Below, piece by piece: positions 1 to 64,000 of a stretch of DNA of 64,000 nucleotides. Source of the stretch: an uncultured Lachnospiraceae bacterium. Lineage in GTDB: Bacteria > Bacillota > Clostridia > Lachnospirales > Lachnospiraceae. The first letter of the stretch is position 1, and every line of letters begins with the position of its first letter. The notes below the pieces were generated by a model that was given only the letters and a program-made list of their open reading frames with translations, had not been told where the DNA came from and did no database searches. The stretch spans positions 14,140 to 78,139 of the forward strand of contig URUY01000014.1 in NCBI GenBank assembly GCA_900551115.1. The letters run 5' to 3'. Made by a program: the position numbers and the translations under genes.

Positions 1-494
1 ACAATGTCATACAGGCGTTCCTTCAGCTTATCCATATACAGCAGATCTCCCATCCGAAGCGCTTTTTTCATATACTTATCCGCATAAACCGGAGAAATCC
101 CTCTTCTGGTAGAACCAAACTTCTTATCCAGCAGCCGGTCCTCCTCCAGACAATCAAGCAATTTATGATAGGGCATGCAGATAGTTGCCCTGTCACTGAT
201 TTTTAAGTGTTCCTTTGTGACGGCAATGCCTTTTTCTTTCAGCTTCTCTGCCTCGCCGTACAAATGCTCCAAATCAATTACCATTCCCGGTCCTAATATA
301 TTCACTGTTTTTTCTCTGCATATACCGGAGGGCATCAGATTCATAACAAACTTCCCTCTTTCATTAATCACGGTATGCCCTGCATTGTTTCCGCCCTGAT
401 AACGTACCACAATATCATATTTTTCACTTAAAAGGTCAACCATACGGCCTTTTCCTTCATCTCCCCAATTCGTTCCAACGATTGCTGTCAGCAT
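1..494 (-). CDS. purA: adenylosuccinate synthetase, N-terminal part (gene runs off window start)
   Basis: Minus-strand translation MLTAIVGTNWGDEGKGRMVDLL...GGNNAGHTV matches the PurA P-loop/GDP-binding N-terminus. ATG at 492-494 is preceded by AAGGAGAGAG RBS. Not in ORF track because truncated. Confidence 0.85.
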   Translation of the reverse strand, partial: MLTAIVGTNWGDEGKGRMVDLLSEKYDIVVRYQGGNNAGHTVINERGKFVMNLMPSGICREKTVNILGPGMVIDLEHLYGEAEKLKEKGIAVTKEHLKISDRATICMPYHKLLDCLEEDRLLDKKFGSTRRGISPVYADKYMKKALRMGDLLYMDKLKERLYDI

Positions 495-508
495 ATTTTC
501 TCTCTCCT

Positions 509-1942
509 TTAGACATTAATTTCTGCGTCAACACCGGTACGGCTGCTTTCCTTAAGCATAGGCAATACGGTTTCTGAAATGTACCTTTCGCACTGATGCT
601 CTGCCATACCTGTAAACTTTAAGGGATTCAAAAGCGTTTTCATTTCCTCCTCACTTAAATGAAAGCTTTCATCCGCCCGGATTCGCTCAAGCAGGTCATT
701 CTCTTTTCCATACAGCTTCACCTGTTCTGCCGCTTTTACGGCGTGTCTGCGAATTGCTTCATGCAGCACCTGTCTGTCGCCGCCCTTTTCCTTTACGCAG
801 TACATCAGGATATTTTCTGTAGCCATAAAAGGAAGCTCTTCCTCTAAATGTTTTTTTATGACTGCCGGATATACCTTCATGCCCCGCACAATATTGATAT
901 ACAGATTTAAAACGGCATCCGTTGCCAGAAATGCCTCCGGTACGGAAAGCCTTTTATTCGCCGAATCATCCAGGGTTCTTTCAAACCATTGGGCTGAGGC
1001 CGTAATTGCCGTATTCTGCAAATCACATATGACATATCTGGAAAGAGAGGCTATTCTTTCACTTCTCATGGGATTTCTTTTGTAGGCCATTGCGGAAGAG
1101 CCTATCTGCTTTTCTTCAAATGGCTCGTCAACCTCCTTCAAATGACTGAGCAGCCTGATATCATTTGAAAATTTGGCTGCACTTTGCGCAATCCCCGAAA
1201 GAACCTGTAAAACAGCAAAATCAGCTTTTCTTGTATAGGTCTGTCCGCTGACGCTTTGACATTTAGAAAAGCCGATTTTTTCCGCTATCTTCTGCTCTAA
1301 CAGCACCACCTTTTCTTCATCGCCCTCAAACAGTTCCAAAAAACTGGCGCCGGTCCCTGTAGTTCCCTTGCAGCCTAACAGCTTTAAATTATGTAACTGA
1401 AAATTGATTTGCTCCAAATCAAATATAAGGTCATTTATCCAAAGACAGGCACGTTTCCCCACGGTAGTCGGCTGCGCTGCCTGAAAATGAGTAAAACCAA
1501 GCGTCGGAAGGGCTTTGTAACGCATTGCAAAGTCACTGAGCGCTTCCACTGCATTCAATAAAAGATTCTTAATCTGTAATAACGCTTCATGCATCAGGAT
1601 AACATCCGTATTATCACCTACATAACAGGAGGTCGCCCCCAAATGGATAATACCGGCAGCCTTAGGGCAGGCATCTCCAAAGGTACGCACATGAGCCATC
1701 ACATCATGTCGCAGCTCCTTTTCATACTCTGCTGCTTTTTCATAATCAATATGCGCCGCATGCAGCTTCATTTCTTCTATCTGTTCCTCTGTTATGGGAA
1801 GTCCCAATTCCTTTTCGCTTTCAGCAAGAGCTATCCACAGCTTTCTCCATGTATAAAATTTCTTATCGCTTGAAAAAATATGCTGCATCTTTTTGCTTGC
1901 ATAACGCTCACAAAGAGGTGATTCATAAATGTCTGTTCTCAT
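509..1942 (-). CDS. purB: adenylosuccinate lyase
   Basis: 477 aa ORF with a typical PurB/fumarate-lyase family sequence. ATG start has a GGAGGAAG RBS and overlaps the purC stop (ATGA), indicating operon coupling. Confidence 0.9.
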   Translation of the reverse strand: MRTDIYESPLCERYASKKMQHIFSSDKKFYTWRKLWIALAESEKELGLPITEEQIEEMKLHAAHIDYEKAAEYEKELRHDVMAHVRTFGDACPKAAGIIHLGATSCYVGDNTDVILMHEALLQIKNLLLNAVEALSDFAMRYKALPTLGFTHFQAAQPTTVGKRACLWINDLIFDLEQINFQLHNLKLLGCKGTTGTGASFLELFEGDEEKVVLLEQKIAEKIGFSKCQSVSGQTYTRKADFAVLQVLSGIAQSAAKFSNDIRLLSHLKEVDEPFEEKQIGSSAMAYKRNPMRSERIASLSRYVICDLQNTAITASAQWFERTLDDSANKRLSVPEAFLATDAVLNLYINIVRGMKVYPAVIKKHLEEELPFMATENILMYCVKEKGGDRQVLHEAIRRHAVKAAEQVKLYGKENDLLERIRADESFHLSEEEMKTLLNPLKFTGMAEHQCERYISETVLPMLKESSRTGVDAEINV

Positions 1943-2664
1943 TCTCCTGCTTCCTCCATCTTCAGTCCGATTCTTTTTGCCACAGCTATGTATGCCTCTT
2001 CCACGTTTCCCAAATCTCTCCTGAACCTGTCCTTATCCATCTTCTCATTGGTTTCCGCATCCCAAAGCCTGCATGTATCCGGGGATATCTCATCTGCCAA
2101 AATGATTTTTCCCTGAAAACGTCCGAATTCAATCTTAAAATCTATCAGCTTCAGGCCTGCTTTTAAAAACTCCGCTTTTAAAAGCTCATTTATCCGGAAT
2201 GCATATTCCTTAATGGTTTCCAATTCCTCTGCAGTGGCAAGCCCAAGCGCCTTTGCAAAATAGCTGTTGATAAGAGGGTCTGAAAGTTCGTCATTTTTAT
2301 AAGAAAACTCTATGGTTGGTTCAGAAAATGCAAGACCTTCCTCAACCCCCAGCCGCTTGGAAAAGCTTCCTGCCGCCGCGTTCCTCACAATTACCTCCAG
2401 CGGTACAATTGTCACTCTTTTCACAGCAGTCTCCCTGTCATTCAGCTCCTTGATAAAATGGGTGGGAATTCCGTTCTCCTGCAATATTTGAAACAAGTAA
2501 TTGGTCATGCGGTTATTGATTGCACCTTTTCCCGCAATCCTGCCTTTTTTCAGACCGTTAAAGGCCGTTGCATCATCCTTGTAGGAAACAATGAGTACCT
2601 CCTCATCTTCTGTTAAAAAAACCTTCTTTGCCTTGCCTTCATAAAGCTGTTCACCTTTTTTCAT
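1939..2664 (-). CDS. purC: phosphoribosylaminoimidazole-succinocarboxamide (SAICAR) synthase
   Basis: SAICAR synthetase family sequence (…YEGKAKKVF…VIVRN…). Start moved from the ORF-track start to internal ATG (MKKGEQLYEGKAKKV) at 2664, which has a GGATGAGGAG RBS 7 nt upstream. Confidence 0.85.
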   Translation of the reverse strand: MKKGEQLYEGKAKKVFLTEDEEVLIVSYKDDATAFNGLKKGRIAGKGAINNRMTNYLFQILQENGIPTHFIKELNDRETAVKRVTIVPLEVIVRNAAAGSFSKRLGVEEGLAFSEPTIEFSYKNDELSDPLINSYFAKALGLATAEELETIKEYAFRINELLKAEFLKAGLKLIDFKIEFGRFQGKIILADEISPDTCRLWDAETNEKMDKDRFRRDLGNVEEAYIAVAKRIGLKMEEAGE

Positions 2665-2704
2665 CTCTGACTCCTCATCCCTTTTTTTAATAATTCTTAA
2701 CAGC

Positions 2705-2760
2705 ACAAAAAAAGACAAAGGGTCTCTAAGAAAAATTTCTTAAAGACGCCTTTGCCTTTA
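2705..2760 (-). promoter_or_regulatory. leader attenuator: conserved P1 hairpin (AAAGGC-AAAGGC-GUCUUU, hexaloop A1/G4) overlapping a long intrinsic terminator + U7
   Basis: mRNA sense UAAAGGCAAAGGCGUCUUUAAGAAAUUUUUCUUAGAGACCCUUUGUCUUUUUUUG. The 5' 18 nt form a 6-bp stem with a hexaloop. An alternative >20-bp hairpin followed by U7 reuses the P1 3' arm. Confidence 0.6.
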
Positions 2761-2767
2761 CCCGAGT

Positions 2768-2796
2768 ATAGTACACCTATACGGTATAAATGTCAA
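2768..2796 (-). promoter_or_regulatory. sigma-A type promoter (TTGACA-17-TACTAT) driving the purC leader
   Basis: Minus-strand TTGACAtttataccgtataggtgTACTAT. Predicted TSS about 7 nt downstream, immediately before the conserved P1 hairpin. Confidence 0.6.
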
Positions 2797-2878
2797 TGTC
2801 TTTTCATGAATTTGCATCTTATTGCGGTATAAAATTTTCAGGTCATGATATATGCTTTGCTTTTACCTGTATTGCCTG

Positions 2879-4459
2879 TTACTTCCCGCTATCTCCATAA
2901 TTTGACAATACCCGTGCAGACGGGTCGTTTACATTGCATCCTTCCCATTCTTTATTTGGCATCCAGAAATCAATTATCATTTCCGCCTGTCCCGGATAGT
3001 ATTTTTCAAAAATTTCGCGATATGCCAGGGATTCTTTTGTAAATGGCCTTGCAAAATCATATTTCTTACATCCCTCCTCAAATTCCTCATCCGAGTACAG
3101 CTTCTCCGCATAGTCTTTCAAATAGTCCACCATAGAGTGTCCTACTGCATCCGAAAATGCCGCTTTTTCCCGATAAAGTATTTCATCAGGGAGATAATCA
3201 CCCTTGAACGCATATCTTAACAAATATTTTCCTTTCCCATAGATATTACGTTTTTTCTCCGGGTCGATTGCCATAACATACTTCACAAAATCCAAATCCC
3301 CGAACGGTACTCTTGCTTCCAGGGAATTTACAGATATGCACCTGTCAGCTCTCAGTACATCATACATATGCAATTCCCTGATTCTTTTACAGGCTTCCTT
3401 TTGAAAGGCTTCTGCGTCCGGTGCAAAATCAGTATATTTATATCCGAATAATTCATCTGAAATTTCACCGGTCAATATTACCCTGATATCCGTAGATTCG
3501 TGGATTGCCTTACAAATAAGATACATACCCATACTTGCCCGTATTGTTGTAATGTCATAGGTTCCGAGCAATGCAATGACTGTTTCCAGTGCTGAAAGCA
3601 CATCCTCTTTCGTGATGATAACCTCGGTATGCTCACTGCCGATATAGTCCGCTACCTGCTTTGCATACTTTAAATCAATGGCATCCTCGCTCATTCCGAT
3701 TGCAAATGTCTTAATCGGCTCTTTGCTCTTCTTTGCAGCAATCGCACATACCAGCGAGGAATCCAGTCCGCCGGAAAGTAAAAATCCAACCTTTGCATCT
3801 GCTACCAGTCTCTTTTCCACACCGGCAACAAGCTTATCATGTATGTTTTTGCATATCGTTTCCAAATCATCACAAATCACTTCATCTACCCGGGTCATAT
3901 CTCTGTAACAAATGAACTTTCCGGCTTTATAATAATGTCCCGGCGGGAACGGCATTACCTTATCCACTAGCTGCACCAGGTTTTTAGGCTCACTTGCAAA
4001 ACAGATGACTCCGTTCCTGTCATACCCGTAATACAAAGGCCTGATGCCAATCGGATCCCTTGCCGCAATGTATTCTCCGCTTTCACCATCATATACTATC
4101 AATGCATATTCTGCATCGAGCATGGAAAACATTTTTATTCCATACTCTCTGTACAGCGGTAACAGAATCTCGCAGTCGCTGTCGCTTTTAAATGAATAGC
4201 CCTTTTGCGTAAGCTGCTTTTTTAAGCCTTCAAATCCATAGATTTCTCCGTTACATACTATATAACTGCCATCAAGCTCAAACGGTTGCATTCCTTCCTC
4301 TGTAAGCCCCATAATAGCAAGTCTGTGAAAGCCTAAAAAGCCTTTGCCTGTATCGATAATCCTGGAATCATCAGGACCTCTTGAAATTGTTTTTTCAAAC
4401 CCCTTCTTAAATAACTCCAAAGTGGCGCCATGACCACAAAATCCCATAATAGAACACAT
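2879..4459 (-). CDS. asnB: asparagine synthase (glutamine-hydrolysing)
   Basis: 526 aa. N-terminal MCS… (Ntn amidotransferase Cys2). SGGLDSS PP-loop motif. ATG with GGAGGA RBS. Confidence 0.9.
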   Translation of the reverse strand: MCSIMGFCGHGATLELFKKGFEKTISRGPDDSRIIDTGKGFLGFHRLAIMGLTEEGMQPFELDGSYIVCNGEIYGFEGLKKQLTQKGYSFKSDSDCEILLPLYREYGIKMFSMLDAEYALIVYDGESGEYIAARDPIGIRPLYYGYDRNGVICFASEPKNLVQLVDKVMPFPPGHYYKAGKFICYRDMTRVDEVICDDLETICKNIHDKLVAGVEKRLVADAKVGFLLSGGLDSSLVCAIAAKKSKEPIKTFAIGMSEDAIDLKYAKQVADYIGSEHTEVIITKEDVLSALETVIALLGTYDITTIRASMGMYLICKAIHESTDIRVILTGEISDELFGYKYTDFAPDAEAFQKEACKRIRELHMYDVLRADRCISVNSLEARVPFGDLDFVKYVMAIDPEKKRNIYGKGKYLLRYAFKGDYLPDEILYREKAAFSDAVGHSMVDYLKDYAEKLYSDEEFEEGCKKYDFARPFTKESLAYREIFEKYYPGQAEMIIDFWMPNKEWEGCNVNDPSARVLSNYGDSGK

Positions 4460-4579
4460 GTCTTTATCCTCCGGCTTACATAATCAGGGCAAGTGCTGTT
4501 CTCACAATCCCACCATCCTGTACTCGCTGTCAGCGATTTCCTACACTGCTTCTCTTTTTTCAAACGCTTTTCTGTTTCA

Positions 4580-6310
4580 TTATTCCACATCCTGAAGGGC
4601 ATCATATCCCTCTTCACCGGTACGCACCTTCACAACATTTTCCACATCATATACAAATATCTTACCGTCTCCGATGTGTCCGGTATAAAGAACCTTCTTT
4701 GCCGTTTCGATTACCTTTCTTACAGGCACCTTACTTACAACAATATCAACCTGTACCTTAGGAAGAAGGTTTGTCTCTACAGGTGCGCCACGATAATATT
4801 CCGGCTTACCCTTCTGCACTCCGCAGCCAACTACATGGGATACCGTCATACCTGTAATTCCAAGTTCGCTCATGGATTTCTTCAGAGCCTCCAGCTTAGC
4901 TTCCTTACAGATAATCTGCACTTTGCTGAGTTTGGGAATACCTTCTGTTTTTTCAGTTTCTTTCTTCACAGGAACAGCCTCTGACATCGTATCTTCCTCA
5001 ACCGGATTAGAAACAGCAGCTTCCGCATCCTCAGTATATTTCTCCATAGAGATTACAAAATCAGGATAAGCCATATTTCCATGTTCACCGATATCCAAAC
5101 CGGCAATCTCTTCTTCTGCTGATACTCTGATTCCGACAGTCGCCTTGAGTGCCAGCCATACAAGGGAAGAAGTAATAAATGCAAACGCACCAACAGCTAC
5201 AATACCGACCAGTTCTACTAAAAGAAGCTCAGCTCCGCCACCGTAGAACAAACCATTTCTTGTTGAAAGAGTTGTAACCCCTTCTTTTGCAAACAAACCA
5301 ACACAAATTGTACCAAAGACGCCACAGCACAGATGTACGCTTGTCGCACCAACGGGATCATCGACTTTAATCCGGTCAAAGAACATTACTGCAAATACTA
5401 CGATAACACCTGCAATTGCGCCGATAATCAGCGATGCCTCTACGGTAACATATGCGCAGCTTCCGGTTATTCCTACCAGTCCGGCCAGACATCCGTTTAT
5501 TGTCATGCCTAAATCCGGCTTTCCGAGGAAAATCCATGCAACTGCCGTTGATGTAACAACTGCTGCGATAGCAGAGGTATTTGTTGTCATCAGAATATGC
5601 ATAACATCTGCCGGGTTCTGAAAGCTCATGGTAGAACCGGGGTTAAAGCCAAACCATCCAAGCCAAAGCACAAATAAACCAATTACTGCCAATGACATAT
5701 TATGTCCCGGAATCGCACGAGGCTTTCCGTCCTTACCATACTTACCGATACGAGGTCCTAAAATCAACGCTCCTGACAAAGCTGCCCATCCACCAAGTGA
5801 ATGCACTACCGTATCACCTGCAAAATCCATAAATCCAAGATTGGCAAGCCAGCCGCCGCCCCATACCCAGTGTCCTATAACCGGATAAATGAATAAGGTG
5901 AGTACAAAGGAAAATATAATAAAGGAAATATATTTTACTCTTTCTGCAACTGCACCGGATACAATTGTTGCTGCAGTCCCGCAGAATACTAACTGAAAGA
6001 AGAATTTTCCCCAAAACGGTACATTGGAAGTCAATGTATTGTCATAAAAGGAATGGTCTTCTGTTCCGAGAATAAACAGGTGCTGTGTTCCTATAAATGG
6101 ATTATCACCGCCAAACATCAGTCCCCATCCCAGTAATATGAATCCCAAAGATGATACCGCAAATACAATAAAATTCTTTGACAGAATGTTTACCGTATTT
6201 TTTGACCTTGCCATACCTGCTTCTACGGAGGCAAAACCGAGATTCATGAAAAACACCAGGATTGCTGCAAGAAATACCCACACTGTATCGATAATCATTT
6301 CTACTGTCAT
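4580..6310 (-). CDS. amtB-glnK: ammonium transporter AmtB fused in frame to a C-terminal PII (GlnK/GlnB) domain
   Basis: N-terminal ~430 aa are an 11-TM Amt family sequence (…GGWLANLGFMDFAGDTVVH…). A ~50 aa acidic linker follows. The C-terminal ~105 aa are a PII fold (GITGMTVSHVVGCGVQKGKPEYYRGAP…IGDGKIFVYDVENVVKVRTGEEG). No stop separates the two. The ORF track begins at TTG 6319; the likely real ATG is at 6310 with a GGAAAGAGG RBS. Confidence 0.8.
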   Translation of the reverse strand: MTVEMIIDTVWVFLAAILVFFMNLGFASVEAGMARSKNTVNILSKNFIVFAVSSLGFILLGWGLMFGGDNPFIGTQHLFILGTEDHSFYDNTLTSNVPFWGKFFFQLVFCGTAATIVSGAVAERVKYISFIIFSFVLTLFIYPVIGHWVWGGGWLANLGFMDFAGDTVVHSLGGWAALSGALILGPRIGKYGKDGKPRAIPGHNMSLAVIGLFVLWLGWFGFNPGSTMSFQNPADVMHILMTTNTSAIAAVVTSTAVAWIFLGKPDLGMTINGCLAGLVGITGSCAYVTVEASLIIGAIAGVIVVFAVMFFDRIKVDDPVGATSVHLCCGVFGTICVGLFAKEGVTTLSTRNGLFYGGGAELLLVELVGIVAVGAFAFITSSLVWLALKATVGIRVSAEEEIAGLDIGEHGNMAYPDFVISMEKYTEDAEAAVSNPVEEDTMSEAVPVKKETEKTEGIPKLSKVQIICKEAKLEALKKSMSELGITGMTVSHVVGCGVQKGKPEYYRGAPVETNLLPKVQVDIVVSKVPVRKVIETAKKVLYTGHIGDGKIFVYDVENVVKVRTGEEGYDALQDVE

Positions 6311-6340
6311 ATTAATCAACCTCTTTCCTGTAATAAAATT

Positions 6341-8437
6341 TTATTTTACACCAAACAAAATTTCTCCGTAGGTCGGGAACGGCCAGTAGTCTGCTGCCGT
6401 AATTACCTCTGCCTCATCCGCTACAGCTCTAAGCTCCTGCATTTTCACAAGAACCTTGTCTCTGATGGCAGCTGCTTCTTCCAAAATACCATTCGTCTCC
6501 TTCAGGCTCATAACTGCCTTTTCCAATTCCGATATCTTTGTATCAATCTGCTCGGCAATTACGGAAAGCTTTGAAACCATTTTCTTTTCATAGGTACATG
6601 TAATGTCACCTGAAAGCGACTTCTTTGCAACAGCCACATTTGCCAGTTCTAAAGCATAGCCCTCTACAGCAGGCAGAATCTGTTTTCTTGCCATATCCAC
6701 CATTGTATTTGCTTCAATGGTGACTGACTTACAATAGTTCTCAAGCATAATATCACATCTTGATTTAAGCTCTGCTTTGGTAAATACCTTATGTTCTGTG
6801 AGCATCTTCACATTCTTCTCATCCAATAGATGCGGCATACAGTCTACCGTGGTACGATAATTCAACAAGCCTCTCTTCGTTGTGGCTTCCGTAATCCATG
6901 ACTCGTCATATCCGTTTCCGTTAAAGAGAATATGCTTATGGTCTTTGATGGTTTTACGAATCATTTCATGAAGCGCCGTTTCAAAGTCTTCCACACCTTC
7001 CAATCTGTCCGCATATACCTTCAGGCTTTCAGCAACTGCACTGTTTAACATAATATTTGCACAGGAAATGCTGTTGGATGAGCCAAGCATTCTGAACTCA
7101 AACTTATTTCCCGTAAAGGCAAACGGTGAAGTACGGTTACGGTCTGTATTATCTCTTGCAAACTTGGGTAATACATCAACTCCCAGCTTCATGGTAGTTG
7201 TTTCTGTACCCTTATAAGGTTCGTTCTTTTCAATGGCTTCCAGAATTGCAGTAAGCTCATCCCCAAGGAAAATGGATACCACTGCCGGAGGCGCCTCATT
7301 TGCTCCGAGTCTATGGTCATTACCTGCTGTTGCAACAGACAGTCTGAGTAAATCCTGATAAGTATCAACTGCCTTAATGACTGCACAAAGGAATAATAAG
7401 AACTGTGCATTTTCATAAGGTGTTTCGCCGGGTGAAAGAAGGTTTACACCTGCATCCGTTGCAATCGACCAGTTATTGTGCTTGCCGCTTCCGTTTACAC
7501 CTGCAAAAGGTTTTTCATGTAAGAGGCATACCAGACCATGCTTTGCAGCAATCTTCTGCATGATTTCCATTGTCAGCTGATTATGGTCTGCTGCAATGTT
7601 AGTAGTTGCATAAATCGGTGCCAGCTCATGCTGTGCAGGAGCAACCTCGTTATGCTCTGTTTTTGCCAGCACGCCGAGCTTCCACAGCTCCTCGTTTAAT
7701 TCTTCCATATATGCTGCCACTCTGGGCTTAATTACACCAAAGTAATGATCATCCAGTTCCTGTCCTTTGGGTGGCTTTGCACCAAAGAGCGTACGTCCTG
7801 TGAACATTAAATCCTTACGCTTTTCATACATTGCTTTGTCTACAAGGAAGTACTCCTGCTCAGGTCCTACCGATGTTCGGACACATTTCACTTCATCATT
7901 TCCAAATAAATGAAGGATTCGCAATGCCTGACGATTCAAAGCCTCCATAGAACGAAGTAACGGCGTTTTCTTATCCAATGCCTCTCCGCCATAAGAACAA
8001 AATGCAGTAGGGATACATAAGGTTTTACCTTTGATAAACGCATAAGAGGTAGGGTCCCATGCGGTATAGCCTCTTGCTTCAAAGGTAGCTCTTAACCCGC
8101 CCGAAGGGAATGAGGATGCATCCGGTTCTCCCTGAATCAATTCCTTACCGGAAAACTCCATTAATACTCCGCCATCCGGTGACGGAGAGATAAAGCTGTC
8201 ATGCTTTTCTGCCGTAATGCCGGTAAGCGGCTGAAACCAATGTGTATAATGTGTTGCGCCCTTATCAACTGCCCAGTTTTTCATTGCCTCTGCAACAGCA
8301 TTTGCTACAGATAAATCAAGGGTCGCTCCTTCATCAATCGTCTTTCTTAATGACTGATATACCTTTGCTGAAAGCTTTGCCTTCATTACTCTGTCATCAA
8401 ACACCAGGCATCCAAAATAATCATCAATTTTTTTCAT
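6341..8437 (-). CDS. glnN: glutamine synthetase type III
   Basis: ~700 aa GSIII-family sequence. Start set at internal ATG (MKKIDDYF) with AAGGAGG RBS 7 nt upstream. Only 30 nt separate its stop from amtB, so likely a glnN-amtB/glnK-asnB operon. Confidence 0.85.
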
Positions 8438-8443
8438 AACAAT

Positions 8444-8570
8444 CCTCCTTGTTTTTGCGAAGCAAAAATCCGAACCCCATGTGAGGAGAGGATTTGCCTC
8501 CTTGTTTTTGCGAAGCAAAAATCCGAACTCCCACGTGAGGAGAGGATTTGCCTCCTTGTTTTTGACTATC
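8444..8570 (-). repeat. tandem direct repeat, 2.3 copies of a ~53-nt module in the glnN 5'UTR
   Basis: CCTCCTTGTTTTTGCGAAGCAAAAATCCGAAC…GTGAGGAGAGGATTTGC repeated at 8444, 8497 and partially at 8551, with ~97% identity. In RNA sense each copy carries AAGGAGG paired to CCUCUCCU plus a UUUUUGC-UUC-GCAAAAA hairpin. Confidence 0.8.
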
Positions 8571-8571
8571 T

Positions 8572-8624
8572 ATAAGAGAAAAGCGCCTTTAATGTTTAAA
8601 AACATTAAAGACGCCATTGCCTTC
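8572..8624 (-). promoter_or_regulatory. leader attenuator upstream of glnN: P1 hairpin (GAAGGC-AAUGGC-GUCUUU) overlapping a 15-bp intrinsic terminator
   Basis: mRNA sense GAAGGCAAUGGCGUCUUUAAUGUUUUUAAACAUUAAAGGCGCUUUUCUCUU. Terminator stem GCGUCUUUAAUGUUU/AAACAUUAAAGGCGC followed by a U-tract. Confidence 0.6.
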
Positions 8625-8631
8625 TTCACTT

Positions 8632-10012
<1,381 letters not shown>

Positions 10013-10061
10013 TTATTTTGGGGTATTTTTTCTCCCTTGATTGTCAAGCTTTTATGGTAAT

Positions 10062-10116
10062 AACAAAAAGGGCAATGGGGCTCTAAGAATAAATTCTTAA
10101 AGACGCCATTGCCTTT
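10062..10116 (-). promoter_or_regulatory. leader attenuator upstream of gdhA: P1 hairpin (AAAGGC-AAUGGC-GUCUUU) overlapping an intrinsic terminator + U5
   Basis: mRNA sense AAAGGCAAUGGCGUCUUUAAGAAUUUAUUCUUAGAGCCCCAUUGCCCUUUUUGUU. The GGCAAUGG/CCAUUGCC and CUUUAAGAA/UUCUUAGAG stems covary relative to the other copies. Confidence 0.65.
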
Positions 10117-10125
10117 ATGTTGTCG

Positions 10126-10154
10126 ATAATACACCTAACAAAAATCATTGTCAA
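10126..10154 (-). promoter_or_regulatory. sigma-A type promoter (TTGACA-17-TATTAT) for the gdhA leader
   Basis: Minus-strand TTGACAatgatttttgttaggtgTATTAT. TSS predicted 2-3 nt before P1. Confidence 0.65.
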
Positions 10155-10188
10155 TATGTTTTTTTAGTTTTTCTTCCCGGTTTTTAAT

Positions 10189-11667
10189 CTAATGATATCC
10201 CATAAGGCTAAAATCTACTTCCTTTGCACATTCCCTTCCCTGATGAATCGCCTTAACCACAAGAGATTGCCCGGTGTGCATGTCTCCGGCAGTATATATT
10301 TTCTCTACGGATGTCTGAAAGCTTCCCACAGCAGTCTTCACATTGCTTCTTTCATCCAGTTCAAAACCAAATGCATCTGCTGTATACTTCTGAGACCCCA
10401 AAAAACCTGCTGCAATCAGTACAAGCTGTGCGTTAAGCGTTTGCTCACTGTTTGGAATCTCTTTCATAACCATACGTCCGCTGTCCGGGTCCTTCTCCCA
10501 TGCAAGCTTTACAAGCTTTACGGCAGACAGCTTTCCCTTCTCATCCTTTACGAATTCTTTTACTGTAGACTCGTAAATACGCGGGTCGTGTCCAAACAGA
10601 CAAATTGCCTCTTCCTGACCGTAATCCGTTTTACAAACCTTAGGCCATTCCGGCCAGGGATTGGTTTCGCTTCTTTGCTCCGATGCTTTCGGCATCATCT
10701 CTATCTGGGTAACAGACCTTGCACCCAGACGGATGGAGGTTCCGACACAGTCATTACCCGTGTCACCGCCACCGATAATAACGACATCTTTATCCTGTAC
10801 CGATACATATGCTTTATCTTCAAACCCGCTGTCCAACAGACTCTTTGTTACTCCTTTCAAAAAATCCACTGCAAAATAAATTCCCTTTGCATCCCTTCCT
10901 GCCACATTAATATCTCTCGGATTGGAAGCACCGCAGCAGAAAACTACCCGGTCAAATTCATCAAACAGCTTCTTTGCATCCACATCCTTGCCCACATCCA
11001 CATTGGTAATAAATGTGATTCCTTCTTCCTCCATAATCTTCACTTTTCGTTCAATGATATGCTTTTCAAGCTTCATATTGGGAATGCCATACATCAGCAG
11101 GCCGCCGACTCTGTCACTGCGTTCATATACACAAACCGTATGGCCACGTTTATTTAACTGATCAGCCACAGCAAGCCCTGCGGGGCCGCTTCCCACAACT
11201 GCCACTCTTTTCCCTGTGCGTACTTTGGGCGGCTTTGGTCCTGCCAGCCCGTTTTCATATGCATACTCAATAATTGCATACTCATTTTCCTTTGTGGCTA
11301 CCGGTTTCCCGAACAGCCCGCAGGTACATGCATTTTCACAAAGAGCGGGACATACTCTCGATGTGAATTCCGGAAAATTATTTGTCTTTTTAAGTCTGTT
11401 ATAGGCACTTTCCCAGTTTCCGGTATATACCAAATCATTCCATTCAGGCACAAGGTTATGAAGCGGACAACCGGACGTCATCCCGGCTATCGTCATTCCT
11501 GACTGGCAGAACGGTACGCCGCAATCCATGCACCTTGCACCCTGCTTTTGTTGTTCCTTTCTCGTAAGATGTTCATGGAATTCATTAAAGTGCTTTATTC
11601 TTTTTTCCGCATCTTCCGCCTTTGATACTATTCTCTCATATTCCAAAAATCCTGTTGGCTTACCCAT
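10189..11667 (-). CDS. gltD: glutamate synthase (NADPH) small subunit
   Basis: 492 aa with N-terminal Fe-S cysteine cluster (CMDCGVPFC…CP…C) and FAD/NAD(P) Rossmann motif (VAVVGSGPAG). Confidence 0.9.
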   Translation of the reverse strand: MGKPTGFLEYERIVSKAEDAEKRIKHFNEFHEHLTRKEQQKQGARCMDCGVPFCQSGMTIAGMTSGCPLHNLVPEWNDLVYTGNWESAYNRLKKTNNFPEFTSRVCPALCENACTCGLFGKPVATKENEYAIIEYAYENGLAGPKPPKVRTGKRVAVVGSGPAGLAVADQLNKRGHTVCVYERSDRVGGLLMYGIPNMKLEKHIIERKVKIMEEEGITFITNVDVGKDVDAKKLFDEFDRVVFCCGASNPRDINVAGRDAKGIYFAVDFLKGVTKSLLDSGFEDKAYVSVQDKDVVIIGGGDTGNDCVGTSIRLGARSVTQIEMMPKASEQRSETNPWPEWPKVCKTDYGQEEAICLFGHDPRIYESTVKEFVKDEKGKLSAVKLVKLAWEKDPDSGRMVMKEIPNSEQTLNAQLVLIAAGFLGSQKYTADAFGFELDERSNVKTAVGSFQTSVEKIYTAGDMHTGQSLVVKAIHQGRECAKEVDFSLMGYH

Positions 11668-11686
11668 TTATATACCTCCAATCCGC

Positions 11687-14600
11687 TTATGAATGCACAC
11701 TCGAATAAAATGCCTCTATCCGGGCTTCTTCTGCGCTTAAGCCTTTTTCCTCCAACATGGTAATGCACCTCTGCATCCTTTCATAATCATGAGGAATAAT
11801 TTTCTTAAACTTCGGCAGATAGGCTTCAAAGCCTTCTAATATCTTCTTACCCTTCCTTGAGCCGGTTGCCGCCGTATGTTCCTCGATCATATTTTTAAGC
11901 TCAGCGGCATCTCTTTTTTCTGTTACTTCGCTGATTGAAACCATCTCTTTATTTACACGCATATAAAGATCGTTGTTGGCATCCAGAACATAAGCAACGC
12001 CGCCACTCATGCCTGCCGCAAAATTCTTACCGGTATCCCCCAGCACGGCAACGCGGCCTCCGGTCATGTATTCGCACCCATGATCGCCCACACCTTCCAC
12101 GACTGCTATTGCCCCTGAGTTACGCACACAGAAACGTTCTCCTGCGATTCCGCATACAAAAGCCTTTCCGCTGGTTGCTCCGTAGAGAGCCACATTACCG
12201 ATAATAATATTCTCATCCGGCACAAAGCTGCTTTCTTTGGGTGGGTATACAATGAGCTTTCCTCCTGAAAGTCCCTTTCCGAAATAATCATTGGAATCCC
12301 CGGAAAGCTCCAGGGTAAGCCCCTTGGGAATAAAGGCGCCAAAGCTCTGTCCGCCCCCGCCCTTGCAAATGATTTTATAGGTATCCTCTGCAAGCGTATC
12401 ATCAAAACGCTTTGTAATCTCAGAACCTAAAATAGTACCAAAAGCCCTGTCAGTATTCTTTACGCTTATTTCAATACTCTTTGCTTCTCCTGTTTTCAGA
12501 CTCTCCTTTAATTTTTTCAAAAGTACCTTTTCATCCAATGTTTTAGCAAGCTCAAAATCATATGCCTTTTTCTTATCAAAGGTTACATGTTCCTGTGCAT
12601 AGGGATTATCTAAAATTTTGGACAAATCAAGTCTTTTCGTTCCTTTCGGAAGTGTTTCCCTGCATTTGAGCAAATCACTGCGTCCTACCAGCTCATCTAC
12701 AGAATGCACGCCTAACTTAGCCATATATTCCCTAAGCTCTTCTGCAATAAATCTCATGAAATTTATGACATATTCCGGTTTTCCCTTAAATCTCTTTCTA
12801 AGCTCCGGATTCTGCGTTGCCACTCCCACAGGACATGTATCCAGATTGCAGACACGCATCATAACACATCCCATAGTTACAAGAGGCGCAGTTGCAAAGC
12901 CGAACTCCTCCGCTCCGAGCATGGCTGCAATTGCCACATCACGTCCCGTCATCAGCTTACCATCCGTCTCTATGCGTACTTTATTTCTAAGCCCATTCTG
13001 AATTAAGGTCTGATGTGTTTCTGCCAGACCCAGTTCCCAGGGTAAGCCGGCATTATGAATAGAGCTTTTGGGCGCCGCACCGGTACCTCCGTCATAGCCT
13101 GAAATAAGAACCACCTGCGCCCCTGCTTTTGCAACACCTGCCGCTACGGTCCCGACGCCTGCCTCCGACACCAGTTTTACACTGATTTCTGCATCTTTAT
13201 TGGAATTCTTTAAGTCAAAAATAAGCTGCGCCAAATCCTCAATGGAATAAATGTCATGATGCGGCGGCGGTGAAATAAGCCCTACGCCTGCCGTAGAGTG
13301 CCTTGTTTTTGCAATCCACGGATAAACCTTTCCCGCAGGTAAATGTCCGCCTTCGCCCGGCTTTGCACCCTGCGCCATCTTTATTTGTATTTCTTTTGCA
13401 CTTACCAGGTATCTGCTGGTAACGCCAAAACGTCCCGAAGCCACCTGCTTAATTGCGGAGCATTTATCAATACTTTCTCCTGCCGTTACCATTCGGTCAA
13501 GATCCTCTCCGCCTTCGCCGCTGTTCGATTTTCCATGCAGTCTGTTCATGGCAATCGCCAGCGTTTCATGTGCTTCTTTAGAAATTGAGCCATAGGACAT
13601 TGCGCCTGTTTTAAATCTTGTGACGATACTGTCTACACTTTCTATCTCCTCTAAAGGAAGCGGCTTTTCAGAATACTGAAGCTCTAAAAGCCCGCGGATA
13701 TTTCTGACACTGTCCTCATTATCAAGCATGGACGTATACTGCTTAAACATATGATAATCACCGCGCATGGTTGACTGCTGCAGCATGTGTATGGTGGCAG
13801 GATTATATAAATGCTCTTCTGCCCCGCCTCTTAGCTTATGCTGTCCCGGACTGTCCAGGGTCAAATCCGTAGCAAGGCCCAACGGGTCAAAGGCCTTGGA
13901 ATGCAGCATATCAACTTCTTTTTCTATGTCCTTTAATGTGATTCCGCCTATCCGGCATACCGTATTCGTAAAATACTTATTTATCACAGCATCATCTATA
14001 CCCAGTGCCTCAAAAATCTGTGAGCCCTGATAGGATTGAATCGTGGAGATTCCCATCTTAGATGCAATTTTAACAATTCCGTGTAAAATCGCACTATTAT
14101 AATCATCCACAGCCGCATAATAATCCTTATCCAGCATTCCGTTTTCAATCAACTCTTTAACAGATTCCAATGCCAAATACGGATTTACTGCACAGGCGCC
14201 ATATCCCAAAAGCGTTGCAAAATCATGTACCTCTCTCGGTTCTGCGGACTCTATAATCAGTGCCACACTGGTTCTCTTCTTTGTACGGACCAAATGCCTT
14301 TGCAGGGCCGATACTGCAAGCAGGGAAGGAATCGCCACATGATTTTCATCCACGCCTCTGTCAGACAGGATAATAATATTCGCGCCTTCTCTGTATACTC
14401 TGTCAACCTCCACACAGAGCCTGTCAATCGCACGTTCCAAACCGGTATTCTTATAATACAGAATCGGAACTACCGCTACCTGAAATCCCTCTCTTTTCAT
14501 ATGCTTGATTTTCAGCATATCCGTATTGGTAAGAATGGGATTATTAACCTTTAACACATTACAGTTTTCCTGCTTATCCTCTAACAGATTTCCGTCTGTC

Positions 14601-16228
14601 CCAATATATACGCTTGTAGAAGTAACTACCTCTTCCCTGATTGCATCAATCGGCGGATTGGTTACCTGTGCAAACATTTGCTTAAAGTAGTGAGATAATT
14701 GATGATGTGTCTTAGACAGCACCGGGATTGGTGAATCTACTCCCATTGCCGCAATAGCTTCACTGCCGCTGCGCGCCATGGGCAGTATGCTTGACTTTAA
14801 TTCATCAAAGGTATATCCAAAGGCCTTTTGCATTCTCTGCCTTTCCTCGTTCGTATACTCATAAACTTTCACATTGGGTATTTTAAGCTCCTTAAGCGTT
14901 ACCAGATTGGAATCAAGCCACTCCCCATACGGTCTTTTTAAAGCAAAAGCTTCCTTAATGGTGTCATCATCAAGCAGCTTTCCCTTTACGGTATCCACAA
15001 GAAGCATTTTCCCCGGTCTTAATCTGTCCTTCTTAATAATCCTTGCATTATCTATCGGCAGAACACCCACCTCTGAGGAAAGAATCAGCTGGCCATCATC
15101 CGTAATGTAATAACGCGAAGGGCGCAGTCCGTTTCTGTCAAGCACGGCCCCCATAATATCCCCATCCGAAAACAATATAGAGGCAGGACCATCCCACGGC
15201 TCCATCATAGTTGCATAATACTGATAAAAATCTTTTTTATGCTGGCTCATCGTTTTATTGTTTGCCCAGGGCTCCGGAATGGTAATCATAACTGCCAACG
15301 GAAGCTCCATCCCGCTCATTACCAAAAACTCAAGGGTATTATCAAGCATGGCAGAATCCGACCCCTGTTCATTCACAACAGGCAAAACCTTATGAAACTC
15401 GCGGCTTAAATGTTCCGATTCCATATTTTCTTCTCTTGCCAGCATTTTATCTACATTTCCGCGAATTGTATTAATTTCTCCATTGTGAACAATAAATCTG
15501 TTTGGATGCGCTCTTTCCCAGCTTGGGTTCGTATTGGTAGAAAATCTGGAATGGACAATTGCGATTGCCGATTTGTATTCCCCGCTCTGCAAATCAGGGA
15601 AAAATGTCCGCAGCTGTCCTACTAAAAACATTCCCTTATATACAATCGTTCTGCTGCTTAAAGACACAACATAGGTATTGTCCGTACTCTGCTCAAAAAC
15701 ACGTCTTGCAATATAGAGCTTTCTATCAAAATCAAGTCCAATCTCTACATCGGAGGGTTTCCTGACAAATGCCTGCATAATATAGGGCATGCATTCTACT
15801 GCCCTTTTTCCCAAAACTTCCGGTACGCACGGAACTTTTCTCCATCCGATAAATTCCATTCCCTCTTTTTCCACAATAATCTCAAACATCTTTTTTGCCT
15901 GATTTCGCTTCAGCTCATTCTGCGGAAAAAAGAACATACCTACCCCATATTCTCTTTCCTTCCCAAGCTTCAGGTTTAAAGGCTCTGCCTGTTTTACAAA
16001 AAAGCTGTGGCATATCTGTACGAGAATACCCACGCCGTCTCCTGTTTTGCCTTCTGCATCCTTGCCGGCTCTATGCTCAAGATTTTCTACAATCATCAAT
16101 GCCTTTTCTACCGTATCATGGGTTTTTTCTCCGTTAATATTAACAACTGCCCCAATACCGCAGTTATCATGTTCAAACTTTTCACTGTACAACGGTGCCC
16201 TTTGCTTTTCAGATTTTGCATCAAACAT
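11687..16228 (-). CDS. gltB: glutamate synthase large subunit
   Basis: 1513 aa. N-terminal Ntn amidotransferase Cys (…HDNCGIG…), FMN-binding and GXGXG domains. Immediately upstream of gltD. Confidence 0.95.
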   Translation of the reverse strand: MFDAKSEKQRAPLYSEKFEHDNCGIGAVVNINGEKTHDTVEKALMIVENLEHRAGKDAEGKTGDGVGILVQICHSFFVKQAEPLNLKLGKEREYGVGMFFFPQNELKRNQAKKMFEIIVEKEGMEFIGWRKVPCVPEVLGKRAVECMPYIMQAFVRKPSDVEIGLDFDRKLYIARRVFEQSTDNTYVVSLSSRTIVYKGMFLVGQLRTFFPDLQSGEYKSAIAIVHSRFSTNTNPSWERAHPNRFIVHNGEINTIRGNVDKMLAREENMESEHLSREFHKVLPVVNEQGSDSAMLDNTLEFLVMSGMELPLAVMITIPEPWANNKTMSQHKKDFYQYYATMMEPWDGPASILFSDGDIMGAVLDRNGLRPSRYYITDDGQLILSSEVGVLPIDNARIIKKDRLRPGKMLLVDTVKGKLLDDDTIKEAFALKRPYGEWLDSNLVTLKELKIPNVKVYEYTNEERQRMQKAFGYTFDELKSSILPMARSGSEAIAAMGVDSPIPVLSKTHHQLSHYFKQMFAQVTNPPIDAIREEVVTSTSVYIGTDGNLLEDKQENCNVLKVNNPILTNTDMLKIKHMKREGFQVAVVPILYYKNTGLERAIDRLCVEVDRVYREGANIIILSDRGVDENHVAIPSLLAVSALQRHLVRTKKRTSVALIIESAEPREVHDFATLLGYGACAVNPYLALESVKELIENGMLDKDYYAAVDDYNSAILHGIVKIASKMGISTIQSYQGSQIFEALGIDDAVINKYFTNTVCRIGGITLKDIEKEVDMLHSKAFDPLGLATDLTLDSPGQHKLRGGAEEHLYNPATIHMLQQSTMRGDYHMFKQYTSMLDNEDSVRNIRGLLELQYSEKPLPLEEIESVDSIVTRFKTGAMSYGSISKEAHETLAIAMNRLHGKSNSGEGGEDLDRMVTAGESIDKCSAIKQVASGRFGVTSRYLVSAKEIQIKMAQGAKPGEGGHLPAGKVYPWIAKTRHSTAGVGLISPPPHHDIYSIEDLAQLIFDLKNSNKDAEISVKLVSEAGVGTVAAGVAKAGAQVVLISGYDGGTGAAPKSSIHNAGLPWELGLAETHQTLIQNGLRNKVRIETDGKLMTGRDVAIAAMLGAEEFGFATAPLVTMGCVMMRVCNLDTCPVGVATQNPELRKRFKGKPEYVINFMRFIAEELREYMAKLGVHSVDELVGRSDLLKCRETLPKGTKRLDLSKILDNPYAQEHVTFDKKKAYDFELAKTLDEKVLLKKLKESLKTGEAKSIEISVKNTDRAFGTILGSEITKRFDDTLAEDTYKIICKGGGGQSFGAFIPKGLTLELSGDSNDYFGKGLSGGKLIVYPPKESSFVPDENIIIGNVALYGATSGKAFVCGIAGERFCVRNSGAIAVVEGVGDHGCEYMTGGRVAVLGDTGKNFAAGMSGGVAYVLDANNDLYMRVNKEMVSISEVTEKRDAAELKNMIEEHTAATGSRKGKKILEGFEAYLPKFKKIIPHDYERMQRCITMLEEKGLSAEEARIEAFYSSVHS

Positions 16229-16249
16229 TTTCCAACACTCCTTGCTTTT

Positions 16250-16316
16250 TTTCTGTTAAAAAAGGCAAAGAAATCTCTAATGCACATAATTGCATGAAAG
16301 ACGTCTTTGCCTTTTA
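16250..16316 (-). promoter_or_regulatory. second (promoter-distal) attenuator in the gltB leader: P1 hairpin (AAAGGC-AAAGAC-GUCUUU) overlapping a long terminator + U6
   Basis: mRNA sense AAAAGGCAAAGACGUCUUUCAUGCAAUUAUGUGCAUUAGAGAUUUCUUUGCCUUUUUUAA. Confidence 0.6.
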
Positions 16317-16344
16317 ATATTCAGATACCTTACATATTCCCTTT

Positions 16345-16393
16345 GAAACAAAAGGCACCTTTAAGAGCTTCCCCTTAAAGACGCCATTGCCTT
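16345..16393 (-). promoter_or_regulatory. first (promoter-proximal) attenuator in the gltB leader: P1 hairpin (AAGGC-AAUGGC-GUCUU) overlapping a 12-bp terminator + UUUUGUUU
   Basis: mRNA sense UUAAGGCAAUGGCGUCUUUAAGGGGAAGCUCUUAAAGGUGCCUUUUGUUU. Confidence 0.65.
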
Positions 16394-16403
16394 AATGGTA
16401 TGA

Positions 16404-16432
16404 ATTTTATATCCAGGATTACCAATTGTCAA
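16404..16432 (-). promoter_or_regulatory. sigma-A type promoter (TTGACA-17-TAAAAT) for gltBD
   Basis: Minus-strand TTGACAattggtaatcctggataTAAAAT. TSS predicted ~3 nt before P1. Confidence 0.65.
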
Positions 16433-16480
16433 TATTTATTTTTAAATTTAATAATTTTTATTTTTATCTTCTAAAGCTTT

Positions 16481-16516
16481 TTCCCAAAATTCTTCCAAAA
16501 TTTCCTCCAAAATTTT
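16481..16516. repeat. three tandem 12-nt repeats (TTCCCAAAATTC / TTCCAAAATTTC / CTCCAAAATTTT) in the divergent gltB-glnA intergenic region
   Basis: Read directly. Period ~12 nt (one helical turn plus). Lies between the two divergent -35 boxes. Confidence 0.7.
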
Positions 16517-16538
16517 CGGAATTTCATGGCAAATTAGC

Positions 16539-16567
16539 TTGACATTCTGGTAACTTGCGTTTAGAAT
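16539..16567 (+). promoter_or_regulatory. sigma-A type promoter (TTGACA-17-TAGAAT) for glnA-nitR
   Basis: Plus-strand TTGACAttctggtaacttgcgttTAGAAT. Confidence 0.6.
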
Positions 16568-16574
16568 CTTTTGT

Positions 16575-16631
16575 GAGCAAAGGCGTTCATTTAATTCAGA
16601 AACCATATTTCTGTTACAATGGACGTCTTTA
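16575..16631 (+). promoter_or_regulatory. glnA leader with divergent P1-like hairpin (GAGC-AAAGGC-GUUC, A1/G4 hexaloop) plus a second degenerate motif copy (CAAUGGACGUCUUUA)
   Basis: GCAAAGGCGU core and downstream CGUCUUUA are shared with the four minus-strand leaders. A CAGAAA/UUUCUG hairpin lies between them. No strong terminator seen. Confidence 0.45.
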
Positions 16632-16680
16632 TTCGTTCCGTAGCCAATGCCAATAAATATACGAGAAAGCAGGTGCCGCA

Positions 16681-17892
16681 ATGAAATATACCCAAAATGA
16701 AGTAATGCAGTTTGTGGAAGAAGAAGATGTAAAATTCATCAGACTGGCATTTTGTGATGTTTTTGGAAAACAGAAAAATATATCCATCATGCCCGATGAG
16801 CTAAACAGAGCCTTTGAACAGGGAATTGCCATCGATGCATGGTCTATTGCCGGGTTTGACAGCCATTTGCACTCAGACTTGTTTTTATATCCTGACCCTT
16901 CCACTCTTGTTATCCTGCCGTGGCGTCCGGAACATGGCCGTGTGGTAAGAATGTTCTGCGATATCAAATGGCCGGACGGCAGCGTTTTTCTCTGCGATAC
17001 CAGACAGCTTCTCAAAAAAGCCATTGCCGATGCCGCAGAAAAAGGTGTCTTTTTTCAATTTGGTTCAGAAATGGAATTCTATCTTTTTAACAGGGATGAA
17101 CTGGGCAATCCCACTGCCATCCCTTACGACCAGGCAGAATATATGGACATTGCTCCGGACGATAAAGGTGAGAATATCAGACGTGAGATATGCCTTACCT
17201 TAGAGCAGATGGGTATATCGCCTGAAAGCTCCCATCATGAAGAGGGACCCGGACAAAATGAAATTGATTTTAGATATTCCGACCCTTTATCCGCAGCAGA
17301 CAATGCCGTTACTTTTGCTGCCGTTGTAAAAACCGTTGCAAACCGCAACGGAATTTATGCCTGCTTCAATCCGAAACCACTGGAAAATGCACCGGGAAAC
17401 GGAATGCATATTAACTTCTCCATCAAAGATGATACTGATGCAGAGGCGTTAAATCATTGCCTTGCCGGTATATTAAAATATATTCCTGATATGACACTTT
17501 ATCTAAATCGCTGCATAGATTCTTATAAACGCCTGGGAAATAACAAAGCGCCCGGCTTTATAACCTGGTCTGCCGAAAACCGCTCCCAGCTGGTTCGTAT
17601 CCCTGCCGCCTCCGGTATATACAAACGGGCAGAGCTTCGTTCTCCCGACCCTATGGCTAATCCCTACATTGCTTATACACTTTTGATTTATGCGGGACTG
17701 CTTGGCATAGAGGAGAAGCTTCCGCTTCCTCCCGCAGCAGACATAAATCTGTATACTGCTCCGAAAGATATTTTAAATCAGTATACCCACCTTCCCAAAA
17801 CCTTGGAAGAGGCAAAGACAATAGCCAAAAACAGCCTGTTCATCAATTCCATCCTGCCTGCGCAGATTACCGAAGCATATTGCAGGATATAA
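16681..17892 (+). CDS. glnA: glutamine synthetase family protein (short type-I-like)
   Basis: 403 aa with GS beta-grasp N-domain and catalytic motifs (…GNGMHINFS…, …ENRSQLVRIP…). Confidence 0.8.
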   Translation: MKYTQNEVMQFVEEEDVKFIRLAFCDVFGKQKNISIMPDELNRAFEQGIAIDAWSIAGFDSHLHSDLFLYPDPSTLVILPWRPEHGRVVRMFCDIKWPDGSVFLCDTRQLLKKAIADAAEKGVFFQFGSEMEFYLFNRDELGNPTAIPYDQAEYMDIAPDDKGENIRREICLTLEQMGISPESSHHEEGPGQNEIDFRYSDPLSAADNAVTFAAVVKTVANRNGIYACFNPKPLENAPGNGMHINFSIKDDTDAEALNHCLAGILKYIPDMTLYLNRCIDSYKRLGNNKAPGFITWSAENRSQLVRIPAASGIYKRAELRSPDPMANPYIAYTLLIYAGLLGIEEKLPLPPAADINLYTAPKDILNQYTHLPKTLEEAKTIAKNSLFINSILPAQITEAYCRI

Positions 17893-17916
17893 AAAATCTG
17901 ATGAACGGAAGGAGGT

Positions 17917-18510
17917 ATGCCCATGCCTTTTAAAGAATATATATACAGTGTTTTGATAGTATCATCATCCGAAACCTTTAATACTTCCTTTACGGCACTG
18001 CTGCCCCAGAAAGATTACGCCCCTGTAGATATTGTCCAAAGCATAAATCACGCAAGGCGGAAAACAGCAGAAAGAGCTTATGACCTTGTCATAATAAACA
18101 CGCCGCTGCCGGACGATTTCGGCAGAAAATTTGCTATTGATATCTGCGAAAACAGGCATACGGTTGCCGTACTTTTTGTAAAAAACGATATATATGATGA
18201 AACCTATGCAAGGGTTCTGGAGCATGGTGTTTTAACCTTGCGCAAGCCGACCTCCGCTTCCATTATAAATCAGGCGCTTGATTGGATGCGTGCAATCAGC
18301 AAACGGCTTGGAAAGCTTGAAAAAAAGACCCTGACATTAGAAGAAAAAATGTCCGAAATCCGAATTGTCAACCGTGCAAAGTGGGCGCTTATCGAATCCT
18401 GTAATATGACAGAAACCGACGCCCACAGGTACATAGAAAAGCAGGCCATGGATCGCTGCCTTACAAAAGGAGAAATCGCGGAAGGCATCCTGCAGACTTA
18501 TAAATCATAG
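17917..18510 (+). CDS. ANTAR-domain RNA-binding antiterminator with atypical receiver domain (NitR/AmiR-like)
   Basis: C-terminal ANTAR signature (…EIRIVNRAKWALIESCNMTETDAHRYIEKQAMDRCLTKGEIAEGIL). N-terminal CheY-like fold in which the phospho-acceptor position reads LVIIN (Asn, not Asp). glnA followed by an ANTAR regulator is the classical clostridial glnA-nitR arrangement. Confidence 0.8.
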   Translation: MPMPFKEYIYSVLIVSSSETFNTSFTALLPQKDYAPVDIVQSINHARRKTAERAYDLVIINTPLPDDFGRKFAIDICENRHTVAVLFVKNDIYDETYARVLEHGVLTLRKPTSASIINQALDWMRAISKRLGKLEKKTLTLEEKMSEIRIVNRAKWALIESCNMTETDAHRYIEKQAMDRCLTKGEIAEGILQTYKS

Positions 18511-18549
18511 CCCCTGCTCTCCCGCAATCCGGTTTGGTCCATACAGTTT

Positions 18550-19143
18550 TTAATCTGCCTTCCAAATGCGCACATATTTTTTATAGCCTTCATCTCCAAA
18601 CATATAATGGTAAATGTCATCAAGCCGTGCATAAATTTGGTCATCCTCATATTTTTCCCGCAGCGGTATGGCGAAAATGCCGAATTCCACAATATACAGC
18701 CGGCTCTTTATACCGGTTCTTACTGCACCGTTTCTTTCATAAAATCCGTTGCGGCGCACCCGGATATCATATTCCGCCTCGTTTTTTGCTTTTTGGGGTT
18801 CCTCTGTTTCCAAAAGAATAGCCGCCTTGTCTTTGTAAATTTCCTGCATTTTTTGTAAGAACAGGCTGCCGGTTCCGCCGTTTCTGAATTCCTTAAGCAC
18901 TGCATAATAATCTAAAAGCAGTACATCCTCTCCCGGTACTTTTACAAAAAGAGCATAGCCTATAAGCTGTTCCTCAGAAAAAAGCCCCAATCCTGCATAA
19001 CCGTCTTCCGCAAGCATCCGCTCTATTATTTCCACCGGTTTTAATTCCGCCTCAGGGAAATCTTCCCCCGCTACGCCTTTATAAATAGAAAGAATCTCCT
19101 CCTTTAGAAGCTTTCTCATTTCGTACTTTTTTACTTCTGTCAC
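18550..19143 (-). CDS. GNAT family N-acetyltransferase
   Basis: Acetyl-CoA binding motif (…RNGGTGSLFLQKM…). Start uncertain: probably GTG with GGAGAAACGACA RBS, since the ORF-track 5' extension overlaps rqcH. Confidence 0.6.
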   Translation of the reverse strand: MTEVKKYEMRKLLKEEILSIYKGVAGEDFPEAELKPVEIIERMLAEDGYAGLGLFSEEQLIGYALFVKVPGEDVLLLDYYAVLKEFRNGGTGSLFLQKMQEIYKDKAAILLETEEPQKAKNEAEYDIRVRRNGFYERNGAVRTGIKSRLYIVEFGIFAIPLREKYEDDQIYARLDDIYHYMFGDEGYKKYVRIWKAD

Positions 19144-19165
19144 TGTCGTTTCTCCTTTTTTACCG

Positions 19166-20938
19166 TTAAGCCTCTCTGATACCGGATATATCCGCATCGA
19201 TTGCCATGGAAAAATTGGTATAGTAAACCACAAAACCCGGTTTTGCACCGCCTGGCTTCTTTACATGTTTTTTCTGTATATAATCTACTTCCACTTTTCC
19301 CTGGTCTCTGCCTGCCGAATAGTACGCAGCCAGTCTTGCAGCCTCCTCAAAGGTCGTATCCGGCATCTCCTCACCGCCCATCCCCTTTACTACCACATGG
19401 GAGCCGGGACAGCCTTTTGCATGAAACCACCAATCGCTGCCTGCAGCAAACTTAAAAGTCAGTTCGTCATTCTGGAAATTATTTTTTCCCACATAGATAT
19501 CGTAACCATCGCTGCTGATATAGTGAAAAGGCTTACTTGTTATCTTTACTCTTTTACCGCCGCCTTTTCTTCTGATATAGCCGTTTTCTATCAGCTCTTC
19601 TTTTATCTGTACAAGGTCCTCTTCTCCCACTGCAATATCAAGAGCTGCACTAATTGACTGCAGATGTTCGATTTCCGCCTTTACTTCCTTTGTAAGCTCC
19701 GCTAACGCTTCATAGGTCCGCTTCAATTTTCCATACTTATCAAAATATTTCTTTGCATTCTCACCGGGGGTAAGCCGGGGGTCTAAGGGTATGGTAATCA
19801 TCTCATCCGTATAATAATTCAGCGCTTCAAAGGATTTTGCACCCTCTTCCACACCATACCCGTAGGTGTTTATTAACTCGCCGTATATCCGGTAGGTATC
19901 CTTTTTTTCCGTATCCTTCATCTGTGCCCGCTGCAGGTCATATTTTTTCACATTACGTTCCAGTGCGTTCTGTACAATTTTCCGCAAATCAACAGATTTC
20001 TGCCGGATTCTGGTAAGGGCATTTTTTTCTGCATAATAGCTTTCCAAAAGAGCAGAAACAGAAGCACAGGGCTTTAAATAATCACCGTCCCGCTGCTTTT
20101 CTGTCTCTCCACATTCTGCCGCGCCATACAGAGTCAGGGGAAACGATGCAAATTCTGTGGGTTTTCCTTTTACATAGGCTATGGCAGGCGAAAACCTGCC
20201 CGCCTTTACGTCCTCCATCATGCCGTCCCATACGCTGTAGAGCTTTTTATAGTCTGCTTCCGAAAAAGCTGCCGTAGGCTGCTCGCCGTCCAGTCCTGCC
20301 CTGTAGCACAGCTCCTGCGCCATAATAGGGGAAATGCCGGTATAGGAGGTGTAAATCGCCTTAAACACAGGCATGGGCGCCTGCGTAAGCGTTTCTGTAA
20401 ATTCTTCCCCGCTTGTCTTAAGCGGATTTTTTTTGTGGGTGGTGTCCGTCACAAAATACGGCTTGCCCGGCAGCACCTCACGCACCGAGCTTACCAGACC
20501 GGAAACATGCTTGATACTGTCTATCACCATATCCTTATCATCACAGAAAATAATGTTGCTGTGCTTGCCCATGATTTCCGCAATCAGCTTTTTTTCACAC
20601 AAATCGCCCATCTCGTTTAAATGCTCTACGGTGATTGTGATAATACGCTCCAGTCCCGGCTGACTGATTGCCGTAATCCTTCCGTTCTGCAGATGCTTTC
20701 GCAAAAGCATGCAGAAATTGGGCGCCGTCTGAGGACTGGGTTTGTTGTTTTCCGTCAGATAAATAAGCGGCAGGGACGCCCCTGCCGAAATAAGCAGGCG
20801 GCGCTGTCCCTCCGCCCCTTTTATGGTAAGCAGCAGTTCATCCGGCTCCGGCTGGGCAATCTTGTAAATACGCCCTCCCATAAGGTTGTCCTGCATTTCC
20901 TTTACTACGTTTGCTATTGTAATACCATCAAAAGCCAT
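19166..20938 (-). CDS. rqcH: ribosome quality control factor RqcH / fibronectin-binding protein A (NFACT family)
   Basis: 590 aa with NFACT-N, coiled-coil and NFACT-R organisation. N-terminus MAFDGITIANVV… is typical. Confidence 0.85.
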   Translation of the reverse strand: MAFDGITIANVVKEMQDNLMGGRIYKIAQPEPDELLLTIKGAEGQRRLLISAGASLPLIYLTENNKPSPQTAPNFCMLLRKHLQNGRITAISQPGLERIITITVEHLNEMGDLCEKKLIAEIMGKHSNIIFCDDKDMVIDSIKHVSGLVSSVREVLPGKPYFVTDTTHKKNPLKTSGEEFTETLTQAPMPVFKAIYTSYTGISPIMAQELCYRAGLDGEQPTAAFSEADYKKLYSVWDGMMEDVKAGRFSPAIAYVKGKPTEFASFPLTLYGAAECGETEKQRDGDYLKPCASVSALLESYYAEKNALTRIRQKSVDLRKIVQNALERNVKKYDLQRAQMKDTEKKDTYRIYGELINTYGYGVEEGAKSFEALNYYTDEMITIPLDPRLTPGENAKKYFDKYGKLKRTYEALAELTKEVKAEIEHLQSISAALDIAVGEEDLVQIKEELIENGYIRRKGGGKRVKITSKPFHYISSDGYDIYVGKNNFQNDELTFKFAAGSDWWFHAKGCPGSHVVVKGMGGEEMPDTTFEEAARLAAYYSAGRDQGKVEVDYIQKKHVKKPGGAKPGFVVYYTNFSMAIDADISGIREA

Positions 20939-21056
20939 GGCTTGTTTCCTTTCTTTTCTATAAAATATGTGTGGCAGAGGCGCTCTGTTGGGATTGGTTT
21001 GCAGCTACGTCAAGAAACCTGCAAACCTATCCATACAGAGCTGCCCTGCTACAAAT

Positions 21057-22859
21057 TTACAGCAAATGACATTTTTTAGCCAGCTTCACAAGCAGGTATC
21101 CTTTGGGGAGTGCCCGAAGCTCTGCTTCGCTGATGCCTTTTAACACGATTTCCAATACAAAGTACACAATGGCGCCTACAAGGACTGCCGGGAACAGGGC
21201 AAGCATATTGGACATATGGGACGGATACTGTCCTGCATGAAGCAGATAAGCAATACCCTGATAGGTACCGAACGCTGCCGCTCCCATAAAAGCCGCCGCT
21301 ACAAGGGGCGTTACAAAGGTACGGAATATCTCCTGCCTATATCCCATGTATCTTCGGATGGAAAGCTGATTTAAGATGCACATCATGCCCGAATAAACCA
21401 GCATGGCAATCACCAGACTATACAAATCCATATCGGTAAAGTATAAGAGGCCGCTTACCGTAACAGTCTGCACCACAAGGGAAATGGCCGCATTGTGTAC
21501 CGGCACCTTTACCTTGCCGATACCCTGTAATACAGTGTTTGTAAGTGTTGACAGGGAGTAGAAGATAACGGATGCGGAAAGCGCCATAAGCAGCTTTGAC
21601 GCCGTATCAACAGACTCTTTCTGTGCAAATAAAAGCCATGTAATGGGGCGTGCCAGCACGCCGATTCCCACTGCTGCCGGAATGGCTATCAGCATGGTGG
21701 TCTTGACTGCCTGCCCCGTTTTTTCTCTGGCTCCGTCCATATCCCCCTGTCCTATCCTGGCAGATATGCTTGGCAGAATGGCTGAGGCCATAGCCGAGGA
21801 AATGGCAATGGGAATATTGGAAATCACCACCGCCTTACCTGAAAAAATACCGTATCCGGTAGAGGCTTGCGCGTTGGTCATCCCCTTTGTAAGGGTACAT
21901 ATCCATAAATAAACCGTCTGGTTTAGAAAAGTACTCAGATTGTAAATGGCTGTGCTTAAAATAAAGGGGACAACTACGCTGCTTACTGTTTTTAAAATGA
22001 TTCCGTAGCTTTCTTCCTCATGCCTGTCGCGGGCAATTCTTCTCTTTATGGTCCTTTTATTCAGTCCGTAAATCCCCCACATAAAAAGCAGGGCTGCCGC
22101 CACGCCTGCACAGGTACCCAGCGCGCTTCCCACTGCACCGTAGGTGGCATGCTTTGTATTATGCGCCGTCTGCTCTGCATTCAGTGCATAAACAGGATTG
22201 CCGTCCTCATCAAGTATCACGCCGCCCTCTGCATCAAGTGCCGCATCCGCCATCTCCTGTACCACCTCACCGCCAAAGCTTACCGAATAATCCTCATTTA
22301 AGGTATACTTCTCCGTGCCGTGAAGCATGGCCACAATCAGCAGATATGCTGCACCAATGCTGACTACGGCATTTAATATCTGCTCTAAAATCTGGGAAAC
22401 CGAGGTCTGTACCATAGTGCGGTGTGCCTGAAAATATCCCCGCAGTACACCCAGTATACCATATAAAAAGACCGTGGGCGAAAAGACGCGAAGCACCGTT
22501 ACCGCCGGTCCCTTTGTAAGCCATCCTGCACAAAAAAAGAGTACAAGGCTGGCAATGCCGCCCACTGCCAGTACATACCACAATGCACACTTAAATATGC
22601 GGTGCGCATTAATATAATCCTGAACGGAAAGCTTCTGTGCGATTACCTTGGAAATGGCAGAAGGAATGCTGTAGGAAGAAATTAAAAGAATAATCGTATA
22701 GACATTAAAGGCCGTCTGATAATAGCCATTGCCTTCATCACCGATAACAGCAGTTAAAGGACTCCTGTAAAGGAGTCCTATCATTCTGCATATAATACCG
22801 GCGGCTGCCAGTATTCCGGCCTGTATAATAAATCCATCTTTTTTACTGCTCTTACCCAT
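21057..22859 (-). CDS. MOP-superfamily polysaccharide/lipid-II flippase (MurJ/SpoVB-like)
   Basis: 600 aa, >12 TM segments. N-terminal GIL…RMIGLLY…AVIG motif typical of MurJ/SpoVB. Confidence 0.7.
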   Translation of the reverse strand: MGKSSKKDGFIIQAGILAAAGIICRMIGLLYRSPLTAVIGDEGNGYYQTAFNVYTIILLISSYSIPSAISKVIAQKLSVQDYINAHRIFKCALWYVLAVGGIASLVLFFCAGWLTKGPAVTVLRVFSPTVFLYGILGVLRGYFQAHRTMVQTSVSQILEQILNAVVSIGAAYLLIVAMLHGTEKYTLNEDYSVSFGGEVVQEMADAALDAEGGVILDEDGNPVYALNAEQTAHNTKHATYGAVGSALGTCAGVAAALLFMWGIYGLNKRTIKRRIARDRHEEESYGIILKTVSSVVVPFILSTAIYNLSTFLNQTVYLWICTLTKGMTNAQASTGYGIFSGKAVVISNIPIAISSAMASAILPSISARIGQGDMDGAREKTGQAVKTTMLIAIPAAVGIGVLARPITWLLFAQKESVDTASKLLMALSASVIFYSLSTLTNTVLQGIGKVKVPVHNAAISLVVQTVTVSGLLYFTDMDLYSLVIAMLVYSGMMCILNQLSIRRYMGYRQEIFRTFVTPLVAAAFMGAAAFGTYQGIAYLLHAGQYPSHMSNMLALFPAVLVGAIVYFVLEIVLKGISEAELRALPKGYLLVKLAKKCHLL

Positions 22860-22879
22860 ATTTACATCCTGCCCGGAAC

Positions 22880-24325
22880 TCAGCCAATCAGCCAGTCATA
22901 CATCTCCTGATATTTGCCTGCCGATACCTGCCAGGAAAAATCAGCAGCCATGCCCCGGTCGACAATCTTGTTCCATTCTCTTTTCTTATCGTAATATATG
23001 TGTTCCGCATACCGGATAGTCCGAAGCATCTCATGGGCATTGTAATTGGCAAAGGAAAAGCCCGTTCCGGTACTCTCGTATTCATTGTAAGGCGCTACCG
23101 TATCCTTCAGCCCGCCGGTTTCCCTGACAATGGGCACCGTACCGTAACGCAGCGCCATAAGCTGGCTCAAGCCGCAGGGTTCAAACAAAGAAGGCATCAG
23201 GAATGCATCGCAGGACGCATATATCTTATGTGATAAGTCCTCTGAATAATAAATATTGGCAGACACCTTATCCGCGTATTTCCAGTCAAAATGGCGGAAC
23301 ATATTCTCGTAACGCTCTTCGCCCGTACCTAACACCACAATCTGCACATTATCCTGACAAAGCTCATCCATAATATAGGCAATCAAATCAAAGCCCTTCT
23401 GATCCGTAAGCCTTGAAACGATTCCAATCATGAATTTCTTATCATCCTGTGTCAGATTCAGTTCCTTTTGCAGGGCACGTTTATTTTTTATCTTCTCCTT
23501 CCGGAAGCTGACCGCATCATACGGATAGGGAATATAAGTATCCTTTGCCGGACTGTACTCATCATAATCAATACCGTTTACAATACCGCGCAGATCATGT
23601 GCCCTGGCATTTAAAAGTCCGTTCAATCCTTCTCCGTAAAATTCTGTCTTAATCTCTTCCGCATAGGTATCGCTTACCGTTGTAATGGCATCTGCAAACA
23701 CCAGTCCGCCCTTGAGCAGATTGGCATCCTTGTATGCCTCCAGCTTATCCGGCGTAAAATAGTAATCAGGCAGGCCTGTAATATCCTGTACTGCCTTCAC
23801 ATCCCATTTTCCCTGGAACTTTAAATTATGAATCGTCATAATCGACTTGGTTCCCCAGAAAAACGGATTGCCCCTGAAACGTTCCTTTAAATATACCGGA
23901 ATCAGTCCGGTCTGCCAGTCATGGCAATGCACCACATCCGGTTGAAAATCAATAAGCGGCAGTGCCGAAAGCGCCGCTTTTGAAAAGTAAGCATACTTTT
24001 CTATCTCATACAGCGCATTGTCCCCATAGGGCTTAAAACCGCCGAAATATTGCTCGTTGTCAATAAAATAATATTTGATGCCGTCTGCTTCTGCTTCCAA
24101 AATCCCTACATATACCTCATGCCAGTTAAAATCCATATAAAAATGGGTAACGTATTTTAGCTTCTCCTGCATCTGCGGCTTCATACAGGTATATCTGGGA
24201 ATCATAACCCGCACGTCATAATATTCCTTATCCAAACACTTTGGCAGAGAGCCTACAACGTCAGCAAGCCCGCCGGTCTTAATAAAGGGTACTCCTTCCG
24301 ATGCAACAAACAAAACCTTCTTCAT
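22880..24325 (-). CDS. glgA: glycogen synthase (ADP-glucose type)
   Basis: KTGGLADV motif near the N-terminus. Start moved to internal ATG (MKKVLFVASEG) with GGGAGG RBS. Confidence 0.9.
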   Translation of the reverse strand: MKKVLFVASEGVPFIKTGGLADVVGSLPKCLDKEYYDVRVMIPRYTCMKPQMQEKLKYVTHFYMDFNWHEVYVGILEAEADGIKYYFIDNEQYFGGFKPYGDNALYEIEKYAYFSKAALSALPLIDFQPDVVHCHDWQTGLIPVYLKERFRGNPFFWGTKSIMTIHNLKFQGKWDVKAVQDITGLPDYYFTPDKLEAYKDANLLKGGLVFADAITTVSDTYAEEIKTEFYGEGLNGLLNARAHDLRGIVNGIDYDEYSPAKDTYIPYPYDAVSFRKEKIKNKRALQKELNLTQDDKKFMIGIVSRLTDQKGFDLIAYIMDELCQDNVQIVVLGTGEERYENMFRHFDWKYADKVSANIYYSEDLSHKIYASCDAFLMPSLFEPCGLSQLMALRYGTVPIVRETGGLKDTVAPYNEYESTGTGFSFANYNAHEMLRTIRYAEHIYYDKKREWNKIVDRGMAADFSWQVSAGKYQEMYDWLIG

Positions 24326-24390
24326 TGAAACGCCTCCCGAAACAAACTGTATTTTCTTTATTATACAACATGAAAGGCGCATTTAAAAGA

Positions 24391-24909
24391 CTAATTTCTG
24401 TATTTCAACCTTATTCTGTCTGCAATCAGAGCTATAAATTCGGAATTGGTCGGCTTTCCTTTTCCCGTATTGATTGTATACCCAAACAGAGCGTCTAAGG
24501 TCTCCATTCTTCCTCTGCTCCATGCCACCTCAATGGCATGCCGGATAGCCCTTTCCACACGGCTTGGTGTAGTCCCGAATTTCTTTGCAATGGTGGGATA
24601 CAGGATTTTGGTAATGGAACTGAGCATGGAATTGTCCTCCACCGCCATCATAATGGATTCCCTCAAATACTGGTATCCCTTGATATGTGCCGGCACGCCG
24701 ATTTCATGTATCATATCCGTCACATCCTGCTCCAAATCCCGCTCTTCTGTCCTTTTTACTATCTCTGCGCTGTTTTTTGCCTGAATCTCCTTTTTTCCGG
24801 AGGGTACTGTAATCATAATCTGAAATTCCTTGTCGGTACTCATCAGCTGACCGATTATTTTGTACAGTTTTTCATTATCTTTGGTAGTCAACACGTTAAG
24901 CTGTTCCAT
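24391..24909 (-). CDS. spo0A: Spo0A homologue with an internal deletion of most of the receiver domain (DNA-binding Spo0A_C intact)
   Basis: Residues 1-40 align with the start of the Spo0A receiver ([15 protein letters not shown]… vs B. subtilis MEKIKVCVADDNREL…). Residues ~65-172 are a near-canonical Spo0A C domain ([20 protein letters not shown]…[21 protein letters not shown]…KPTNSEFIA). The region holding Asp56 and the linker is absent. ATG with GGAGG RBS. Confidence 0.8.
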
Positions 24910-24929
24910 GAAAAAACCTCCATATTTTA

Positions 24930-24970
24930 CAAAACTCTATCACACTCATTATAATGTGATAGAGTTTGCA
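24930..24970. promoter_or_regulatory. perfect 15-bp inverted repeat (CAAAACTCTATCACA…TGTGATAGAGTTTTG) with TATAAT in the loop, 20-60 nt upstream of the spo0A-like start
   Basis: Read directly. Could be the terminator of the upstream oxidoreductase gene and/or an operator. Confidence 0.5.
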
Positions 24971-25008
24971 ACTTCAACAGATACGCATCGTATTTATTCT
25001 ACAAATTT

Positions 25009-26394
25009 TTATAATAATCTGCGTCCCATAAGCACGCCCATGGCAGAAGCCATCATCAGTCCTCTGGTCCAGCCGCTGGAATCTCCCAGACAGTAAAGGC
25101 CCTTTACGTTGGTATTTAACTCCGCATCCATTTTTACCTTATTGCTGTAAAATTTCAGTTCGGGAGAATATAAAAGGGTCTCCGTTCCTGCAAAGCCCGG
25201 CACCACATGGTCTACAGCCTGAATAAAATTAATAATGTTCATCATGGCGCGGTAAGGCATTGCCGCCGTAATATCGCCTGCTACGGCATCCGGCAGAGTC
25301 GGCTTTACATTGCTTTGGGACAGCTCCTTCTGCCAGGTTCTTTTTCCGTCCAGAATATCCCCGTAACGCTGCACCATAATCTGTCCCGCTCCCAGCATAT
25401 TGGTAAGCTCGCCCACCTTCTGTGCATAGGCAATCGGCTGGTTAAAGGGCTCCGTAAAATTGTGGGAACACAGAATTGCCAGATTGGTGTTGTCAGATTT
25501 TAAATTTTTGTAGGAGTGACCGTTTACCACCGCCAGACCGCCGTCATAATTTTCCTGACTTACAAAGCCGCCCGGATTCTGACAGAATGTACGGACTTTG
25601 TTTTTAAACGGATGCGGATAACCAATCAGCTTGGACTCATAGAGTACGTTATTGACCTCCTCCATGATTTCATTGCGCACCTCTACCCTGACGCCGATAT
25701 CCACCGTACCCGGCTTATGGGCAATATCATATCTGGCACAGATATTCTGCAGCCAGTCCGCACCACGCCTGCCGGTTGCCATAACTACGCTTTCTGCCTC
25801 ATAAGAATACCGGCTGCCTTTGCATGTGGCGACAACGCCTTTGCATACGCCGTCCTCCATAAGCAAATCCTCACAGCTATAGCCAAAAAGAATCTCTGCC
25901 CCATGCTCTGTTAACCAGTTTTCTATGGCCAGATAAATCTGCTGCGCCTTTTCCGTCCCCAGATGTCTGATGGGACAGTCCACCAGCTTAAGGCCTGCCT
26001 GAATGGCACGCTTTCTGATATCCTTTACCTTTTCCGTATTGCCAAGCCCTTCCACATGGGAATCCGCTCCAAACTCCAAATAGATTTTATCCGTATAATC
26101 AATAAGCTCCTGCGCAAAGGCCTCCCCTACCAGAGAGGGGAAATCACCGCCCACCTCGCAGCTTAAGGAAAGCTTTCCGTCAGAAAAAGCGCCTGCTCCC
26201 GAAAAACCTGTCGTAATATTACAGGGCTCACAGCCTACACATTTTTTTGTTTTAACCTTCGGGCAGCTTCTCTGTTCCACGGCTTTTCCTTTTTCCAACA
26301 TCAGAATCCGCTTTTTACTGCCGTTTTTCAGCATCTCCAGCGCTGTAAAAATACCTGCCGGCCCGGCTCCCACAATAATTACATCATATTTCAT
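25009..26394 (-). CDS. NAD(P)/FAD-dependent oxidoreductase (COG2509-like)
   Basis: Rossmann motif DVIIVGAGPAG. Start moved to internal ATG (MKYDVIIVG) with AGAGAGG RBS. Confidence 0.7.
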   Translation of the reverse strand: MKYDVIIVGAGPAGIFTALEMLKNGSKKRILMLEKGKAVEQRSCPKVKTKKCVGCEPCNITTGFSGAGAFSDGKLSLSCEVGGDFPSLVGEAFAQELIDYTDKIYLEFGADSHVEGLGNTEKVKDIRKRAIQAGLKLVDCPIRHLGTEKAQQIYLAIENWLTEHGAEILFGYSCEDLLMEDGVCKGVVATCKGSRYSYEAESVVMATGRRGADWLQNICARYDIAHKPGTVDIGVRVEVRNEIMEEVNNVLYESKLIGYPHPFKNKVRTFCQNPGGFVSQENYDGGLAVVNGHSYKNLKSDNTNLAILCSHNFTEPFNQPIAYAQKVGELTNMLGAGQIMVQRYGDILDGKRTWQKELSQSNVKPTLPDAVAGDITAAMPYRAMMNIINFIQAVDHVVPGFAGTETLLYSPELKFYSNKVKMDAELNTNVKGLYCLGDSSGWTRGLMMASAMGVLMGRRLL

Positions 26395-26552
26395 ACCCAT
26401 ACCTCTCTTTCCTTCCTGTGCTGCCCAAATGCCGTCAATCGCAAAAAGGAGCATAATACATTTGTATTATACTCCTTTTTCGGCCAATGCTCCAGCATCT
26501 CTTTCATGAATATTCTTCACGAATATCCCGGCATCAGGTTTCCTGTGTCACT

Positions 26553-29048
26553 TTAACATACATCATACTGTTCCGTATCTTTATTATCTCCCGCCCTAAA
26601 TTCCCTTTCACAAGAAACAGAAGAAATCAATTCCTCACTGTCAGGGGCATTTTCACAAAAAAGTAAAAATATATTCTCTTCTCCAACCCAGCATTCGGGA
26701 ATGTAATAGGTATCCTGAGGAATCCCGGACCATATCCGCCCCAGATTATGACCGTTTATATACAATTGTCCTTTTATTCCTTCCGGCAATTTTATAAAAG
26801 CAGGCATCTGTCGGGAAAGCTTTTGCGGTTTTGCCAAATACCAGACCGGAAACTCCCCTCCGTTATTTTCTGCGCTGTCTTCCGGAGTTTGTGACCATTG
26901 GCAGTAATCCAAAGAATATCTGAGCGGAATAAGCGCAGTTAATGCAATTTCTCTGATGGCTTCTTCGCAGGCAGAAACGTATGCCGTAATTTCCACAGTA
27001 TTGTCACCTTTCTGCAGCAGCCTCCGTTCTATTACGCATTCTCCGTATCCCCTGTTGGGATTTTGAAATTCGGCAATCTTACACCCGTTTACCGAAACCT
27101 GTACACAACAATTTAATTCCAAACGCAGATACAGTTCTTCTTCTCCGTCACAGACAAACGTATAAGTAATATACTCCTGCCTGCTGCCGTCAAAATCGGA
27201 AATCCAGTCTATCAGTTCCATGCTTTTTTCTGTGCCCTTATCAGCGTTCAAGACCTTGCTTAACGCCACGGCTCTTCCCTCATATATGGGACCGTAAATT
27301 CCTTTCGGCTCTCCCATTTTTGCAGAGTGATTCAGTCTTCCCAAATTATCCGATAAAACATACAGCGTGTTCTTTCCTGCTTTCAGGGAAACCTCTATAC
27401 CCTCAAAGCCTGCCCCTGCACCCCATGCGCCTATATAATGTCTGGAACTGTATACCAGGCAACGGTCTTCGCTATAGGGAAATACAATATTTTTTATACA
27501 TTCTTCTTTGCTTTCCAGCTCTATGCGGTACCATATATAACCGTAATAAATCCCAAGCTCATCTGCACTCTTTGGTTTGTCCAGTCTTATCCAGTCTTTT
27601 ATGTTTTCCGGATTATCCGTACACAGCTTTTCCCACCTCACCTCTATGGGCAAAGCCTTTTCTGTTTTGTCGCCGCTTTCGTATACCGGTTTTCCCTCGG
27701 ACAGTTTATACCTCTTTGCAGTTTTTGTATCCATAAAGAGTATCTCGATTCCGCAAAGTGTTACCGACCTCGGCTGCTCCTCAATAAAACACGCCGTCCT
27801 GTTCCCGTCCACCTCTACCGTTCCGTACTGTCCCGGTTCTCCATAGAAAATCCATGTTGTACCTAAAAGCCAGAGCGGAATAAAATTTTCACTGCTCACA
27901 ACATGCCCTTTTAACAAAAGATTTTCCAAAAACATAGCTGCGCCGTATTGATTTGTCCGTTCATTGGGTTCCTGATAAAGAACTGCTTTTATCCTCTGCT
28001 CCCCTTTTTCTGCACAAATCAGGGTCTTCGTTTCATCCGTGCTATATTCTGTCCGCATTTCACACAGCTCTGTACCCAGAGAAAGCGCCAGCATATTTAC
28101 CAGGCCTGCTGCATAATATTTTTCACTGCGGATTCCTCCTTCTGAAAGGGGCGCATCCAAATCATAGCTGGTAATCATATAAAAATTCTTTTCATACTGC
28201 AGACGGCCTCCCCAAAAGGAAAAATTGGTTCCTCCATGCCACATATAATATGTATACTGCGCTCCAAAGCACAGAATAGATAAAATCCGCTTATATACCT
28301 CTTTTGGCGAAACCCTTGCGAACGCCCTGCCCCAGGAGTCACAGCCGCCGCACCACAGCTCCGTTATAAGCAGAGGCTTGTCCGGCTGTATCTCTCTCAT
28401 TTTTTCCAAATCCGCTAAAGGCTCGTCCCACGTATTTACACATTCCATCATGTCCAGTATACCGCCTTCAAACATGCGGTTGCAGTTTATAATCGGGATT
28501 TTAAAGCCCGACTTACGGATGATTCTGTTTATATCTTCAAAATACGCTTCCCGGCCCTTCAATCCCGGCATAATATGCTCATTTTCATTTTGTATGAGCA
28601 AAATATTTCCGCCGTGTTCTACGTCATACTTACTTAGTCTTGGTAATATCTGACTAAAATATTTCTCGTATCTTGCCTGAAACACCGGATTATCCGTACG
28701 AAGCCTGATTCCCGAAAGCGTATTCAGATAAGCCGGAAATCCTCCGAAATCCCATTCCGAGCAGATATAGGGACCCGGCCGCAAAATCACATAGAATCCG
28801 TATTCCCCGGCGAGTCTTATATACTCTTCTATATCCGCATCCCCGGTAAAATCATAGCAATCCGGTTCCTGTTCATGAAAATTCCATGCCATATAAGTGG
28901 AAATACAGTTGATTCCGTTTTCTTTTGCTTTTTTAAACCTGTCTTCCCATAGCTGTCCGGGAATCCGGAAATAATGGATTTCTCCGCATACAAGCCAAAT
29001 ACGTTTTCCGTCCACAAAAAAGCTTTTATCATCAAACGTCACTCTCAT
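26553..29048 (-). CDS. beta-galactosidase, glycoside hydrolase family 35
   Basis: N-terminal GH35 signature (…GEIHYFRIP…W.DRF.KAK..G.N.I.TY..WN.HE…RPGPYICSEWDFGG.P.WL). No signal peptide. Confidence 0.85.
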   Translation of the reverse strand: MRVTFDDKSFFVDGKRIWLVCGEIHYFRIPGQLWEDRFKKAKENGINCISTYMAWNFHEQEPDCYDFTGDADIEEYIRLAGEYGFYVILRPGPYICSEWDFGGFPAYLNTLSGIRLRTDNPVFQARYEKYFSQILPRLSKYDVEHGGNILLIQNENEHIMPGLKGREAYFEDINRIIRKSGFKIPIINCNRMFEGGILDMMECVNTWDEPLADLEKMREIQPDKPLLITELWCGGCDSWGRAFARVSPKEVYKRILSILCFGAQYTYYMWHGGTNFSFWGGRLQYEKNFYMITSYDLDAPLSEGGIRSEKYYAAGLVNMLALSLGTELCEMRTEYSTDETKTLICAEKGEQRIKAVLYQEPNERTNQYGAAMFLENLLLKGHVVSSENFIPLWLLGTTWIFYGEPGQYGTVEVDGNRTACFIEEQPRSVTLCGIEILFMDTKTAKRYKLSEGKPVYESGDKTEKALPIEVRWEKLCTDNPENIKDWIRLDKPKSADELGIYYGYIWYRIELESKEECIKNIVFPYSEDRCLVYSSRHYIGAWGAGAGFEGIEVSLKAGKNTLYVLSDNLGRLNHSAKMGEPKGIYGPIYEGRAVALSKVLNADKGTEKSMELIDWISDFDGSRQEYITYTFVCDGEEELYLRLELNCCVQVSVNGCKIAEFQNPNRGYGECVIERRLLQKGDNTVEITAYVSACEEAIREIALTALIPLRYSLDYCQWSQTPEDSAENNGGEFPVWYLAKPQKLSRQMPAFIKLPEGIKGQLYINGHNLGRIWSGIPQDTYYIPECWVGEENIFLLFCENAPDSEELISSVSCEREFRAGDNKDTEQYDVC

Positions 29049-29066
29049 ATATTGGTTTCCTTTTGG

Positions 29067-30992
29067 TTATTCTTTTACGAAGGCTGCCCGGAAACGAAAA
29101 CGTGCATCTTCTTCATACCACATCACAAAATTTGTGCCCCACACATTGTTGTACAGATTGAAATAGGAACCGTTTGTTTCAGGCATTTCATCAGTAAAAT
29201 TTAACAGGGACGGCTTTCCGGGGGCTACCAGTGCCGCGTCAAGGCTTTCTATTATAACATCCTTGTATTTTACCCCGAAATCCGTTGCATGAAGCCTTCT
29301 TCCGCCCTTGTTCACTATATCTTTGCAATCAATCCATTCACCCAGTTTTCTGACTGCCATATTCTTAGAAAGAGGATTTATGCCAAACCAAAGCGCCTCG
29401 GGAATTCTGCTTGCATCTTTATGAAACCACCCAAAATCCATATCTACGGAATCTTTTTCTATCTGTATTTTTAACATCAGTTCTCTGGGCGCTCCGTAGA
29501 TTTCACAGGCCGTTTCTTCAAATTCCATAAAGCATATAACCGAATTCCGGTTCTTATAAGCTTTCTTAAGCCTTGGTCTTTCCGCAAAATATTCTTTTAC
29601 AGCTGCTTCTTCTCCTATTTTCTGAAAATCCTCCAATGCCCAATCAGCTTTATTCGTCACATACTGACTTACAAACCTGTCGTATTCTTTTTGGGAAAAC
29701 ACCTCGTAAAAACAGTCTGCCCACAAATGCTTTTTATCTGCAAGGATTCTGTCCTGACAGCGCAGATATTCTATGGCGCCGTTTTCATTTAACAAAATTT
29801 CTGCCCCATCCAGCCTGCAAATCTGCCTTATGTCTGAAATTTCTTCATACCCTTTTACGGACGGCTGTACTGTTTTATACTGACTGACTGCATGAAGCGC
29901 CTCTGCTTTGTGAACGCCTTTCAGGGCTTTTACCGCATCCGTTACAAAGGCCCGCTGTTCCTCCCATGACTTTTCCATCCGGCAGAATCCCGGAAGCCCT
30001 CTGGCTGCCTGAAACTCTTTTTTGATAAAATAGCGGTATTCACCTTTTCTTTCTTCTATCCACGTACCTAAGTGTGTTTTTTCATCCATTCCCCATGTAT
30101 GTTCGGGCACCAAAAGCAGCTTACTGTAAACAGCTGCTTTTTCCTGTGGCGAATAGCTGCGGACGCACCTAAGCAGCGCTCGATACCTGCTAAGCTTTAA
30201 TGGGTCTGAACCAACACCATGAATCCAGCTGTCACCGATTTCTTTTGTTACAACCGGCAGATTTTTTACCGGCAATACCGCTTCTGCAATATCATTCAGC
30301 GTTCCCGCATGGATGTAAGCGTCCGGATATTTCTCTTTCAGTTCCTGATAGACTTTTAAAATACTTTCTGCTGACTGCGGCCCCAGGTTATCCCCGGTAT
30401 GCGCAAAATATACCGCCGTTTCCGTTCCGGGAATCCTTGTAAAATCGCCGTAATCACAGTTATACATTACTATAATTTCTTCCCCGCTGTCTGCTCTCCA
30501 CAAAAACAGTTCGGGAACATCCGGTATTGACGATGCGGGGTTGACTCCGATATGTAAAAACCGTATTCCCGCCTTATACAGAAACGGAATCATCGCCTTG
30601 GTGTGTCCCGGCACATCCGTCATTTTTGCAGCAATGGTTTTCTTGCAGAATCTTTTATCCAGATTTTTTGAAATATGCAGTCCATACGTAAATAATTCTG
30701 CATCCATCAGCTCCGTATGCGTTGTAAACGGCAGACCATTCCATGAAATTTCATTATGCCGTATAGCTTCCTCCATACTTTCTCTTTGTATGTTATCAGC
30801 CCGCTCCAAAAACTGCTCTATCAGCCATGAACCCACCGTCCAGATAAATTTTTCCTCTCTGCCGCGCAGTTCCTCTGCTACCTTCATTGCCTTGGGAATA
30901 AAGGACTGTATATATGTATCTACCACATTTTTTGCAAAATCAGTGAAGCCTACGTCCAAATGCGTCTTAAACAATACTATGATTTCTTTCAC
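29067..30992 (-). CDS. putative glycoside hydrolase (GH38-like N-terminal domain)
   Basis: 641 aa with N-terminal …VLFKTHLDVGFTD… H-x-D metal-binding style motif. Family assignment is tentative. Confidence 0.4.
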   Translation of the reverse strand: MKEIIVLFKTHLDVGFTDFAKNVVDTYIQSFIPKAMKVAEELRGREEKFIWTVGSWLIEQFLERADNIQRESMEEAIRHNEISWNGLPFTTHTELMDAELFTYGLHISKNLDKRFCKKTIAAKMTDVPGHTKAMIPFLYKAGIRFLHIGVNPASSIPDVPELFLWRADSGEEIIVMYNCDYGDFTRIPGTETAVYFAHTGDNLGPQSAESILKVYQELKEKYPDAYIHAGTLNDIAEAVLPVKNLPVVTKEIGDSWIHGVGSDPLKLSRYRALLRCVRSYSPQEKAAVYSKLLLVPEHTWGMDEKTHLGTWIEERKGEYRYFIKKEFQAARGLPGFCRMEKSWEEQRAFVTDAVKALKGVHKAEALHAVSQYKTVQPSVKGYEEISDIRQICRLDGAEILLNENGAIEYLRCQDRILADKKHLWADCFYEVFSQKEYDRFVSQYVTNKADWALEDFQKIGEEAAVKEYFAERPRLKKAYKNRNSVICFMEFEETACEIYGAPRELMLKIQIEKDSVDMDFGWFHKDASRIPEALWFGINPLSKNMAVRKLGEWIDCKDIVNKGGRRLHATDFGVKYKDVIIESLDAALVAPGKPSLLNFTDEMPETNGSYFNLYNNVWGTNFVMWYEEDARFRFRAAFVKE

Positions 30993-31018
30993 TCGCTACC
31001 TCCGCTTTCTGTAAACAG

Positions 31019-31906
31019 CTATTCTTTGACCGCTCCCAAAACCAATCCCGTCATAAAGAAACGCTGCAAAAACGGATACAATATCAGAATAGGAAGCATG
31101 GAAACCACAATTTTGGCCATATTCAAGGTACTGTTAGATACTTCAGTCAGCAGCAGCATTTCCTCCGGCGTGTATAACCTGAGATCATTTACGGACACAA
31201 CCAGCTGTTGGATATATGTCTGCAGGGGGTAATTATCTGAATTCATAAGTATCAATCCGTTAAAGAAATCATTCCAAATGCCTACTAAGGAAAACAATGT
31301 AACCGTTGCTAACGCTGGCAGGGAAAGAGGAATATATATTTTCCACATTACAGACCATTCGCTCGCCCCGTCCATAACCGCCGCCTCATTTAATTCCTTG
31401 GGAAGATTTCTGAAAAAATTCATCAGCATAATAACATTCCCTGCAGGCACTGCGCTCGGCAGCACCAATGCCCATATCGTATTTAATATATTCAGTTTTG
31501 CTATCGTCATGTACCAGGGTATCAGTCCTCCGCTGAAAAGAGTTGTAAAAACCACCGTCCACATAAACACATTCCGCAGTCTGAATTCTTTTTTTGTCTT
31601 CGACAGGGGATATGCCATTAAAATGGTAAGAACAAAGCTCAGGCTTCCTCCCAGTATCACTCTGACAACAGATATCATCGTGGCTCTGAAAAATTTAGCG
31701 TCCTGTAATATTACGCCATATGCCTTTAAGGTAAAATCTACCGGAAAAATAGTAACCCTGCCGGCTGCTACTGCTGACTTATCGCTTAAAGAAATTGCAA
31801 TCGTATTCAGCAGCGGATATGCGCATAAGGCCGCCATAATGATTAAAAAAACAATAATAAATGCATATCCTATTTTATCCGCTATTGACCGGTTCTTCAT
31901 AACCAT
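31019..31906 (-). CDS. carbohydrate ABC transporter permease (LplC/YtcP-like)
   Basis: 295 aa, 6 TM. EAA-type loop (…LNEAAVMDGASEW…). Confidence 0.85.
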   Translation of the reverse strand: MVMKNRSIADKIGYAFIIVFLIIMAALCAYPLLNTIAISLSDKSAVAAGRVTIFPVDFTLKAYGVILQDAKFFRATMISVVRVILGGSLSFVLTILMAYPLSKTKKEFRLRNVFMWTVVFTTLFSGGLIPWYMTIAKLNILNTIWALVLPSAVPAGNVIMLMNFFRNLPKELNEAAVMDGASEWSVMWKIYIPLSLPALATVTLFSLVGIWNDFFNGLILMNSDNYPLQTYIQQLVVSVNDLRLYTPEEMLLLTEVSNSTLNMAKIVVSMLPILILYPFLQRFFMTGLVLGAVKE

Positions 31907-31918
31907 ATCCGTACCTTT

Positions 31919-32812
31919 CTAAAAGATTCTGTAATTTGCGAATTTCTCCGCCGCCTTATGCGCTATAACCATAAGCACCAACCCCACACAGGACTTTAAT
32001 AAGCCTACTGCCGCGGCAAAACTAAACTGCATACTTTCAAGTCCCATTCGGTATACAAAGGTATCCAGAATATCCACCTTATCATAAACCAAAGGATTGT
32101 ACAGGTTAAAAATCTGATCAAAATTTGCATTCATGATATTGCCGATGTTCAATGTCAGCAACAAAAGAATGGTCGGCGCCATGCCGGGAAGCATGATGTA
32201 GCGCACCCTCTGCAGCCTGCTTGCTCCTTCTAAGCGCGCTACCTCATATTGGTTGGGATTGATACCTGACAAAGCTGCCAAATATACAATTGTTCCAAAC
32301 CCGGCTTCCTTTATCACATCTGTCAGTATAATAAGCGGTCTTACAAAGTTACCGTCAGCAAAAAACAATATACCTTCTTCAACGCCAAACATTGACAATA
32401 AACCGTTTACCGGACCGTTTAAATCAAAAATATTCAATAAAATTCCTGAAATTGCTACCCATGACAAAAAATGAGGAATATAAATAATCGTCTGTATCGT
32501 TTTCTTAAATACTTTGTTTCCCACTTCGTACAGCATTATTGCCAGTATGACGGAAAGCAGCGTATTTAAAATAATCTTTGAAGTAGCAATAAATACGGTA
32601 TTAAATATAATCTGCTTGATATCCGGTATTTGAAACAGGAATTCAAAATACTCCAGTCCTACAAATTCTGAACCCAAAATACCCTTGGTCGGCACATATT
32701 TCTGAAATGCCATTACAACCCCGAACATGGGAATTATACTGAATATTACTAGAAGTATCATTCCCGGTAATATCATTAACGTATACACAATATTTCTTGT
32801 TTTAAAACGCAC
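31919..32812 (-). CDS. carbohydrate ABC transporter permease (LplB-like)
   Basis: 297 aa, 6 TM. Sequence resembles LplB/MalF-type permeases (…ILTDVIKEAGFGTIVYLAALSGINPNQYEVARLEGAS…). Confidence 0.85.
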   Translation of the reverse strand: MRFKTRNIVYTLMILPGMILLVIFSIIPMFGVVMAFQKYVPTKGILGSEFVGLEYFEFLFQIPDIKQIIFNTVFIATSKIILNTLLSVILAIMLYEVGNKVFKKTIQTIIYIPHFLSWVAISGILLNIFDLNGPVNGLLSMFGVEEGILFFADGNFVRPLIILTDVIKEAGFGTIVYLAALSGINPNQYEVARLEGASRLQRVRYIMLPGMAPTILLLLTLNIGNIMNANFDQIFNLYNPLVYDKVDILDTFVYRMGLESMQFSFAAAVGLLKSCVGLVLMVIAHKAAEKFANYRIF

Positions 32813-32840
32813 AATACTACCTCCCTACAGGGTAAAACAT

Positions 32841-34508
32841 TTACTTTACCATTTCTCTGACTTCCTGCGTAATCTCGTCTCCGCCAGCCTGCTTCCACTC
32901 TTCCACAAAGGTGTCAAAAGCATCTACCGGAAGCTCGCCGATAATAATTTTTATCACAGTTTCATCATACATTTTTTCAAGCATTCCCCACTTCAGCTCC
33001 ATAGACGCGGTCTTGCCGTAAAAAGCAATTTCCTTACGGGCAATTTGTTCGCCGGAGGTCAATGCCTGTCCTTCGTATCTTGCAGTCGCTTCTGCCCAGT
33101 CTGAGCTGTTTGTTCTGGGGCTTTCCTGATTCTTTATATACGCATCATAGCCGGTCTTATAGAAGTAAGGTAAATCATCTCCGTTACCCTCCTTGATTGC
33201 ATTGTCAATCGCTTCATAGTAGCGGAAAACTGCGTCTTCATAATCCAGCACCAGATTTACCGGCCATACTCCGGCAGTACCATTGTTTAAAGAAATAATA
33301 TCTTTTGCATCTTCCAAAAAGCCTTTTCTTGCACATTCTACTACGTTGAGAGTCTTAATAACCGCTTCCGGGTTTTCACAATCCTTACTGATAACCAAAT
33401 ATTCTCCGCTGGGATTCTGGGTAACTGTCTTAACCTGTCCGTTAGCGTCTACCGGCGCCAGATAAGGCTTCCAGTCTGCATCCGGGTTGTTTTTTACAGA
33501 ATCGTTAAGCGGCCAATACGGCGCATACCAGGGACCAAAGAAAATACCGCACTGGTCGTTAGCAATTAACGTACTTGCATCATTGCCCTGCTGCCTTACC
33601 GCAAACTGCCTGTCTATAATGCCTTCCTCGTACATAGCGTTTATTTCTGTCAGCGCTGTTTTCATTTCAGGCGCAATAGAACCATAGATAATTTCACCGT
33701 CTGCATTTTTAATCCACTGACGCGGATAAGCATCATACAGTCCAAAAACCGTATCCAATAAATACATCCAGTTATAATATCCTGCTACCTCCGGCGCAAC
33801 GGGAATACCGATGGTATCATCCTCGCCATTACCATCAGGGTCATTTTCCACAAAGCTCTTGGCGATCATTTTAATGTCTTCTAATGTCTTAGGTTCAGAT
33901 AACCCCAGCTTGTCCATCCAGTCTTTTCTTACCCATACAAGCATATGCTCTCCGGCAAGCTTACAGGATGGCAGCGCCATGATTTGTCCGTCAAAGGTTA
34001 CAGGTTCTAATATTCTTCCGTTATAAGAATCGTAATAAGATTTAATTTCATCACACAGCGTTTTTTCATAATATTCATCCAAAGGAAGTATCATATCCGC
34101 TTCCACCAGCTGCTGCAGCGTAAGCTCATCTACAATCAGTGTGTCGGGCATGTCTTTATTGGCAATACTTAACGTTACTTTCTGGGCATAGGCATCCTGT
34201 GCCACGGTCCATGCATAATCTACTTCAACATTAATCTTGTCTTTGATATACCTTGAAAAAAGGTTGTCCTCCAAAGTATCACCTTCCGGCAGATTGGTAA
34301 GAACCGGTTCCACAATTCCCTGTGTAATCGTGACGGTTTCCGGGTACTTGCTAAAGGGTTCCAGCATATCATCCTGTGCATTGTCACCTGCAATACTTTC
34401 CACCGTTTCTTTATCCGTAGAATCCAGATTCTGCGTTTTACCGCCCCCACACCCAATCAGTGACAGCATCATAACAACTGTTAACATACCGGCTATAACT
34501 CTTTTCAT
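32841..34508 (-). CDS. extracellular solute-binding lipoprotein (LplA-like)
   Basis: 555 aa. Signal peptide with lipobox LSLIGC. Family-1 SBP size and composition. Confidence 0.8.
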   Translation of the reverse strand: MKRVIAGMLTVVMMLSLIGCGGGKTQNLDSTDKETVESIAGDNAQDDMLEPFSKYPETVTITQGIVEPVLTNLPEGDTLEDNLFSRYIKDKINVEVDYAWTVAQDAYAQKVTLSIANKDMPDTLIVDELTLQQLVEADMILPLDEYYEKTLCDEIKSYYDSYNGRILEPVTFDGQIMALPSCKLAGEHMLVWVRKDWMDKLGLSEPKTLEDIKMIAKSFVENDPDGNGEDDTIGIPVAPEVAGYYNWMYLLDTVFGLYDAYPRQWIKNADGEIIYGSIAPEMKTALTEINAMYEEGIIDRQFAVRQQGNDASTLIANDQCGIFFGPWYAPYWPLNDSVKNNPDADWKPYLAPVDANGQVKTVTQNPSGEYLVISKDCENPEAVIKTLNVVECARKGFLEDAKDIISLNNGTAGVWPVNLVLDYEDAVFRYYEAIDNAIKEGNGDDLPYFYKTGYDAYIKNQESPRTNSSDWAEATARYEGQALTSGEQIARKEIAFYGKTASMELKWGMLEKMYDETVIKIIIGELPVDAFDTFVEEWKQAGGDEITQEVREMVK

Positions 34509-35926
34509 CTTTTTTCCTCCTCATCTCTTAACAGGTTTACCGTGCAAATTTCAAACGCCTTTACTTTATGGCATTCCTTCTGTAACTCAAACAAAGCATT
34601 TCCGGTACTCATAATCTTATAGGTTCCGTCCCCCATATCGATTACAATCCCGATAGCCGAGCTGGTAGTACTAAAACGGACCTCCGTTCCGTTTATCTCC
34701 CGCTGCTCTGTAAAAATTTCCTTTGTGTTTCCAAAGCAGTTAAAATAGAATATATCTTCATTACTTCGCCGTACGGCAATATCCTCCATCACCCTGCCAA
34801 GCATTCCAAAAATTCCTCTGACCAGAGGCGTATGCGGCTGCGTATCATTTCCGTTCTCATCCAGCAGAAAATTGTCGGAGCCTTTCGTTGTTTCCGCCAG
34901 CCGGTATACATCTGCACCTGCGCCGTCTGCTGCCAAAACCTCGATTATGCAGTTATGCATAAACGGCTGATGTCCCGGCAATTCACTGATATGCGGCATA
35001 TTGTCATCCTGTGAAAAATATTCTTTCAACTGTTTATAGGTGGTCATCTGATCATAGCCATAGGTATCTATCCCTATAAAGTCTATATAACAGGGTGTAC
35101 TGGAAAGAATCTTATGCAAATCTTCATCCACCTCATAATACGGCCAAATAAAATTAACCCTTGTAAAAATATCCATATTATCCTTTACTGTCCGGGCTAT
35201 TTTATTTAAGTATACCGCCAGCCTGTCTTTTGAAAACTCTATATCATCCGTATAACCGTTTTCCTCAAAAATCCGGTTGCAGGTATTGCAAAAACAGCGT
35301 TTCGTCTGAACCATGGTTGGATTGTGCTGCATAATAGAGGGTTCGTTTTCTACCTGAAAACCAATAACCACACCGTTTTTATCAAACGCTTTGATATGCC
35401 GCATCATTTCTGCAAGCAGTTTGGTTTCGCGTTCAAGCAGTCTGTCATTTTCCCGGCAAAGAGAAATTTTTCTTCCATCGCTGTTTTCATAACTTCCTCC
35501 AACCACTTCCCCATTCTCATTTAAAATCCTCTGATAGGTCTTTTGGTCGTCAATAATATAATCCGGCGTCACATTTCCCCATCCTGAGCCGCACACATCC
35601 GAACCAAACCACACAATTTCAAGCTTTAAATTATTTTCTTCACATTCGGTGATTGCAAAATCAAGATTTGTCCAGTCATATATTCCCTCAGAAGGTTCAC
35701 ATTCCCTAAAACATACAGGAACCTGAACCGTATTACAGTTTAAATTTTTCGCCCATCTGAAGATTCCTTTTTCATGTATGGTTTTATTATCTGCTTTTTG
35801 TTCCCGTCTCCAAAGATCCAGCCTGATTTGAATACCGTATGTCTGAAATGGTTTTCCATGAACATAAATGACCTTTTTTCCGTTAGGAAGCTTTCTGATA
35901 CATGAACGTTCTTTTATTTCCTGCAT
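34505..35926 (-). CDS. putative clan GH-A glycoside hydrolase (GH5-like)
   Basis: 473 aa with …FQVENEP… (NEP acid/base motif). No signal peptide. Stop overlaps the start of the SBP gene. Confidence 0.45.
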   Translation of the reverse strand: MQEIKERSCIRKLPNGKKVIYVHGKPFQTYGIQIRLDLWRREQKADNKTIHEKGIFRWAKNLNCNTVQVPVCFRECEPSEGIYDWTNLDFAITECEENNLKLEIVWFGSDVCGSGWGNVTPDYIIDDQKTYQRILNENGEVVGGSYENSDGRKISLCRENDRLLERETKLLAEMMRHIKAFDKNGVVIGFQVENEPSIMQHNPTMVQTKRCFCNTCNRIFEENGYTDDIEFSKDRLAVYLNKIARTVKDNMDIFTRVNFIWPYYEVDEDLHKILSSTPCYIDFIGIDTYGYDQMTTYKQLKEYFSQDDNMPHISELPGHQPFMHNCIIEVLAADGAGADVYRLAETTKGSDNFLLDENGNDTQPHTPLVRGIFGMLGRVMEDIAVRRSNEDIFYFNCFGNTKEIFTEQREINGTEVRFSTTSSAIGIVIDMGDGTYKIMSTGNALFELQKECHKVKAFEICTVNLLRDEEEKR

Positions 35927-36104
35927 TCTCCCTCCTATCCCCCATATCCAGAATCCCGGGTATCTGCATATATGAAGTATTTTTCCTACAATTAAATTAT
36001 ACCGACAAACACCTCTTACGGATATATAACAATATTTTGATACATATAAAAATTTTTAGATGCTTTGTGCAAAATAACAAATTGTGGAATAAAATCCACC
36101 TTAT

Positions 36105-36133
36105 TGACTTATATTTTGACTATTGCTATACTA
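36105..36133 (+). promoter_or_regulatory. candidate promoter (TTGACT-17-TATACT) for yesN-yesM
   Basis: Read directly in the AT-rich intergenic region. Confidence 0.4.
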
Positions 36134-36181
36134 AAAATACTCAAATATCCTATATAAAATACACAAAAAGGAAGACTTGAT

Positions 36182-37399
36182 ATGTTACATTTGTTAATTG
36201 TAGACGACAACAAGCTGGAACTTATGGGAATCAGAAAAGTGTTAAAAGATAACTTTCCTGATTTGGTCATCTATGAAGCAGGCAATGGCGATGCCGCATT
36301 AGATTTTATTGCACATAATATAATAGATATCGTCATTAGCGATATCAAAATGCCTTTAATGGACGGCATTACCCTTAGCCAAAAGCTTTCCCAGCATTAT
36401 CCGGAAATAAAAATTCTGCTGCTCAGTGCCTACGGGGAATTTGAATATGCCCAGTCCGCCATCAGATACGGTGTAAAATATTATCTTTTAAAGCCTGTCA
36501 ATATTAAGGAACTGATAGCGGCAGTTACAGAGCTTTGCGCCTCCATATCCGATTCCCCCCTCTCCTTTTCGGAAAACCAGCTTTCAGAAATACATAAAAA
36601 AACACTGCTGTATAATCTGTTTTACGAAAAAGAAATCGGAGAAAAGAGCTTTAAGCTGCTGGAGGTATTTTATCCTCAGTATATAAACAAGCCGTTTTAT
36701 CTCGGAGCCCTGTTTTTTTCGGCGGACGTTTTTGATCAATACGAAGAAATACCCCGCCATTTAAAAAGACTGTTTTCTACAGATTTCCTTATTTTAAACG
36801 AAACACAGATGGTTTTTTTACTTGCAGAAAACGAAGGTGCAATAGAAGCGCAAATAAAAAAAATAGAGACCAAAGTAAAATCTCTTTCCTATCTTCCGAA
36901 GGCCTCTCTTTTTATTGACCGTCTGTTTGGACTGGACGAGATTTTTTCTTCCTTTTGTCAAATGAACCAGCGTACTGTATTTCGGGAGGTTTTTTCCGTT
37001 TTTGACCTGAAAGACAACCAGCCAGACGCTGAAAAGGGTAACGAAAACCTGCAGACAGAAAAAAAGAATGAGGCTATCATAAACACCGTTAAGGATATTA
37101 TTAACACAAGGTATCAGCACGACCTCTCCTTAGACAGTCTGGCCGAAAGCGTATTCCTTTCTCCCAGTTACCTATGCTCCATTTTCCACAGGCATGAGCA
37201 GAAAACACTGACTATGTACATATGCAATGTGCGTCTGAATAAAGCTATAGAGCTGCTGCTGAATACAAACATGAAAATTTCCGACATTTCCGCTTCTGTG
37301 GGATACCGCCACAGCGCATATTTCTGCAAACTGTTCAAAGACCGTTTTGGAGAAACTCCATCAGAATTCAGAACCAGGAAAAATTACGAACCGGAGTAA
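36182..37399 (+). CDS. yesN: two-component response regulator, receiver + AraC-type HTH
   Basis: 405 aa with CheY-like receiver (…LLIVDDN…DIVISDIKMP) and C-terminal AraC HTH. Confidence 0.85.
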   Translation: MLHLLIVDDNKLELMGIRKVLKDNFPDLVIYEAGNGDAALDFIAHNIIDIVISDIKMPLMDGITLSQKLSQHYPEIKILLLSAYGEFEYAQSAIRYGVKYYLLKPVNIKELIAAVTELCASISDSPLSFSENQLSEIHKKTLLYNLFYEKEIGEKSFKLLEVFYPQYINKPFYLGALFFSADVFDQYEEIPRHLKRLFSTDFLILNETQMVFLLAENEGAIEAQIKKIETKVKSLSYLPKASLFIDRLFGLDEIFSSFCQMNQRTVFREVFSVFDLKDNQPDAEKGNENLQTEKKNEAIINTVKDIINTRYQHDLSLDSLAESVFLSPSYLCSIFHRHEQKTLTMYICNVRLNKAIELLLNTNMKISDISASVGYRHSAYFCKLFKDRFGETPSEFRTRKNYEPE

Positions 37400-37404
37400 G
37401 GACA

Positions 37405-39072
37405 ATGAGAGTACTATGGGATAATTTCAGTATCAGAACTAAATTTTTACTGCAGCTTTTATCGGTTACTGTTATCACGATTTCCATTATTTCAGGCTAT
37501 TATATCTTTGAATCCTCACAGACGCTGAAAAAGGAGCTGATATCCGGCAATTTAAGCGTCCTTGATAAAAGTATGCTAAATGTGACCAAAGAGCTGGACA
37601 CCATTGTCAACTCTGCCAATACCCTTGCCAATTATACGCCTTTAATCAACGCATTTTCCATAAATTATGAAGACGTCTTTCAGCTGCATGATGTATATGA
37701 AAAAGAGATTACTCCCATTATCTCCATTATGGAATATCCCAATCCCTATATGAATCACGTTAAATTCTATATCGACAATGATTCCTTTCATTTCTATAAC
37801 ATTATGCCCATTGACGAAGCCCGTGGCGAAGAATGGTTTGACTCAATATGCAGCAGCAGGGATTATTATATAACCGGCCATTATAATAATACCATCAGTA
37901 TCATCAGCAAAACCGTAAGCAGTCAATCCGGCTGCATCATCTATGTACCGGTTAATATCAATCGCCTGTTTAAAGACATGGTATACCTGGACGATTCCTT
38001 ATATATCATAAAGTTTGGAGATGAAATTGTAGGAACCTTTCCCGAACAGCTTCATATAACAGATACCTCCGACACATTTCTGCAGTATAACGGTAATCAC
38101 TATACAAAGCTGGCGGTCAGGTCGGATAAATATGATTTGGAAATTATAAAGTATGTAAACAATTCCCATTTGGTTATTGATTTAAATGCAACCCTTTGGA
38201 AATTTTGTTTTATTATTTTTCTCCTGTTTACAGCCATATTCTTCTTATCGCTTATGTTTTCAAAGAGCATTACGAAAAAAATAAAGCTGCTAAATGACTC
38301 TATGAATATAATTGAGCAGGGCAATTTTAACCTTGTGCTTCCTAATACCAGTAAGGATGAGGTGGGACAGCTGACAGATAAGTTTAATGTTATGACGCAA
38401 AAAATTAACCAGCTTATTAAGGATATCGTACAAAACAGCATACGAAACAAAGAACTGGAGGTAAAGCTTCTCAGTGCCCAGATAAAGCCGCATTTTTTAT
38501 ATAACACCCTGTCAACTATAAGCTGGATGGCAACCTTTGAGTATACCGATGAAATAAAAGAAATTGTAGAAAACATCTGCGCCTTTTATCGAACCAGTTT
38601 AAATAACGGAGGAAATTTTACCACGGTTAAGGATGAGCTGTTAAATATTAAATCCTATATCACTTTAGAGCAATTTATGCATCCTGATTTATTTGACGTA
38701 TCCTACGAAATCGAAGATGACGTCCTCAGCCGTCAAATCCCCAATTTCATACTGCAGCCTTTTGTAGAAAACAGCATTGTCCATGCTTTCAATAAAATGA
38801 GAACCGGAAAAGGAGGTCTTGTACTCAAGGCCGTATATTCACAAAATGAGATTCTTTTCACCATTTCCGATAACGGAATCGGCATTGAACCGAATACGCT
38901 CGCTAAGCTGCTTGTAACATCAAATCCTAAAAACAACTACGGTATTTACAATGTCAACAAGCGTCTCGAACTGCTGTACGGGACCGGTTATCCCTATATA
39001 CAGATTGAAAGCCAAATCTTACGGGGCACCTGCGTTACAATACGCATTCCCGACTGCCATAAAGCCGACTGA
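37405..39072 (+). CDS. yesM: sensor histidine kinase (YesM-like)
   Basis: 555 aa with TM, HAMP and His_kinase internal region (…QIKPHFLYNTLSTISWMA…) plus HATPase_c. Confidence 0.85.
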   Translation: MRVLWDNFSIRTKFLLQLLSVTVITISIISGYYIFESSQTLKKELISGNLSVLDKSMLNVTKELDTIVNSANTLANYTPLINAFSINYEDVFQLHDVYEKEITPIISIMEYPNPYMNHVKFYIDNDSFHFYNIMPIDEARGEEWFDSICSSRDYYITGHYNNTISIISKTVSSQSGCIIYVPVNINRLFKDMVYLDDSLYIIKFGDEIVGTFPEQLHITDTSDTFLQYNGNHYTKLAVRSDKYDLEIIKYVNNSHLVIDLNATLWKFCFIIFLLFTAIFFLSLMFSKSITKKIKLLNDSMNIIEQGNFNLVLPNTSKDEVGQLTDKFNVMTQKINQLIKDIVQNSIRNKELEVKLLSAQIKPHFLYNTLSTISWMATFEYTDEIKEIVENICAFYRTSLNNGGNFTTVKDELLNIKSYITLEQFMHPDLFDVSYEIEDDVLSRQIPNFILQPFVENSIVHAFNKMRTGKGGLVLKAVYSQNEILFTISDNGIGIEPNTLAKLLVTSNPKNNYGIYNVNKRLELLYGTGYPYIQIESQILRGTCVTIRIPDCHKAD

Positions 39073-39084
39073 CCACAGTCAGCT

Positions 39085-40503
39085 TTATGGCTGGGAAAGC
39101 ATTTCTTCTATAAATATACCGTAACCGCTGGTGGCGTCATTTACCAGCACATGCGTCACCGCCCCTACGATTTTACCGTTCTGTATAATGGGCGCACCGC
39201 TCATTCCCTGCACAATACCGCCGGTAATAGCAATCAATTCCGGGTCTGTTACCTGAAGCACGATTCCCTTGTTTACATTGATATGGTCCAGATGCAGCTC
39301 TTTAATCTTAATATCGTAATATTTGGGCTTTCCGTCCACTGTACAGAGAATCTGCGCTTCTCCTGCTTCTACCTCCTGCTTCAGGCCGATAGGAAGCGCC
39401 TCTTCTTCTATCTGCTCAAGCATTTCCTCATTGCAGACACCAAATATCCCTTTTGTCGTATTATCCGTAATGACGCCCAAAATATTTTTATCAGAATAAT
39501 CTATCATTCCCGTCATTTCTCCGGGCTCGCCCTTAGTTCCCTTTTTGATTGCTATAATATCGGTATGATACAGCGTGCCGCTGTCCAGCTTCATAACAAG
39601 ACTGGTATCCACATCATTAATGCCATGTCCCAGCGCTCCGAAATTCCCTTCGCTGTCCACATAGGTCATGGTACCCACGCCCTGGGCGCTGTCTCTGACC
39701 CAAATCCCCAGCTTATACTCGCCGTTTTGATTTTTTACCGGCACAGCTTCCACATCAAACTCTTCTTCTCCTCTGCGTATGGAAAGTACAATAGGCTTTC
39801 CGCCTGCCTTTTCAACGGTCTTCATAAAATCCTTTTTACCCGTTACCGCCTCGCCGTCCACCGCTAGAATATAATCGCCGGTTTTCAATAAATACCGGGA
39901 CGGTGAAACGCTGCTTCCGTCCTGCGCAGAAAAATCTCCTACGCCGATTACAAGCACACCGTCTGTTTTTAAGTAAATTCCAATAGGCAGCCCTACCGGA
40001 AACAGGGTTTTGTCCTTTATGACCTCAATATTAACCTGTTTAAAGGGAATCCATCCAAACAGCTTTAAATTCATCTGATAACTGCTTAACGTATCTGCTT
40101 TCATTGTTACCTGGCTGCTCAAATCTATATGGATGGCATCCACCGGAATATTGGACTTGCCCTGTCCGTTTACCGTAACCGCCCGCATATTTTCTTCCTC
40201 TCTCTCTTCCAGCCTGACAATCTCTCCCTCTACAGGCAGGCAGATATCTAGGATTTGCTCCTCGCCCACCTTTAATTTAATATCACCCGGAATCTGCTCA
40301 TAGATACGCAAAAGCCAGACACCAAAAAGGGTCATGCAGGTAACAAAAAATGCACCTACAAGGCATCTTCTGTATATTTTCTTTCTCTTTATAATCTTTT
40401 TTGTAGTTTCTGTTTTTCCCGCCTCTTTCACTTTTGCCTCCTTATGTTTCTGTCCATTCAAAAAAAGAGCATCCTTATCGGATACTCTTTTTATTGTTGT
40501 CAC
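39085..40503 (-). CDS. spoIVB: stage IV sporulation protein B (S55 signal peptidase)
   Basis: PDZ domain and S55 signature GT.TYVD….FGALGH. TM anchor at N-terminus. Start may be downstream of the annotated ORF start. Confidence 0.85.
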   Translation of the reverse strand: MTTIKRVSDKDALFLNGQKHKEAKVKEAGKTETTKKIIKRKKIYRRCLVGAFFVTCMTLFGVWLLRIYEQIPGDIKLKVGEEQILDICLPVEGEIVRLEEREEENMRAVTVNGQGKSNIPVDAIHIDLSSQVTMKADTLSSYQMNLKLFGWIPFKQVNIEVIKDKTLFPVGLPIGIYLKTDGVLVIGVGDFSAQDGSSVSPSRYLLKTGDYILAVDGEAVTGKKDFMKTVEKAGGKPIVLSIRRGEEEFDVEAVPVKNQNGEYKLGIWVRDSAQGVGTMTYVDSEGNFGALGHGINDVDTSLVMKLDSGTLYHTDIIAIKKGTKGEPGEMTGMIDYSDKNILGVITDNTTKGIFGVCNEEMLEQIEEEALPIGLKQEVEAGEAQILCTVDGKPKYYDIKIKELHLDHINVNKGIVLQVTDPELIAITGGIVQGMSGAPIIQNGKIVGAVTHVLVNDATSGYGIFIEEMLSQP

Positions 40504-40521
40504 TTTTTATTTGTTTAAACC

Positions 40522-42204
40522 CTAAAACTGATTTTGCTTAATTTTGGAAGCTTGTTTTTTCATTTCTTCCGCATTATAAAGCGCTGCCTCTGACAATTCG
40601 TCCGCTCCCAAAAGCCTTGCCAGCTCTTCCATGGCGCCCTGTACGTCAAGCCTGCGGATACCTGTAACCGTACTGATGCCGTCTGTTTCCTTAGCTATCA
40701 TAAAATGGGTATCGGCCATAGCCGCTATCTGCGGAAGATGGGTAATGCAGATAACCTGATGCGCCGCTGACAGCATCCCCAGTTTTTCAGAAACCTTCCA
40801 CGCTGTCCTTCCGCTGATGCCGGCGTCAATTTCATCAAAAATCAGGGTATCCACCGCATCCTTATCTGCCAGTACCGTCTTGATTCCCAGCATAATCCGC
40901 GAAAGCTCACCGCCGCTGGCTACCATGCCGAGAGGCTTTAATTCCTCTCCGGGATTGGTGGAAATCATAAATTCCACATCATCAAAGCCGTCTGCCGCCA
41001 CTTCCTTTTTCTCTATTTTAACAGTAAATTCCACCGTAAGGAAATTCAGCTCCTCCAATGCTTTTTTTAAGGTTCTTGTCAGCACCAAAGCTTCTTCCTT
41101 ACGCAAAGCCGAAGCCTTTTCACAGGTCTGTATCAGCTCGTTTTCTATTTTATCATGGCTGCTTTTCAGCCCTGCCATATAATTTTCATAATCTTCCAGC
41201 TTCTCTATTTTTTCCGAGATTACGCTGCTATATTCTATAACCTCCAAAACGGTTCTTCCATATTTATCCTTTAAATGATTAATCAGATTGAGACGTTCCT
41301 CCGTCCTCTGAAAGTCAGTTCCGTCAAATTCACTGTCTGACATATAATCCGACAATTCTCTGTTAAAATCATTCAACAGCCCTTCAATTTCTGTAAGCTG
41401 GTCGGAAAGCCCTAAAAGCCTCTCATCATAAGAAGTCACACCATAAAGCTCCCTTACCGCTCTGCCCACAAGACTTGCCGCGCTTTCCTCGTCACCCCCT
41501 GTACACCTGTAGCTTATGCCCAGTGCCTCTCCGATTTTCTGGCTGTTTACCATTCTGCGGTAGCTGTTTTCCAGTTCTTCATCCTCTCCGGGGATAAGCT
41601 GCGCTTCTTCTATTTCCTGCAGTTCAAAATGTAAAAGCTCCAGCTCCCGTTTTCTCGCTGCCTCATCCATCCCGGCAGCTTCCATTTCCTCCTCTATGCG
41701 GCGTCTCTCCTGATACAGCCTTTTAATATCGGAAAGTATCGGCAAAAGTGCCTCTCCCGCATAAGCATCCAAAATTTCCCGGTGCTTTTTTTTGTGGAGC
41801 AGGGACTGATGCTCATGCTGCCCGTGAATATCCAGAAGCAGCTCTGAAAGCTCTCTTATCTGCTTTACAGTAACCGTTTCCCCATTGATCCGGCTGATGC
41901 TTCTGCCCGGCTGGATACGGCGGCTTATAGTAACGCAATCTTCTTCACAGGGCAGCTCCAATTCATCGAGCTTTTCTTTAACCCTGCCGCTCTCGTCAAA
42001 AAAGGTAAGCTCCACCAACGCAGACTCTGCCCCTCTTCTGATAAGCTCCTTATCCGCCTTTGCACCCAAAGCCAGATTCACGGAACCAATCAGTATGGAC
42101 TTACCGGCGCCGGTCTCTCCGGTCAGAATATTTAAACCCGGTGTAAACTCTATCTCCGTTTCTTCAATCAACGCCAGATTTTTCACATGTAAGCTTAATA
42201 ACAT
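40522..42204 (-). CDS. recN: DNA repair protein RecN
   Basis: SMC-like ATPase with Walker A GETGAGKS. Start moved to internal ATG (MLLSLHVKNLALI). Confidence 0.9.
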   Translation of the reverse strand: MLLSLHVKNLALIEETEIEFTPGLNILTGETGAGKSILIGSVNLALGAKADKELIRRGAESALVELTFFDESGRVKEKLDELELPCEEDCVTISRRIQPGRSISRINGETVTVKQIRELSELLLDIHGQHEHQSLLHKKKHREILDAYAGEALLPILSDIKRLYQERRRIEEEMEAAGMDEAARKRELELLHFELQEIEEAQLIPGEDEELENSYRRMVNSQKIGEALGISYRCTGGDEESAASLVGRAVRELYGVTSYDERLLGLSDQLTEIEGLLNDFNRELSDYMSDSEFDGTDFQRTEERLNLINHLKDKYGRTVLEVIEYSSVISEKIEKLEDYENYMAGLKSSHDKIENELIQTCEKASALRKEEALVLTRTLKKALEELNFLTVEFTVKIEKKEVAADGFDDVEFMISTNPGEELKPLGMVASGGELSRIMLGIKTVLADKDAVDTLIFDEIDAGISGRTAWKVSEKLGMLSAAHQVICITHLPQIAAMADTHFMIAKETDGISTVTGIRRLDVQGAMEELARLLGADELSEAALYNAEEMKKQASKIKQNQF

Positions 42205-42229
42205 ATATCTCCTTCCGCCTTCTGCCGTT

Positions 42230-42682
42230 TTACTTTTCAATCATAGCATTTATCTTGTCCATGAGAACCTGGGTTTCCTCTACCGTTCTGACTGCCATCA
42301 TAATGGTATCATCCCCCGCAATGGAACCCACTATTTCCTTGAACTTTAAGGCATCAATAGCTGCCGCTACCGCCATTGCCATACCGGATACCGTCTTGAT
42401 AACCAATATATTCTGGGCCATGTCCATAGAAGCAAAACCATCTCTTAAAACACGGATGTATTTGTCTCCCATATAGCTGTCATCCTGTTTTAATACAATG
42501 TACTTCTGTTTGCCGCTCCCCATGGGAATCTTGGAGAGCTTTAAGTCTCTGATATCCCTTGAAACCGTTGCCTGGGTCACCTCGTATCCCGCTTCTTTCA
42601 GATAAGCCGCCAGTTCCTCCTGGGTTTCCACCTCATGCTCTTCAATAATTTCGATAATCTTGCCATGTCTTACTTTTTTCAT
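42230..42682 (-). CDS. argR: arginine repressor
   Basis: Aligns with AhrC/ArgR (…TQATVSRDI…GDDTI…). ATG (MKKVRHGK) chosen over upstream GTG. Confidence 0.85.
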   Translation of the reverse strand: MKKVRHGKIIEIIEEHEVETQEELAAYLKEAGYEVTQATVSRDIRDLKLSKIPMGSGKQKYIVLKQDDSYMGDKYIRVLRDGFASMDMAQNILVIKTVSGMAMAVAAAIDALKFKEIVGSIAGDDTIMMAVRTVEETQVLMDKINAMIEK

Positions 42683-42753
42683 AGCCACACCTGCCTTTCT
42701 GCCTTTCTTTCGTTTTTTCTTCGTTCCTTCTTTCTTTTGTTCCTTCTTTTCGT

Positions 42754-43581
42754 CTAATTATCGCTCATCTTTTTATGTAACACTTCCAAAAAGCCTGCCT
42801 TGCTCAATTTGATAAAATCCGTTGTCCGCTCAGACTGTACAATACGGACAGCATCCCCCGTTGTAAGCTCCACACCACAGCTGTCAAAGTTGACTGCGGC
42901 ACTTTGTGCCTGTCCTTCCCTTCCGGCAGGGATTTCTATCACCACCTCGTCCTCGGGAGAAAGGACAATGCTCCTTTGGTTTATGGTGTGAGGACAAATA
43001 GGCGTCAGCACCAAAAGCCTTGCTGCCGGCTCTACAATAGGTCCTCCCGCAGAGAGATTGTATCCTGTCGAGCCCGTGGGTGTTGTTACAATCATACCAT
43101 CTGCCAGATATTTATTCAAAAGCTTTCTGTTTACATAAAGGTTAAAATTCAAAATCTGCTGTGTACCGGATTTACTGATAACAATATCATTTAACGCCCA
43201 TATTTCCTGTCTGCTGCCGTCCTTATGATAAATGCTGCCGTTTAACATCATCCGGCTCTCCAGTTCATAATCTCCGCATAAAAGCTGCGTAAGTGCCGCC
43301 TCCAGCCCTTCCGGTTCTACCTCTGTCAGGTAACCCAGCGTGCCTAAATTAATTCCCAAAAGAGGAATTCCCCTTCTGCCGTCCACCTCTCTTGCCGCCT
43401 GCAGCACAGTACCGTCTCCGCCAAGCACCAAAACGCAGTCCGCATCCCCCGGAACGGTATCTTCCTTTTCTACCTTAACGGTAACACGCATGCCTCTCTT
43501 TTGCAAAAATTGGCAGACTCTCTCTGTGACAGCCAATTCCTTATCCTTATGCCGGTTTGTATAAATGCAAAAATGTTTCAT
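42754..43581 (-). CDS. nadK: NAD kinase
   Basis: GGDGT motif and NAD-kinase C domain. Confidence 0.9.
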   Translation of the reverse strand: MKHFCIYTNRHKDKELAVTERVCQFLQKRGMRVTVKVEKEDTVPGDADCVLVLGGDGTVLQAAREVDGRRGIPLLGINLGTLGYLTEVEPEGLEAALTQLLCGDYELESRMMLNGSIYHKDGSRQEIWALNDIVISKSGTQQILNFNLYVNRKLLNKYLADGMIVTTPTGSTGYNLSAGGPIVEPAARLLVLTPICPHTINQRSIVLSPEDEVVIEIPAGREGQAQSAAVNFDSCGVELTTGDAVRIVQSERTTDFIKLSKAGFLEVLHKKMSDN

Positions 43582-44465
43582 TCCAGTTCTCCATGCGCCG
43601 CCGCTACTGTTTTACTTATCTTTGCCTGCCACTCCTCCTGTGCCGATAAACCGCTGCCGCCTTTTAAAAGCACAGAGAGGTTTTCCTCTGCCTCATGCTC
43701 CGTAAAGCCATCGCTTTCCGGCCTGCTTCCCTTATGCAGCTCCAAAAACACAAGATACTCTATATTGCCCTCCGGTCCCTTTATAGGAGAAAAATCAAGG
43801 TCCCTTACTGCAAATCCAAGACTGTCCGCAAAATCAAGAACCTTGCAGATTACCTCTTTGTGTACTGCCTGCTCCCGTACTACTCCTTTTTTTCCCACCT
43901 TTTCCCTGCCTGCTTCAAACTGGGGTTTAATCAGGCAGACCATCTGTCCGCCGTCCCGAAGCAGCGCTCTTGCAGGAAGCAGGATTTTCGTCAGGGATAT
44001 AAAAGAAACATCCACCGAAGCAAAATCCAGCTCAGACGGGATATCCTCCTTTACCATATAACGGAAGTTCGTCTTTTCCATACAAACTACACGGCTGTCA
44101 TTCCTAAGCTTCCATGCAAGCTGGCCGTGTCCCACGTCCACTGCATAAACCAAAGACGCACCGTTCTGCAGCATACAATCCGTAAACCCTCCGGTAGAAG
44201 CACCGATATCCATACAGATTTTATCCGTAAGGGAAATGGGAAAGCTGCTCATGGCCTTTTCCAGCTTCAATCCGCCCCTGCTCACATATTTCAGCACAGA
44301 CCCCTTCACTTCTATTTTTACCTTGTCCGTATCAAAGGCTGTTCCTGCCTTGTCCTCCCGCTGTCCGTCTACAAATACATTGCCCGCCATAATAATGGCC
44401 TTTGCCTTTTCCCTGGATTCTGCATATCCCTCAGAAACCAAAATTACATCCAGTCTTTCTTTCAT
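43578..44465 (-). CDS. tlyA: TlyA family rRNA 2'-O-methyltransferase (S4 + FtsJ domains)
   Basis: N-terminal S4 RNA-binding (RLDVILV…) and SAM-MTase motif (…DIGASTGGFTD…). Confidence 0.85.
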   Translation of the reverse strand: MKERLDVILVSEGYAESREKAKAIIMAGNVFVDGQREDKAGTAFDTDKVKIEVKGSVLKYVSRGGLKLEKAMSSFPISLTDKICMDIGASTGGFTDCMLQNGASLVYAVDVGHGQLAWKLRNDSRVVCMEKTNFRYMVKEDIPSELDFASVDVSFISLTKILLPARALLRDGGQMVCLIKPQFEAGREKVGKKGVVREQAVHKEVICKVLDFADSLGFAVRDLDFSPIKGPEGNIEYLVFLELHKGSRPESDGFTEHEAEENLSVLLKGGSGLSAQEEWQAKISKTVAAAHGELE

Positions 44466-44471
44466 GCAGCT

Positions 44472-46361
44472 TTACTCCTGTCTGCTTATTGTGCCTGTTT
44501 TCTCTTTTTTAAGCCTGTCCTTTATACGCTCTGCAACAGCTTCTGCATCCATTCCCAGTTCCTTTTTCAAAAGCTCTGCATTACCATGTTCTACATAAGC
44601 ATCCGGTATGGTAACGGAAACCACCTTTACGTGCAAATCCTTTTCATCTATAAAAGTCCTCACGCGCTCGCCAAAGCCCCCGCTTGCCACATTTTCTTCC
44701 AATGTAACAAACAGCGTATGCCCTGCCGCTGCTTTCATAAGCATCTCTTCATCTATCGGCTTTACAAAGCGGGCATTTACAAGACTGCTTAAAATCCCTT
44801 CTCCGGCAAGTATTTCATGAACCTCTTCTGCCGTCTTTACCATACTGCCCACTGCCAGCAGCACAATTCCTTTTTCTTCATAAATCCATTCACTTTTTCC
44901 GTATTCTATGGGCGCTCTGTATTCCTTTAGTCCGGCATAGGCTTCCCCTCTGGGATAGCGTATGGCAGCCGGCGCGTCCAGCTTCAGCGCAAACTTTAAC
45001 ATATCCGACAATTCCCACTTGTTTTTGGGCGCCATAATGGTCATCCCCGGTATGCTTGACAGATAGGATAAATCAAAGATTCCCTGATGGGTCTCCCCAT
45101 CGCTGCCCACAAGCCCCGCTCTGTCAATGGCAAACACAACCGGCAGGTTCTGTATGCACACATCATGCAGAATCTGATCATAAGCCCGCTGCAAAAAAGA
45201 AGAATAAACGGCTACCACCGGCCTTAAGCCGCCGGCTGCAAGCCCCGCGGCAAAGGTTACTGCGTGTTCTTCTGCAATACCTACATCAAAAAAACGCTCC
45301 GGATACATATTCCGGAACCGTTTTAAACCTGTTCCGTCAGGCATGGCTGCCGTAATGGCCACCACTCTTTCATCCCTCTGTCCCAGCTTACACATGACAG
45401 TGGAAAAAATATCCGTATAGTTTGCTGTATTTCTGGGACTTTTAGGAAGTCCCGAATCTATTTCAAAAGGTTCTGCCCCATGGAATCTGGCAGGATGGCG
45501 CTCTGCAGGCGCATACCCTTTTCCTTTCTCTGTAATCACATGGATAAGAACCGGTCCCTTCACTCTTTTTGCTTCATGAATGACCCTCACCATTGCATTC
45601 ACATCATGGCCGTTTACGGGACCAAGGTAAGTAATCCCCATATCTTCAAAAAACATCCCCGGAATCACAAGGTGCTTGACGCCGCTTTTAAAACGGCGGA
45701 TTTTTGCAATGACGGATTCTCCCGTGGATGTTCCGCTCAGTGCCTTGTGAACCCCTTCCTTTAAGTCCAGATAACCGTTTGTGGTACGCACATTGTTTAA
45801 ATAACTGGAAATTCCGCCTACATTCTCTGAAATGGACATATTGTTGTCATTTAGAATTACAATAAAGTTGGTTTCCAGCCTGGAAGCATTATTCAGCGCC
45901 TCATAGGCCATACCGCCTGTCAGGGAACCGTCCCCGATTACGGATATAATCGTATTTTTTTCTCCCCTTAAATCTCTGGCCTTTACCATGCCAAGCCCTG
46001 CCGAAATAGAGGTGGAGCTGTGCCCCGTATCAAAACAGTCGCATTCGCTTTCCTTTCTCTTAGGGAAACCGCTCATACCGTGAAACTTCCGCAGGTTTTC
46101 AAAGCCGTCTCTTCTGCCTGTCAGAAGCTTATGGGTATAGGACTGGTGGCCTACATCCCAGATAATTTTATCCTCCGGCAGATTTAAGGACAGGTGCAGC
46201 GCCATAGTCAGCTCTACCGCACCCAGATTGGAGCCCAAATGCCCGCCTGTCACACTGATTTTTTCTATCAGGAACTCCCTGATTTCCGATGCAAGCAGAC
46301 CGTAGTCCTCTTTATCTATATACTTTATGTCATTTGCTTTTTCAATCTGCTCTAACAGCAT
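44472..46361 (-). CDS. dxs: 1-deoxy-D-xylulose-5-phosphate synthase
   Basis: 629 aa with TPP-binding motifs and typical DXS N-terminus. Confidence 0.9.
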   Translation of the reverse strand: MLLEQIEKANDIKYIDKEDYGLLASEIREFLIEKISVTGGHLGSNLGAVELTMALHLSLNLPEDKIIWDVGHQSYTHKLLTGRRDGFENLRKFHGMSGFPKRKESECDCFDTGHSSTSISAGLGMVKARDLRGEKNTIISVIGDGSLTGGMAYEALNNASRLETNFIVILNDNNMSISENVGGISSYLNNVRTTNGYLDLKEGVHKALSGTSTGESVIAKIRRFKSGVKHLVIPGMFFEDMGITYLGPVNGHDVNAMVRVIHEAKRVKGPVLIHVITEKGKGYAPAERHPARFHGAEPFEIDSGLPKSPRNTANYTDIFSTVMCKLGQRDERVVAITAAMPDGTGLKRFRNMYPERFFDVGIAEEHAVTFAAGLAAGGLRPVVAVYSSFLQRAYDQILHDVCIQNLPVVFAIDRAGLVGSDGETHQGIFDLSYLSSIPGMTIMAPKNKWELSDMLKFALKLDAPAAIRYPRGEAYAGLKEYRAPIEYGKSEWIYEEKGIVLLAVGSMVKTAEEVHEILAGEGILSSLVNARFVKPIDEEMLMKAAAGHTLFVTLEENVASGGFGERVRTFIDEKDLHVKVVSVTIPDAYVEHGNAELLKKELGMDAEAVAERIKDRLKKEKTGTISRQE

Positions 46362-46401
46362 CCGGTCACCTCATTTCTGTTCTGCCCCCAATATCTGCCG
46401 G

Positions 46402-47334
46402 TTATTTATTCCTGTAAATCAGATATTCTGTAAGCTTCTGTAAAAAGTCTGACTCTTTCGAGCATTCTTTTAAAAGAGATACCGCCTCACCGGAAAGCCG
46501 CCTCACCTCTTCTCTTGCATGGGAAAGTCCCATCAGCGTCACATAGGTCTGCTTGTGGTTCTTTTCGTCACTTCCCACCGCTTTGCCCAATTCCGCTTCA
46601 TTGCCTGTAACATCTAAAATATCATCCTGAATCTGAAAGGCCATGCCGATGCTGTAGGCGCACTTTTCCATGGCTGCTACCGTTTCCTTCTCTGCTCCGG
46701 CTAACACCGCGCCTATCATCATGGAAGCCTGTATCAGAGCCGCCGTCTTGTGTTCATGGATAAAAAGAAGCTTATCCGCTTCTATGGAGGTTTCTTTTTC
46801 TGCTTCTATATCTGCGGTCTGCCCGCCAATCATACCGTAAATACCGGCCTTTTTTGCCAGTATCGAAAGGGCTTCTGCTGCTTTTCCATACCGCTCCGCT
46901 ACCGGTATGCCGTCCACCGTACAGGAATCAAAAGCAGTAAGCGCCGTTTCAAAGGCATAATTTAAAAGAGCATCACCGGCCAGTACTGCCATGCCTTCCC
47001 CAAATACCACATGAGTGGTTTTTCTGCCGCGCCGGTATTCGTCATTGTCCATGGCCGGCAAGTCATCATGCACCAGGGAATAGGTGTGTATCATCTCTAT
47101 GGCAGCCATAAATGGCTCCACGATTCTGCCTCTCCCGCCGCACATACGGTAGGTTTCCTGCATAAGCATAGGCCGCAGCCGCTTACCGCCTGCCAGCACA
47201 CTGTAGCGCATTGCTTCAATTACTGCCCTTTGGAAGCCTTCTTCCTTCGGCAGAAAACGCTCTATAATCTTCTCTATTTCCTCTGCTTTTTGTGCAATCG
47301 CCGTTTCAATGGCTGTCTCTTTTGCTGCGCCCAT
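46402..47334 (-). CDS. ispA: farnesyl/geranyl diphosphate synthase (polyprenyl synthetase)
   Basis: DDLPAMDND and DDILD aspartate-rich motifs. Start moved to ATG (MGAAKE) with AAGGAG RBS. Confidence 0.85.
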   Translation of the reverse strand: MGAAKETAIETAIAQKAEEIEKIIERFLPKEEGFQRAVIEAMRYSVLAGGKRLRPMLMQETYRMCGGRGRIVEPFMAAIEMIHTYSLVHDDLPAMDNDEYRRGRKTTHVVFGEGMAVLAGDALLNYAFETALTAFDSCTVDGIPVAERYGKAAEALSILAKKAGIYGMIGGQTADIEAEKETSIEADKLLFIHEHKTAALIQASMMIGAVLAGAEKETVAAMEKCAYSIGMAFQIQDDILDVTGNEAELGKAVGSDEKNHKQTYVTLMGLSHAREEVRRLSGEAVSLLKECSKESDFLQKLTEYLIYRNK

Positions 47335-47543
47335 TCTGCTGCTCCTTTTTTTTACCTTTTTAAAATCAGTGATTACAAAAATTGTGCGTGCAATTATATT
47401 CCATGAAAATCGCGCTCTCGCTCCGTAAAAAACGTAGCAGTACATAGGGCTGTAAAATACACAGCCCTATGCTTAAGTTTTTTAAGGGCTTTTCATTGGA
47501 ATATAAGTTGCACTAAAAAATTTCGTAATCCTCCAACCCTCTC

Positions 47544-47741
47544 TTAGGAAAACTCCGTCAGTTCTCCTTCGGCATTTAACTGCAACACCTGTTTTTCCAC
47601 CTTATCAATATCCGCATTGCACTGCTTTAACAGTTCCATGCCCTCTTTATATATGCGAAAGGACTCCTCTAAAGAAATGTCCTCTGCTTCCAGCTTTTTT
47701 ACCGTCTCTTCCAGTTTAGCAAATTTCTCCTCTAAAGACAT
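47544..47741 (-). CDS. xseB: exodeoxyribonuclease VII small subunit
   Basis: 65 aa coiled-coil, XseB family. Overlaps xseA stop. Confidence 0.85.
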   Translation of the reverse strand: MSLEEKFAKLEETVKKLEAEDISLEESFRIYKEGMELLKQCNADIDKVEKQVLQLNAEGELTEFS

Positions 47742-48972
47742 CCTCTTTCTCCTTCTCCAATGCCAAAAGGCTCTTTTTATCAGTTACCCTTGCAAAAATC
47801 TGCCCGTCCGTTACATGGATAGTAACCAAATCCTCAGGACGTACCTGTTCTATTTTACGAACGGCCCTGCCGTCTGCCGCTTCCACATAGGAATATCCCT
47901 GATTCAGCTTTGTGAGCGGGGACATGCCTTTAAACTGCTCAACTAAAATTGCCAGCCTGTGACGGCTGTCTCTAAGCGCTTCTTCCATCCCACGGGTCAG
48001 GCTCTCTTCCAACTTCATCGCATGAGTCTTTCTGTCTCTGATACGGCTCTGCGGGCTTAAGAACTGTATACGCAGCCGTTCTCTCTCCGCCTTTGTACGG
48101 CTTTCCTGAAGTCTTGTGCGCATCTGCTTAAACAGCTTTTCCCTGCAGGAACTGAGTGAAAACATAAGCTGTTCAAATTCACAGACCGCCAGCTCCGCAG
48201 CCGCCGAGGGAGTCGGCGCACGAAGGTCCGCCACAAAATCAATGATTGTCGTATCCGTTTCATGTCCTACTGCTGATATAATGGGAATTTCACTGTCAAA
48301 AACTGCCTGTGCCACAATCTCCTCATTAAACGCCCATAAATCCTCTAAGGACCCTCCGCCGCGGCCTACTATCATAGCATCTACGCCTTGCCTTTCAAGT
48401 GCCCGGATACCGTTTACAATGCTCTGTGCCGCTGCTTCTCCCTGTACAATGGCAGGATAAAGAATAATCTTAATATAGGGATTTCTTCTTTTTGCCACAT
48501 TGATAATATCCCTTACCGCTGCCCCCGTAGGCGCCGTTACTACGCCCAGTGTATGAATATACTTTGGAACGGGACGTTTGTACTGTGCAGCAAACATACC
48601 CCGTTCCTCCAGTTCCCGTTTCAGCTCTTCAAATTTTTCGTAGAGATAGCCCGCACCATCCTGTACAATCTGTTTTGCATACATCTGGTATTTGCCGTCC
48701 CGCTCATATACATCCACGGTACCGCCCACCACTACCTGCATGCCCTCACGAAGCACAAATTTCAGCCCGTTCCTGTTACCTGCAAACATAACACAGGACA
48801 GCGTACCTTTTTCATCCTTTAACGTAAAATAAATATGTCCAGAGGAATGATATTTACAGTTGCTCACTTCTCCTCTGATAAAAAGCGACTGTAACATAAA
48901 ATCCTGCATGAACATATTTTTTATATACGCATTCACTTGTGCCACTGTATAAATATTTTGTATAGTAACCAC
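47716..48972 (-). CDS. xseA: exodeoxyribonuclease VII large subunit
   Basis: 418 aa with OB-fold N-terminus and ExoVII_LU catalytic region. Confidence 0.9.
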   Translation of the reverse strand: MVTIQNIYTVAQVNAYIKNMFMQDFMLQSLFIRGEVSNCKYHSSGHIYFTLKDEKGTLSCVMFAGNRNGLKFVLREGMQVVVGGTVDVYERDGKYQMYAKQIVQDGAGYLYEKFEELKRELEERGMFAAQYKRPVPKYIHTLGVVTAPTGAAVRDIINVAKRRNPYIKIILYPAIVQGEAAAQSIVNGIRALERQGVDAMIVGRGGGSLEDLWAFNEEIVAQAVFDSEIPIISAVGHETDTTIIDFVADLRAPTPSAAAELAVCEFEQLMFSLSSCREKLFKQMRTRLQESRTKAERERLRIQFLSPQSRIRDRKTHAMKLEESLTRGMEEALRDSRHRLAILVEQFKGMSPLTKLNQGYSYVEAADGRAVRKIEQVRPEDLVTIHVTDGQIFARVTDKKSLLALEKEKEDVFRGEIC

Positions 48973-48978
48973 CGTGCC

Positions 48979-49377
48979 TTATGCAAACTTAGCCAAAACT
49001 GCGTTGACAAAAGCGCCTGCGCTCTCCTGCCCAAACTTTTTGGCGATTTCTACTGCTTCATTAATAGCTACGCTCACCGGCACGTCCTCATCAAACTGCA
49101 TTTCAAAAAGCGCCAGCCTAAGCACGGTCAGTTCTACCTTACCCATGCGCTCTACGTCCCAGTTCTCAGCTTTTTTGTTAAGCTGCTCGTCAATTTCGGA
49201 CAGCTTTTCCATAACCCTGTTATATTTGCCGGTAATATAGGCTGCATCTTCAGCAGAACGCTGTACTTCATCGTCCTCTAAAAACATCTGTATCTGTTCC
49301 GGCATGTCCGACAGGCTGTTAAATTCTATGCGAAACAACAGAAGAAAAATCTGTTCTCTCAGTTCTCGTCTACCCAT
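48979..49377 (-). CDS. nusB: transcription antitermination factor NusB
   Basis: 132 aa NusB family. Confidence 0.9.
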   Translation of the reverse strand: MGRRELREQIFLLLFRIEFNSLSDMPEQIQMFLEDDEVQRSAEDAAYITGKYNRVMEKLSEIDEQLNKKAENWDVERMGKVELTVLRLALFEMQFDEDVPVSVAINEAVEIAKKFGQESAGAFVNAVLAKFA

Positions 49378-49394
49378 ATATAACCATCCTGCTA

Positions 49395-49772
49395 TTATTT
49401 ATTCTTCTGCATGTTGACACCGGCAATGCGGATATTTACATCTGTTACATTAAGCCCTGTCATATTTTCAATAGCTGCTTTTACTTTGGTCTGTACCTTT
49501 TGGCAGATAGCCGGAATATTGTAGCCGTATTCTACAACAACAGCCAAATCCACTGTCACATTTTTATCAAAAATATCTACCTTCACGCCTTTGTTCAGGT
49601 TCTTTACTCCTACCTTGCTCATCAGCTCGCCGGTCATATTGCCCGCCATGGCAGATACACCGTCAACTTCTCTGGCTGCCAATCCGGCTATCATCACTAC
49701 AACATCATCCGCAATCTGTACTGCACCGATATTTTCATCATCCTGTAAAACAAAAGTATTTCTGTCTTCCAT
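49395..49772 (-). CDS. Asp23/Gls24 family alkaline-shock/envelope stress protein
   Basis: 125 aa, Asp23 family. GGAGG RBS. Confidence 0.85.
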   Translation of the reverse strand: MEDRNTFVLQDDENIGAVQIADDVVVMIAGLAAREVDGVSAMAGNMTGELMSKVGVKNLNKGVKVDIFDKNVTVDLAVVVEYGYNIPAICQKVQTKVKAAIENMTGLNVTDVNIRIAGVNMQKNK

Positions 49773-49789
49773 TTATTAATCCTCCCTGC

Positions 49790-49965
49790 CTTTAGACTGC
49801 CCTGTCCTTTAGGGTAAAATGATTGTCCTGTCCTTTAGGGCAGATATTCTACCCCTTTTTTAAGGGCAATCATTTTGCCCTTTTTCAAAGGGCAGTATTT
49901 CTACCCTTCTTCAAAGGGCAGTCATTTTGCCCTTCTTTAAAGGGCAGTATTTCTACCCTTCTTCA
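49790..49965. repeat. tandem array of ~7 copies of a 26-nt unit (consensus yAAAGGGCAGTATTTCTACCCTTCTT), each unit an imperfect hairpin
   Basis: Units visible at ~49790, 49816, 49842, 49868, 49894, 49920 and 49946 with drifting sequence (…TTTAGGGCAGATATTCTACCCC…, …AAGGGCAATCATTTTGCCCTT…). There are no unique spacers. Confidence 0.75.
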
Positions 49966-50097
49966 AAGGGCAGAGCCGCGAAAAACCACTGGTTTTCCGC
50001 GGTCGCTTCGCTCGCCGAATGTCTGTACGAATCTCTGTATCTGTCCAAATAAATTTGGCAGATACAGAGATTCGTACAGCCGCCCGGCTCTGCCCTT
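49966..50097. repeat. ~130-bp palindromic element: outer 14-bp IR (AAAGGGCAGAGCCG / CGGCTCTGCCCTTT) enclosing an 11-bp near-perfect IR and a 21-bp perfect IR with palindromic loop
   Basis: Inner hairpins: GCGAAAAACCAcTGGTTTTCCGC and CTGTACGAATCTCTGTATCTGtCCAAATAAATTTGGcAGATACAGAGATTCGTACAG. The outer IR shares AAAGGGCAG with the 26-nt units. Confidence 0.75.
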
Positions 50098-50119
50098 TGC
50101 GAACATTATATCACACCGT

Positions 50120-51358
50120 TTATTCATTCACAAGCCAAAAAGTCATGGAATGGTTGTCTGCATCTTCGGCATAAGCTATTACGCCGTCCGTGCTGTTCAG
50201 ATAGTCAAATATCTTCTGACCTGTGATAAGCTGTTCATAAAATTCGTCATATACTGCTTTGTCTGAGCATTTCAGGGTTATGTCCTGTCTGCCCGTTTCA
50301 TAGCCTTTTTCAAAAAAGGCCGCTACCTGTGCCGTATCATAGGCCGTAAAATAAGCACCCTCCATAATATAGTAATTGGCATCCATGGAGGTACACTCCG
50401 GCAACGGCACAACATTATCAATAACATGTGTTTTTAAAAGCTGTTCGGTGGTAACGCAGAGATAATCGTAATTGATGGCGGGCAGGGAGTCAACGCTTAG
50501 GCTCCCCTCGGACTCTACCACCTGATACGACGCATCTCCCCAGGTTGCATCTACATAATAAAAGCTGCCGTCTATCTGTACCAGATTCCATGCATGGCTT
50601 TCCCCGTTATACACGCTGCCGATAACCAAGGTGGAAGGAACAGCTAACTTTTCCAAAAGATACTGCGCCGCCTTTGCATACCCCTGACATACTGACCGTC
50701 TGTCTATAAATACCGAGCAGATATTCTGATTTTCCGGCGCCTGCTGGTCATACTCGGTATTTAACACCAAATACTGATACACATATTTTACTTTTTCATA
50801 GTCGGAGGCATCCATGCTGATATGGGACAGGCATTCATCCACTGCGCTGTCTATCAGTTGTTTACATTCCTTTCTCGCAGCAGCATCCATGGTATAGGTT
50901 CCGGAAAAGCTGATTTTCTCAGTCTCCCCGCCATATGTATAAAGTGTATAGGTATAACCCTTTACATAAAACATTTCCGGATGGTCATTCATAACGCATT
51001 GAAAGATTTTGTCGATATCCTGCTCATCTATGGCAGCATCCGTCAGCGGAGACAGAATCACATCCGTATACATACCTTCCATAATAGCGTACATATCCTC
51101 GTACCACATCTGTTCCTCCGCAGTTAAGCTTTCGTAACAGTATCTGCCGCTTTGGTCTTTCTTATGCAGAAGTGCCGACTCTTCTCCCAGTGTGACAGGC
51201 GTGGCTATTTCCTGTAACGGCTTGCTGCCCTGCCCTGCACCGCTTTCTTCCTTATAGGGGAACGCGCATGCACTCAGGCAGAATACGCACAGAAATACCG
51301 GCAGAAATATTTTATTTTTTTTAGTTTTTACCAAATTCAGAAAGCACCAGCCCTTCAT
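50120..51358 (-). CDS. transglutaminase-like cysteine-protease-fold lipoprotein
   Basis: Lipoprotein signal (…IFLPVFLCVFCLSAC). Transglutaminase core (…CQGYAKAAQYLLEKLAVPSTLVIG…SHAWNLVQIDGSFYYVDATWGD). The 5' end overlaps the prfC 3' end, so the start is uncertain (ATG 51358, or an in-frame TTG nearer the signal peptide). Confidence 0.7.
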   Translation of the reverse strand: MKGWCFLNLVKTKKNKIFLPVFLCVFCLSACAFPYKEESGAGQGSKPLQEIATPVTLGEESALLHKKDQSGRYCYESLTAEEQMWYEDMYAIMEGMYTDVILSPLTDAAIDEQDIDKIFQCVMNDHPEMFYVKGYTYTLYTYGGETEKISFSGTYTMDAAARKECKQLIDSAVDECLSHISMDASDYEKVKYVYQYLVLNTEYDQQAPENQNICSVFIDRRSVCQGYAKAAQYLLEKLAVPSTLVIGSVYNGESHAWNLVQIDGSFYYVDATWGDASYQVVESEGSLSVDSLPAINYDYLCVTTEQLLKTHVIDNVVPLPECTSMDANYYIMEGAYFTAYDTAQVAAFFEKGYETGRQDITLKCSDKAVYDEFYEQLITGQKIFDYLNSTDGVIAYAEDADNHSMTFWLVNE

Positions 51359-52916
51359 TTCTGTCAAGAGTCATCCCCACGCTCCATGAATTAATAAAGA
51401 GCAGCAGCGGATTCCCCTTGAGATCCTGTATTTTTTTCATATCGGAGGTTCCTGTCAGCCGGTTCAAATCAATATCCTTATTTTCAATCCACCTGATGTG
51501 TTCGTATGGCAACGGCTCCAACCGGATTTCCACATTATATTCATTTTCCAGGCGGTACTTTAAAACGTCAAACTGCAGCACGCCTACTACGCCTACAATG
51601 ATTTCCTCCATACCGGTATTAAACTCCTGAAAAATCTGAATGGCGCCTTCCTGTGCAATTTGGGAAACGCCCTTGATAAACTGCTTTCTTTTCATTGTAT
51701 CAAGCTGGCGTACTCTCGCAAAATGCTCCGGTGCAAAGGTAGGGATGCCGTCATAACAGAACTTCTCCTTAGGCATGCACAGCGTATCCCCGATGGAAAA
51801 AATACCGGGGTCAAACACACCGATAATATCGCCTGCATAGGCCTCATTTAAAATCTTTCTTTCATCTGCCACAATCTGCTGGGGCTGTGAAAGACGCATT
51901 ACCTTGTTGCCCTGCACATGGCGCACCTCCATGCTGGCATCAAATTTTCCTGAACAGATACGCATAAACGCAATTCTGTCCCTGTGGGCTTTGTTCATAT
52001 TTGCCTGAATCTTAAATACAAAGGCTGAAAATTCCCTTTCTGTGGGGTCTATCAGCCCTATATCCGCTTTTCTGGGAAGGGGTGTGGTAGTCATCTGCAG
52101 AAAGTGCTGTAAAAACACTTCCACACCAAAATTTGTCAGAGCAGAACCGAAGAATACCGGGGTCAAATCACCGCTTCTGACCTCATCCAGATTAAATTCC
52201 GCACTGGCACCGTCCAAAAGCTCGATTTCATCATAAAGCCTGTCCGCAGCCTCTTCTCCGATAATGGATGTAAGCTCGTCCTTGTTCTCTACGGAAATTT
52301 CCCTGGTTGAGCCTTCTTTTGTACCCTTTTCCGTATCGGAATAAATCAGCACCGCATTCTTATTCCGGTCATATACGCCCTTGAAGCCTTTTCCCGAACC
52401 GATGGGCCAGTTGACGGGACAGGTAGCAATTCCCAGTTCCTTTTCAATCTCATCAAGCAGCTCAAAGGTATCGTTGGCATCCCTGTCCATCTTGTTTATA
52501 AAGGTAAAAATAGGGATTTTCCGCATTACGCATACCTTGAAAAGCTTTCTTGTCTGCGCCTCTACGCCCTTTGACGCATCAATAACCATGACTGCCGAAT
52601 CAGCTGCCATCAGGGTACGGTAGGTATCTTCCGAGAAATCCTGATGTCCCGGTGTATCCAGAATATTGATGCAGAATCCGTCATATTCAAACTGCAATAC
52701 GGAGGAGGTGACGGAAATACCCCTCTCCTTTTCTATTTCCATCCAGTCCGACACCGCATGTCTGGCGGTAGCCTTTCCTTTTACACTGCCCGCCAGATTA
52801 ATGGCGCCGCCATAAAGCAGAAATTTCTCCGTCAAGGTTGTCTTACCTGCATCAGGATGGGATATAATCGCAAAGGTCCTTCTTCTGTTTATCTCGTCTG
52901 CATAGTTTACTGCCAC
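51321..52916 (-). CDS. prfC: peptide chain release factor 3
   Basis: Translational GTPase (AIISHPDAGKTT…DTPGH…). ORF-track start is TTG; GTG at 52916 preceded by TGGAGGA (7-nt spacer) is more likely. Confidence 0.85.
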   Translation of the reverse strand: MAVNYADEINRRRTFAIISHPDAGKTTLTEKFLLYGGAINLAGSVKGKATARHAVSDWMEIEKERGISVTSSVLQFEYDGFCINILDTPGHQDFSEDTYRTLMAADSAVMVIDASKGVEAQTRKLFKVCVMRKIPIFTFINKMDRDANDTFELLDEIEKELGIATCPVNWPIGSGKGFKGVYDRNKNAVLIYSDTEKGTKEGSTREISVENKDELTSIIGEEAADRLYDEIELLDGASAEFNLDEVRSGDLTPVFFGSALTNFGVEVFLQHFLQMTTTPLPRKADIGLIDPTEREFSAFVFKIQANMNKAHRDRIAFMRICSGKFDASMEVRHVQGNKVMRLSQPQQIVADERKILNEAYAGDIIGVFDPGIFSIGDTLCMPKEKFCYDGIPTFAPEHFARVRQLDTMKRKQFIKGVSQIAQEGAIQIFQEFNTGMEEIIVGVVGVLQFDVLKYRLENEYNVEIRLEPLPYEHIRWIENKDIDLNRLTGTSDMKKIQDLKGNPLLLFINSWSVGMTLDRNEGLVLSEFGKN

Positions 52917-53015
52917 GTTCTTGTCCTCCAAATTTATTCGCCGGGGCTTACGCCTCCATATTGTCTGTATAAGCCTGCCGCTTTCCTGTTTTTATGTCTG
53001 CCGCCTTTTCTTACT

Positions 53016-54170
53016 TCAATCAAGCATACTGCTGCCGGGAAACGCAGGCGTCAAATCAAAATATTGTAACACGGTTGCCCCGATATCCGCAAAGGTTTTT
53101 CTTGTCCCAAGATTGCCCGGCTGTACCTTTTTTCCATATAGTAAAAGCGGGGTATACTCTCTCGTATGGTCCGTTGTCTCCGTATAACCCGGATCGCAGC
53201 CATGGTCCGCTGTAATCATTAACAGGTCATCCTCCTTAAGCCCGGCAAGTATACAGGGCAGCTTTTCATCAAAAGCAGCAAGCGCTTTTGCATAGCCGTC
53301 AATATCCCTGCGGTGACCGTAGAGCATATCGTAATCTACCAGATTAATAAAGCAGAGTCCTTCAAAATCCTTGGAAAGATACCCCAGTGTCTGTTCGATT
53401 CCCTCTGCATTGCTCTTTGTATACACATGCTCCGTAATCCCGCACCCGGCAAAGATATCATAAATTTTGCCTACGGCAATAACCGATTTCCCATTTTCCT
53501 TAAGCTGGTCCAACATGGTAACGGCAGGGGGCTTTAATGAAAAATCATGCCTTCGCGCCGTCCGCACATAGCTGCCGGCTTCTCCCGTAAAGGGCCTTGC
53601 TATGACTCTGCCCACGCCGTGCCTGCCTGTCAGGATACTGCGCGCAATAAGACAGTATTCATAAAGCTCCTCCACGGGCACCACGGATTCATGCGCGGCT
53701 ATCTGAAAGACACTGTCAGCCGATGTATACACAATCAGCTTACCGGTTTTTATATGCTCCTCTCCAAATGCCTTAATGACCTCCGTCCCGGAATAGGGTG
53801 CATTACAAAGTACGCCTCTGCCTGTCTTTTCACTAAATGCCGAAAGTACTTCCTCGGGAAAACCATCCGGATACACAGGCAGCGGCTGTCTGGAACAGAC
53901 ACCCGCTATTTCCCAATGCCCTATGGTTGTATCCTTACCCATGGAAGCCTCCGTCATCCGGGCATATCTGCCCAAAGGAGCCGCTTCCCGTTCCTTACAG
54001 GTAACGCCGTCAATATTGAAAAGTCCCATTTTTTTCATGTGTGGCATGGAAAAATAAGGGCTTTTAGCAACTGTACCCAGTGTATTTGCGCCCTTGTCGC
54101 CAAAATCCGGTGCATCCGGCATAGCGCCGATTCCAAAGCTGTCCAAAACTATCAGAAAAATCCTTTTCAT
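53016..54170 (-). CDS. deoB: phosphopentomutase
   Basis: 384 aa. N-terminus MKRIFLIVLDSFGIG is typical of DeoB. Confidence 0.9.
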   Translation of the reverse strand: MKRIFLIVLDSFGIGAMPDAPDFGDKGANTLGTVAKSPYFSMPHMKKMGLFNIDGVTCKEREAAPLGRYARMTEASMGKDTTIGHWEIAGVCSRQPLPVYPDGFPEEVLSAFSEKTGRGVLCNAPYSGTEVIKAFGEEHIKTGKLIVYTSADSVFQIAAHESVVPVEELYEYCLIARSILTGRHGVGRVIARPFTGEAGSYVRTARRHDFSLKPPAVTMLDQLKENGKSVIAVGKIYDIFAGCGITEHVYTKSNAEGIEQTLGYLSKDFEGLCFINLVDYDMLYGHRRDIDGYAKALAAFDEKLPCILAGLKEDDLLMITADHGCDPGYTETTDHTREYTPLLLYGKKVQPGNLGTRKTFADIGATVLQYFDLTPAFPGSSMLD

Positions 54171-54227
54171 CCCGTATGTCCCTTTCTCTTTCCCTGTTCA
54201 CAAATACGCATTATATCATATTATTTC

Positions 54228-54998
54228 TTACTGTACAACCGTACTGATAATGATATTTGCGGCTTCTGCATCTGTTTTTCTTTTTACAATATCTTCTATC
54301 TGCGCCCTCTGTGCATCCGTCAGTTCAGCAGCATTTACTACAACATCCACACTGTCTCCGTTTATACTCACTACCACATCAGAAAAGCCTTTTGCTTCCA
54401 GCAGGATTTCAGCACCCATTTCCTGCTCTGCAATAGTCGTCATGGCAACCATGGTGTCCACCGCGCTCTGCTTCTGCTCATCGCTTAAAGCGGTACTGTT
54501 AATGATTTCAAGCAGCGTTTCTTTATTTTTTGCCCGTACCTGTTCCTTTAACATTTTCGCTTCAGAGAGGTTGGTTACGGAAGCGGTTCCCGTAAATACT
54601 GCTTCTCCGGGTATTTCTCCTTCCGCAGGCGTTTCCACTTCACCGGAGGCTGCATTTGCCAAAGCATCCTGACCCGGTACTGCTTCCATACCCTCTTCTA
54701 AGTAATCCTCCATAATCACATCCACATCCGAATCCAGACTCTCTATCTCCGTAAGCTGCCCGGAAGAAATATCTTCCTCCGATAAATCCAATAATCCGTC
54801 CAGAGAATAGTCATCCACCACACCGTCTGCTGTAAAATTTTCCGTACCTGCCTGTTCAAGAGCCTGTGCCTCTCCCGATGCGGGCAGATACTCTTCTTTA
54901 TCCAGATTGGTACCTGCAAACTGTAAGTATCCGGCCACAGCAATCATAATTGCCAGCGCGGTAATCATAAGTTGGTTCTTTTTAAGAATATTTTTCAC
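54228..54998 (-). CDS. spoIIIAH: stage III sporulation protein AH
   Basis: N-terminal TM, acidic linker and YscJ/FliF-like C domain. Last gene of the spoIIIA operon. Confidence 0.8.
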   Translation of the reverse strand: MKNILKKNQLMITALAIMIAVAGYLQFAGTNLDKEEYLPASGEAQALEQAGTENFTADGVVDDYSLDGLLDLSEEDISSGQLTEIESLDSDVDVIMEDYLEEGMEAVPGQDALANAASGEVETPAEGEIPGEAVFTGTASVTNLSEAKMLKEQVRAKNKETLLEIINSTALSDEQKQSAVDTMVAMTTIAEQEMGAEILLEAKGFSDVVVSINGDSVDVVVNAAELTDAQRAQIEDIVKRKTDAEAANIIISTVVQ

Positions 54999-55084
54999 GT
55001 CATTCTCCCCTTTACTGGCTGCCTACCAGTTTGTTTTTACTACTTTATTATATTATCCTGTTTTCGCTCCTATGCATTACGAGC

Positions 55085-55717
55085 TTAATTTGTGCTTTTC
55101 ATTTTAATGACTTTTATCCTGTGGGCTTCTATACCGAACAGCACCTGCACGGCTTCCGATATGTCCGCACTGACCGTTCCGCCAGCCCCTTCCGCAAGCA
55201 CCACGACCCCTTCTACCTGGGGACTGATGATTTTTACCACATAGGGCTCAGCTGCATTTCCGTCCGAAGAATACACCGTGTTTTCTTTTGCGTCCAAGGT
55301 ATTTACCATGCGGGTTCCGCCCTCCGAATCCTCCTCTGTTGTATTGGAACGGACAATGGGTTCATCCTTTTCTACCACTTTTTCCATAGAGGAGCGAAGT
55401 GTAATAATGACCCTGACCTGTCCGGCTCCTTCCATCTTTCCTAACACTGCTTCTATCTTTTTTTCCAAATCTGCAATATACGCCTCTGTTTCTTCCATTT
55501 CCTGACTTTTGTCCGTTCCCGTCACACTTCCCGCTTCCAATAAAGAACTGTTGTTATTTATTGCATTATCTGCAAGATAGGACGTTTCCTTTTCTTCTCC
55601 TCCGGCACTTTTTTTGTTGTCGACGGGTATTGCGATTACCATAAGCAATACCCCTGCCAGTACTACCACTATCAGGTTATTCTTGCTTTTCACAAATGCT
55701 TTCAGCTTATCAGTCAT
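55085..55717 (-). CDS. spoIIIAG: stage III sporulation protein AG
   Basis: 210 aa. N-terminal TM and conserved C-terminal region (…QVEGVVVLAEGAGG…). Confidence 0.8.
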   Translation of the reverse strand: MTDKLKAFVKSKNNLIVVVLAGVLLMVIAIPVDNKKSAGGEEKETSYLADNAINNNSSLLEAGSVTGTDKSQEMEETEAYIADLEKKIEAVLGKMEGAGQVRVIITLRSSMEKVVEKDEPIVRSNTTEEDSEGGTRMVNTLDAKENTVYSSDGNAAEPYVVKIISPQVEGVVVLAEGAGGTVSADISEAVQVLFGIEAHRIKVIKMKSTN

Positions 55718-56201
55718 CGCTTCCCACCTCTATCCTGTCAATTTGAATTGTAGCTTCGGTTTCCATATCCGATTCCTGCTTTACTGTTTCCATGCCGGCT
55801 TCCTGTTTTGCCGATTCCTGCCCGTTTGTTCCCTCTTCCAGTGCCGCTGCCTCTTCCGCCTCCTGTTCCTCCAGCAGCTTCTTATTATTAATTCTTGTTT
55901 TAATTTCTTCCATCGTCATTTCTTCCAGCAGCTTCTCCGCCGTAACATTTGTTATTTTTATTTCTTCCATGCTTTCTATAATAAACGCATCATAAAACTC
56001 AATTTTTCCCTGAAATATCGTTTTTCCCTTTTCACCGAAAATTTCCATCACAGGTATGAAGAGCTGCACCAGCACCATAATGCTCATCAGCAGCCTGATA
56101 TATTTTCCGTAGCTTTCCGCAGGCTTAAAATGCAGAATCATCTGCGCACATATCATAAAAATCCCCACCTGCTTTACTACTGTAAGCAATTGTTCTCCCA
56201 T
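55710..56201 (-). CDS. spoIIIAF: stage III sporulation protein AF
   Basis: 163 aa, two N-terminal TMs. Positional and compositional match. Confidence 0.7.
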   Translation of the reverse strand: MGEQLLTVVKQVGIFMICAQMILHFKPAESYGKYIRLLMSIMVLVQLFIPVMEIFGEKGKTIFQGKIEFYDAFIIESMEEIKITNVTAEKLLEEMTMEEIKTRINNKKLLEEQEAEEAAALEEGTNGQESAKQEAGMETVKQESDMETEATIQIDRIEVGSDD

Positions 56202-56204
56202 ATA

Positions 56205-57311
56205 TTAAAACCCTCTGTTCGTGGTATATGCCGCAACTGAAATCGTTATCATAAATAAAAGAAGGGAGGTTCCTACTACCTTAAACAAAAGCTGGCTGCC
56301 GTTTCCCACTTTATCCGTACAGGCCGTAATTCTCTTGTCGCTGACTACTCCCAAAAAAGCGGCTGCCGCCTTTAGCAGACATGAAGTAATCAGAATCCGG
56401 ATTAACGGAGCTGCCGTAATCATTAACAGGATAAGAAGCATAACCAGTCCGATACTGTTTTTAATTACCACGGCAGAACCCAGCACTACTTCCACGACGC
56501 CGTCTGCCACATCCCCCACCCCCGGTATTGCGGCAACGGTCTTCTGCAGGGTGGTTGCCTTTACTGAATCTATAGCAGGTGTTATCATTGACTGAAAGGC
56601 ACTTGCTCCCGTTACCAGACCGAATGCTGCCTTTAACAGAAAACGAATTGCTTTTTCCAGCCCTTCTACTAAAAGTCCCAAACGTTCTTCTATCCACAGA
56701 CCGTTTATTAAAGACAGCAGTACATAGCTGTAAATAAGGGGCAGAATCAGGGTGAGCAGCACATGCTCCACCATATAAATAATCAATATGATCAACTGGT
56801 AGCCGCTTAAAGCCGTTACACTCCCCGTTGCCACTCCCACCGACAGAAAATAGGCGGGGATAAAAATCTGTATAAAGTGTACGATATTCTGAATCGTTTC
56901 AGCCGCTACTGCCGCTGATTCCAAAAAGCTTTTCATCAGAATAACCGTCATCAAAAGATAAGTAAAGTAAAAGCCGATATCCGCAATCTGATGATTATCA
57001 AAGATTTCTATAAAATGGGATATCAGCGCCGCCACGATTCCCAGCACCATTATCCAAATAAAGATTTCCCTGATGGCATAGACCTCTGCCACCATACCGC
57101 TTATAGCCGTATGTATGGCGTTTGAAATGCTTCCCATGATATCTCCTGACAAAATCTGCGTAAATATATCTTCCAAATGAAATTCTTTTTCAGGAAACAG
57201 ATTTTGCAGCTCTTTCTCCAAATCCCCTATCTGATACTCCTCCCATATCGTTCCGATATCAACCGTCATATGCTCTCCCTCTGTACTATTCCTGCCTGCC
57301 TTCCCAAACAC
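56205..57311 (-). CDS. spoIIIAE: stage III sporulation protein AE
   Basis: 368 aa polytopic membrane protein of the SpoIIIAE family. Confidence 0.8.
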   Translation of the reverse strand: MFGKAGRNSTEGEHMTVDIGTIWEEYQIGDLEKELQNLFPEKEFHLEDIFTQILSGDIMGSISNAIHTAISGMVAEVYAIREIFIWIMVLGIVAALISHFIEIFDNHQIADIGFYFTYLLMTVILMKSFLESAAVAAETIQNIVHFIQIFIPAYFLSVGVATGSVTALSGYQLIILIIYMVEHVLLTLILPLIYSYVLLSLINGLWIEERLGLLVEGLEKAIRFLLKAAFGLVTGASAFQSMITPAIDSVKATTLQKTVAAIPGVGDVADGVVEVVLGSAVVIKNSIGLVMLLILLMITAAPLIRILITSCLLKAAAAFLGVVSDKRITACTDKVGNGSQLLFKVVGTSLLLFMITISVAAYTTNRGF

Positions 57312-57349
57312 CAGCTCTTAAGTGACAGCTTAAGGCATGTCTCTTATCC

Positions 57350-57733
57350 TTACATGAAGCTCTGTATCTGCTCGATGACAGCCAGAAGAATCGGCAGTCC
57401 CGCAAACATAACGGTCAGCTTTCCCAATACTTCTATCTGTCCCGCAACAGAGGAAAATCCGGCATCCTTACAAATTCCGGCACTGAACTCGCATATATAG
57501 GTAATGCCTACTATTTTAAGAAGCGTACCAAGATAGCCTTCTCCGCCGGACATATATTTTTGCAGCACCTCAAGCTTTGCCGTCAGCGAATACAGACAGC
57601 GAACCGCATAATAAAAAATAAGAATTGCCGCACCAAAGCCAATATACAGGGTATATTCCGGCTTGCTGCTCTTAAACTGTACGGCAAGCAGCACCCCAAC
57701 TATCCCCAGCATGCCTATCTTTACAATTTCTAT
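57350..57733 (-). CDS. spoIIIAD: stage III sporulation protein AD
   Basis: ~128 aa, 4 TM. Start moved to internal ATG (MIEIVKIGMLGIV). Confidence 0.75.
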   Translation of the reverse strand: MEIVKIGMLGIVGVLLAVQFKSSKPEYTLYIGFGAAILIFYYAVRCLYSLTAKLEVLQKYMSGGEGYLGTLLKIVGITYICEFSAGICKDAGFSSVAGQIEVLGKLTVMFAGLPILLAVIEQIQSFM

Positions 57734-57758
57734 CATACTTTCCTCCCACTTACCCCTC

Positions 57759-57953
57759 CTACAAGGAAAACAATGCCTGTATCGTAGTAAACAGCTCATA
57801 TATATACGGCACTATCCAGCTAAGTACCAGTACCAATCCTGCAAGGCTTACCAAAAAGGCCTGTTCTTCACGCCCGCTATGCTTCAATACCTGATTCAAA
57901 ATAGTAACCAGTACCCCCACTGCCGCAATTTTAAATATCAGACTAATTCCCAT
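57759..57953 (-). CDS. spoIIIAC: stage III sporulation protein AC
   Basis: 64 aa, 2 TM. Sequence MGISLIFKIAAVGVL… matches SpoIIIAC. Confidence 0.8.
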   Translation of the reverse strand: MGISLIFKIAAVGVLVTILNQVLKHSGREEQAFLVSLAGLVLVLSWIVPYIYELFTTIQALFSL

Positions 57954-57979
57954 GTTGCCTCCTTAGAAGCCATTTTCTG

Positions 57980-58495
57980 TTATATCAATATCACTGCCAG
58001 CAGCAGCCCGCTCATAATCCCCAATCCGGCTGCCATCCGACCCTGTTTTTCCAAATCTCTTTCACGGTTTTTTACCGCACAGACAAGCATGTCCCGATAC
58101 TGTTCAATGGCCCTTATCTGCATTTTATTGTCCGAAAGCCCGCAGCCGGCAGAAAATCCCAGAAAAAATTCTTTTTCCTCCTTTGAAACCGGAACCTCCA
58201 AAAGCGCCTGCTCCATCTGCTCCCGCCACTTTTCATAAAAGCCCTGATTTCTGCTCTCCATTTCCTTATGTATGGTTAAAAGCGCATTCTTATAGGGTTC
58301 CTCCGCCTTTTGTCCAATCTGTCTGCAGCATTCCGGCAAGGTTGCCTTGCCATACCTGATTTCACTCATAAACAATTCCAAAATCTGCTGCATATAGCGC
58401 AGATGCCACAAAGCCCTGTAAAACCGGTTGCGGTACCAAAAGCCGATACCGGTACTTCCCGCTATAATAAGGCACGCGCCGATTATCCTGCACAT
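57980..58495 (-). CDS. spoIIIAB: stage III sporulation protein AB
   Basis: ~171 aa. Start moved to internal ATG (MCRIIGACLIIAG). Confidence 0.7.
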   Translation of the reverse strand: MCRIIGACLIIAGSTGIGFWYRNRFYRALWHLRYMQQILELFMSEIRYGKATLPECCRQIGQKAEEPYKNALLTIHKEMESRNQGFYEKWREQMEQALLEVPVSKEEKEFFLGFSAGCGLSDNKMQIRAIEQYRDMLVCAVKNRERDLEKQGRMAAGLGIMSGLLLAVILI

Positions 58496-59433
58496 AGCTT
58501 CCATTCTTTCTGATATACCCCCGCAACCCTGGGACATCCTCCTTCCTTATCCATAACAATGTATCTGGAAAACAGCTTGTCTTTTATCACATCTTCCATA
58601 TACTTCTTTTCCTTTAATTCGGCAAGGTCAAAGCCATGCACTGTGGCAAGCAGTCTGCAGCCGCAGGCCGATACCCGTTTCATGGCCGCTGTATCTTCCA
58701 TTCCTCCCAGCTCATCAATAGCCACCACCTCCGGCGCCATGGAACGAATCAGCATCATCATGCCGTATATCTTGGGACAGGCATCCAATACATCCGTCCG
58801 GATACCTACATCATTCTGCGGTTCTCCCATATAACTGCCTGCAATCTCAGACCGTTCATCCACAACCCCCACTGTCATGCCTTTGCCATAGGGATTACCG
58901 TTGGAAACCTGCCTGATGATATCCCGCAGCAGCGTTGTCTTGCCGCATCCCGGCGGAGATACAATTAAGGTATTGTGCAGCCTGCCCTGCTCATACAAAT
59001 ACGGCAATACAGAATCCGCCGTTCCCTTTATTTCGTGTGCAACCCTGATATTCATACCGGCTATATGCTTCATGGTTCGGATACAACCGTCATCCTCTAC
59101 TACTACTTGTCCGGCTATACCGATTCTGTGTCCTCCGGGTACTGTCAAAAATCCCTGCTTCACTTCATCCTCGTATGCATAAACGGAATCGTGACAAACC
59201 TGGTTCAATACATCCTCCAGCTCTCTGCCCTCTATCAGATATGCCCTCTCCTCCCTATCGGTAAAGTTTCCCTCTGCATCCAAAAAGATTTCTCCGCCGT
59301 GTAATCTGACTATCACAGGCTTTCCTGCCCTGAGCCTGATTTCCTCCAAATTTTCATATTCAGCTGCTGCCTGTCCCAAAAGCCTGCGCAAAGACTGTGG
59401 AAATATGTATAATAAGCTCTTTATGCCATCCAA
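58483..59433 (-). CDS. spoIIIAA: stage III sporulation protein AA (secretion-type ATPase)
   Basis: Walker A PPGCGKTT. Start probably TTG at 59433 (…LDGIKSLLYIFPQSLRRLL) with AGGGAGG RBS 7 nt upstream, rather than the far-upstream ATG. Confidence 0.8.
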   Translation of the reverse strand: MDGIKSLLYIFPQSLRRLLGQAAAEYENLEEIRLRAGKPVIVRLHGGEIFLDAEGNFTDREERAYLIEGRELEDVLNQVCHDSVYAYEDEVKQGFLTVPGGHRIGIAGQVVVEDDGCIRTMKHIAGMNIRVAHEIKGTADSVLPYLYEQGRLHNTLIVSPPGCGKTTLLRDIIRQVSNGNPYGKGMTVGVVDERSEIAGSYMGEPQNDVGIRTDVLDACPKIYGMMMLIRSMAPEVVAIDELGGMEDTAAMKRVSACGCRLLATVHGFDLAELKEKKYMEDVIKDKLFSRYIVMDKEGGCPRVAGVYQKEWKLCAG

Positions 59434-59591
59434 AAAAACACCTCCCTTCGCCTGCCTAAAATAGTATATGTCGGGTTGTATAAAAAAAAGAACAAAGAAA
59501 CCAAAAGAAATGATAGACATCCGAAAGAGAAACTGCTATTATAAAAATATAAATAGTAATTATTATCATTATTAATTAAGGAGGTCCTATT

Positions 59592-59834
59592 ATGGCAAAA
59601 AACACAGCACAGGTAGATAATCTTGTAGCACTTTTAGACGGCTATGCAGCAAAAGGCGGACATCACTTAAATGTCAATGTTTTAAACAGGGATACGCTCT
59701 TAGATGCGCAGAAGCATCCTGAGAACTATCCCCAACTTACTATCCGCGTTTCCGGTTATGCCGTAAATTTCATTAAACTGACTCCCGAACAGCAGGCAGA
59801 CGTTATCAGCCGTACCTTCCATGAAGCAGTTTAA
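59592..59834 (+). CDS. grcA: autonomous glycyl-radical cofactor protein (mini-GrcA / PFL C-terminal 'spare part')
   Basis: 80 aa. …[57 protein letters not shown] is near-identical in pattern to the C-terminal 60 aa of E. coli GrcA/PflB (glycyl radical motif RVSGY). AAGGAGG RBS. Confidence 0.8.
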
Positions 59835-59892
59835 GTCAGGATGATTTGGAGATTCTCACCTGATAAAAAGGTGCGCTGCAAGACGCACGGCA

Positions 59893-59940
59893 AAAAAGGT
59901 GTGTATCGCAATGATACACACCTTTTACTCTTTTCTTTTT
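59893..59940. terminator. bidirectional intrinsic terminator (AAAAGGTGTGTATC-gcaa-GATACACACCTTTT flanked by A/T runs)
   Basis: 13-bp perfect stem. T-run downstream on plus (after grcA) and A-run upstream (U-run for the convergent lipoprotein gene). Confidence 0.7.
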
Positions 59941-59972
59941 AAATTCTTATATGGTATGGGATTTACTGAATA

Positions 59973-60593
59973 TTATTCAGCCCATCCCTGCCACTCTACC
60001 CAGTCTTCGTCATAGTCAAAGTACTCCAAAGAGATACCTACAACCTGACCCCACTTATCAAAGTTGACAGCAAAAACAACAACTTCTTCATACTCATCCA
60101 GTTCAGCATCGCAGAACCATACATTCTGTACTTCATAGTCCTTTAATACTTTCCACTTGCCGCCATCCTTGTAAAAACCTATATCAAGCCATACGTTGTT
60201 GTTGGTTCCGTCATACATTTCAGAAAGACTCTGATTGGTGTATTCTTCAAAGCTGGTATACTCATTCTCATCACCGGTATACAGCTCCCATACAGCATAG
60301 CCGTTCATTACGGTATAAAGCTTTTTATAATCATCCAGTGTCATGCCAAGCTCAAGGCCTCTGCTTGTTGCATATTCCTCTGCATACTCTTCATAAGAGC
60401 CGTCACTGTAGTCTGTTAAATAGCTTGCATCTTCGTATACGATAAATGCATGGTCCTCTTCAACCTCAAGCGTATCAGAGCCTGTAAATACCAAATCTTC
60501 ATCTGTCCACTGGCTTTTCTTTGCACCGCCGCTGCAGGCTGTCAGACCTAAAGCCATGGTGCATGCTAAAACAACTGCAAGTACTTTTTTCAT
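59973..60593 (-). CDS. acidic lipoprotein of unknown function
   Basis: Signal peptide with lipobox LTAC. Highly acidic (D/E/Y-rich) mature part. Confidence 0.6.
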   Translation of the reverse strand: MKKVLAVVLACTMALGLTACSGGAKKSQWTDEDLVFTGSDTLEVEEDHAFIVYEDASYLTDYSDGSYEEYAEEYATSRGLELGMTLDDYKKLYTVMNGYAVWELYTGDENEYTSFEEYTNQSLSEMYDGTNNNVWLDIGFYKDGGKWKVLKDYEVQNVWFCDAELDEYEEVVVFAVNFDKWGQVVGISLEYFDYDEDWVEWQGWAE

Positions 60594-60629
60594 CTGTTTC
60601 TTCCTCCTTCATAAAAATGGTTCTTTCGA

Positions 60630-62720
60630 TTACTGCTGTGCAACGTCCTTCATGGAGAAGCTGATTCTGCCCATCTTATCCTTGCCAAGGCATACTACTG
60701 TAACTACATCCCCTAACGTCAGAACATCCTCTACATGATTGATACGCTCTTTGGAAATCTTTGAAATGTGTACCATACCTTCTTTACCGGGTGCGAACTC
60801 AAGGAATGCACCAAACTCTTTGATGCTTACAACCTTACCCTTGAAAACCTGCCCTTCTGCAAATTCGGTTACGATGATTTTAATCATCTCTACAGCCTTA
60901 TCCATCATTTCCTTGTCAGTGCCGCATACGGATACCTTACCGTCATCCGTAATATCAATCTTAACGCCTGTACGGGCAATAATCTCATTGATGGTCTTAC
61001 CTCTCTGTCCAACAACATCACCGATTTTTTCAGGGTCAATCTGCAGGGAGATAATCTTGGGAGCGTAAGGTCCCACCTCTGCTCTGGGTGCTGCAATAGC
61101 AGGCTTCATGCAGGTATCCATGATGAACAGTCTTGCTTCGCGGCATCTTGCAATAGCGCCTTCTACAATAGGTCTTGTCAGACCGTGAATCTTGATATCC
61201 ATCTGGATGGCAGTAATACCCTCTGTCGTACCGGTTACCTTGAAATCCATATCGCCAAAGAAATCTTCCAGTCCCTGAATATCCGTCAGAAGTACAAAAT
61301 CATCATCTGTATCACCGGTTACCAGACCACAGGAAATACCTGCTACCATCTTCTTGATGGGCACACCTGCTGCCATCAGGGACATACAGGATGCACAGGT
61401 AGATGCCATTGACGTAGAACCGTTGGATTCAAAGGTTTCGGATACCGTACGGATTGCATACGGGAATTCTTCCTCAGAAGGAAGTACCGGAATAAGTGCC
61501 CTTTCAGCCAGTGCGCCATGTCCGATTTCCCTGCGTCCCGGTCCTCTGGAAACCTTTGTCTCGCCTACGGAATAGGAAGGGAAATTGTAGTGGTGCATAT
61601 ATCTCTTGGAAGTCTCGTTTTCATCAAGTCCGTCTACTCTCTGTGCCTCGGATAAAGGTGCAAGAGTACATACGTTACAAATCTGTGTCTGTCCTCTGGT
61701 AAACATAGCGGAACCATGTACACGGGGAATCAGGTCTACTTCTGCAGCAAGCGGACGAATCTGTGTGATTTCACGGCCGTCCGGACGCTTGTGATCCTTT
61801 AAAATCATCTTGCGGACTGTCTTCTTTTCGTACTGGTAAACTGCTTCACCCAACACTGCCAGCCACTCTTCGTTATCAGCAAAAGCTGCTTCCAGCTTTT
61901 CGGTAATCTCTTTGATATTGCCTTCTCTGGTCTGCTTGTCGTCAGTAAATACGGCAACTTCCATTTCAGCAGGTGTTACGATTTCTTTCATTGCTTCAAA
62001 CATCTCTGCAGGAATTGCACAGCTTGTATAGGTGTGCTTGGGCTTGCCAACCTCTGCTACAATCTTTTCTATGAATGCAATGATGGTCTGGTTGATTTCA
62101 TGTGCCTTGTAGATAGCTTCCAGCATCTTTGCTTCGGGAATTTCATTGGCACCTGCTTCAATCATGATAACCTTTTCCTTGGTGGAAGCAACCGTCAGGT
62201 TTAAGTCTCCGACCTTCCACTGCTCCTGAGAAGGATTGACAACTAACTCTCCGTCAATCATACCCATCTGGGTCATAGCGCAGGGACCGTCAAAGGGAAT
62301 ATCAGAAATACAGGTTGAAACTGCTGCACCTAACATAGCCACCAGCTCAGGACGGCATGCAGGGTCAACGCTCATAACCATATTGTTTAATGTAACATCA
62401 TTGCGGTAATCCTTGGGGAACAGGGGGCGCATGGGTCTGTCTATAACACGGCTTGTCAGAACAGCATTTTCGCTTGCCTTACCCTCTCTCTTATTAAAGC
62501 CGCCGGGAATCTTGCCAACGGAATATAACTTTTCTTCGTATTCCACACTTAAGGGGAAGAAATCGATGCCGTCTCTTGGCTTGTCAGATGCAGTTGCACA
62601 GGACAATACCGTAGTATCCCCGTAGTGCATGAAAGCACAGCCGTTAGCCTGCTTTCCGACTCTGCCGATATCAATACTTAAAGTACGTCCGGCAAGTTCC
62701 ATTGAAAAAGTCTTGTACAT
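60630..62720 (-). CDS. pnp: polyribonucleotide nucleotidyltransferase (PNPase)
   Basis: 696 aa with two RNase PH domains, KH and S1. Confidence 0.95.
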   Translation of the reverse strand: MYKTFSMELAGRTLSIDIGRVGKQANGCAFMHYGDTTVLSCATASDKPRDGIDFFPLSVEYEEKLYSVGKIPGGFNKREGKASENAVLTSRVIDRPMRPLFPKDYRNDVTLNNMVMSVDPACRPELVAMLGAAVSTCISDIPFDGPCAMTQMGMIDGELVVNPSQEQWKVGDLNLTVASTKEKVIMIEAGANEIPEAKMLEAIYKAHEINQTIIAFIEKIVAEVGKPKHTYTSCAIPAEMFEAMKEIVTPAEMEVAVFTDDKQTREGNIKEITEKLEAAFADNEEWLAVLGEAVYQYEKKTVRKMILKDHKRPDGREITQIRPLAAEVDLIPRVHGSAMFTRGQTQICNVCTLAPLSEAQRVDGLDENETSKRYMHHYNFPSYSVGETKVSRGPGRREIGHGALAERALIPVLPSEEEFPYAIRTVSETFESNGSTSMASTCASCMSLMAAGVPIKKMVAGISCGLVTGDTDDDFVLLTDIQGLEDFFGDMDFKVTGTTEGITAIQMDIKIHGLTRPIVEGAIARCREARLFIMDTCMKPAIAAPRAEVGPYAPKIISLQIDPEKIGDVVGQRGKTINEIIARTGVKIDITDDGKVSVCGTDKEMMDKAVEMIKIIVTEFAEGQVFKGKVVSIKEFGAFLEFAPGKEGMVHISKISKERINHVEDVLTLGDVVTVVCLGKDKMGRISFSMKDVAQQ

Positions 62721-62885
62721 ATATGTCTCCTTATAAAAAATCCGTCATTACGGATCGGTGCTTCAGGAAGCTTTCCGAAACTACTGAAAAACACACCTGC
62801 CAGATACTGCCGGTATTCTTTTCAGCGGTCTCGGGTTACTTTTGCCTGAAGAGTGAACGGGTTACCTGTTGAACAAAAGCTGTTC

Positions 62886-62929
62886 AACTGTAAAAGCGGA
62901 GAGGCCGAAAAAATCGGACACACTCCGCC
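62886..62929 (-). terminator. rpsO terminator / pnp leader hairpin
   Basis: RNA sense GGCGGAGUGUGUCCGAUUUUUUCGGCCUCUCCGC followed by UUUUAC, 17 nt after the rpsO stop. Confidence 0.5.
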
Positions 62930-62945
62930 TTCATGCTTGCTGATA

Positions 62946-63212
62946 CTATTTTCTGATTCCCAGTTTTGCAATGATTGCACGATATCTTTCGATATCCTTT
63001 TCCTTTAAGTAGTTAAGCAGACCACGTCTCTGTCCAACCATCTTTAACAGACCTCTGTTTGAATGATGATCCTTGGGATTGCTCTTCATATGCTCGGTCA
63101 GTTCTTTGATTCTCTCGGTCAGTACTGCAATCTGTACCTCAGGTGAGCCTGTGTCACCGGGGGTTCTTGCAAATTCATTGATAATAGCTGTTTTCTTGTC
63201 CTTAGAAATCAT
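62946..63212 (-). CDS. rpsO: 30S ribosomal protein S15
   Basis: 88 aa S15 family. Confidence 0.95.
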
Positions 63213-63390
63213 GATAATGTCCTCCTTATTTTAAATCGCCTGATACTAAGGTATGGTCGGAGTGTCCAACGCCTGAGTATCGGCTAAATCATACTTTGTA
63301 AGCATACCATAAAACGTACTGCTTGTAAACATCTATTTTTAGTACTTCAACAGTATTGCAACCGTACTGCAACAGTGTATCACCGCTTTA

Positions 63391-64000
63391 TCAATCCTTC
63401 TGTGCATTAGCGGCATACTTTGCAGCCTGTGCTGCAATCAGCGCCTCATCATCAAAGTAATTGATTTTCATAGCAGCCTTTACCTCGGACATGGTCTGCG
63501 CCGCTGTTTCCCTTGCCGTCTCGCTTCCCTTTTTCAGAATATCGTAAATATCGGGAATCTGCTTTTCCAGCTCTTTTCTGCGGGCACGGATAGGCTCCAG
63601 TTCCTCCTGCATAATGGCATTTAAGAATTTCTTTACCTTAACGTCCCCGAGACCGCCTCTCTGATAATGCCCCTTTAACTCATCCAGATTTGCATAATCA
63701 GGCAGATATCTTCCGAAGTGTTCCTCCTTGCAGAAAGCATCCAAATAAGTAAATACGGTATTGCCTTCCAAAGAACCGGGGTCCGTAATCTTTAAATGGT
63801 TAGGGTCTGTAAACATGCTCATAATCTTGGTGCGCACTTCATCAGCCGAATCAGACAGATAAATGCAGTTTCCTAAGGATTTGCTCATTTTTGCTTTTCC
63901 GTCAATACCCGGCAGACGGCAGCAAACCTCATTTTTCGGAATTAATGCTTCCGGCTCCACCAGTGTTTCCCCATAAACCGAGTTGAATTTCCTCACTATT
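63391..64000 (-). CDS. trpS: tryptophan--tRNA ligase, C-terminal part (gene continues beyond window end)
   Basis: KMSKS motif (…GKAKMSKSLGN…) and TrpRS-like C-terminal helical region. The 5' end lies outside the window. Confidence 0.7.
   Translation of the reverse strand, partial: IVRKFNSVYGETLVEPEALIPKNEVCCRLPGIDGKAKMSKSLGNCIYLSDSADEVRTKIMSMFTDPNHLKITDPGSLEGNTVFTYLDAFCKEEHFGRYLPDYANLDELKGHYQRGGLGDVKVKKFLNAIMQEELEPIRARRKELEKQIPDIYDILKKGSETARETAAQTMSEVKAAMKINYFDDEALIAAQAAKYAANAQKD

Follow-up and report, generated by a model that had tools for sequence, protein, structure and literature searches.

Genomic organization of the locus

The window analysed here is a 64,000-nt stretch from an uncultured Lachnospiraceae (URUY01000014.1), and all coordinates count from its start. 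Its minus strand carries the purC-purB-purA operon (3..2718; purC 1939-2718, purB 509-1942 and purA from 485 to beyond the window start), a glnN operon (2879..8437) comprising glnN (6341-8437, with its true start at ATG 8437), an amtB-glnK fusion (4580-6319) and asnB (2879-4459), the gdhA gene (8642..10000), and a gltB-gltD operon (10189..16228; gltB 11687-16228, gltD 10189-11667). The plus strand encodes, on a single transcript, a C-terminally short, GSI-alpha-like glutamine synthetase (glnA, 16681..17892), considered below as a candidate sensor partner, and a NitR-like regulator (17917..18510) with a degenerate receiver domain and an ANTAR RNA-binding domain, the proposed antiterminator. The gene identities given in the first-pass annotation of this DNA, including the REC+ANTAR protein, agree with these assignments.

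Near-consensus sigma-A-type promoters (TTGACA-17-TAnnnT) lie upstream of purC (2768..2796, minus strand, TTGACA-17-TACTAT, with the hairpin described below, P1, beginning 8 nt past the -10 hexamer), gdhA (10126..10154, minus strand, TTGACA-17-TATTAT), gltB (16404..16432, minus strand, TTGACA-17-TAAAAT) and glnA-nitR (16539..16567, plus strand, TTGACA-17-TAGAAT). The same annotation had placed such a promoter at all five units, which holds for these four; the glnN copy of the hairpin is promoterless.

Hexaloop hairpins overlapping intrinsic terminators

The 18-nt module AAAGGCAWWGRCGTCTTT occurs five times in the 64 kb, against an expectation of 0.04, and is thus far from a chance motif in the window. 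These class I copies follow the consensus AAAGGC-AANGRC-GUCUUU, forming a 6-bp stem with a hexaloop, and all five lie on the minus strand, one before each of purC, glnN and gdhA and two before gltB. The first-pass annotation had counted five copies correctly but had distributed them one per unit: the module is present in the purC, glnN, gdhA and gltB leaders, the last with two, whereas the glnA-nitR leader contains UGAGC-AAAGGC-GUUCA instead. A covariance model of the hairpin (R1) scored the five class I copies at 28.7-31.9 bits, with the next best match at 13.4, and a second model (R2) scored the six window hairpins (five class I, one class II) at 25-30 bits, with the next match at 13; nothing else resembling the six hexaloop hairpins was found by covariance model in the whole window.

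In the purC leader, the class I attenuator (2703..2759) opens with P1 at 2759-2742 (AAAGGC-AAAGGC-GUCUUU; R1 31.9 bits), followed by a terminator extending to 2711 (-27.3 kcal/mol, against -3.5 for P1) and a U tract at 2710-2703. The glnN copy (8574..8624; P1 8624-8607, GAAGGC-AAUGGC-GUCUUU; 15-bp terminator to 8582; tail UUUCUCUU) begins 18 nt past the gdhA stop codon (8642), has no promoter of its own, and is an intercistronic terminator/read-through site; the gdhA-element-glnN layout recurs in six related loci (L003, L024, L030, L042, L051 and L058). The gdhA leader carries one attenuator (10063..10116; P1 10116-10099; terminator to 10071), and the gltBD leader two in tandem, the second 80 nt after the first: 16346..16394 (P1 16394-16377, UAAGGC-AAUGGC-GUCUUU; 14-bp terminator to 16354; tail UUUUGUUU) and 16255..16314 (P1 16314-16297, AAAGGC-AAAGAC-GUCUUU; terminator to 16263; tail UUUUUAAC). 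Tandem pairs are common in relatives.

The long hairpin of each copy folds with z-scores of -3.8 to -7.6 and is followed by a U-rich tract. P1 alone reaches -3.5 kcal/mol, against -17 to -27 kcal/mol for the terminator, which uses the P1 loop and 3' arm, and enforcing P1 leaves a fold energy of only -5 to -9 kcal/mol. P1 and terminator are therefore mutually exclusive, as the earlier reading of a shared 3' arm had proposed.

The class II element of the glnA-nitR leader (16573..16643, plus strand; P1 16574-16589; R2 26.1 bits) has the class I hexaloop on a different stem. Its long hairpin pairs 16579-16591 with 16618-16630, and its U tract is weak in the window (UUUAUUCGUU), whereas class II orthologues elsewhere have clear U tracts. 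Two points count against reading the elements as a nitrogen regulon: this weak U tract, and an AGAGC/GUUCU variant found upstream of an ATP-synthase gene and of a LysR gene, which are not obviously nitrogen-related.

Conservation and covariation of the hairpin

Both stem classes are found again, hardly altered, in dozens of Clostridia MAGs and metagenome contigs, and the genes downstream are almost exclusively concerned with nitrogen uptake and use (glnN, gdhA, gltB, amtB, asnB, purA/purC, pyrG, nadE, ilvE-like and gltS). The covariance-model search covered 1.05 Mb of NitR-linked loci, which were picked for containing nitR so that co-occurrence there is by construction, and 0.84 Mb of contigs fetched by motif alone; as anticipated, matches fell almost only 5' of nitrogen genes. 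The 66 non-identical class I elements in the NitR loci precede glnN (50), gdhA (10), gltB (3), purC (2) and asnB (1), and the element occupies 40/42 glnN leaders (plus two divergent versions), 8/8 gdhA leaders and 1/1 gltB leaders. The window's own gltB leader adds to this last figure. The motif-only metagenome scan returned 72 matches with a terminator, and wherever a downstream ORF could be read it was a glnN, gdhA, purC, amtB, asnB-like, gltS, ilvE-like, nadE or pyrG gene; one weak match (L135) is doubtful.

Among class I elements, 10/18 positions are invariant and lie in the 5' arm, while the 3' arm wobbles freely, U14, for instance, having G as its partner 24 times and A 31 times; the 5' arm is therefore a recognition element, beyond a mere terminator half. 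Pairing holds in 97.8% of cells of the hairpin stem, compared with 78.3% in shuffles, and the compensatory changes that had been expected are seen on both sides in 4/6 stem pairs; three stem pairs differ compensatorily between class I and class II. The covariation score (0.632 vs 0.259) was reached by 0/500 shuffles, with a maximum of 0.22 in slid controls; only the outermost pair varies within one class, so that this covariation mostly reflects the two-class contrast, i.e. few evolutionary events. The variable terminator stems, reported earlier to covary between copies, do so: they comprise 40 distinct sequences among 64, and their duplexes reach -2.9 kcal/mol with their own partner against -0.2 with swapped partners.

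The position of the module directly downstream of near-consensus promoters, together with its imperfect inverted repeat (AAAGNC-N6-GNCTTT), would also suit a DNA operator spanning +1 to +18 and bound by a dimeric repressor, with the terminators incidental. This explanation is highly improbable, however: roughly half of the class I copies, namely second tandem copies and those past the gdhA stop codon, are promoterless, every element is sense-oriented and followed by a terminator, the half-sites are asymmetric at the DNA level owing to the invariant G5.U14 pair, and the stem swaps between classes preserve pairing rather than sequence. We likewise give very little credence to unregulated leader terminators or mRNA-stabilising 5' hairpins unrelated to nitrogen control. 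It is true that 5'-terminal hairpins stabilise Firmicute mRNAs and that the long hairpins are excellent terminators by themselves, but a strong constitutive promoter joined to a strong constitutive terminator would silence essential glnN, gdhA, purC and pyrG, and the restriction to nitrogen genes across families, with an invariant 5' arm, requires a specific trans-acting reader.

Hexaloop identity and the candidate binder

Experimentally defined EutV, NasR and AmiR substrates show the same A1, A2 and G4 loop positions and the same closing C-G pair. The C-G-closed AAAGGC and AAUGGC loops are identical to those of the eutP/eutG/eutS P1, eutA P2 and nasF hairpins in the seed alignment of Ramesh 2012, and the A1/G4 hexaloop had been rightly singled out as an ANTAR hallmark. 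Since all characterised ANTAR antiterminators have two hairpins, a second hexaloop (P2, or an upstream P1) might have been overlooked, and the dual-hairpin model of Ramesh 2012 does give scattered matches on asnB, amtB and glnA leaders in related Clostridia. We nevertheless consider a classical dual-hairpin substrate very unlikely. There is no space upstream, because P1 starts 8-10 nt past the -10 hexamer (79 class I and 53 class II copies); downstream apical loops measure 3-10 nt, and 0/16 hexaloops among them have A1 and G4; a generic search, open to any 5-bp stem that carries an AANGNN loop and overlaps a terminator, returned only the two stem classes and near variants; and tandem copies lie 65-90 nt apart, each with its own terminator. 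The first-pass annotation had likewise seen no P2. The nitrogen-leader element thus very probably represents, as judged from sequence comparison, a previously undescribed single-hexaloop form of ANTAR antitermination, with one hairpin where characterised members use two. A single hexaloop is contacted by one EutV dimer, and single hexaloops are expected only where polymerase imposes no time constraint (Walshe 2022, PMC8934654); EutV requires both hairpins in vivo. The time window in the nitrogen leaders is short (~15-25 nt of synthesis), which counts against a single hairpin.

The NitR ANTAR domain scores 52.6 bits, with profile matches to Rv1626, AmiR, NasR and EutV. Counterparts of EutV K143, K147 and M172 are kept in NitR (R149, R153 and M178), whereas the RNA-backbone contacts R168, R175 and R177 are not (E174, C181 and S/T183). 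The phospho-acceptor position is Asn61 in 79/80 NitR homologues, with Ser/Ala in place of the acidic pair; because its receiver domain has no Asp pocket, NitR is not phosphorylatable, and no histidine kinase was found near nitR. A GS-like gene lies immediately 5' of nitR in 68 loci, always preceding it, and the GS-like protein of the window is closest to Bacillus-type I-alpha GS structures.

Gene linkage and motif identity suggest NitR as the hairpin binder. The ANTAR antitermination interpretation put forward earlier is supported by the covariance-model search, the stem covariation, the loop identity and the lack of a P2, and is essentially right. As NitR binding is a sequence-level inference, the binder could instead be another RNA-binding protein, or the hairpin might work as a miniature riboswitch for a small ligand such as glutamine. 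Sequence-invariant stems are atypical, since ANTAR targets usually conserve loop positions only, and nitR lies within the fetched stretch of only 7/62 motif-selected contigs, which are short (vs 0/58 chance-match contigs). We regard another binder as unlikely, given that validated ANTAR substrates have exactly this loop and closing pair, that nitR is the sole consistently linked regulator and its own operon bears a class II hairpin, that no Rfam family matches the hairpin, that no ligand pocket is obvious in a hairpin of 18 nt with a single conserved hexaloop, and that complementarity alone accounts for the conserved nucleotides outside P1.

A model for NitR-dependent attenuation

We favour, with a probability of about 0.74, a regulon under NitR-dependent transcription attenuation that relies on a single ANTAR-type hexaloop hairpin. 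Strong sigma-A promoters would be constitutively active, and the initial 18 nt of the transcript would fold into the weak 6-bp P1 with its A-A-N-G-R-N loop, about half of the copies lying inside the leader or between cistrons instead. Without the regulator, the following 25-40 nt, complementary to the P1 loop and 3' arm and often to the entire P1, would displace P1 and form a 14-23-bp terminator hairpin with its U residues, stopping transcription ~45-60 nt from the start. Active NitR, as an ANTAR-domain dimer on the hexaloop and closing pairs, would clamp P1, leaving only a short apical hairpin apart from the U tract, so that RNA polymerase would enter the operon; we infer both antitermination upon binding and the direction of the nitrogen signal. 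Tandem copies (gltB and many glnN leaders) may sharpen the response, and the class II stem (UGAGC/GUUCA, same loop) could provide positive autoregulation of glnA-nitR. A partner or ligand reporting glutamine or nitrogen status probably governs NitR activity; the GS-like protein encoded directly upstream would be the best candidate by analogy with AmiC-AmiR, NasS-NasT and Bacillus GS-TnrA/GlnR.

Comparison with known systems

A close mechanistic parallel is EutV and the eut leaders of Enterococcus faecalis (Ramesh 2012, PMC3369931; Walshe 2022, PMC8934654), which share the C-G-closed hexaloop AA(A/U/C)G(G/A)N (eutP P1 AAACAC-AAUGGC-GUGUUU vs class I AAAGGC-AAUGGC-GUCUUU), a hairpin 3' arm common to an intrinsic terminator, and an ANTAR regulator with an N-terminal receiver-like domain and coiled-coil linker. 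In contrast to eut, the present leaders have one hairpin per terminator rather than two, with no recruitment hairpin, place it at the very 5' terminus of the transcript, and use sequence-invariant stems of two discrete classes; the NitR receiver lacks a phospho-acceptor and a cognate kinase, and the targets belong to central nitrogen assimilation rather than ethanolamine use. The ANTAR nitrogen regulons predicted in Desulfotomaculum, Carboxydothermus, Desulforudis and Pelobacter (Ramesh 2012, Fig. 9, Table S2) and GnfR of Geobacter (PMC2995071) also have multiple ANTAR-type attenuators on P-II, amtB, GS and GOGAT genes and an ANTAR gene beside glnA, but those elements were both discovered and defined as dual hairpins, and the present family is largely invisible to the dual model, comparable gut Clostridia showing scattered matches only. 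The BglG/SacY/LicT RAT is likewise a protein-stabilised single hairpin whose 3' part overlaps the terminator 5' arm, yet both the protein fold (CAT-PRD vs ANTAR) and the RNA (29-30 nt with internal loops vs a 6-bp stem with a hexaloop) are unrelated.

For the regulator itself, a close precedent is NitR of Clostridium saccharobutylicum (glnA-nitR, gltAB), an ANTAR protein encoded directly 3' of glnA that reportedly induces GS/GOGAT genes on nitrogen limitation by antitermination (Stutz et al. 2007, as summarised in PMC6316151 and PMC4676874); the literature consulted gives no defined RNA target for it. The glnA-nitR pair is as in the window, the two being likened by gene order and description rather than sequence; C. 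thermocellum has it too, in the cluster Clo1313_2030-2036, which matches the split-GOGAT operon of one NitR locus (L040). Here, however, the main regulated GS is of type III (glnN), and purine, pyrimidine, NAD and asparagine synthesis also belong to the regulon. In AmiR-AmiC of Pseudomonas aeruginosa and in NasT-NasS, the ANTAR protein is sequestered by a ligand-binding partner encoded alongside, and the AmiR receiver-like domain is not phosphorylated, as proposed for NitR; the putative partner here, suggested by conserved adjacency only, would be GS-like rather than a sensor of periplasmic-binding-protein fold. In the Bacillus subtilis GS-TnrA/GlnR system the regulator binds DNA, whereas a GS-NitR contact is a candidate only, but the two may share a logic in which a feedback-inhibited type I-alpha GS senses glutamine and, by binding the regulator directly, controls it.

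Hexaloop hairpins in the leaders of nitrogen genes

Scanning the 64-kb window for the 18-nt pattern AAAGGCAWWGRCGTCTTT with up to two mismatches returned five matches against 0.04 expected, all on the minus strand, confirming the recurrent hairpin module described in the first-pass annotation. This class I module (AAAGGC-AANGRC-GUCUUU), which folds into the small hexaloop hairpin P1, lies in the leader of purC (2759-2742), before glnN, 18 nt past the gdhA stop codon (8624-8607), in the leader of gdhA (10116-10099) and twice in the leader of gltB (16394-16377 and, 80 nt past this first copy, 16314-16297). A hairpin with the same loop and a different stem (class II, UGAGC-AAAGGC-GUUCA) follows a TTGACA-17-TAGAAT promoter in the glnA-nitR leader (16574-16589, plus strand), where it scores 26.1 bits with a covariance model of both classes (R2). 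The covariance model of the class I 18-mer (R1) assigned 28.7-31.9 bits to the five class I copies and at most 13.4 bits to everything else in the window, and R2 recovered six hairpins at 25-30 bits, with the next match at 13. Searches against Rfam 15 yielded no match at the gathering score over the whole window, riboswitches included, and only chance-level matches (E of at least 0.2) at a permissive threshold over positions 2500-17000.

Pfam searches identified the genes of the window as purB, purC, asnB, an amtB-glnK fusion, the type III glutamine synthetase gene glnN, gdhA, gltD, gltB, a type I-like glutamine synthetase (GS) gene and a gene for a REC+ANTAR protein (NitR); purA extends beyond the window start. 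The annotation had given five transcription units one common layout, each with a near-consensus promoter. The purC, glnN, gdhA and gltB units do carry the module, gltB in two copies, and the glnA-nitR leader has a hairpin of a different stem class instead. Near-consensus promoters (TTGACA-17-TAnnnT) were located 5' of the purC, gdhA, gltB and glnA leaders, and the promoter scan of the window copies found none for the glnN copy. The glnN 5' untranslated region is filled, after the attenuator, by a 54-nt tandem repeat (8444-8564, minus strand; 2.3 copies, 97% identical), each unit of which contains one AAGGAGG and one hairpin (region fold z = -4.1). The true glnN start is the ATG at 8437, not the TTG at 8518 of the ORF list.

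Competition between P1 and an intrinsic terminator

For every window copy, a stretch of 66-76 nt that includes the flanks folds into a long hairpin with -21 to -29 kcal/mol (z-scores -3.8 to -7.6), and a U-rich tract follows. By itself, the 18-mer closes the hexaloop with a 6-bp stem, at just -3.5 to -3.9 kcal/mol. The terminator recruits the P1 loop and 3' arm, and in three window copies the whole 18-mer. Measured from module start to terminator end, its energy is -16.7 to -27.3 kcal/mol in the five class I copies; when P1 is enforced, the remainder folds to -5 to -9 kcal/mol and leaves no stable stem adjoining the U tract. These energies indicate that the two folds are mutually exclusive, as had been proposed, and that termination is the default state, so that read-through requires something holding P1. 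The stable G+C-containing stem-loop and U-rich tract of an intrinsic terminator are both present: all five class I window copies have at least five U within the next 8 nt, and terminator prediction flags the glnN, purC and first gltB copies. The window class II copy is marginal as an intrinsic terminator (UUUAUUCGUU).

Some long-form terminators in the comparison loci (L-numbers) are near-perfect palindromes, as at L068 8563 (+)/8610 (-) and L002 6926 (+)/6977 (-). The opposite strand then also reads as a full motif with terminator, generating spurious "glnA leader" matches, and transcription from either side could, in principle, end at such palindromes.

Distribution and conservation of class I across relatives

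The comparison set comprised 80 loci from a genome scan with the ANTAR protein (51-75% identity; Clostridia metagenome-assembled genomes and isolates), spanning Lachnospiraceae, Oscillospiraceae, Acutalibacteraceae, Christensenellales, Cellulosilyticum and [Eubacterium] hominis; a NitR protein search listed the best 120 homologues, at an identity of at least 59%. Applied to 1.05 Mb of NitR loci, R1 detected about 80 class I copies, and the terminator filter left 66 non-identical elements located 5' of glnN (50), gdhA (10), gltB (3), purC (2) and asnB (1), so that the covariance-model search suggested in the annotation led to orthologues of nitrogen genes. Within the NitR loci the element precedes 40 of 42 glnN genes, the two exceptions (L074 and L012) carrying divergent versions that still pair, as well as all eight gdhA genes and the single gltB, to which the gltB of the window is additional. 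The asnB and amtB genes mostly lie within glnN operons, with no element of their own. The spacing of tandem copies is 65-90 nt, with a separate terminator for each copy.

Conservation across the 66 elements is concentrated in the loop, which reads A-A-N-G-R-N (A7 in 65/66, A8 and G10 in 66/66), and positions 2, 4, 5, 6, 8, 10, 13, 14, 15 and 17 of the module are invariant. Positions 10-18 pair with the terminator 3' arm (position 10 in all 66 elements; the lowest value, at position 14, is 55/66), giving the overlap between the antiterminator 3' side and the terminator 5' arm that is classical for ANTAR targets (Ramesh 2012). The terminator 3' arm wobbles freely, with U14 facing G 24 times and A 31 times and G10 facing U 17 times and C 49 times, which implies that the 5' arm is constrained by more than terminator pairing. 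The stem beyond the module varies, with 64 elements showing 40 distinct sequences, and its two arms are complementary in every case; the duplex energy of this variable stem is -2.9 kcal/mol with its own partner versus -0.2 kcal/mol with swapped partners, in agreement with the covarying terminator stems reported earlier.

A second stem class precedes the glnA-nitR operon

The class I module is absent from orthologous glnA leaders: it was matched in only 5 of 68, each time as the mirror image of a palindromic hairpin. The view that glnA-nitR is not a target, based on these few class I matches, was overturned by a class II hairpin in the full-operon leader of one relative (L040). In most relatives a seven-gene operon ends with glnA-nitR, as in L040 (3720-10585, plus strand), where the order is GATase_2-like, Glu_synthase/Fer4, Fer4, Pyr_redox_2, GXGXG, GS-like gene and nitR. 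The leader of this operon presents (A)UGAGC-AAAGGC-GUUCA(U) immediately after a consensus promoter, followed 3' by a variable hairpin, ...GAACGCCUUU and a U tract. Class I and class II have the loop and both inner pairs (C-G and G.U) in common, and from class I to class II the next three pairs differ by compensatory changes (G-C to A-U, A-U to G-C and A-U to U-A). Class II sites precede the split-GOGAT operon in 61 cases, glnA directly in four, gltB in one and, in a single lineage, pyrG in eight. Since the operon preceded by class II contains nitR, the regulator's own operon is a target.

The split-GOGAT and glnA-nitR operon is the same cluster as Clostridium thermocellum Clo1313_2030-2036; in its place, the window organism has glnA-nitR alone and a fused gltBD. 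The apical hairpin of class II often retains a CAGA...UCUG stem with the rest variable (L016 3211, L040 3630, L050 3474), with a window counterpart at 16596-16615; this conservation in class II of the Lachnospiraceae loci is specific to the lineage. A third stem variant, AGAGC-AAAGGC-GUUCU, also followed by a terminator, was seen at L057 694 (+), L067 2086 (+), L051 17035 (-) and L114 10682 (-), in two loci directly after the nitR stop codon and in the two others 5' of an ATP-synthase a-subunit gene and of a LysR-type regulator gene.

Stem covariation

In the joint alignment of both classes, 97.8% of cells pair versus 78.3% in shuffles, and four of the six stem pairs change on both sides, matching the compensatory changes anticipated for relatives. 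The covariation score of 0.632 compares with 0.259 in shuffles, none of which (0/500) scored as high, and with at most 0.22 in slid controls. When class I is taken by itself, covariation is confined to the outermost pair (A-U, G-C, U-A, G.U), so that few evolutionary events account for most of the signal. The covarying stem of at least 3 bp that Ramesh 2012 ascribes to ANTAR targets is represented here by a 6-bp stem, with covariation mostly between the two classes. A generic search of about 2 Mb, which required an AANGNN loop closed by five base pairs of whatever sequence and a terminator overlapping the hairpin, retrieved 283 cases, comprising AAGGC/GUCUU (154), UGAGC/GUUCA (63), one-step variants of these (about 30) and singletons.

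A NitR-independent scan delineates a proposed nitrogen regulon

Metagenome contigs were also scanned for the exact 16-nt pattern AAGGCAANGGCGTCTTT, yielding 131 matches in 120 contigs, 72 of which are followed by a terminator. The readable downstream ORFs at these terminator matches encode GlnN, GdhA, PurC, AmtB, an AsnB-like amidotransferase, a Na+/glutamate symporter, a class IV aminotransferase, NAD synthase and CTP synthase; purA is an additional target, in L021, and one weak exception, L135, is probably due to chance. The regulon is coherent, as its products take up ammonium or glutamate or spend the nitrogen of glutamine, aspartate or ammonia. The 59 matches lacking a terminator, nearly all in unrelated contigs, served as a negative control and are close to chance level given 16 nt searched in roughly 10^12 bases; among them, three copies located 5' of glnN (L085, L118 and the second copy in L174) were nonetheless rejected by the terminator filter. 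A nitR gene occurs within the fetched stretch in 7 of 62 terminator contigs versus 0 of 58 others.

A probable single-hexaloop ANTAR substrate

The loops found here (AAAGGC, AAUGGC and AAAGAC) and their closing C-G pair are those of the seed hairpins aligned by Ramesh 2012 (PMC3369931): eutP P1 (AAACAC-AAUGGC-GUGUUU), eutG P1 (GUGUAC-AAUGGC-GUAUAC), eutA P2 (UUAAGC-AAAGGC-GCUUAA), eutS P2 (GAGC-AAAGAA-GCUC) and nasF P2 (GGAU-AAAGGC-GUCC). They are identical to the eutP, eutG and nasF loops, class II has the same loop as class I, and the hexaloop carries the classical A1 and G4. With loops and closing pair thus shared, the hairpin has all the loop and stem features of ANTAR targets.

Classical targets also have two tandem hexaloops joined by a short linker, and this arrangement was not found in our elements: there is no room upstream, because in 79 copies of class I and 53 of class II P1 begins 8-10 nt past the -10 hexamer, and the downstream apical loops measure 3-10 nt, with both A1 and G4 present in none of the 16 that are hexaloops. 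No partner hexaloop was apparent by eye in the window copies or in the generic search of about 2 Mb, and the annotation's failure to find a convincing second hairpin (P2) thus holds. Reading the motif as a DNA operator was rejected, given that some copies have no promoter, that strandedness is strict and that the G.U pair never varies.

ANTAR-type antitermination through a single hairpin, raised earlier as one possible reading, is supported by these results. It also bears on the redefinition of the minimal ANTAR motif that followed from the finding that an EutV dimer contacts one hexaloop (Walshe 2022, PMC8934654). Single hexaloops were expected in that work only where the transcribing polymerase sets no time limit, and whether single-hexaloop sites function anywhere was raised as a question. 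The sequence features of the minimal definition, a single hexaloop with G4, are present here and make these hairpins putative binding sites; judged from sequence, they would be a co-transcriptional exception to that expectation.

NitR and the adjacent GS-like protein

NitR (17917-18510, plus strand; 197 aa) matches the ANTAR family PF03861 at 52.6 bits (cut-off 27.3), with the C-terminal ANTAR domain following a coiled-coil linker as is typical of such regulators, and its family profile matches Rv1626, AmiR, NasR and EutV over the ANTAR segment. Counterparts of the EutV RNA contacts K143, K147 and K149 are kept as R149, R153 and K155, as is that of the hydrophobic plug M172 (M178), and those of R168, R175 and R177 are not kept (E174, C181 and S/T183); these altered contacts may be linked to the invariant stems. 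In the degenerate receiver domain, Asn61 occupies the phospho-acceptor position in 79 of 80 homologues and Ser/Ala that of the acidic pair, and no histidine kinase gene is adjacent to nitR, whose neighbours are RqcH-like and MurJ/SpoVB-like. NitR thus differs from two-component regulators of the EutV/Rv1626 type, which have a phosphorylatable Asp, an acidic pocket and a cognate kinase. Two contigs of fecal_MAG_129 (L028 and L034) each carry a NitR homologue 57% identical to the query; the two may be paralogues or reflect strain heterogeneity.

The "glnA" gene directly preceding nitR (16681-17892, plus strand), a GS-like gene found in this position in 68 loci, encodes a C-terminally short, GSI-alpha-like protein of 403 aa that scores under the NCBIfam GlnA cut-off (325 versus 429 bits). 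Its closest solved relatives are Bacillus-type GS, entries that presumably include the GS crystallised with TnrA or GlnR. The GS-like protein may act as the sensor partner of NitR, instead of or besides being an enzyme. By analogy with AmiC-AmiR, NasS-NasT and GS-TnrA, we infer that NitR would be controlled by the GS-like protein or by a metabolite.

Discussion

We favour, at a probability of roughly three in four, a mechanism in which NitR would clamp the 5'-terminal hexaloop hairpin against invasion by the terminator, with the nitR operon autoregulated through its own class II hairpin and with a nitrogen signal that does not depend on phosphorylation. More speculative, and in our estimate somewhat improbable, is the further proposal that a single 5'-terminal hexaloop suffices for co-transcriptional antitermination and that the pseudo-receiver NitR is set by direct contact with the GS-like protein, the two forming a glutamine-sensing pair.

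If true, such a GS-ANTAR pair would govern GS, GOGAT, GDH, AmtB, AsnB, PurA/PurC, PyrG and NadE, and hence the nitrogen-donor economy of many gut and rumen Clostridia, and a GS-like protein coupled to a pseudo-receiver ANTAR protein would be a possible new sensing module. The element and its regulon would provide a cis-acting basis for nitrogen control in Lachnospiraceae, Oscillospiraceae, Christensenellales and relatives. To our knowledge, nitrogen regulation in these major gut and rumen taxa, which are without the GlnR/TnrA or NtrBC paradigms, is essentially unknown. The two 18-nt consensus sequences would also allow nitrogen-regulated operons to be annotated in metagenomes.

Few output classes of bacterial signalling are as poorly understood as the ANTAR regulators, whose targets have been defined as dual hexaloops. 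Predicted ANTAR regulons on nitrogen genes have been described in several Firmicutes, with isolated matches in asnB, amtB and glnA leaders of related Clostridia (Ramesh 2012, Table S2, PMC3369931). In Clostridium saccharobutylicum, which shares the glnA-nitR gene order with the window, NitR is described as an antiterminator of the ANTAR type. It is reported to switch on GS/GOGAT genes when nitrogen is limiting, through a mechanism "not fully understood", and a homologous cluster has been noted in C. thermocellum (PMC6316151, PMC4676874). The general idea is, in view of this earlier work on NitR and ANTAR nitrogen regulons, already known. A 2025 review of RNA-binding antiterminators treats dual-hairpin ANTAR targets only and does not cover NitR, and in the literature outside subscription we found neither the 14-nt motif core in print nor a description of a single-hexaloop NitR target. 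Set against that literature, the novelty lies in the definition of a single-hairpin element with two classes, in its regulon and in the finding that the regulator has a pseudo-receiver. The 18-nt site with its two stem classes would be a natural, widespread and co-transcriptional case of a single-hexaloop target and, if one hairpin suffices, would contradict the two-hairpin requirement established for EutV, NasR and AmiR.

Follow-up and report, generated by a model that had tools for sequence, protein, structure and literature searches.

A promoter and a putative ANTAR (NitR)-type transcription attenuator before a clostridial purC operon

In Bacillota, end-product control through riboswitches, PurR or PyrR is the usual description for pur and pyr genes, and a purine (G-box) riboswitch or a PurR/PurBox site is the customary cis-element before purC-type operons, located at this same place in the 5' leader or promoter. 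In an initial annotation of the 64-kb stretch of DNA analysed here (the window), a purC operon was read as lacking these elements and as standing instead behind the promoter and P1/terminator module of the nitrogen genes gdhA, gltB and glnN. The question raised by the locus was which signal controls purC, and by what device.

Purine control elements were absent from the region before purC in all scans made. At gathering score, Rfam gave no match anywhere in the 64-kb window, including the purine riboswitch RF00167; a permissive Rfam scan of 2560-2960 returned only non-specific hairpins (SpF43 and miRNA models) far below thresholds, with no RF00167 at E <= 10. The B. subtilis-type PurBox AWWWCCGAACWWT had no match in 2665-2880, and its matches across the window numbered 40, with 42 expected by chance. 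The E. coli PurR operator had 0 matches in the window, and none in 2665-2880. The Rfam, PurBox and E. coli operator scans thus bore out the absence of a purine riboswitch or PurR box from 2665-2880. Unlike in operons with a purine riboswitch or PurR, neither element was present at this purC, and the operon would answer to nitrogen status in place of purines.

Read on the minus strand, the region between asnB and purC contained a promoter, a small hairpin and an intrinsic terminator:

2879-4459, minus strand: asnB (NCBIfam equivalog score above cut-off)
2791-2796, minus strand: -35 hexamer TTGACA of the purC-operon promoter (promoter scan)
2768-2773, minus strand: -10 hexamer TACTAT, 17 nt after the -35 hexamer and 9 nt (about 10) before the hairpin (promoter scan)
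2743-2758, minus strand: P1, 16 nt, 5-bp stem and hexaloop, AAGGC[AAAGGC]GUCUU (folding, and stem covariation between leader classes)
2711-2759, minus strand: full intrinsic terminator stem-loop, ~22 bp (folding and covariation)
2722-2747, minus strand: apical part of the terminator, GUCUUUAAGAAA-UUUU-UUCUUAGAGAC (sequence varies and covaries between leaders)
2705-2713, minus strand: terminator U-run UUUUUUUGU, with U7 at 2713-2707 (sequence and folding)
2758-2707, minus strand: hairpin/terminator sequence AAGGCAAAGGCGUCUUUAAGAAAUUUUUCUUAGAGACCCUUUGUCUUUUUUU within the asnB-purC spacer
2671-2676, minus strand: purC ribosome-binding site GAGGAG, 30 nt after the U-run (read from the sequence)
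1939-2664, minus strand: purC, SAICAR synthetase, 241 aa (TIGR00081, 258.6 bits, cut-off 189.9)
509-1942, minus strand: purB, adenylosuccinate lyase, 477 aa (TIGR00928, 375.8 bits, cut-off 326.2)
1-494, minus strand: purA, 5' part, running off the window end (Pfam Adenylsucc_synt)

The order purC-purB-purA downstream of asnB, as initially annotated, was supported by TIGR00081, TIGR00928, the asnB equivalog and Pfam Adenylsucc_synt. The promoter was of the sigma-70 type (TTGACA-17-TACTAT, 2796-2768) and was among the top promoter-scan matches; the four best matches in the first 18.6 kb lay before gltB, gdhA, purC and a divergent GS-like gene. The purC transcript was predicted to start 2-4 nt 5' of P1. 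The P1 RNA (22 nt, GGUAAAGGCAAAGGCGUCUUUA) carried the hexaloop AAAGGC, with A at position 1 and G at position 4. Folding energy was -27.8 kcal/mol for the terminator (z = -7.7; 0/200 shuffles as good) and -5.0 kcal/mol for P1 alone, and with P1 weak against a strong terminator, termination was taken as the default. The segment GGCGUCUU of P1 was at the same time the base of the terminator 5' arm, so that the two folds were mutually exclusive. Attenuation by a leader peptide was considered and rejected, as the roughly 55-nt leader upstream of the terminator held no ORF. Further downstream, a five-codon mini-ORF (ATG AGG AGT CAG AGA TGA; 2662-2678, minus strand) spanned the purC ribosome-binding site, its stop overlapping the purC ATG; it has probably arisen by chance.

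The same module was present at the nitrogen genes of the window. The 17-mer AAGGCAAWGRCGTCTTT had five exact copies in 64 kb (2758-2742, 8623-8607, 10115-10099, 16313-16297 and 16393-16377), all on the minus strand, which is the sense strand, and before purC, glnN, gdhA and gltB (two, in tandem). With up to 3 mismatches, 8 matches were observed against a mean of 0.77 in shuffles, and no shuffle reached 8. The genes and leaders were arranged as follows:

16257-16432, minus strand: gltB promoter with two tandem leader modules (promoter scan, 17-mer, covariance model)
16228-11687, minus strand: gltB
11667-10189, minus strand: gltD
10064-10154, minus strand: gdhA promoter with a leader of the same type (promoter scan, 17-mer, covariance model 53.7 bits)
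10000-8642, minus strand: gdhA
8576-8623, minus strand: attenuator of the same type between gdhA and glnN, without a promoter of its own (17-mer, covariance model 55.7 bits)
about 8437 to 6341, minus strand: glnN, type III glutamine synthetase
4580-6319, minus strand: amt-glnK fusion, one 579-aa ORF

A covariance model (R1) built from 63 leaders scored the purC leader at 60.4 bits (E = 1.6e-12) and matched the window solely at nitrogen-related leaders. The five exact 17-mers and the covariance model together confirmed that purC shares its promoter and P1/terminator module with gdhA, gltB and glnN, as had been claimed, with coordinates correct and on the minus strand. The working glutamine synthetase appears to be the type III enzyme (glnN). 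asnB was the last gene of the upstream glnN-amt/glnK-asnB unit, and its read-through transcripts also meet the purC attenuator.

Several other features of these genes and of the window were recorded. The fusion of the ammonium transporter with the PII protein GlnK recurred in many related loci. Between the glnN attenuator and the glnN start (about 8565-8440, minus strand) a 53-nt unit was present in two copies in the window and in one copy (4150-4230) in a metagenomic contig of 151 kb, L121; the unit carried a copy of the glnN ribosome-binding site and an inverted repeat, GCAAATCC/GGATTTTTGC, and the real glnN start was the ATG near 8437, not the TTG at 8518. From 21057 to 48972 the window was ordinary clostridial chromosome (a murJ-like gene, glgA, a GH35 beta-galactosidase with sugar ABC permeases, an AraC-type response regulator with its kinase, spoIVB, recN, argR, nadK, an FtsJ-like methyltransferase, dxs, ispA and xseA), with no further pur genes or leader copies. 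Within it, a 172-aa protein (24391-24909, minus strand) consisted of a Spo0A C-terminal DNA-binding domain without a receiver domain, and no receiver was encoded upstream in another frame.

Across relatives, every cell of the P1 stem paired in 22 distinct hairpin variants, most of which had been gathered with a filter demanding pairing, so that the P1 covariation test was partly circular; a promoter-anchored search without that filter returned the hairpins of class B (described below), all fully paired. The loop consensus was AAWGRC (variants AANGNN), with A1, A2, G4 and the closing C-G pair invariant in the 22 variants. In the terminator, 90% of cells were paired in the 63 leaders, with 129 double changes against 41 +/- 6 in shuffles, and loop positions W and R covaried with the terminator 3' arm. 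The apical part was free in sequence and length with its pairing kept, a U-run always followed, and the 17-mer with the following UUU was conserved in sequence.

A promoter of the layout TTGACA-17-TAnnnT preceded 37/63 leaders, and the distance from the -10 hexamer to the motif was 8-11 nt in all 37 (mode 10). With the promoter ending 8-11 nt before the motif, the RNA would begin almost directly with the hairpin, leaving no room for another one upstream. The other 26/63 leaders had no nearby promoter and were internal attenuators inside operons, like the one between gdhA and glnN. A second ANTAR hexaloop was sought in the apical loops, which measured 3-10 nt; hexaloops made up 16/63 and the A1/G4 combination occurred in 2/63. 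Judged by sequence, the leader is of a single-hexaloop design.

A candidate regulator pair was encoded divergently from gltB, behind a leader of a second class:

16539-16640, plus strand: promoter (16539-16567), class B leader UGAGC[AAAGGC]GUUCA and terminator, before the GS-like/ANTAR operon
16681-17892, plus strand: GS-like protein, 403 aa, GSI-alpha type, shorter than catalytic GS, divergent from gltB
17917-18510, plus strand: NitR-like protein, 197 aa, with a pseudo-receiver and an ANTAR domain (PF03861, 52.6 bits)

The nearest matches of the GS-like protein were GS of the B. subtilis type, among them the chain from the crystal structure with TnrA; it largely kept the catalytic motifs and was about 40 residues shorter. 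By analogy, it is a candidate nitrogen/glutamine sensor and sequestering partner. The best solved relative of the NitR-like protein was the antiterminator Rv1626. At the phospho-acceptor position (CheY D57), Asn was found in 19/20 NitR-like homologues and His in 1, and the D12/D13 acidic pair was absent; the protein is accordingly classed, from its residues, as being of the pseudo-receiver type. The class B leader had a loop identical to that of the target-gene leaders, with 3/5 stem pairs changed compensatorily; at 16574 it was missed by model R1 at E <= 1 and was found by a hairpin scan and by the promoter-anchored scan. Its presence before the regulator operon suggests autoregulation, with two classes of site. 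ANTAR/GS-like genes were located within 8 kb of the motif in about 25 of the about 64 clostridial loci listed, and at 0 of the chance matches in other phyla.

The recognition signature of ANTAR proteins consists of a hexaloop with A1/G4, a conserved closing pair and a 3' half lying in the terminator 5' arm, and the classical target has two tandem hexaloop hairpins with a short linker (Ramesh et al. 2012, PMC3369931). In the EutV-RNA structure paper, the minimal ANTAR site was a single hexaloop with G4, whose natural action was left open, and both hairpins were needed for antitermination by EutV in vitro (Walshe 2022, PMC8934654). The purC leader had the A1/G4 hexaloop, the overlap with the terminator and the single hexaloop with G4, and lacked the tandem second hexaloop. 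As in EutV/eut of Enterococcus faecalis, NasR/nasF and AmiR/amiE, an A1/G4 hexaloop, a closing pair and terminator overlap were combined with a nearby ANTAR gene and with nitrogen genes. Unlike in these systems, one hexaloop was conserved instead of two, the purC-type hairpin was 5'-terminal (2-4 nt from the predicted start), and the stem and its 3' flank (the 17-mer) were conserved in sequence. The single conserved hexaloop, against two in the classical target, counts against an ANTAR reading. Nucleotide-biosynthesis genes, as found behind the leader here, are absent from published ANTAR target lists, and the literature searched yielded no link between pur, pyr or amidotransferase genes and ANTAR or NitR. 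P1 is proposed as an ANTAR binding site, and the NitR-like protein as the putative antiterminator acting on it.

For NitR of C. saccharobutylicum, antitermination at GS/GOGAT genes has been reported when nitrogen is limiting (Stutz 2007, cited in PMC6316151 and PMC4676874). According to the available text of these sources, its cluster is glnA-nitR-gltAB, which is matched here by an ANTAR gene directly after a glnA-type gene and adjoining GS/GOGAT genes, with gltBD divergent. Unlike in the cluster as given in that text, the glnA-type gene here was shortened (403 aa), with the type III glnN apparently the working GS. The same available text (PMC6316151, PMC4676874) defines no RNA target for NitR and reports no purine or pyrimidine genes in its regulon. 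AmiR and NasT are pseudo-receiver ANTAR proteins controlled by sequestration on a sensor, AmiC and NasS, respectively (PMC3795266). As in AmiC-AmiR and NasS-NasT, a receiver-like domain without a phosphorylation site was adjoined here by a candidate sensor gene; unlike in those pairs, the partner was a GS homologue and not periplasmic-binding-protein-like, its interaction with the NitR-like protein being suggested by adjacency.

The region 2705-2796 is probably a promoter followed by a protein-dependent ANTAR (NitR)-type transcription attenuator, by which nucleotide-synthesis genes would be brought into the nitrogen regulon. Transcription would start 2-4 nt before AAGGC[AAAGGC]GUCUU. By default, the nascent RNA would refold into the 22-bp terminator with its U7, and the polymerase would stop after about 55 nt, before purC. 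An active NitR-like ANTAR protein would capture the hexaloop hairpin as it emerges and thereby sequester GGCGUCUU, the base of the terminator 5' arm; the remaining RNA could then form no more than a short apical hairpin, well away from the U-run, and the polymerase would read into purC-purB-purA-pyrG-purF-carA-carB. Because the receiver lacks the phospho-acceptor Asp, NitR activity would probably be set by binding to the adjacent GS-like protein, acting as glutamine/nitrogen sensor, a pairing that would parallel AmiC-AmiR, NasS-NasT and the GS-TnrA pair of B. subtilis. At low nitrogen-donor pools, the enzymes that spend Gln/Asp nitrogen on nucleotides would be co-induced with ammonia uptake and assimilation. 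Nitrogen-status regulation of the purC operon is suggested by the anatomy, the context and the literature on C. saccharobutylicum NitR; we also infer the binding of NitR to P1 and the direction of the response.

The genes placed behind this leader extended well beyond those visible in the window. The initial annotation had described a compact overlapping operon of three genes. Only purC and purB overlapped, by 4 nt; purB and purA were 14 nt apart, and the operon comprised at least 7 genes and extended beyond the window, as purC-purB-purA-pyrG-purF-carA-carB. This order was read on L121, which encodes exactly the same PurC, differs from the window by one 53-nt repeat unit while being otherwise 100% identical to it, and has operon gaps of <=30 nt. 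In a close relative (L125; PurC 80% identical) the order was purC-purB-purA-guaA-pyrG-purF-carA. Aspartate is the nitrogen source for PurC and PurA, with PurB completing both reactions, and glutamine is the nitrogen source for PurF, PyrG, GuaA and CarAB. The operon is thus composed of those steps of nucleotide and arginine precursor synthesis in which aspartate or glutamine is the nitrogen donor. The original rationale, an aspartate-consuming AMP branch, proved too narrow: pyrG, purF and carAB are glutamine-dependent, and relatives add guaA, glmS and gatCAB.

Other readings of the leader were weighed against the attenuator described above. The hairpin could be bound by a non-ANTAR factor (the GS-like protein, a PII protein or a small ligand on the RNA), and the operon would then be nitrogen-responsive without depending on ANTAR. 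Such a factor would suit the conservation of only one hexaloop, where classical ANTAR targets have two, and of the whole 17-mer plus UUU, beyond what the A1/G4 loop rule needs; it was nevertheless considered improbable, with the A1/G4 hexaloop and conserved closing pair matching the ANTAR signature exactly and an ANTAR gene adjacent, with its own leader variant. For a small ligand in particular, a hairpin of 16 nt leaves no space for a metabolite pocket and Rfam returned no riboswitch; a protein-free riboswitch at P1 is unlikely. There is very little chance that the module is the plain terminator of asnB, with an unrelated, constitutive purC promoter and a likeness due to the common shape of terminators. 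Although it is a canonical intrinsic terminator downstream of asnB, the promoter sits between the asnB stop codon (2879) and the hairpin, which places the terminator inside the purC transcript; an identical 17-mer, occurring at five window sites and across dozens of genera with a constant spacing of 8-11 nt to the -10 hexamer, would not be expected of an ordinary terminator, and the covariance model matched only nitrogen-related leaders. Equally remote is a DNA operator at which a repressor bound just past the start site acts as a roadblock, with no role for the RNA. The 17-mer and inverted repeat do form such a repeat in the DNA, at about +3 to +50, but their orientation was strictly that of the sense strand and G-U pairs, which exist in RNA only, were numerous (18/22 variants at P1 pair 4, with GU/UG frequent along the terminator). 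The free variation of the apical part with pairing kept, the constant U-run and the 26/63 copies inside operons without a nearby promoter also speak against an operator.

A further reading concerns the genes and not the hairpin. Since pyrG, purA and purB are normally essential, their position behind a tight default-off terminator is puzzling if they are single copies, and basal read-through must be assumed: if these are the only copies, either termination has to be leaky or the regulator has to work during ordinary growth on ammonia. The puzzle would be eased if purC-carB were a second, nitrogen-limitation-specific set of isozymes, with housekeeping copies elsewhere under purine/pyrimidine control. 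This was regarded as rather unlikely. PurC and PurB scored as ordinary equivalogs and were 68-81% identical to the housekeeping-like purC-purB(-purF)-purA clusters of relatives without the leader, and the 64-kb window and the adjoining 8 kb contained no other pur genes.

An exact scan for the 17-mer over one genome per species (596 Gb) gave at least 120 loci, with about 280 chance matches expected; among the matches listed, about 64 clostridial loci had the full hairpin-terminator anatomy, and the remainder were chance matches in other phyla. The clostridial carriers belonged to dozens of genera and included Lachnospiraceae, Oscillospiraceae, Christensenella, Emergencia and Acetatifactor. Among the matches listed, the leader stood before glnN in 32 loci and before gdhA in 12, and also before amt-glnK, gltB and asnB. 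It stood directly before purC in L017, L061, L064, L077, L079, L089 and L124-L127, before pyrG in L029, L099 and L109, before purF in L028, and before guaA in L003, L018 and L110. Leader-controlled operons elsewhere in Clostridia also held carAB, glmS (L003), gatCAB-purA-purB (L010), ilvE (L100), dapF-dapL (L016) and a sodium/glutamate symporter (L036); with the leader before glmS, gatCAB and ilvE, the regulon would reach cell-wall precursor synthesis, tRNA amidation and transamination. Among the ORFs annotated in leader-controlled operons, no pur gene without nitrogen transfer was seen. The apparent common theme of the targets is consumption of the nitrogen donors Gln and Asp.

The presence of the leader at orthologous purC clusters, a point raised by the initial annotation, was thus observed in the ten loci with a leader directly before purC, but not in 76/80 of the closest purC loci. 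Of those 80 metagenomic loci (PurC identity 68-81%), the leader was present in 4, the four closest (79-81%), and the count was the same from a structure-aware scan and from the covariance model. The remaining 76/80 had purC-purB(-purF)-purA behind ordinary promoters, and the purine riboswitch was absent in 9/9 leader-less purC loci checked with Rfam. A leader common to all purC orthologues was rejected on this count of 4/80 loci. More distant lineages (PurC 66-68% identical) did carry the leader, and with the leader present there and missing in 76/80 of the closest loci, the purC operon has been recruited or lost repeatedly. In L150, L158, L162, L170 and L196, which have purC without the leader, a conserved inverted repeat, ACAAGGCAGAGGGAA-N8-TTCCCTCTGCCTTGT, overlapped the purC promoter about 60-110 nt upstream, with the -35 hexamer in its loop and TATTATAAT directly after; it may serve in a different kind of control or may terminate transcription of the gene upstream.

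These findings suggest that nitrogen status, and not purines, governs the nitrogen-consuming steps of nucleotide synthesis. ANTAR antitermination is known; what appears new, as far as sequence comparison goes, is the single 5'-terminal hexaloop, the pseudo-receiver regulator and the nucleotide-synthesis targets. A wider proposal is made tentatively, with confidence a little short of even: a global clostridial nitrogen-donor regulon in which a GS-like sensor would hold a non-phosphorylatable ANTAR protein which, set free, would attach to a single 5'-terminal hexaloop and antiterminate ammonia uptake and assimilation together with nearly all enzymes that spend Gln/Asp nitrogen (asnB, purF, purC/A/B, guaA, pyrG, carAB, glmS, gatCAB and aminotransferases). 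Over short evolutionary times, this regulon would gain and lose essential operons, and purC-carB would be one recruit, with its genes present as sole copies.

If true, a block of precisely the Gln/Asp-nitrogen steps would follow nitrogen status through an RNA-binding antiterminator and not through end products. It would be a case of natural antitermination by a single ANTAR hexaloop, a possibility raised in PMC8934654, and would provide a likely RNA target for the long-known, poorly defined NitR system. The patchy distribution of the leader is a natural experiment in the rewiring of essential operons, and the regulon, if true, would give a view of how nitrogen-donor supply and demand are balanced in abundant gut and rumen Clostridia.

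Follow-up and report, generated by a model that had tools for sequence, protein, structure and literature searches.

What controls entry into sporulation when the receiver domain of its master regulator is gone? This question is raised by a short spo0A gene in the genome of an uncultured Lachnospiraceae bacterium. Debate on the evolution of sporulation initiation has turned on which kinases and relays feed the receiver of Spo0A. A vertically inherited orthologue that lacks the receiver, selected in company with sporulation genes that are still intact, would amount to a natural experiment in initiating sporulation without phosphorylation, and would also show how a master switch gets rewired. 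The matter has a practical side as well. Because the short protein barely passes the cut-off of the Spo0A model TIGR02875, and because some sources call it "Spo0A", marker-based prediction of sporulation in gut metagenome-assembled genomes (MAGs) would count such genomes as ordinary spo0A-positive ones and miss the absent switch. According to Davidson et al. 2018 (PMC6136694), every known sporulator encodes Spo0A, and the protein is a canonical response regulator.

Domain content of the short protein

The window, meaning the whole 64,000-nucleotide stretch of DNA that was analyzed, encodes the short gene on its minus strand. The gene and its main domain are as follows.

24391..24909, minus strand: short spo0A coding sequence, assigned as positional spo0A orthologue (open reading frame; Pfam, NCBIfam and PDB matches; synteny)
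24394..24741, minus strand: complete Spo0A_C effector domain for DNA binding and transcription activation, residues 57-172 (PF08769, 1fc3/1lq1, C-domain HMM)

The reading frame specifies 172 amino acids plus a stop codon. Pfam model PF08769 (Spo0A_C) is matched in full, model positions 1-104 of 104, over residues 63-166 (E 4.3e-46, 155.6 bits), while a search of the 172-residue protein for Response_reg (PF00072) returned no match even at E<=1. TIGR02875, the NCBIfam equivalog model for Spo0A, aligns only over model positions 126-259, and the whole-protein score of 201.6 bits is a bare pass against the cut-off of 200. The solved C-terminal domains of Spo0A, 1fc3 and 1lq1, match residues 56-171 at E of about 1e-48, with a recognition-helix segment identical to that of B. 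subtilis Spo0A. Scored against a hidden Markov model (HMM) of the canonical Spo0A C-terminal domain, the C-domain of the short protein earns 220 bits, in the range of the model's own members (205-235). Labels for the protein vary by source; it appears as "sporulation transcription factor Spo0A" and, in one source, as "Spo0A C-terminal domain-containing protein".

Missing from the short protein are the phospho-acceptor Asp, the conserved Thr and Lys, alpha2 through alpha5, and the alpha4-beta5-alpha5 dimer surface. Two properties that define Spo0A are therefore lacking: a receiver, of which just beta1-alpha1-beta2 is left, with the acidic pair reading K-D, and a phosphorylation switch, whose acceptor site is absent. 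Nine codons before the ATG there is an in-frame stop, and 99 bp separate the short gene from the end of the gene upstream of it, which leaves no room for a hidden receiver. When a full-length Spo0A query was run against the window, nothing else was found near the short gene, and no receiver was found in another frame. The preliminary description of this locus, made from the sequence alone, had read the gene as a Spo0A whose receiver is deleted and whose effector domain is whole, and the Pfam, TIGR02875, 1fc3/1lq1 and HMM results bear this out. Its further statement that the segment with the phosphorylatable Asp and the dimerization surface is missing agrees with the absence of PF00072 and with an HMM placement that leaves only beta1-alpha1-beta2.

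The N-terminal remnant and the extent of the deletion

Upstream of the effector domain, the protein divides into two parts of very different character.

24802..24909, minus strand: N-module, residues 1-36, remnant of receiver beta1-alpha1-beta2 (HMM placement, MAFFT)
24742..24801, minus strand: hypervariable linker, residues 37-56, with the deletion junction at or within it (low identity, pN, length variation)

In a MAFFT alignment, residues 1-40 line up with the beta1-alpha1-beta2 region of full-length Spo0A from Lachnospiraceae and from B. subtilis, initiator Met on initiator Met, and the acidic pair DD reads KD, its first Asp replaced by Lys. An HMM was built from 56 full-length Lachnospiraceae Spo0A proteins. 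When the first 40 residues of each of the 18 short forms were compared with it, every one fell at positions 1-32/39, with scores of 7-19 bits, and no second placement was found. The claim that about the first 40 residues of the receiver are kept is thus upheld, with residues 1-36 as the part that maps to those positions. An alternative identity for this region, beta5-alpha5, had come from tblastn, in which residues 11-55 were paired with the alpha5/linker region, adjoining the C-domain, in certain full-length proteins. It was rejected, since the profile of 56 full-length proteins gives positions 1-32/39 for every one of the 18 N-termini.

Mean pairwise identity is 0.68 in the N-module and 0.17 in the linker, and the stretch K27-P36 of the N-module is invariant in 38 sequences. 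In the alignment of orthologues the linker varies in both length and sequence, whereas the N-module and C-domain are conserved. An AF2 monomer model has a confident C-domain, a disordered linker at residues 38-54 (pLDDT <50), and a helix at residues 11-24 with pLDDT 64-77, which is moderate confidence for the N-module. Alignment to Spo0A orthologues, which the preliminary description had proposed as a way to find the deletion endpoints, maps them to about 37 and about 140. As read from these alignments, the short protein is the product of an internal in-frame deletion of the receiver, covering roughly positions 37 to 140.

Chromosomal position of the short gene

The preliminary description had also placed the gene at a non-canonical locus and regarded the canonical spo0A slot, after spoIVB, as empty. 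Synteny in strains with the identical protein and in related species refutes this view. The neighbors that matter are listed here.

39085..40503, minus strand: spoIVB, canonical upstream neighbor of spo0A (Peptidase_S55, E 1.1e-82)
26516..39097, no strand assigned: sugar-utilization island, 12,582 bp, strain-variable (absent from loci L002 and L004)
25009..26454, minus strand: gene for an FAD-dependent protein, between spoIVB and short spo0A in this species (Pfam FAD-depend_C, FAD_binding_2)
22880..24382, minus strand: glgA (glycogen synthase), conserved downstream neighbor of spo0A in Lachnospiraceae (Glyco_transf_5, Glycos_transf_1)

Twenty-three contigs, drawn from ENA, NCBI and Logan assemblies, encode exactly this 172-residue protein. 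Of six loci displayed for it, four (L002, L004-L006) lack the island and have the order ispA-dxs-tlyA-nadK-argR-recN-spoIVB-(FAD-dependent gene)-short spo0A-glgA-murJ-NFACT; the other two have the arrangement of the window. The related species L013, L016 and L019 carry the short gene directly after spoIVB, followed by glgA. A full-length spo0A, for a protein of about 265 residues, occupies this same slot between spoIVB and glgA in other Lachnospiraceae, among them L024, L030, L033, L045, L064, L067, L075 and L078. In the fetched loci recN, spoIVB and spo0A keep this order, and glgA lies downstream of short and full-length spo0A alike in most of them. The short gene sits between spoIVB and glgA as full-length spo0A does elsewhere; it is the orthologue of spo0A by position and fills the canonical slot.

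What separates spoIVB from the short gene in the window is, first, the FAD-dependent gene, which is present in L002, in L004-L006 and in the P0018 species (L090) and absent in L013, L016 and L019. The second element is the island, which encodes a GH35 protein, a DUF5054 protein, two ABC permeases, a DUF4978/GH42-like protein and yesN-like and yesM-like proteins, together with a 555-residue reading frame in the position of a binding protein that has no Pfam match. Loci L002 and L004 lack the island, and their flanks align to the window at 99.0-99.4% identity. The convergent yesMN/sugar locus noted earlier as following spoIVB (39085-40503) is indeed there in the window, but it does not mark an empty spo0A slot. 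By these comparisons the island is a strain-variable insertion that parts spoIVB from the spo0A slot and has no bearing on the identity of the gene. Other species carry other cargo in the spoIVB-spo0A interval. The gene order from spoIIIA to spoIVB, previously called intact, also includes three extra genes, for a metalloenzyme, RF3 and a transglutaminase-like protein, between spoIIIAH and asp23.

The promoter region

Expression signals upstream of the short gene were read from the sequence and compared with those of its orthologues.

24948..24977, minus strand: sigma-70-type promoter, TTGAAG-18 nt-TATAAT (consensus scan, 10/12 matches)
24917..24921, minus strand: ribosome-binding site GGAGG, 7 nt upstream of the ATG (read from the sequence; conserved in orthologues)
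24932..24967, no strand assigned: inverted repeat with perfect 13-nt arms (24932-24944 and 24955-24967) and a 10-nt spacer centered on the -10 hexamer

In an alignment of eight orthologous upstream regions, the pattern GTTG...18 nt...TTATAATG is invariant, and the layout of the promoter is homologous to that of full-length spo0A promoters. One element differs. The consensus 0A box TGTCGAA occurs within 250 nt upstream of 32 of 51 full-length genes and of 3 of 20 short genes (Fisher p 4e-4, from samples that are phylogenetically non-independent). Loss of positive autoregulation, if that is what the difference reflects, would suit a protein that needs no activation.

The inverted repeat had been described as perfect over 15 bp with an embedded TATAAT. 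The repeat is there, with TATAAT in its spacer, but its arms are 13 nt rather than 15. It is unique in the window, with 0 copies expected by chance and no second copy even when 3 mismatches are allowed, and it is perfect in this species only, being imperfect in the closest species. A role as a repeated operator was rejected on these two grounds, the single copy in the window and the restriction of the perfect form to this species. If transcribed from upstream, the repeat would fold into an RNA hairpin of -24.8 kcal/mol (z -4.3), with UUUUG after it. It may be an operator-like dyad or the terminator hairpin of the upstream FAD gene.

Distribution, selection and phylogeny

The short form occurs in more than 120 protein clusters. 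The best-scoring 120, clustered at 90% identity, all contain Spo0A_C alone, are 79-100% identical to the query, and are nearly all 171-175 residues long. At least 17 GTDB species representatives carry it, L007-L022 at 67-80% identity and L023 at 59%. These carriers are recorded as Acetatifactor sp. or Lachnospiraceae bacterium. Most are MAGs, from rabbit, mouse, deer and other guts, and one, L021, is the isolate A24_16.AM.DSS.

Nonsynonymous divergence (pN) is 0.19 in the N-module, 0.61 in the linker and 0.09 in the C-domain, with synonymous sites saturated (pS 0.75-0.85). Relative to the C-domain, the N-module is about as constrained as the same 36 residues are in full-length proteins. Against the HMM of the canonical C-domain, where canonical proteins score 205-235 bits, the 17 members of the clade score 215-228 bits and the short form of L023 scores 190.5 bits; the extra paralogues L023_FL and L057_b reach 143 and 184 bits. 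A neighbor-joining tree has 17 of the 18 short forms, all but that of L023, as a monophyletic group nested among Lachnospiraceae Spo0A orthologues, which suggests that the deletion arose once and long ago.

An assembly artefact or a recent pseudogene remnant, a worry raised by the preliminary description, has in its favor the unusual length of the protein and nothing more. Identical sequence in independent assemblies from ENA, NCBI and Logan, on all 23 contigs, disposes of the artefact. The reading frame is intact in all orthologues, forms of the same length occur across species, and purifying selection is strong, with pN of 0.09-0.19 in C-domain and N-module against pS of about 0.8. Of all the explanations weighed, this one has the least probability, close to none.

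A phage-derived truncated spo0A, or a prophage gene, might be suspected because virome homologues of spo0A keep only the effector domain (Schwartz et al. 2023, PMC10294663), 307 Spo0A_C-encoding stretches occur in IMG/VR, and there is a PHROG match, phrog_37855. The flanks of the short gene, however, are housekeeping genes in conserved chromosomal synteny, full-length chromosomal spo0A genes have a homologous N-module and promoter, and its C-domain nests within the Lachnospiraceae orthologues. Among the best 80 viral matches, all but two are matches to the C-domain only, at no more than 70% identity; the two longer ones, L106 and L110, reach further toward the N-terminus at 42-46% identity. 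At least one supposed phage record, MT835504.1, turns out to be a piece of bacterial DNA with spoIVB-spo0A-glgA. Given the synteny, the mostly C-domain-only viral matches and the mislabelled record, an origin from phage or prophage was rejected as very improbable.

With artefact, remnant and phage set aside, the evidence assembled here gives us high confidence in describing the short gene as a conserved and evidently functional, receiver-deleted orthologue of spo0A in the canonical slot. Whether it still serves sporulation is a separate matter. The clade could have lost sporulation and repurposed the receiver-less protein for genes outside it, as in non-spore-formers that retain Spo0A. Such non-spore-formers make up 40 of 118 Spo0A-encoding species (Galperin et al. 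2022, bioRxiv 10.1101/2022.02.25.481979), a machine-learning tool called 24 of 24 Lachnospirales MAGs, an Acetatifactor MAG included, non-sporulating (PMC12536801), and the autoregulatory 0A box is mostly gone upstream of the short genes. A literature search for sporulation data on Acetatifactor found nothing specific. Against this explanation, the window has intact copies of spoIIIAA, spoIIIAB, spoIIIAE, spoIIIAH and spoIVB, and across the clade neither the spoIIIA operon nor spoIVB has been disrupted despite saturated synonymous sites; spoIVB is whole in L013, L016, L018 and L019. The C-domain, moreover, is conserved as in bona fide Spo0A, including surfaces beyond the recognition helix. Loss of sporulation therefore seems improbable, if less so than phage origin.

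More weight must be given to the explanation that a full-length, phosphorylatable Spo0A encoded elsewhere controls initiation, leaving the short protein as an auxiliary 0A-box binder that acts as competitor, primer or mixed-oligomer partner. In L023, the short form and a full-length but divergent paralogue with both REC and Spo0A_C lie 7.5 kb apart in one 20-kb locus. L057 has two spo0A paralogues, and among Spo0A-encoding genomes 11 of 118, all of them Clostridiales, have two or three spo0A genes (Galperin et al. 2022). In L023, however, it is the full-length paralogue whose C-domain is divergent (143 bits) and the short form that is nearer to canonical (190 bits). The family of that paralogue is tiny, with five clusters at 83% identity or more. 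Its next matches, at 53% identity or less, are canonical C-domains from other taxa, and on this basis it was rejected as a general partner of short forms. The C-domain of the short form is without relaxed constraint. Among the 80 loci listed from a scan that covered 600 stretches, no second locus belongs to any of the 16 short-form genomes L007-L022, which argues weakly in the same direction. We judge an auxiliary role to be rather unlikely on balance, although it is the most serious of the competing explanations.

A proposed mechanism

We consider it probable that the short gene is a spo0A orthologue which, through an old in-frame deletion of the receiver, became a phosphorylation-independent regulator acting at 0A boxes; that the protein works as such a regulator is held with moderate confidence. 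The first steps of the proposal are shown. In a clade of uncultured gut Lachnospiraceae, the receiver lost the residues between about 37 and about 140 through an old in-frame deletion, which left beta1-alpha1-beta2 (36 residues), a linker free to evolve, and the intact effector domain. Binding to 0A boxes was probably retained through the unchanged recognition helix. His-Asp phosphotransfer would be unable to switch the short protein, so that its output would be set by the amount made. Expression would come from the conserved sigma-A-type promoter, from which the autoregulatory 0A box of full-length genes has apparently been largely lost.

The conserved N-module may add constitutive self-association or binding to a partner, in place of the dimerization that phosphorylation drives. 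Two hydrophobic strands around one helix are unlikely to be stable alone, and self-association or partner binding is therefore the favored prediction for this segment. The helix it retains, alpha1, is the one on which kinases and phosphotransferases normally dock in a receiver. The N-module could accordingly be a constitutive dimerizer or a docking site for a regulatory partner.

A stronger form of the proposal is offered only tentatively, as one that we find possible but short of probable. It holds that the receiver-less protein is the sole Spo0A, that the clade still sporulates, and that the decision is made without His-Asp phosphotransfer, with control shifted to transcription of spo0A and perhaps to the N-module. 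Constitutively active Spo0A is harmful in B. subtilis, and so some brake must exist. The clade, then, may start sporulation without the usual phosphate switch, unless an intact copy of spo0A is present elsewhere in the genome. The preliminary description had suggested that control of initiation might be rewired, or that the protein might be used as a constitutive binder of 0A boxes; for a gene that is conserved and evidently under selection, this appears reasonable.

Comparison with known systems

The closest system is canonical Spo0A, as modeled by TIGR02875. The short form shares with it the effector domain, the recognition helix, the spoIVB/glgA slot, the promoter layout and the position in the tree. 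It differs in lacking about 100 residues of the receiver, the phospho-acceptor Asp and dimer surface among them, in the replacement of the first Asp of the acidic pair, and in having mostly lost the upstream consensus 0A box.

Laboratory forms of Spo0A offer a second comparison, which the preliminary description had drawn with Spo0A-C and sad alleles, and which holds for the one shared feature, freedom from phospho-control. The isolated C-terminal domain of B. subtilis (Grimsley et al. 1994) and sad67 (Ireton et al. 1993) are like the short form in that the effector is freed from an intact, phosphorylatable receiver. As cited in PMC10294663, removing or crippling the receiver of Spo0A yields phosphorylation-independent activity (Grimsley 1994, Ireton 1993). 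By analogy, DNA binding and activation without phosphorylation would be expected of the short protein. In the sad67 allele the in-frame deletion is reportedly small and spares the phospho-acceptor Asp. The short form, unlike sad67, has nearly the whole receiver gone and retains a conserved 36-residue N-terminal remnant that is under selection; unlike the laboratory forms in general, it is natural, clade-wide and old.

A full-text literature search turned up no account of a Spo0A orthologue that is chromosomal and receiver-less; the nearest precedent is the set of truncated spo0A homologues in the human gut virome, which encode the effector without the receiver and for which action independent of host signals has been proposed (Schwartz et al. 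2023, mBio, PMC10294663). The short form resembles these in having the effector domain and no receiver. It differs in that theirs are found on virome or phage contigs, whereas the short gene is chromosomal, syntenic and, by its position in the tree, vertically inherited.

The spo0A paralogues of Clostridiales belong to the same family and the same bacterial order as the short form. The Lachnospiraceae examples in L023 and L057 are nevertheless unlike it, being full-length with diverged C-domains (143 and 184 bits), while the short form has a canonical C-domain and lies in the ancestral slot.

A last comparison, by analogy only, is with GerE, an output domain of the LuxR/NarL type without a receiver, which is a free-standing regulator controlled by its own expression. 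In both cases the output domain of a response regulator would act as a free-standing transcription factor. GerE, however, belongs to a different fold family, is not homologous to the short protein, and is not derived from the master regulator of its pathway.

Gene content around spoIVB

The spoIVB-spo0A interval has the appearance of a hot spot for insertions. Its cargo differs from species to species (loci L087, L090-L092, L018 and L023), and includes an HTH regulator, small ORFs and a FAD gene in L090, an ArsR gene with a Cd/Zn ATPase gene in L023, and ABC exporters alongside a cation-efflux gene in L087. The glgA-murJ flank of spo0A is stable. In the window, a sugar-utilisation island lies directly past the spoIVB stop codon:

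26516-39097, sugar-utilisation island, 12.6 kb

The island encodes GH35, DUF5054, a DUF4978/GH42-like protein, ABC transporter components and yesN-like and yesM-like products; it has no integrase gene. It varies between strains of the species. Among loci whose Spo0A protein is identical to that of the window, L001 and L003 carry the island, as the window does, and L002 and L004-L006 lack it. The C-terminus of SpoIVB is slightly changed at the island junction.

Further along the window, the preliminary description had reported a strongly conserved gene order. This order is not strictly contiguous, as three genes intervene between spoIIIAH and asp23:

50120-54170, genes for a metalloenzyme-superfamily protein, peptide-chain release factor RF3 and a transglutaminase-like protein

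The bacterial arrangement of spoIVB, full-length spo0A and glgA also occurs in a phage-labelled record from human faeces:

MT835504.1 22214-28555 (L173), INPHARED record labelled "UNVERIFIED: Bacteriophage sp."

At least some virome matches taken as "phage spo0A" are bacterial DNA.

Spo0A paralogues and upstream regions

Two loci carry a pair of spo0A genes. In L023, from the Lachnospiraceae MAG SGB_5482, a full-length REC+Spo0A_C paralogue is located upstream of spoIVB, and the receiver-less short form is located downstream of spoIVB and ahead of glgA. L057, a 3-kb rumen MAG contig, has two full-length paralogues that are divergently transcribed.

L023:1831-2694 and L023:10001-10531, two spo0A genes
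L057:464-1246, minus strand, full-length Spo0A paralogue
L057:1723-2550, plus strand, full-length Spo0A paralogue

The C-domain is strongly diverged in the L023 paralogue, whose family has only five close clusters, and is diverged in one of the two L057 paralogues.

Upstream regions were compared between short-form genes (L001, L007-L023, L087 and L090) and full-length genes (L024-L086). A consensus 0A box (TGTCGAA) is found upstream of 32 of 51 full-length genes, versus 3 of 20 short genes. Short-form promoters have in common a GCGATG element that lies immediately 5' of the -35 hexamer.

Other architectures containing Spo0A_C

Many database proteins, 315-454 aa in length, contain two to four tandem copies of Spo0A_C (P0121-P0125, P0135, P0143 and P0149), and a protein of 1077 aa, P0145, has the domain at its end. 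P0134 is a 258-aa chimera. Its N-terminus is Cys-rich and has no relationship to any receiver, and its C-domain bears the short-clade signature and shows 86% identity to the window protein. It may represent a host effector domain captured by a mobile element or phage. The receiver of P0154, a 182-aa Spo0A homologue, has decayed in another pattern, retaining beta1 to about beta3 without the acceptor Asp. Spo0A may have lost its receiver on more than one occasion.

Follow-up and report, generated by a model that had tools for sequence, protein, structure and literature searches.

A length-variable element of palindromes and tandem hairpins in the predicted asp23-nusB leader of an uncultured gut Lachnospiraceae species

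The asp23-nusB locus and its repeats

The window analyzed here, 64,000 nucleotides of a contig from an uncultured Lachnospiraceae bacterium, carries a dense set of inverted and tandem repeats directly upstream of asp23, in a neighborhood made up entirely of minus-strand genes. According to the list of open reading frames and to Pfam labels on identical loci, asp23 (49395-49772, minus strand) is the first gene downstream of the repeats and nusB (48979-49377, minus strand) is the second; xseA, xseB, ispA, dxs, and tlyA-like genes follow nusB on the same strand. A first-pass annotation of this DNA had placed the repeats at a synteny break, with prfC among the genes inserted ahead of asp23. The order prfC, transglutaminase-like gene, asp23 is, instead, the normal one in the related element-free Lachnospiraceae examined.

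A sigma-70-type promoter (50105..50133, minus strand) precedes the repeats. Its -35 sequence, TTGTGA, occupies 50133-50128, within the final codons of the upstream gene, and is separated by a 17-nt spacer from an extended -10 sequence, TGaTATAAT, that ends at 50105; the promoter-scan score is 10/12, plus the TG. The pattern TTGGCTTGTGAATGAAT.A ... TGnTATAAT is kept in related species, the rest of whose leaders are unrelated. Transcription of asp23 is predicted from the sequence to start near 50098 (+/-2), and the outer stem of the element starts at 50099, 5 nt past the -10. At the other end lies the ribosome-binding-site (RBS) proximal leader, UCUAAAGGCAGGGAGGAUUAAUAA plus ATG (49770..49796, minus strand), with the Shine-Dalgarno sequence GGAGG at 49781-49785 and the start codon at 49770-49772. 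Because it falls between the conserved extended -10 promoter and the asp23 ribosome-binding site, the element is predicted to form the 5' UTR of asp23-nusB-xseAB-ispA-dxs, in keeping with the location in the asp23 5' UTR first proposed for it. A small ORF within the leader was considered and dropped, as the sole ATG falls within the -10 element and has no Shine-Dalgarno sequence.

The promoter-proximal part of the element is a 136-bp block (49964-50099) in which a perfect outer inverted repeat surrounds two adjacent hairpins. An inverted-repeat search of the window gives this outer repeat, P1, a length of 15 bp (49964-49978 / 50085-50099) rather than the 14 bp first reported. The P1 5' strand, CAAAGGGCAGAGCCG (50085..50099, minus strand), stands at the predicted transcript 5' end and pairs with 49964-49978, and is paired in the minimum free energy structures of most alleles. 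The P1 3' strand, CGGCUCUGCCCUUUG (49964..49978, minus strand), has final 10 nt that double as the start of repeat unit 1. The long hairpin P2 (50014..50088, minus strand) has 35-nt arms (50014-50048 / 50054-50088) with 83% complementarity, within which 21-bp perfect arms (50023-50043 / 50059-50079) enclose a loop containing CCAAAT/ATTTGG, the palindromic loop that had been noted earlier; pairing of the loop extends the duplex to about 27 bp with one bulge, and the lower stem is GCCG/CGGC. The shorter hairpin, P3, reads CCGCGGAAAACC-AGU-GGUUUUUCGCGG (49976..50002, minus strand), its 13-nt arms (49976-49988 / 49990-50002) being 92% complementary and including one G-U pair of the sense RNA that becomes an A-C mismatch on the opposite strand. 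In the linker between P2 and P3, a GCGAAGC mini-hairpin motif (50005..50011, minus strand) was read from the sequence and forms a small stem in the folds. The block had been described as three nested inverted repeats; the outer repeat does enclose the others, but the inner hairpins lie side by side, in the manner of a three-way junction.

A tandem array of seven units of about 26 nt continues from the block (49797..49973, minus strand), with unit starts at 49973, 49947, 49921, 49895, 49869, 49843, and 49818. Tandem Repeats Finder and a repeat search bear out the earlier count of about seven head-to-tail units over 49795-49973, of which five are clear and two decayed. Tandem Repeats Finder describes the array at 49837-49973 with a period of either 26 (5.3 copies, 81% matches) or 52 (2.6 copies, 89%), and in the repeat search the 26-nt register reaches back to 49811, with a degenerate pair at 49795/49821. 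An 18-nt unit core has 4 matches with at most 1 mismatch, against 0.06 expected by chance at a 3-mismatch limit. Type A units (CTGCCCTTTGAAGAAGGGTAGAAATA) alternate with type B units (CTGCCCTTTAAAGAAGGGCAAAATGA), the final two units being degenerate. The motifs CTGCCCTT and AAGGG(C/T)AG take turns every 13 nt or so, and each CTGCCCTT can pair with the flanking AAGGG(C/T)A(G) on either side. An AAGGGCA/TGCCCTT hairpin had been assigned to every unit. On the plus strand it is perfect in B-type units only, while A-type units contain one C-A mismatch on that strand, which becomes a G-U pair in the minus-strand sense RNA. Units follow one another head to tail without intervening spacers, so the array is not a CRISPR, as had been recognized from the start.

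Variation among strains and relatives

Gene order and promoter are the same as in the window in the close relatives examined (about 40 loci). Some thirty species that share this gene order and have 70-90% identical Asp23 carry neither the palindrome nor the array. The intergenic region is just 47-60 nt in the closest relatives lacking the element (82-90% Asp23 identity), relative to which the element is extra DNA, as had been supposed; the median of the estimated spacers at 74 related loci is close to 100 nt. In the sister species, designated L093, Asp23 is 96% identical and the asp23 and nusB genes are about 92% identical in nucleotide sequence. Its spacer of 96 nt contains the outer stem and one P3-like hairpin, diverged from P3 and still foldable, with no P2 and no array. 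Across the promoter and the P1 5' strand, L093 is identical to the studied species at 66 of 66 positions, the 5' strand itself included.

Within the species, P1, P2, and P3 are kept together in 15 of 15 strains, and P2 occurs in all fifteen but neither in L093 nor in any other relative examined. The P3 loop has an A/T polymorphism between strains. The array varies far more, with roughly 0-1, 3, 4, 5, 6, or 7 units by strain, counts that depend on how the junction hairpin is counted. Its alleles have spacers of 189/190, 194, 246, 272, 294, 319, and 347 nt, and one of them carries a hairpin-loop inversion. The comparison with related strains that the first-pass annotation had proposed thus reveals both presence/absence and copy-number polymorphism.

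Tandem repeats may be collapsed or expanded when metagenomes are assembled from short reads, and unit numbers do differ between assemblies here. That the array is a mis-assembled or collapsed repeat is nevertheless extremely unlikely. The 7-unit allele of the window was found again in independent assemblies, L001 (3 samples) and L007; the 189-nt allele recurs in L002, L005, and L008, and the 246-nt allele in L101, L102, and L103, so that identical alleles come from independent samples and assemblers. Moreover, the units are non-identical and the alleles have distinctive junctions.

Within the species, the palindrome is about as diverse (pi 1.27%) as asp23 and nusB are at their third codon positions (about 1%), and strain L008 has an uncompensated mismatch in P2. 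For these two reasons we see no signal that the element is strongly constrained, and it may be nearly neutral. Elsewhere in the 64-kb window, a second UTR also contains a tandem duplication that varies between strains.

Local duplication and the mobile-element alternative

Taken in isolation, the element resembles a MITE or a REP-like insertion, which is what the first-pass annotation suggested it could be. Such a reading would have the 136-bp block, or the P2 palindrome of about 87 nt, inserted as a non-autonomous mobile element like MITEs, REP/BIME, BOX, or Correia sequences, mobilized by a transposase acting in trans and present in further genomic copies, with the tandem units serving as modules like boxB or BIME-2 pairs. 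Perfect terminal inverted repeats (15 bp in the outer repeat, 21 bp in P2) around a short non-coding element of some 90-136 bp agree with the MITE pattern (below about 300 bp), and the homologous site in related species lacks the element. Clusters of alternating palindromic units whose number differs between strains, as in REP/BIME, are present (roughly 0-7 units), a variable series of tandem hairpin modules being a property of both BOX and BIME (PMC3049150), and UTRs are frequent sites of such elements (PMC2649163).

We nevertheless consider this reading unlikely, since a dispersed family should have other members. About 84 kb of this genome (the 64-kb window and 20 kb of flank) yielded no second copy of any part, and a blastn-short search of it with the leader returned chance 11-12-mers only. 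The high copy number of REP/BIME is absent, with no hairpin unit elsewhere in the sequence searched. Beyond the locus, AAAGGGCAG has only 2 sites in the 64 kb, at 47223 (within the ispA coding region) and at 15799. Mismatch-tolerant searches with the unit, the outer repeat, the P2 arm, and P3 found no further copy in the window or in 109 related loci, nor did three scans of viral contigs or a distant blastn search of plasmids and phages. A concatenated six-frame translation of the element, meant to catch spurious ORFs called over other copies, had no match among 5.8 billion predicted proteins. A scan of JGI metagenomes with the 19-nt P2 arm returned two isolated chance matches, neither of them palindromic; the species' own locus is absent from that collection, and the outcome carries no weight. 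No transposase was called among the genes adjoining the locus.

The structure of the site points the same way. Compared with the short leaders of L094-L108 and with L093, that is, with empty or intermediate sites, no recognizable target-site duplication flanks the 136-bp block or P2, the boundaries being ambiguous, including those of the P2 insertion. In L093 the outer stem is present and the 21-bp palindrome is not; therefore the block was not inserted in one step, and the single insertion of about 130 bp first envisaged does not hold. The supposed terminal repeat and the units, furthermore, copy native RBS-adjacent sequence. The P1 5' strand corresponds, in reverse complement, to the native stretch directly 5' of the ribosome-binding site, every repeat unit is a variant of this motif, and AAAGGCAG in the RBS-proximal leader is a degenerate copy of the repeat motif. 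Membership in a MITE or REP family is not supported by the sequence searched, outside which a low-copy mobile family may exist.

On these sequence comparisons, the element most likely originated in local DNA events and not as the insertion of a dispersed mobile element. In this one uncultured species of gut Lachnospiraceae, the leader would have undergone a lineage-specific expansion from the usual length of about 25-35 nt to about 325 nt. An inverted copy of the RBS-adjacent motif (CUCUGCCCUU / AAGGGCAGAG) may first have created the outer stem around a small hairpin, a step of which L093 would be a present-day example. The near-perfect palindrome P2, about 87 nt, would then have been added within the outer stem, and replication slippage could have turned the RBS-adjacent hairpin into the 26/52-nt tandem array, whose copy number, and even loop orientation, would have remained strain-dependent. 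L093 could instead be a deletion derivative, and not an ancestor-like stage.

Pneumococcal BOX elements (boxA-boxB(n)-boxC) and enterobacterial BIME-2 clusters of REP sequences share with the element a modular palindromic architecture in which short palindrome arms alternate in orientation; they are likewise built of short tandem hairpin modules whose number varies by strain, are located in intergenic regions or UTRs, and are predicted to form stem-loops once transcribed (PMC3049150). Unlike BOX and BIME, which are dispersed in tens to hundreds of copies per genome, this element has a single known locus and no sequence similarity to them, its array is located beyond the outer inverted repeat, not between the arms, and its units derive from the local RBS region. 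Correia elements create a TA target duplication on insertion, and no duplication of that kind was found at the leader element. The Correia elements of Neisseria, like ERIC and RUP, are of similar size (about 100-150 bp) and similarly bounded by inverted repeats; they are frequently co-transcribed within UTRs, their long duplexes are bound or cleaved by RNase III, and they change expression of adjacent genes (PMC2649163). Correia elements are also multi-copy and can supply promoters, neither of which was found for the leader element, and in contrast to them the outer repeat here is older than the inner palindrome, going by the sister species L093.

The predicted leader RNA and its possible roles

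The leader RNA is predicted to form a three-way junction closed by P1, with a P2 stem of about 27 bp and a P3 stem of 12 bp, followed by small interchangeable hairpins. This near-perfect 27-bp duplex and the hairpins around it match the expectation, stated earlier, of a multi-hairpin RNA if the region is transcribed. Compared with shuffled sequences, the sense-strand fold of the full leader (-164.7 kcal/mol) has z = -13.3 and that of the minimal allele z = -10.0. In a comparison of the two strands, the sense strand folds slightly more stably than the antisense (-164.5 vs -158.0 kcal/mol) and has 11 G-U pairs against 5; one strain substitution turns a G-C pair into G-U, and does so in the sense RNA alone. 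Of the 10 expanded alleles that were folded, 8 combine a paired 5' end (P about 0.7 or more) with a largely free Shine-Dalgarno sequence. The two exceptions, L007 and L101, have a predicted 5' end that is mostly unpaired; the paired probability of the Shine-Dalgarno sequence ranges from 0.02 to 0.52 across folded alleles, and it is mostly unpaired.

Rfam gives no gathering-level match anywhere in the window, in accord with the earlier failure to recognize a tRNA, tmRNA, or riboswitch. In E-value mode, 48500-51500 yields sub-threshold matches only, mostly to eukaryotic miRNA and snoRNA models and all of them far below gathering scores, as generic hairpins would be expected to give. A Cheo/LexA box, a Spo0A box, a dif site, and an attC site were dropped on the sequence alone, and a retron was dropped for lack of a reverse transcriptase. 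An sRNA on the plus strand was likewise set aside, the promoter-like match there being a weak 9/12 and the terminator-like matches being the repeat hairpins.

The palindrome starts 21 nt past the upstream stop codon, and strong stem-loops can block 3' exonucleases (PMC3049150), so that it might belong to the transglutaminase-like gene, as a terminator or as a 3' protective stem-loop of read-through transcripts, and not to the asp23 mRNA. This is quite improbable. A terminator scan found no intrinsic terminator or attenuator on the minus strand within the leader, none of whose hairpins has a U-tract behind it in the sense direction; all terminator-like sites of the leader lie on the plus strand, from which no gene enters the element. 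Relatives lack a terminator here, the asp23 promoter extends into the end of the upstream gene, and the array would be left unexplained.

The units also bring to mind BoxA, the RNA site of NusB-NusE(S10). Lying in the leader of a NusB-encoding operon, they might imitate BoxA, recruit or titrate the Nus complex, and autoregulate nusB to a degree set by their copy number. The unit sequences are UGCCCUUUGAAGAA, UGCCCUUUAAAGAA, or UGCCCUUUGAAAAA, and the clostridial rRNA leaders retrieved contain GAACUUUGAAAA(C/U)U. These leaders are proxies from Oscillospiraceae, Acetoanaerobium, and C. difficile, with no Lachnospiraceae leader among them, and unit 4 shares the CTTTGAAAA core with those of two Clostridia, C. 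difficile and Acetoanaerobium. The full CUUUGAAAA core is present in unit 4 and in the single unit of strain L109. In rRNA leaders boxB precedes boxA, and here the P3 hairpin comes before the first unit. BoxA-mediated autoregulation of Nus factors is documented and has been proposed for nusB in Pseudomonas (PMC5725501); like the BoxA/Nus leaders of E. coli suhB and, as proposed, of Pseudomonas ribH-nusB, the leader described here has a U-rich sequence, GCCCUUUGAA / CUUUGAAAA, and it belongs to a NusB operon. The consensus GYUCUUUAANA is gamma-proteobacterial (PMC5725501), and against GYTCTTTAANA, which may not be the host's, B units match at best 9/10 specified positions and A units and unit 4 8/10.

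Every unit, however, has C in place of consensus T3, and all copies lie within strong predicted stems, while BoxA is recognized as single-stranded RNA; the folds offer no accessible single-stranded context. CTTTGAAA occurs within 200 nt upstream of asp23-nusB in none of 80 related species, and the sister species L093 reads UCUGGCCUUAAGG instead. Mismatched at position 3, buried in stems, arranged in tandem, and conserved in 0/80 related species, the motif departs from known BoxA leaders. The U-rich run of the units is accounted for simply as the complement of the purine-rich AAAGGG adjoining the ribosome-binding site. We therefore regard the BoxA resemblance as a curiosity of very low probability. 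No rRNA operon was found in the window or the related loci, and no Lachnospiraceae rRNA operon in PLSDB. A perfect TGCTCTTTGAAAA at 38269 (minus strand) is antisense inside a 555-aa ORF and was dismissed as chance; IMG/VR matches to the 16S 5' end were mosaics or unrelated. Were BoxA mimicry real, this gut species would have recently gained, ahead of its own nusB operon, a leader array of NusB-NusE(S10) sites that varies by strain, and with it copy-number-tunable autoregulation or titration of the Nus antitermination complex.

We lean modestly toward reading the element as a structured leader of local origin, made by inverted and tandem duplication, with a possible cis effect on the mRNA. If the element is active at all, its most likely role is in cis, as a determinant of mRNA half-life or processing, a role favored by the base-paired 5' end and the long P2 duplex predicted for the RNA. 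The RNA 5' end would lie directly in the 15-bp P1 stem, and the Shine-Dalgarno sequence would remain free. Base pairing at the 5' end is known to shield Bacillus mRNAs against 5'-end-dependent decay. Among stem-loop stabilizers at Firmicutes mRNA 5' ends, the B. subtilis aprE leader has a 5' stem-loop that stabilizes the mRNA (Hambraeus 2002, as cited in PMC3997798), and the likeness lies in a stem at or near the predicted 5' end and an accessible strong ribosome-binding site downstream. Unlike those stabilizers, the leader described here is about 325 nt, comprises three helices and an array, is polymorphic in length, and has a predicted 5' end. The long P2 duplex is a plausible RNase III site, transcribed palindromic repeats of Neisseria being bound or cut by that enzyme (PMC2649163), and repeat number would tune the effect on mRNA half-life or processing.

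The element is a real but local and fairly ordinary oddity, and either way the finding opens no long-standing question. If it has no effect, it cautions that palindromes bounded by inverted repeats and followed by tandem tails are not necessarily mobile elements. The natural series of spacers, 47, 96, 189, and up to 347 nt, illustrates how local inverted and tandem duplication can give rise to a structured 5' UTR and go on enlarging it. The operon behind this leader includes essential genes (nusB, dxs, and ispA). If the length alleles alter mRNA stability, they would constitute a strain-level tuning knob for expression, and would be a handy strain-typing marker for gut metagenomes.

Architecture and predicted promoter of the asp23 leader

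Every gene around the element lies on the minus strand (sequence of 49400-50700 and ORF list). In transcription order these are spoIIIAH (54228-54998), a phosphopentomutase-like gene (53016-54170), prfC (51321-52931), a gene for a transglutaminase-core protein with a lipoprotein-like N-terminus (50120-51367), and then, after a 347-nt spacer (49773-50119), asp23 (49395-49772) and nusB (48979-49377), followed by xseA, xseB, ispA, dxs, and a tlyA-like methyltransferase gene. These assignments match Pfam labels on identical public contigs. In the ORF listing, the transglutaminase-like gene and the end of prfC overlap by 47 nt.

The first-pass annotation had described 26-nt repeats plus palindromes in the spacer, and both Tandem Repeats Finder and a repeat search bear this out, with small corrections. 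The feature is real and reproducible. The array at 49837-49973 has a period of 26 (5.3 copies) or 52 (2.6 copies, 89% matches); the repeat search of the window carries the 26-nt register to 49811 and adds a degenerate pair at 49795/49821. A mismatch-tolerant search finds four occurrences of the unit core with at most one mismatch, against 0.06 expected. The adjoining 136-bp palindromic block (49964-50099) consists of an outer stem, P1, which is a perfect 15-bp inverted repeat (49964-49978/50085-50099); a long hairpin, P2 (50014-50088), whose 35-nt arms include 21 perfect base pairs at 50023-50043/50059-50079; and a short hairpin, P3 (49976-50002), with 13-nt arms. P2 and P3 stand side by side within the outer stem and are not nested in each other, as had been thought. 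The asp23 coding region (49649-49659) shares an 11-nt exact match, TGGCAGATACA, with a P2 arm at its inner end (50056-50066); with about 0.06 expected locally, it may trace the source of a template switch, or be chance. Imperfect inverted repeats with 24-25-nt arms also occur at 8574-8623, directly 3' of the glutamate dehydrogenase gene and terminator-like in appearance, and at 16260-16315.

The top-scoring promoter-like site within 49000-51000 reads TTGTGA, a 17-nt spacer, and TATAAT with a preceding TG (50133 to 50105, minus strand). Its -10 element lies five nucleotides from the outer stem, which begins at 50099; the usual -10 distance puts the start site at about 50098, and the whole element therefore falls in the predicted 5' UTR. 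A Shine-Dalgarno sequence, GGAGG (49781-49785, minus strand), lies near the leader's end, ahead of the ATG start codon of asp23 (49770-49772, minus strand). In the upstream regions we read, related species with otherwise unrelated leader sequence repeat the same layout, with the -35 in the final codons of the gene before asp23 and then TGnTATAAT, a recurrence which supports a genuine asp23 promoter. The last codons of the transglutaminase-like gene (…FWLVNE*) double as the -35 region, and this stretch is highly conserved across the examined Lachnospiraceae loci. Within the spacer, the scan predicted no sense-strand site resembling a terminator. Rfam gave no match to the element at gathering level; its E-value mode returned sub-threshold matches only, mostly to eukaryotic miRNA and snoRNA models.

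Variation among strains and related species

At least 23 public contigs of the uncultured Lachnospiraceae bacterium encode an Asp23 protein identical to that of the window. We compared 15 strain sequences (the window, L001-L010, L101-L103, and L109) with Asp23 99-100% identical. The locus is polymorphic: promoter and block are present in all 15, with only five segregating sites in the block, while the spacer ranges from 189 to 347 nt (alleles of 189/190, 194, 246, 272, 294, 319, and 347 nt). Parsed array tails show alternating units A (CTGCCCTTTGAAGAAGGGTAGAAATA) and B (CTGCCCTTTAAAGAAGGGCAAAATGA), from one hairpin (CTGCCCTTTAAAAAGGGCAG) to seven units per strain, and the L007 allele has an inverted loop in unit 4. 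Independent recovery of several alleles, from different samples and by different assemblers, shows the array to be a true variable-number tandem repeat and not an artefact of assembly. A second tandem duplication in a UTR, likewise strain-variable, lies at 8444-8564 in the minus-strand leader of a type III glutamine synthetase gene (starting at about 8436): its 54-nt unit is present in 2.3 copies, 97% identical, in the window and in 1.3 copies in two other strains (L121 and L122), and each unit carries CAAAAACAAGGAGG, with its own AAGGAGG, plus a complementary CCTCTCC that could form a Shine-Dalgarno-sequestering hairpin.

Scanning GTDB species representatives with Asp23 gave 80 Lachnospiraceae loci at up to 85% identity, and protein-guided look-ups added relatives at 86-96%. 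Upstream regions were read directly for the 30 closest GTDB loci (70-85% identical) and the look-up relatives; leaving aside L093, treated below, none has the palindrome or the array, and a motif search allowing mismatches found zero matches to parts of the element in the fetched related loci. The spacer is just 47-60 nt in the closest relatives (Asp23 82-90% identical), with an estimated median of about 100 nt across 74 loci. Most relatives read have the transglutaminase-like gene upstream of asp23, and a few have prfC directly upstream. The supposed synteny break at the element dissolves, since this gene order is the clade norm in relatives without the element and is unrelated to it. In another genus, an Acetatifactor sp. 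MAG (CANPYT010000025.1; L034, about 3700-4000) has roughly 135 nt of independently inserted sequence at the matching promoter/leader site upstream of asp23; the insert is GC-rich, with many hairpins, and bordered by duplicated TGGTATAATGATT (-10 region).

L093 represents a sister species, as judged from identities to the window of 96% for Asp23, about 92% (nucleotide) for asp23 and nusB, and 82% (nucleotide) for the upstream gene. Its spacer is 96 nt. A 66-nt stretch that takes in the 3' end of the upstream gene together with the promoter and CAAAGGGCAGAGCCGGG is identical to the window; a diverged P3-like hairpin, CTCTGGCCTTAAGGCAGGGAGG, and the start codon follow. The outer stem is present; the 21-bp palindrome and the array are absent.

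Origin of the element

The P1 5' strand is the reverse complement of native sequence immediately upstream of the ribosome-binding site, and all repeat units are variants of that same motif, which favors an origin by local duplication, both inverted and tandem, over the import of foreign DNA. The simplest history, with L093 as intermediate, would be stepwise: a short leader gained the outer stem and hairpin, P2 was added, and the hairpin adjacent to the ribosome-binding site was amplified. The opposite direction, with L093 a deletion derivative, is also conceivable.

A MITE or REP-like insertion, as first proposed, drew no support from the copy searches. No second copy was detected in the window, related loci, an additional 20 kb of the same genome flanking the window, viral contigs, or plasmids and phages; a six-frame translation used as a peptide query matched none of 5.8 billion predicted proteins. 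A scan of JGI metagenomes gave two chance matches, but that collection does not include the species itself and so has no bearing on the question. About 84 kb of genome without a second copy speaks against a REP-like family of high copy number; given that coverage, a MITE with few copies is possible, and no target-site duplication is visible in comparison with the sites in relatives and L093. Separately, five IMG/VR viral contigs (L111-L114, sample 3300045988; L115, sample 3300008268) carry short 16S rRNA mosaics, not full rRNA genes, in which the 5' end (GATGAACGCTGGCGG...GTCGAACGAAGCAC) is fused directly to GCAAGCGTTATCCGGATTTACTGGGTGTAAAGGGAGCG; the mosaics lie immediately 3' of a conserved small ORF.

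Predicted RNA structure and possible function

For the full leader, the predicted folding energy of the sense strand is -164.7 kcal/mol (z = -13.3); for the minimal allele it is -87.5 kcal/mol (z = -10.0). Ten alleles from the species and its sister were folded; in eight of them, all but L007 and L101, the first ten nucleotides are predicted to be largely paired within P1 (P ≥0.7). The Shine-Dalgarno sequence is mostly unpaired in the folds. Sense RNA is predicted to be slightly more stable than antisense, with more G-U pairs. One block substitution among the strains changes G-C to G-U on the sense strand only; two other segregating sites are in loops, one is a singleton that breaks P2, and the fifth is at the junction with the array. 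Nucleotide diversity (pi) in the block, at 1.27%, is close to the figure of about 1% for third codon positions in asp23 and nusB, so variation within the species shows no clear sign of constraint. Between the two sister species the promoter and the P1 5' strand are identical, which weakly hints at constraint.

It is very improbable that the units serve as functional BoxA mimics in the leader of the operon whose second gene is nusB. The unit GCCCUUUGAA does resemble BoxA, GYUCUUUAANA (PMC5725501), a gamma-proteobacterial consensus, and the CTTTGAAAA core of GAACTTTGAAAA, carried by rRNA operon leaders of two Clostridia, recurs in unit 4. However, the units without exception have C at BoxA position 3, the BoxA-like copies all lie within predicted stems, the sequence at this place differs in the sister species, and in none of 80 related species does the core occur in the 200 nt preceding asp23. 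A perfect BoxA-type match elsewhere, TGCTCTTTGAAAA (38257-38269, minus strand), is attributed to chance, being antisense within a 555-aa ORF (37405-39072, plus strand).

The evidence best supports a leader structure acting in cis, each functional step being inferred. The predicted 5'-terminal stem is of a type known to stabilize Bacillus mRNAs (Hambraeus 2002, as cited in PMC3997798). The duplex of about 27 bp would be a plausible RNase III substrate by analogy with Correia elements, which are such substrates (PMC2649163). The slippage-prone hairpin array may modulate these effects or be neutral.

In architecture the element resembles BOX, BIME, and Correia-type repeats, but it differs from them in showing, within the searches covered, neither multiple copies nor target duplication. 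As read from the sequence comparisons, it is a lineage-specific, strain-variable 5' UTR of predicted structure, and the asp23 leader would add a new example to a known kind, the palindromic and tandem intergenic repeats found in UTRs.
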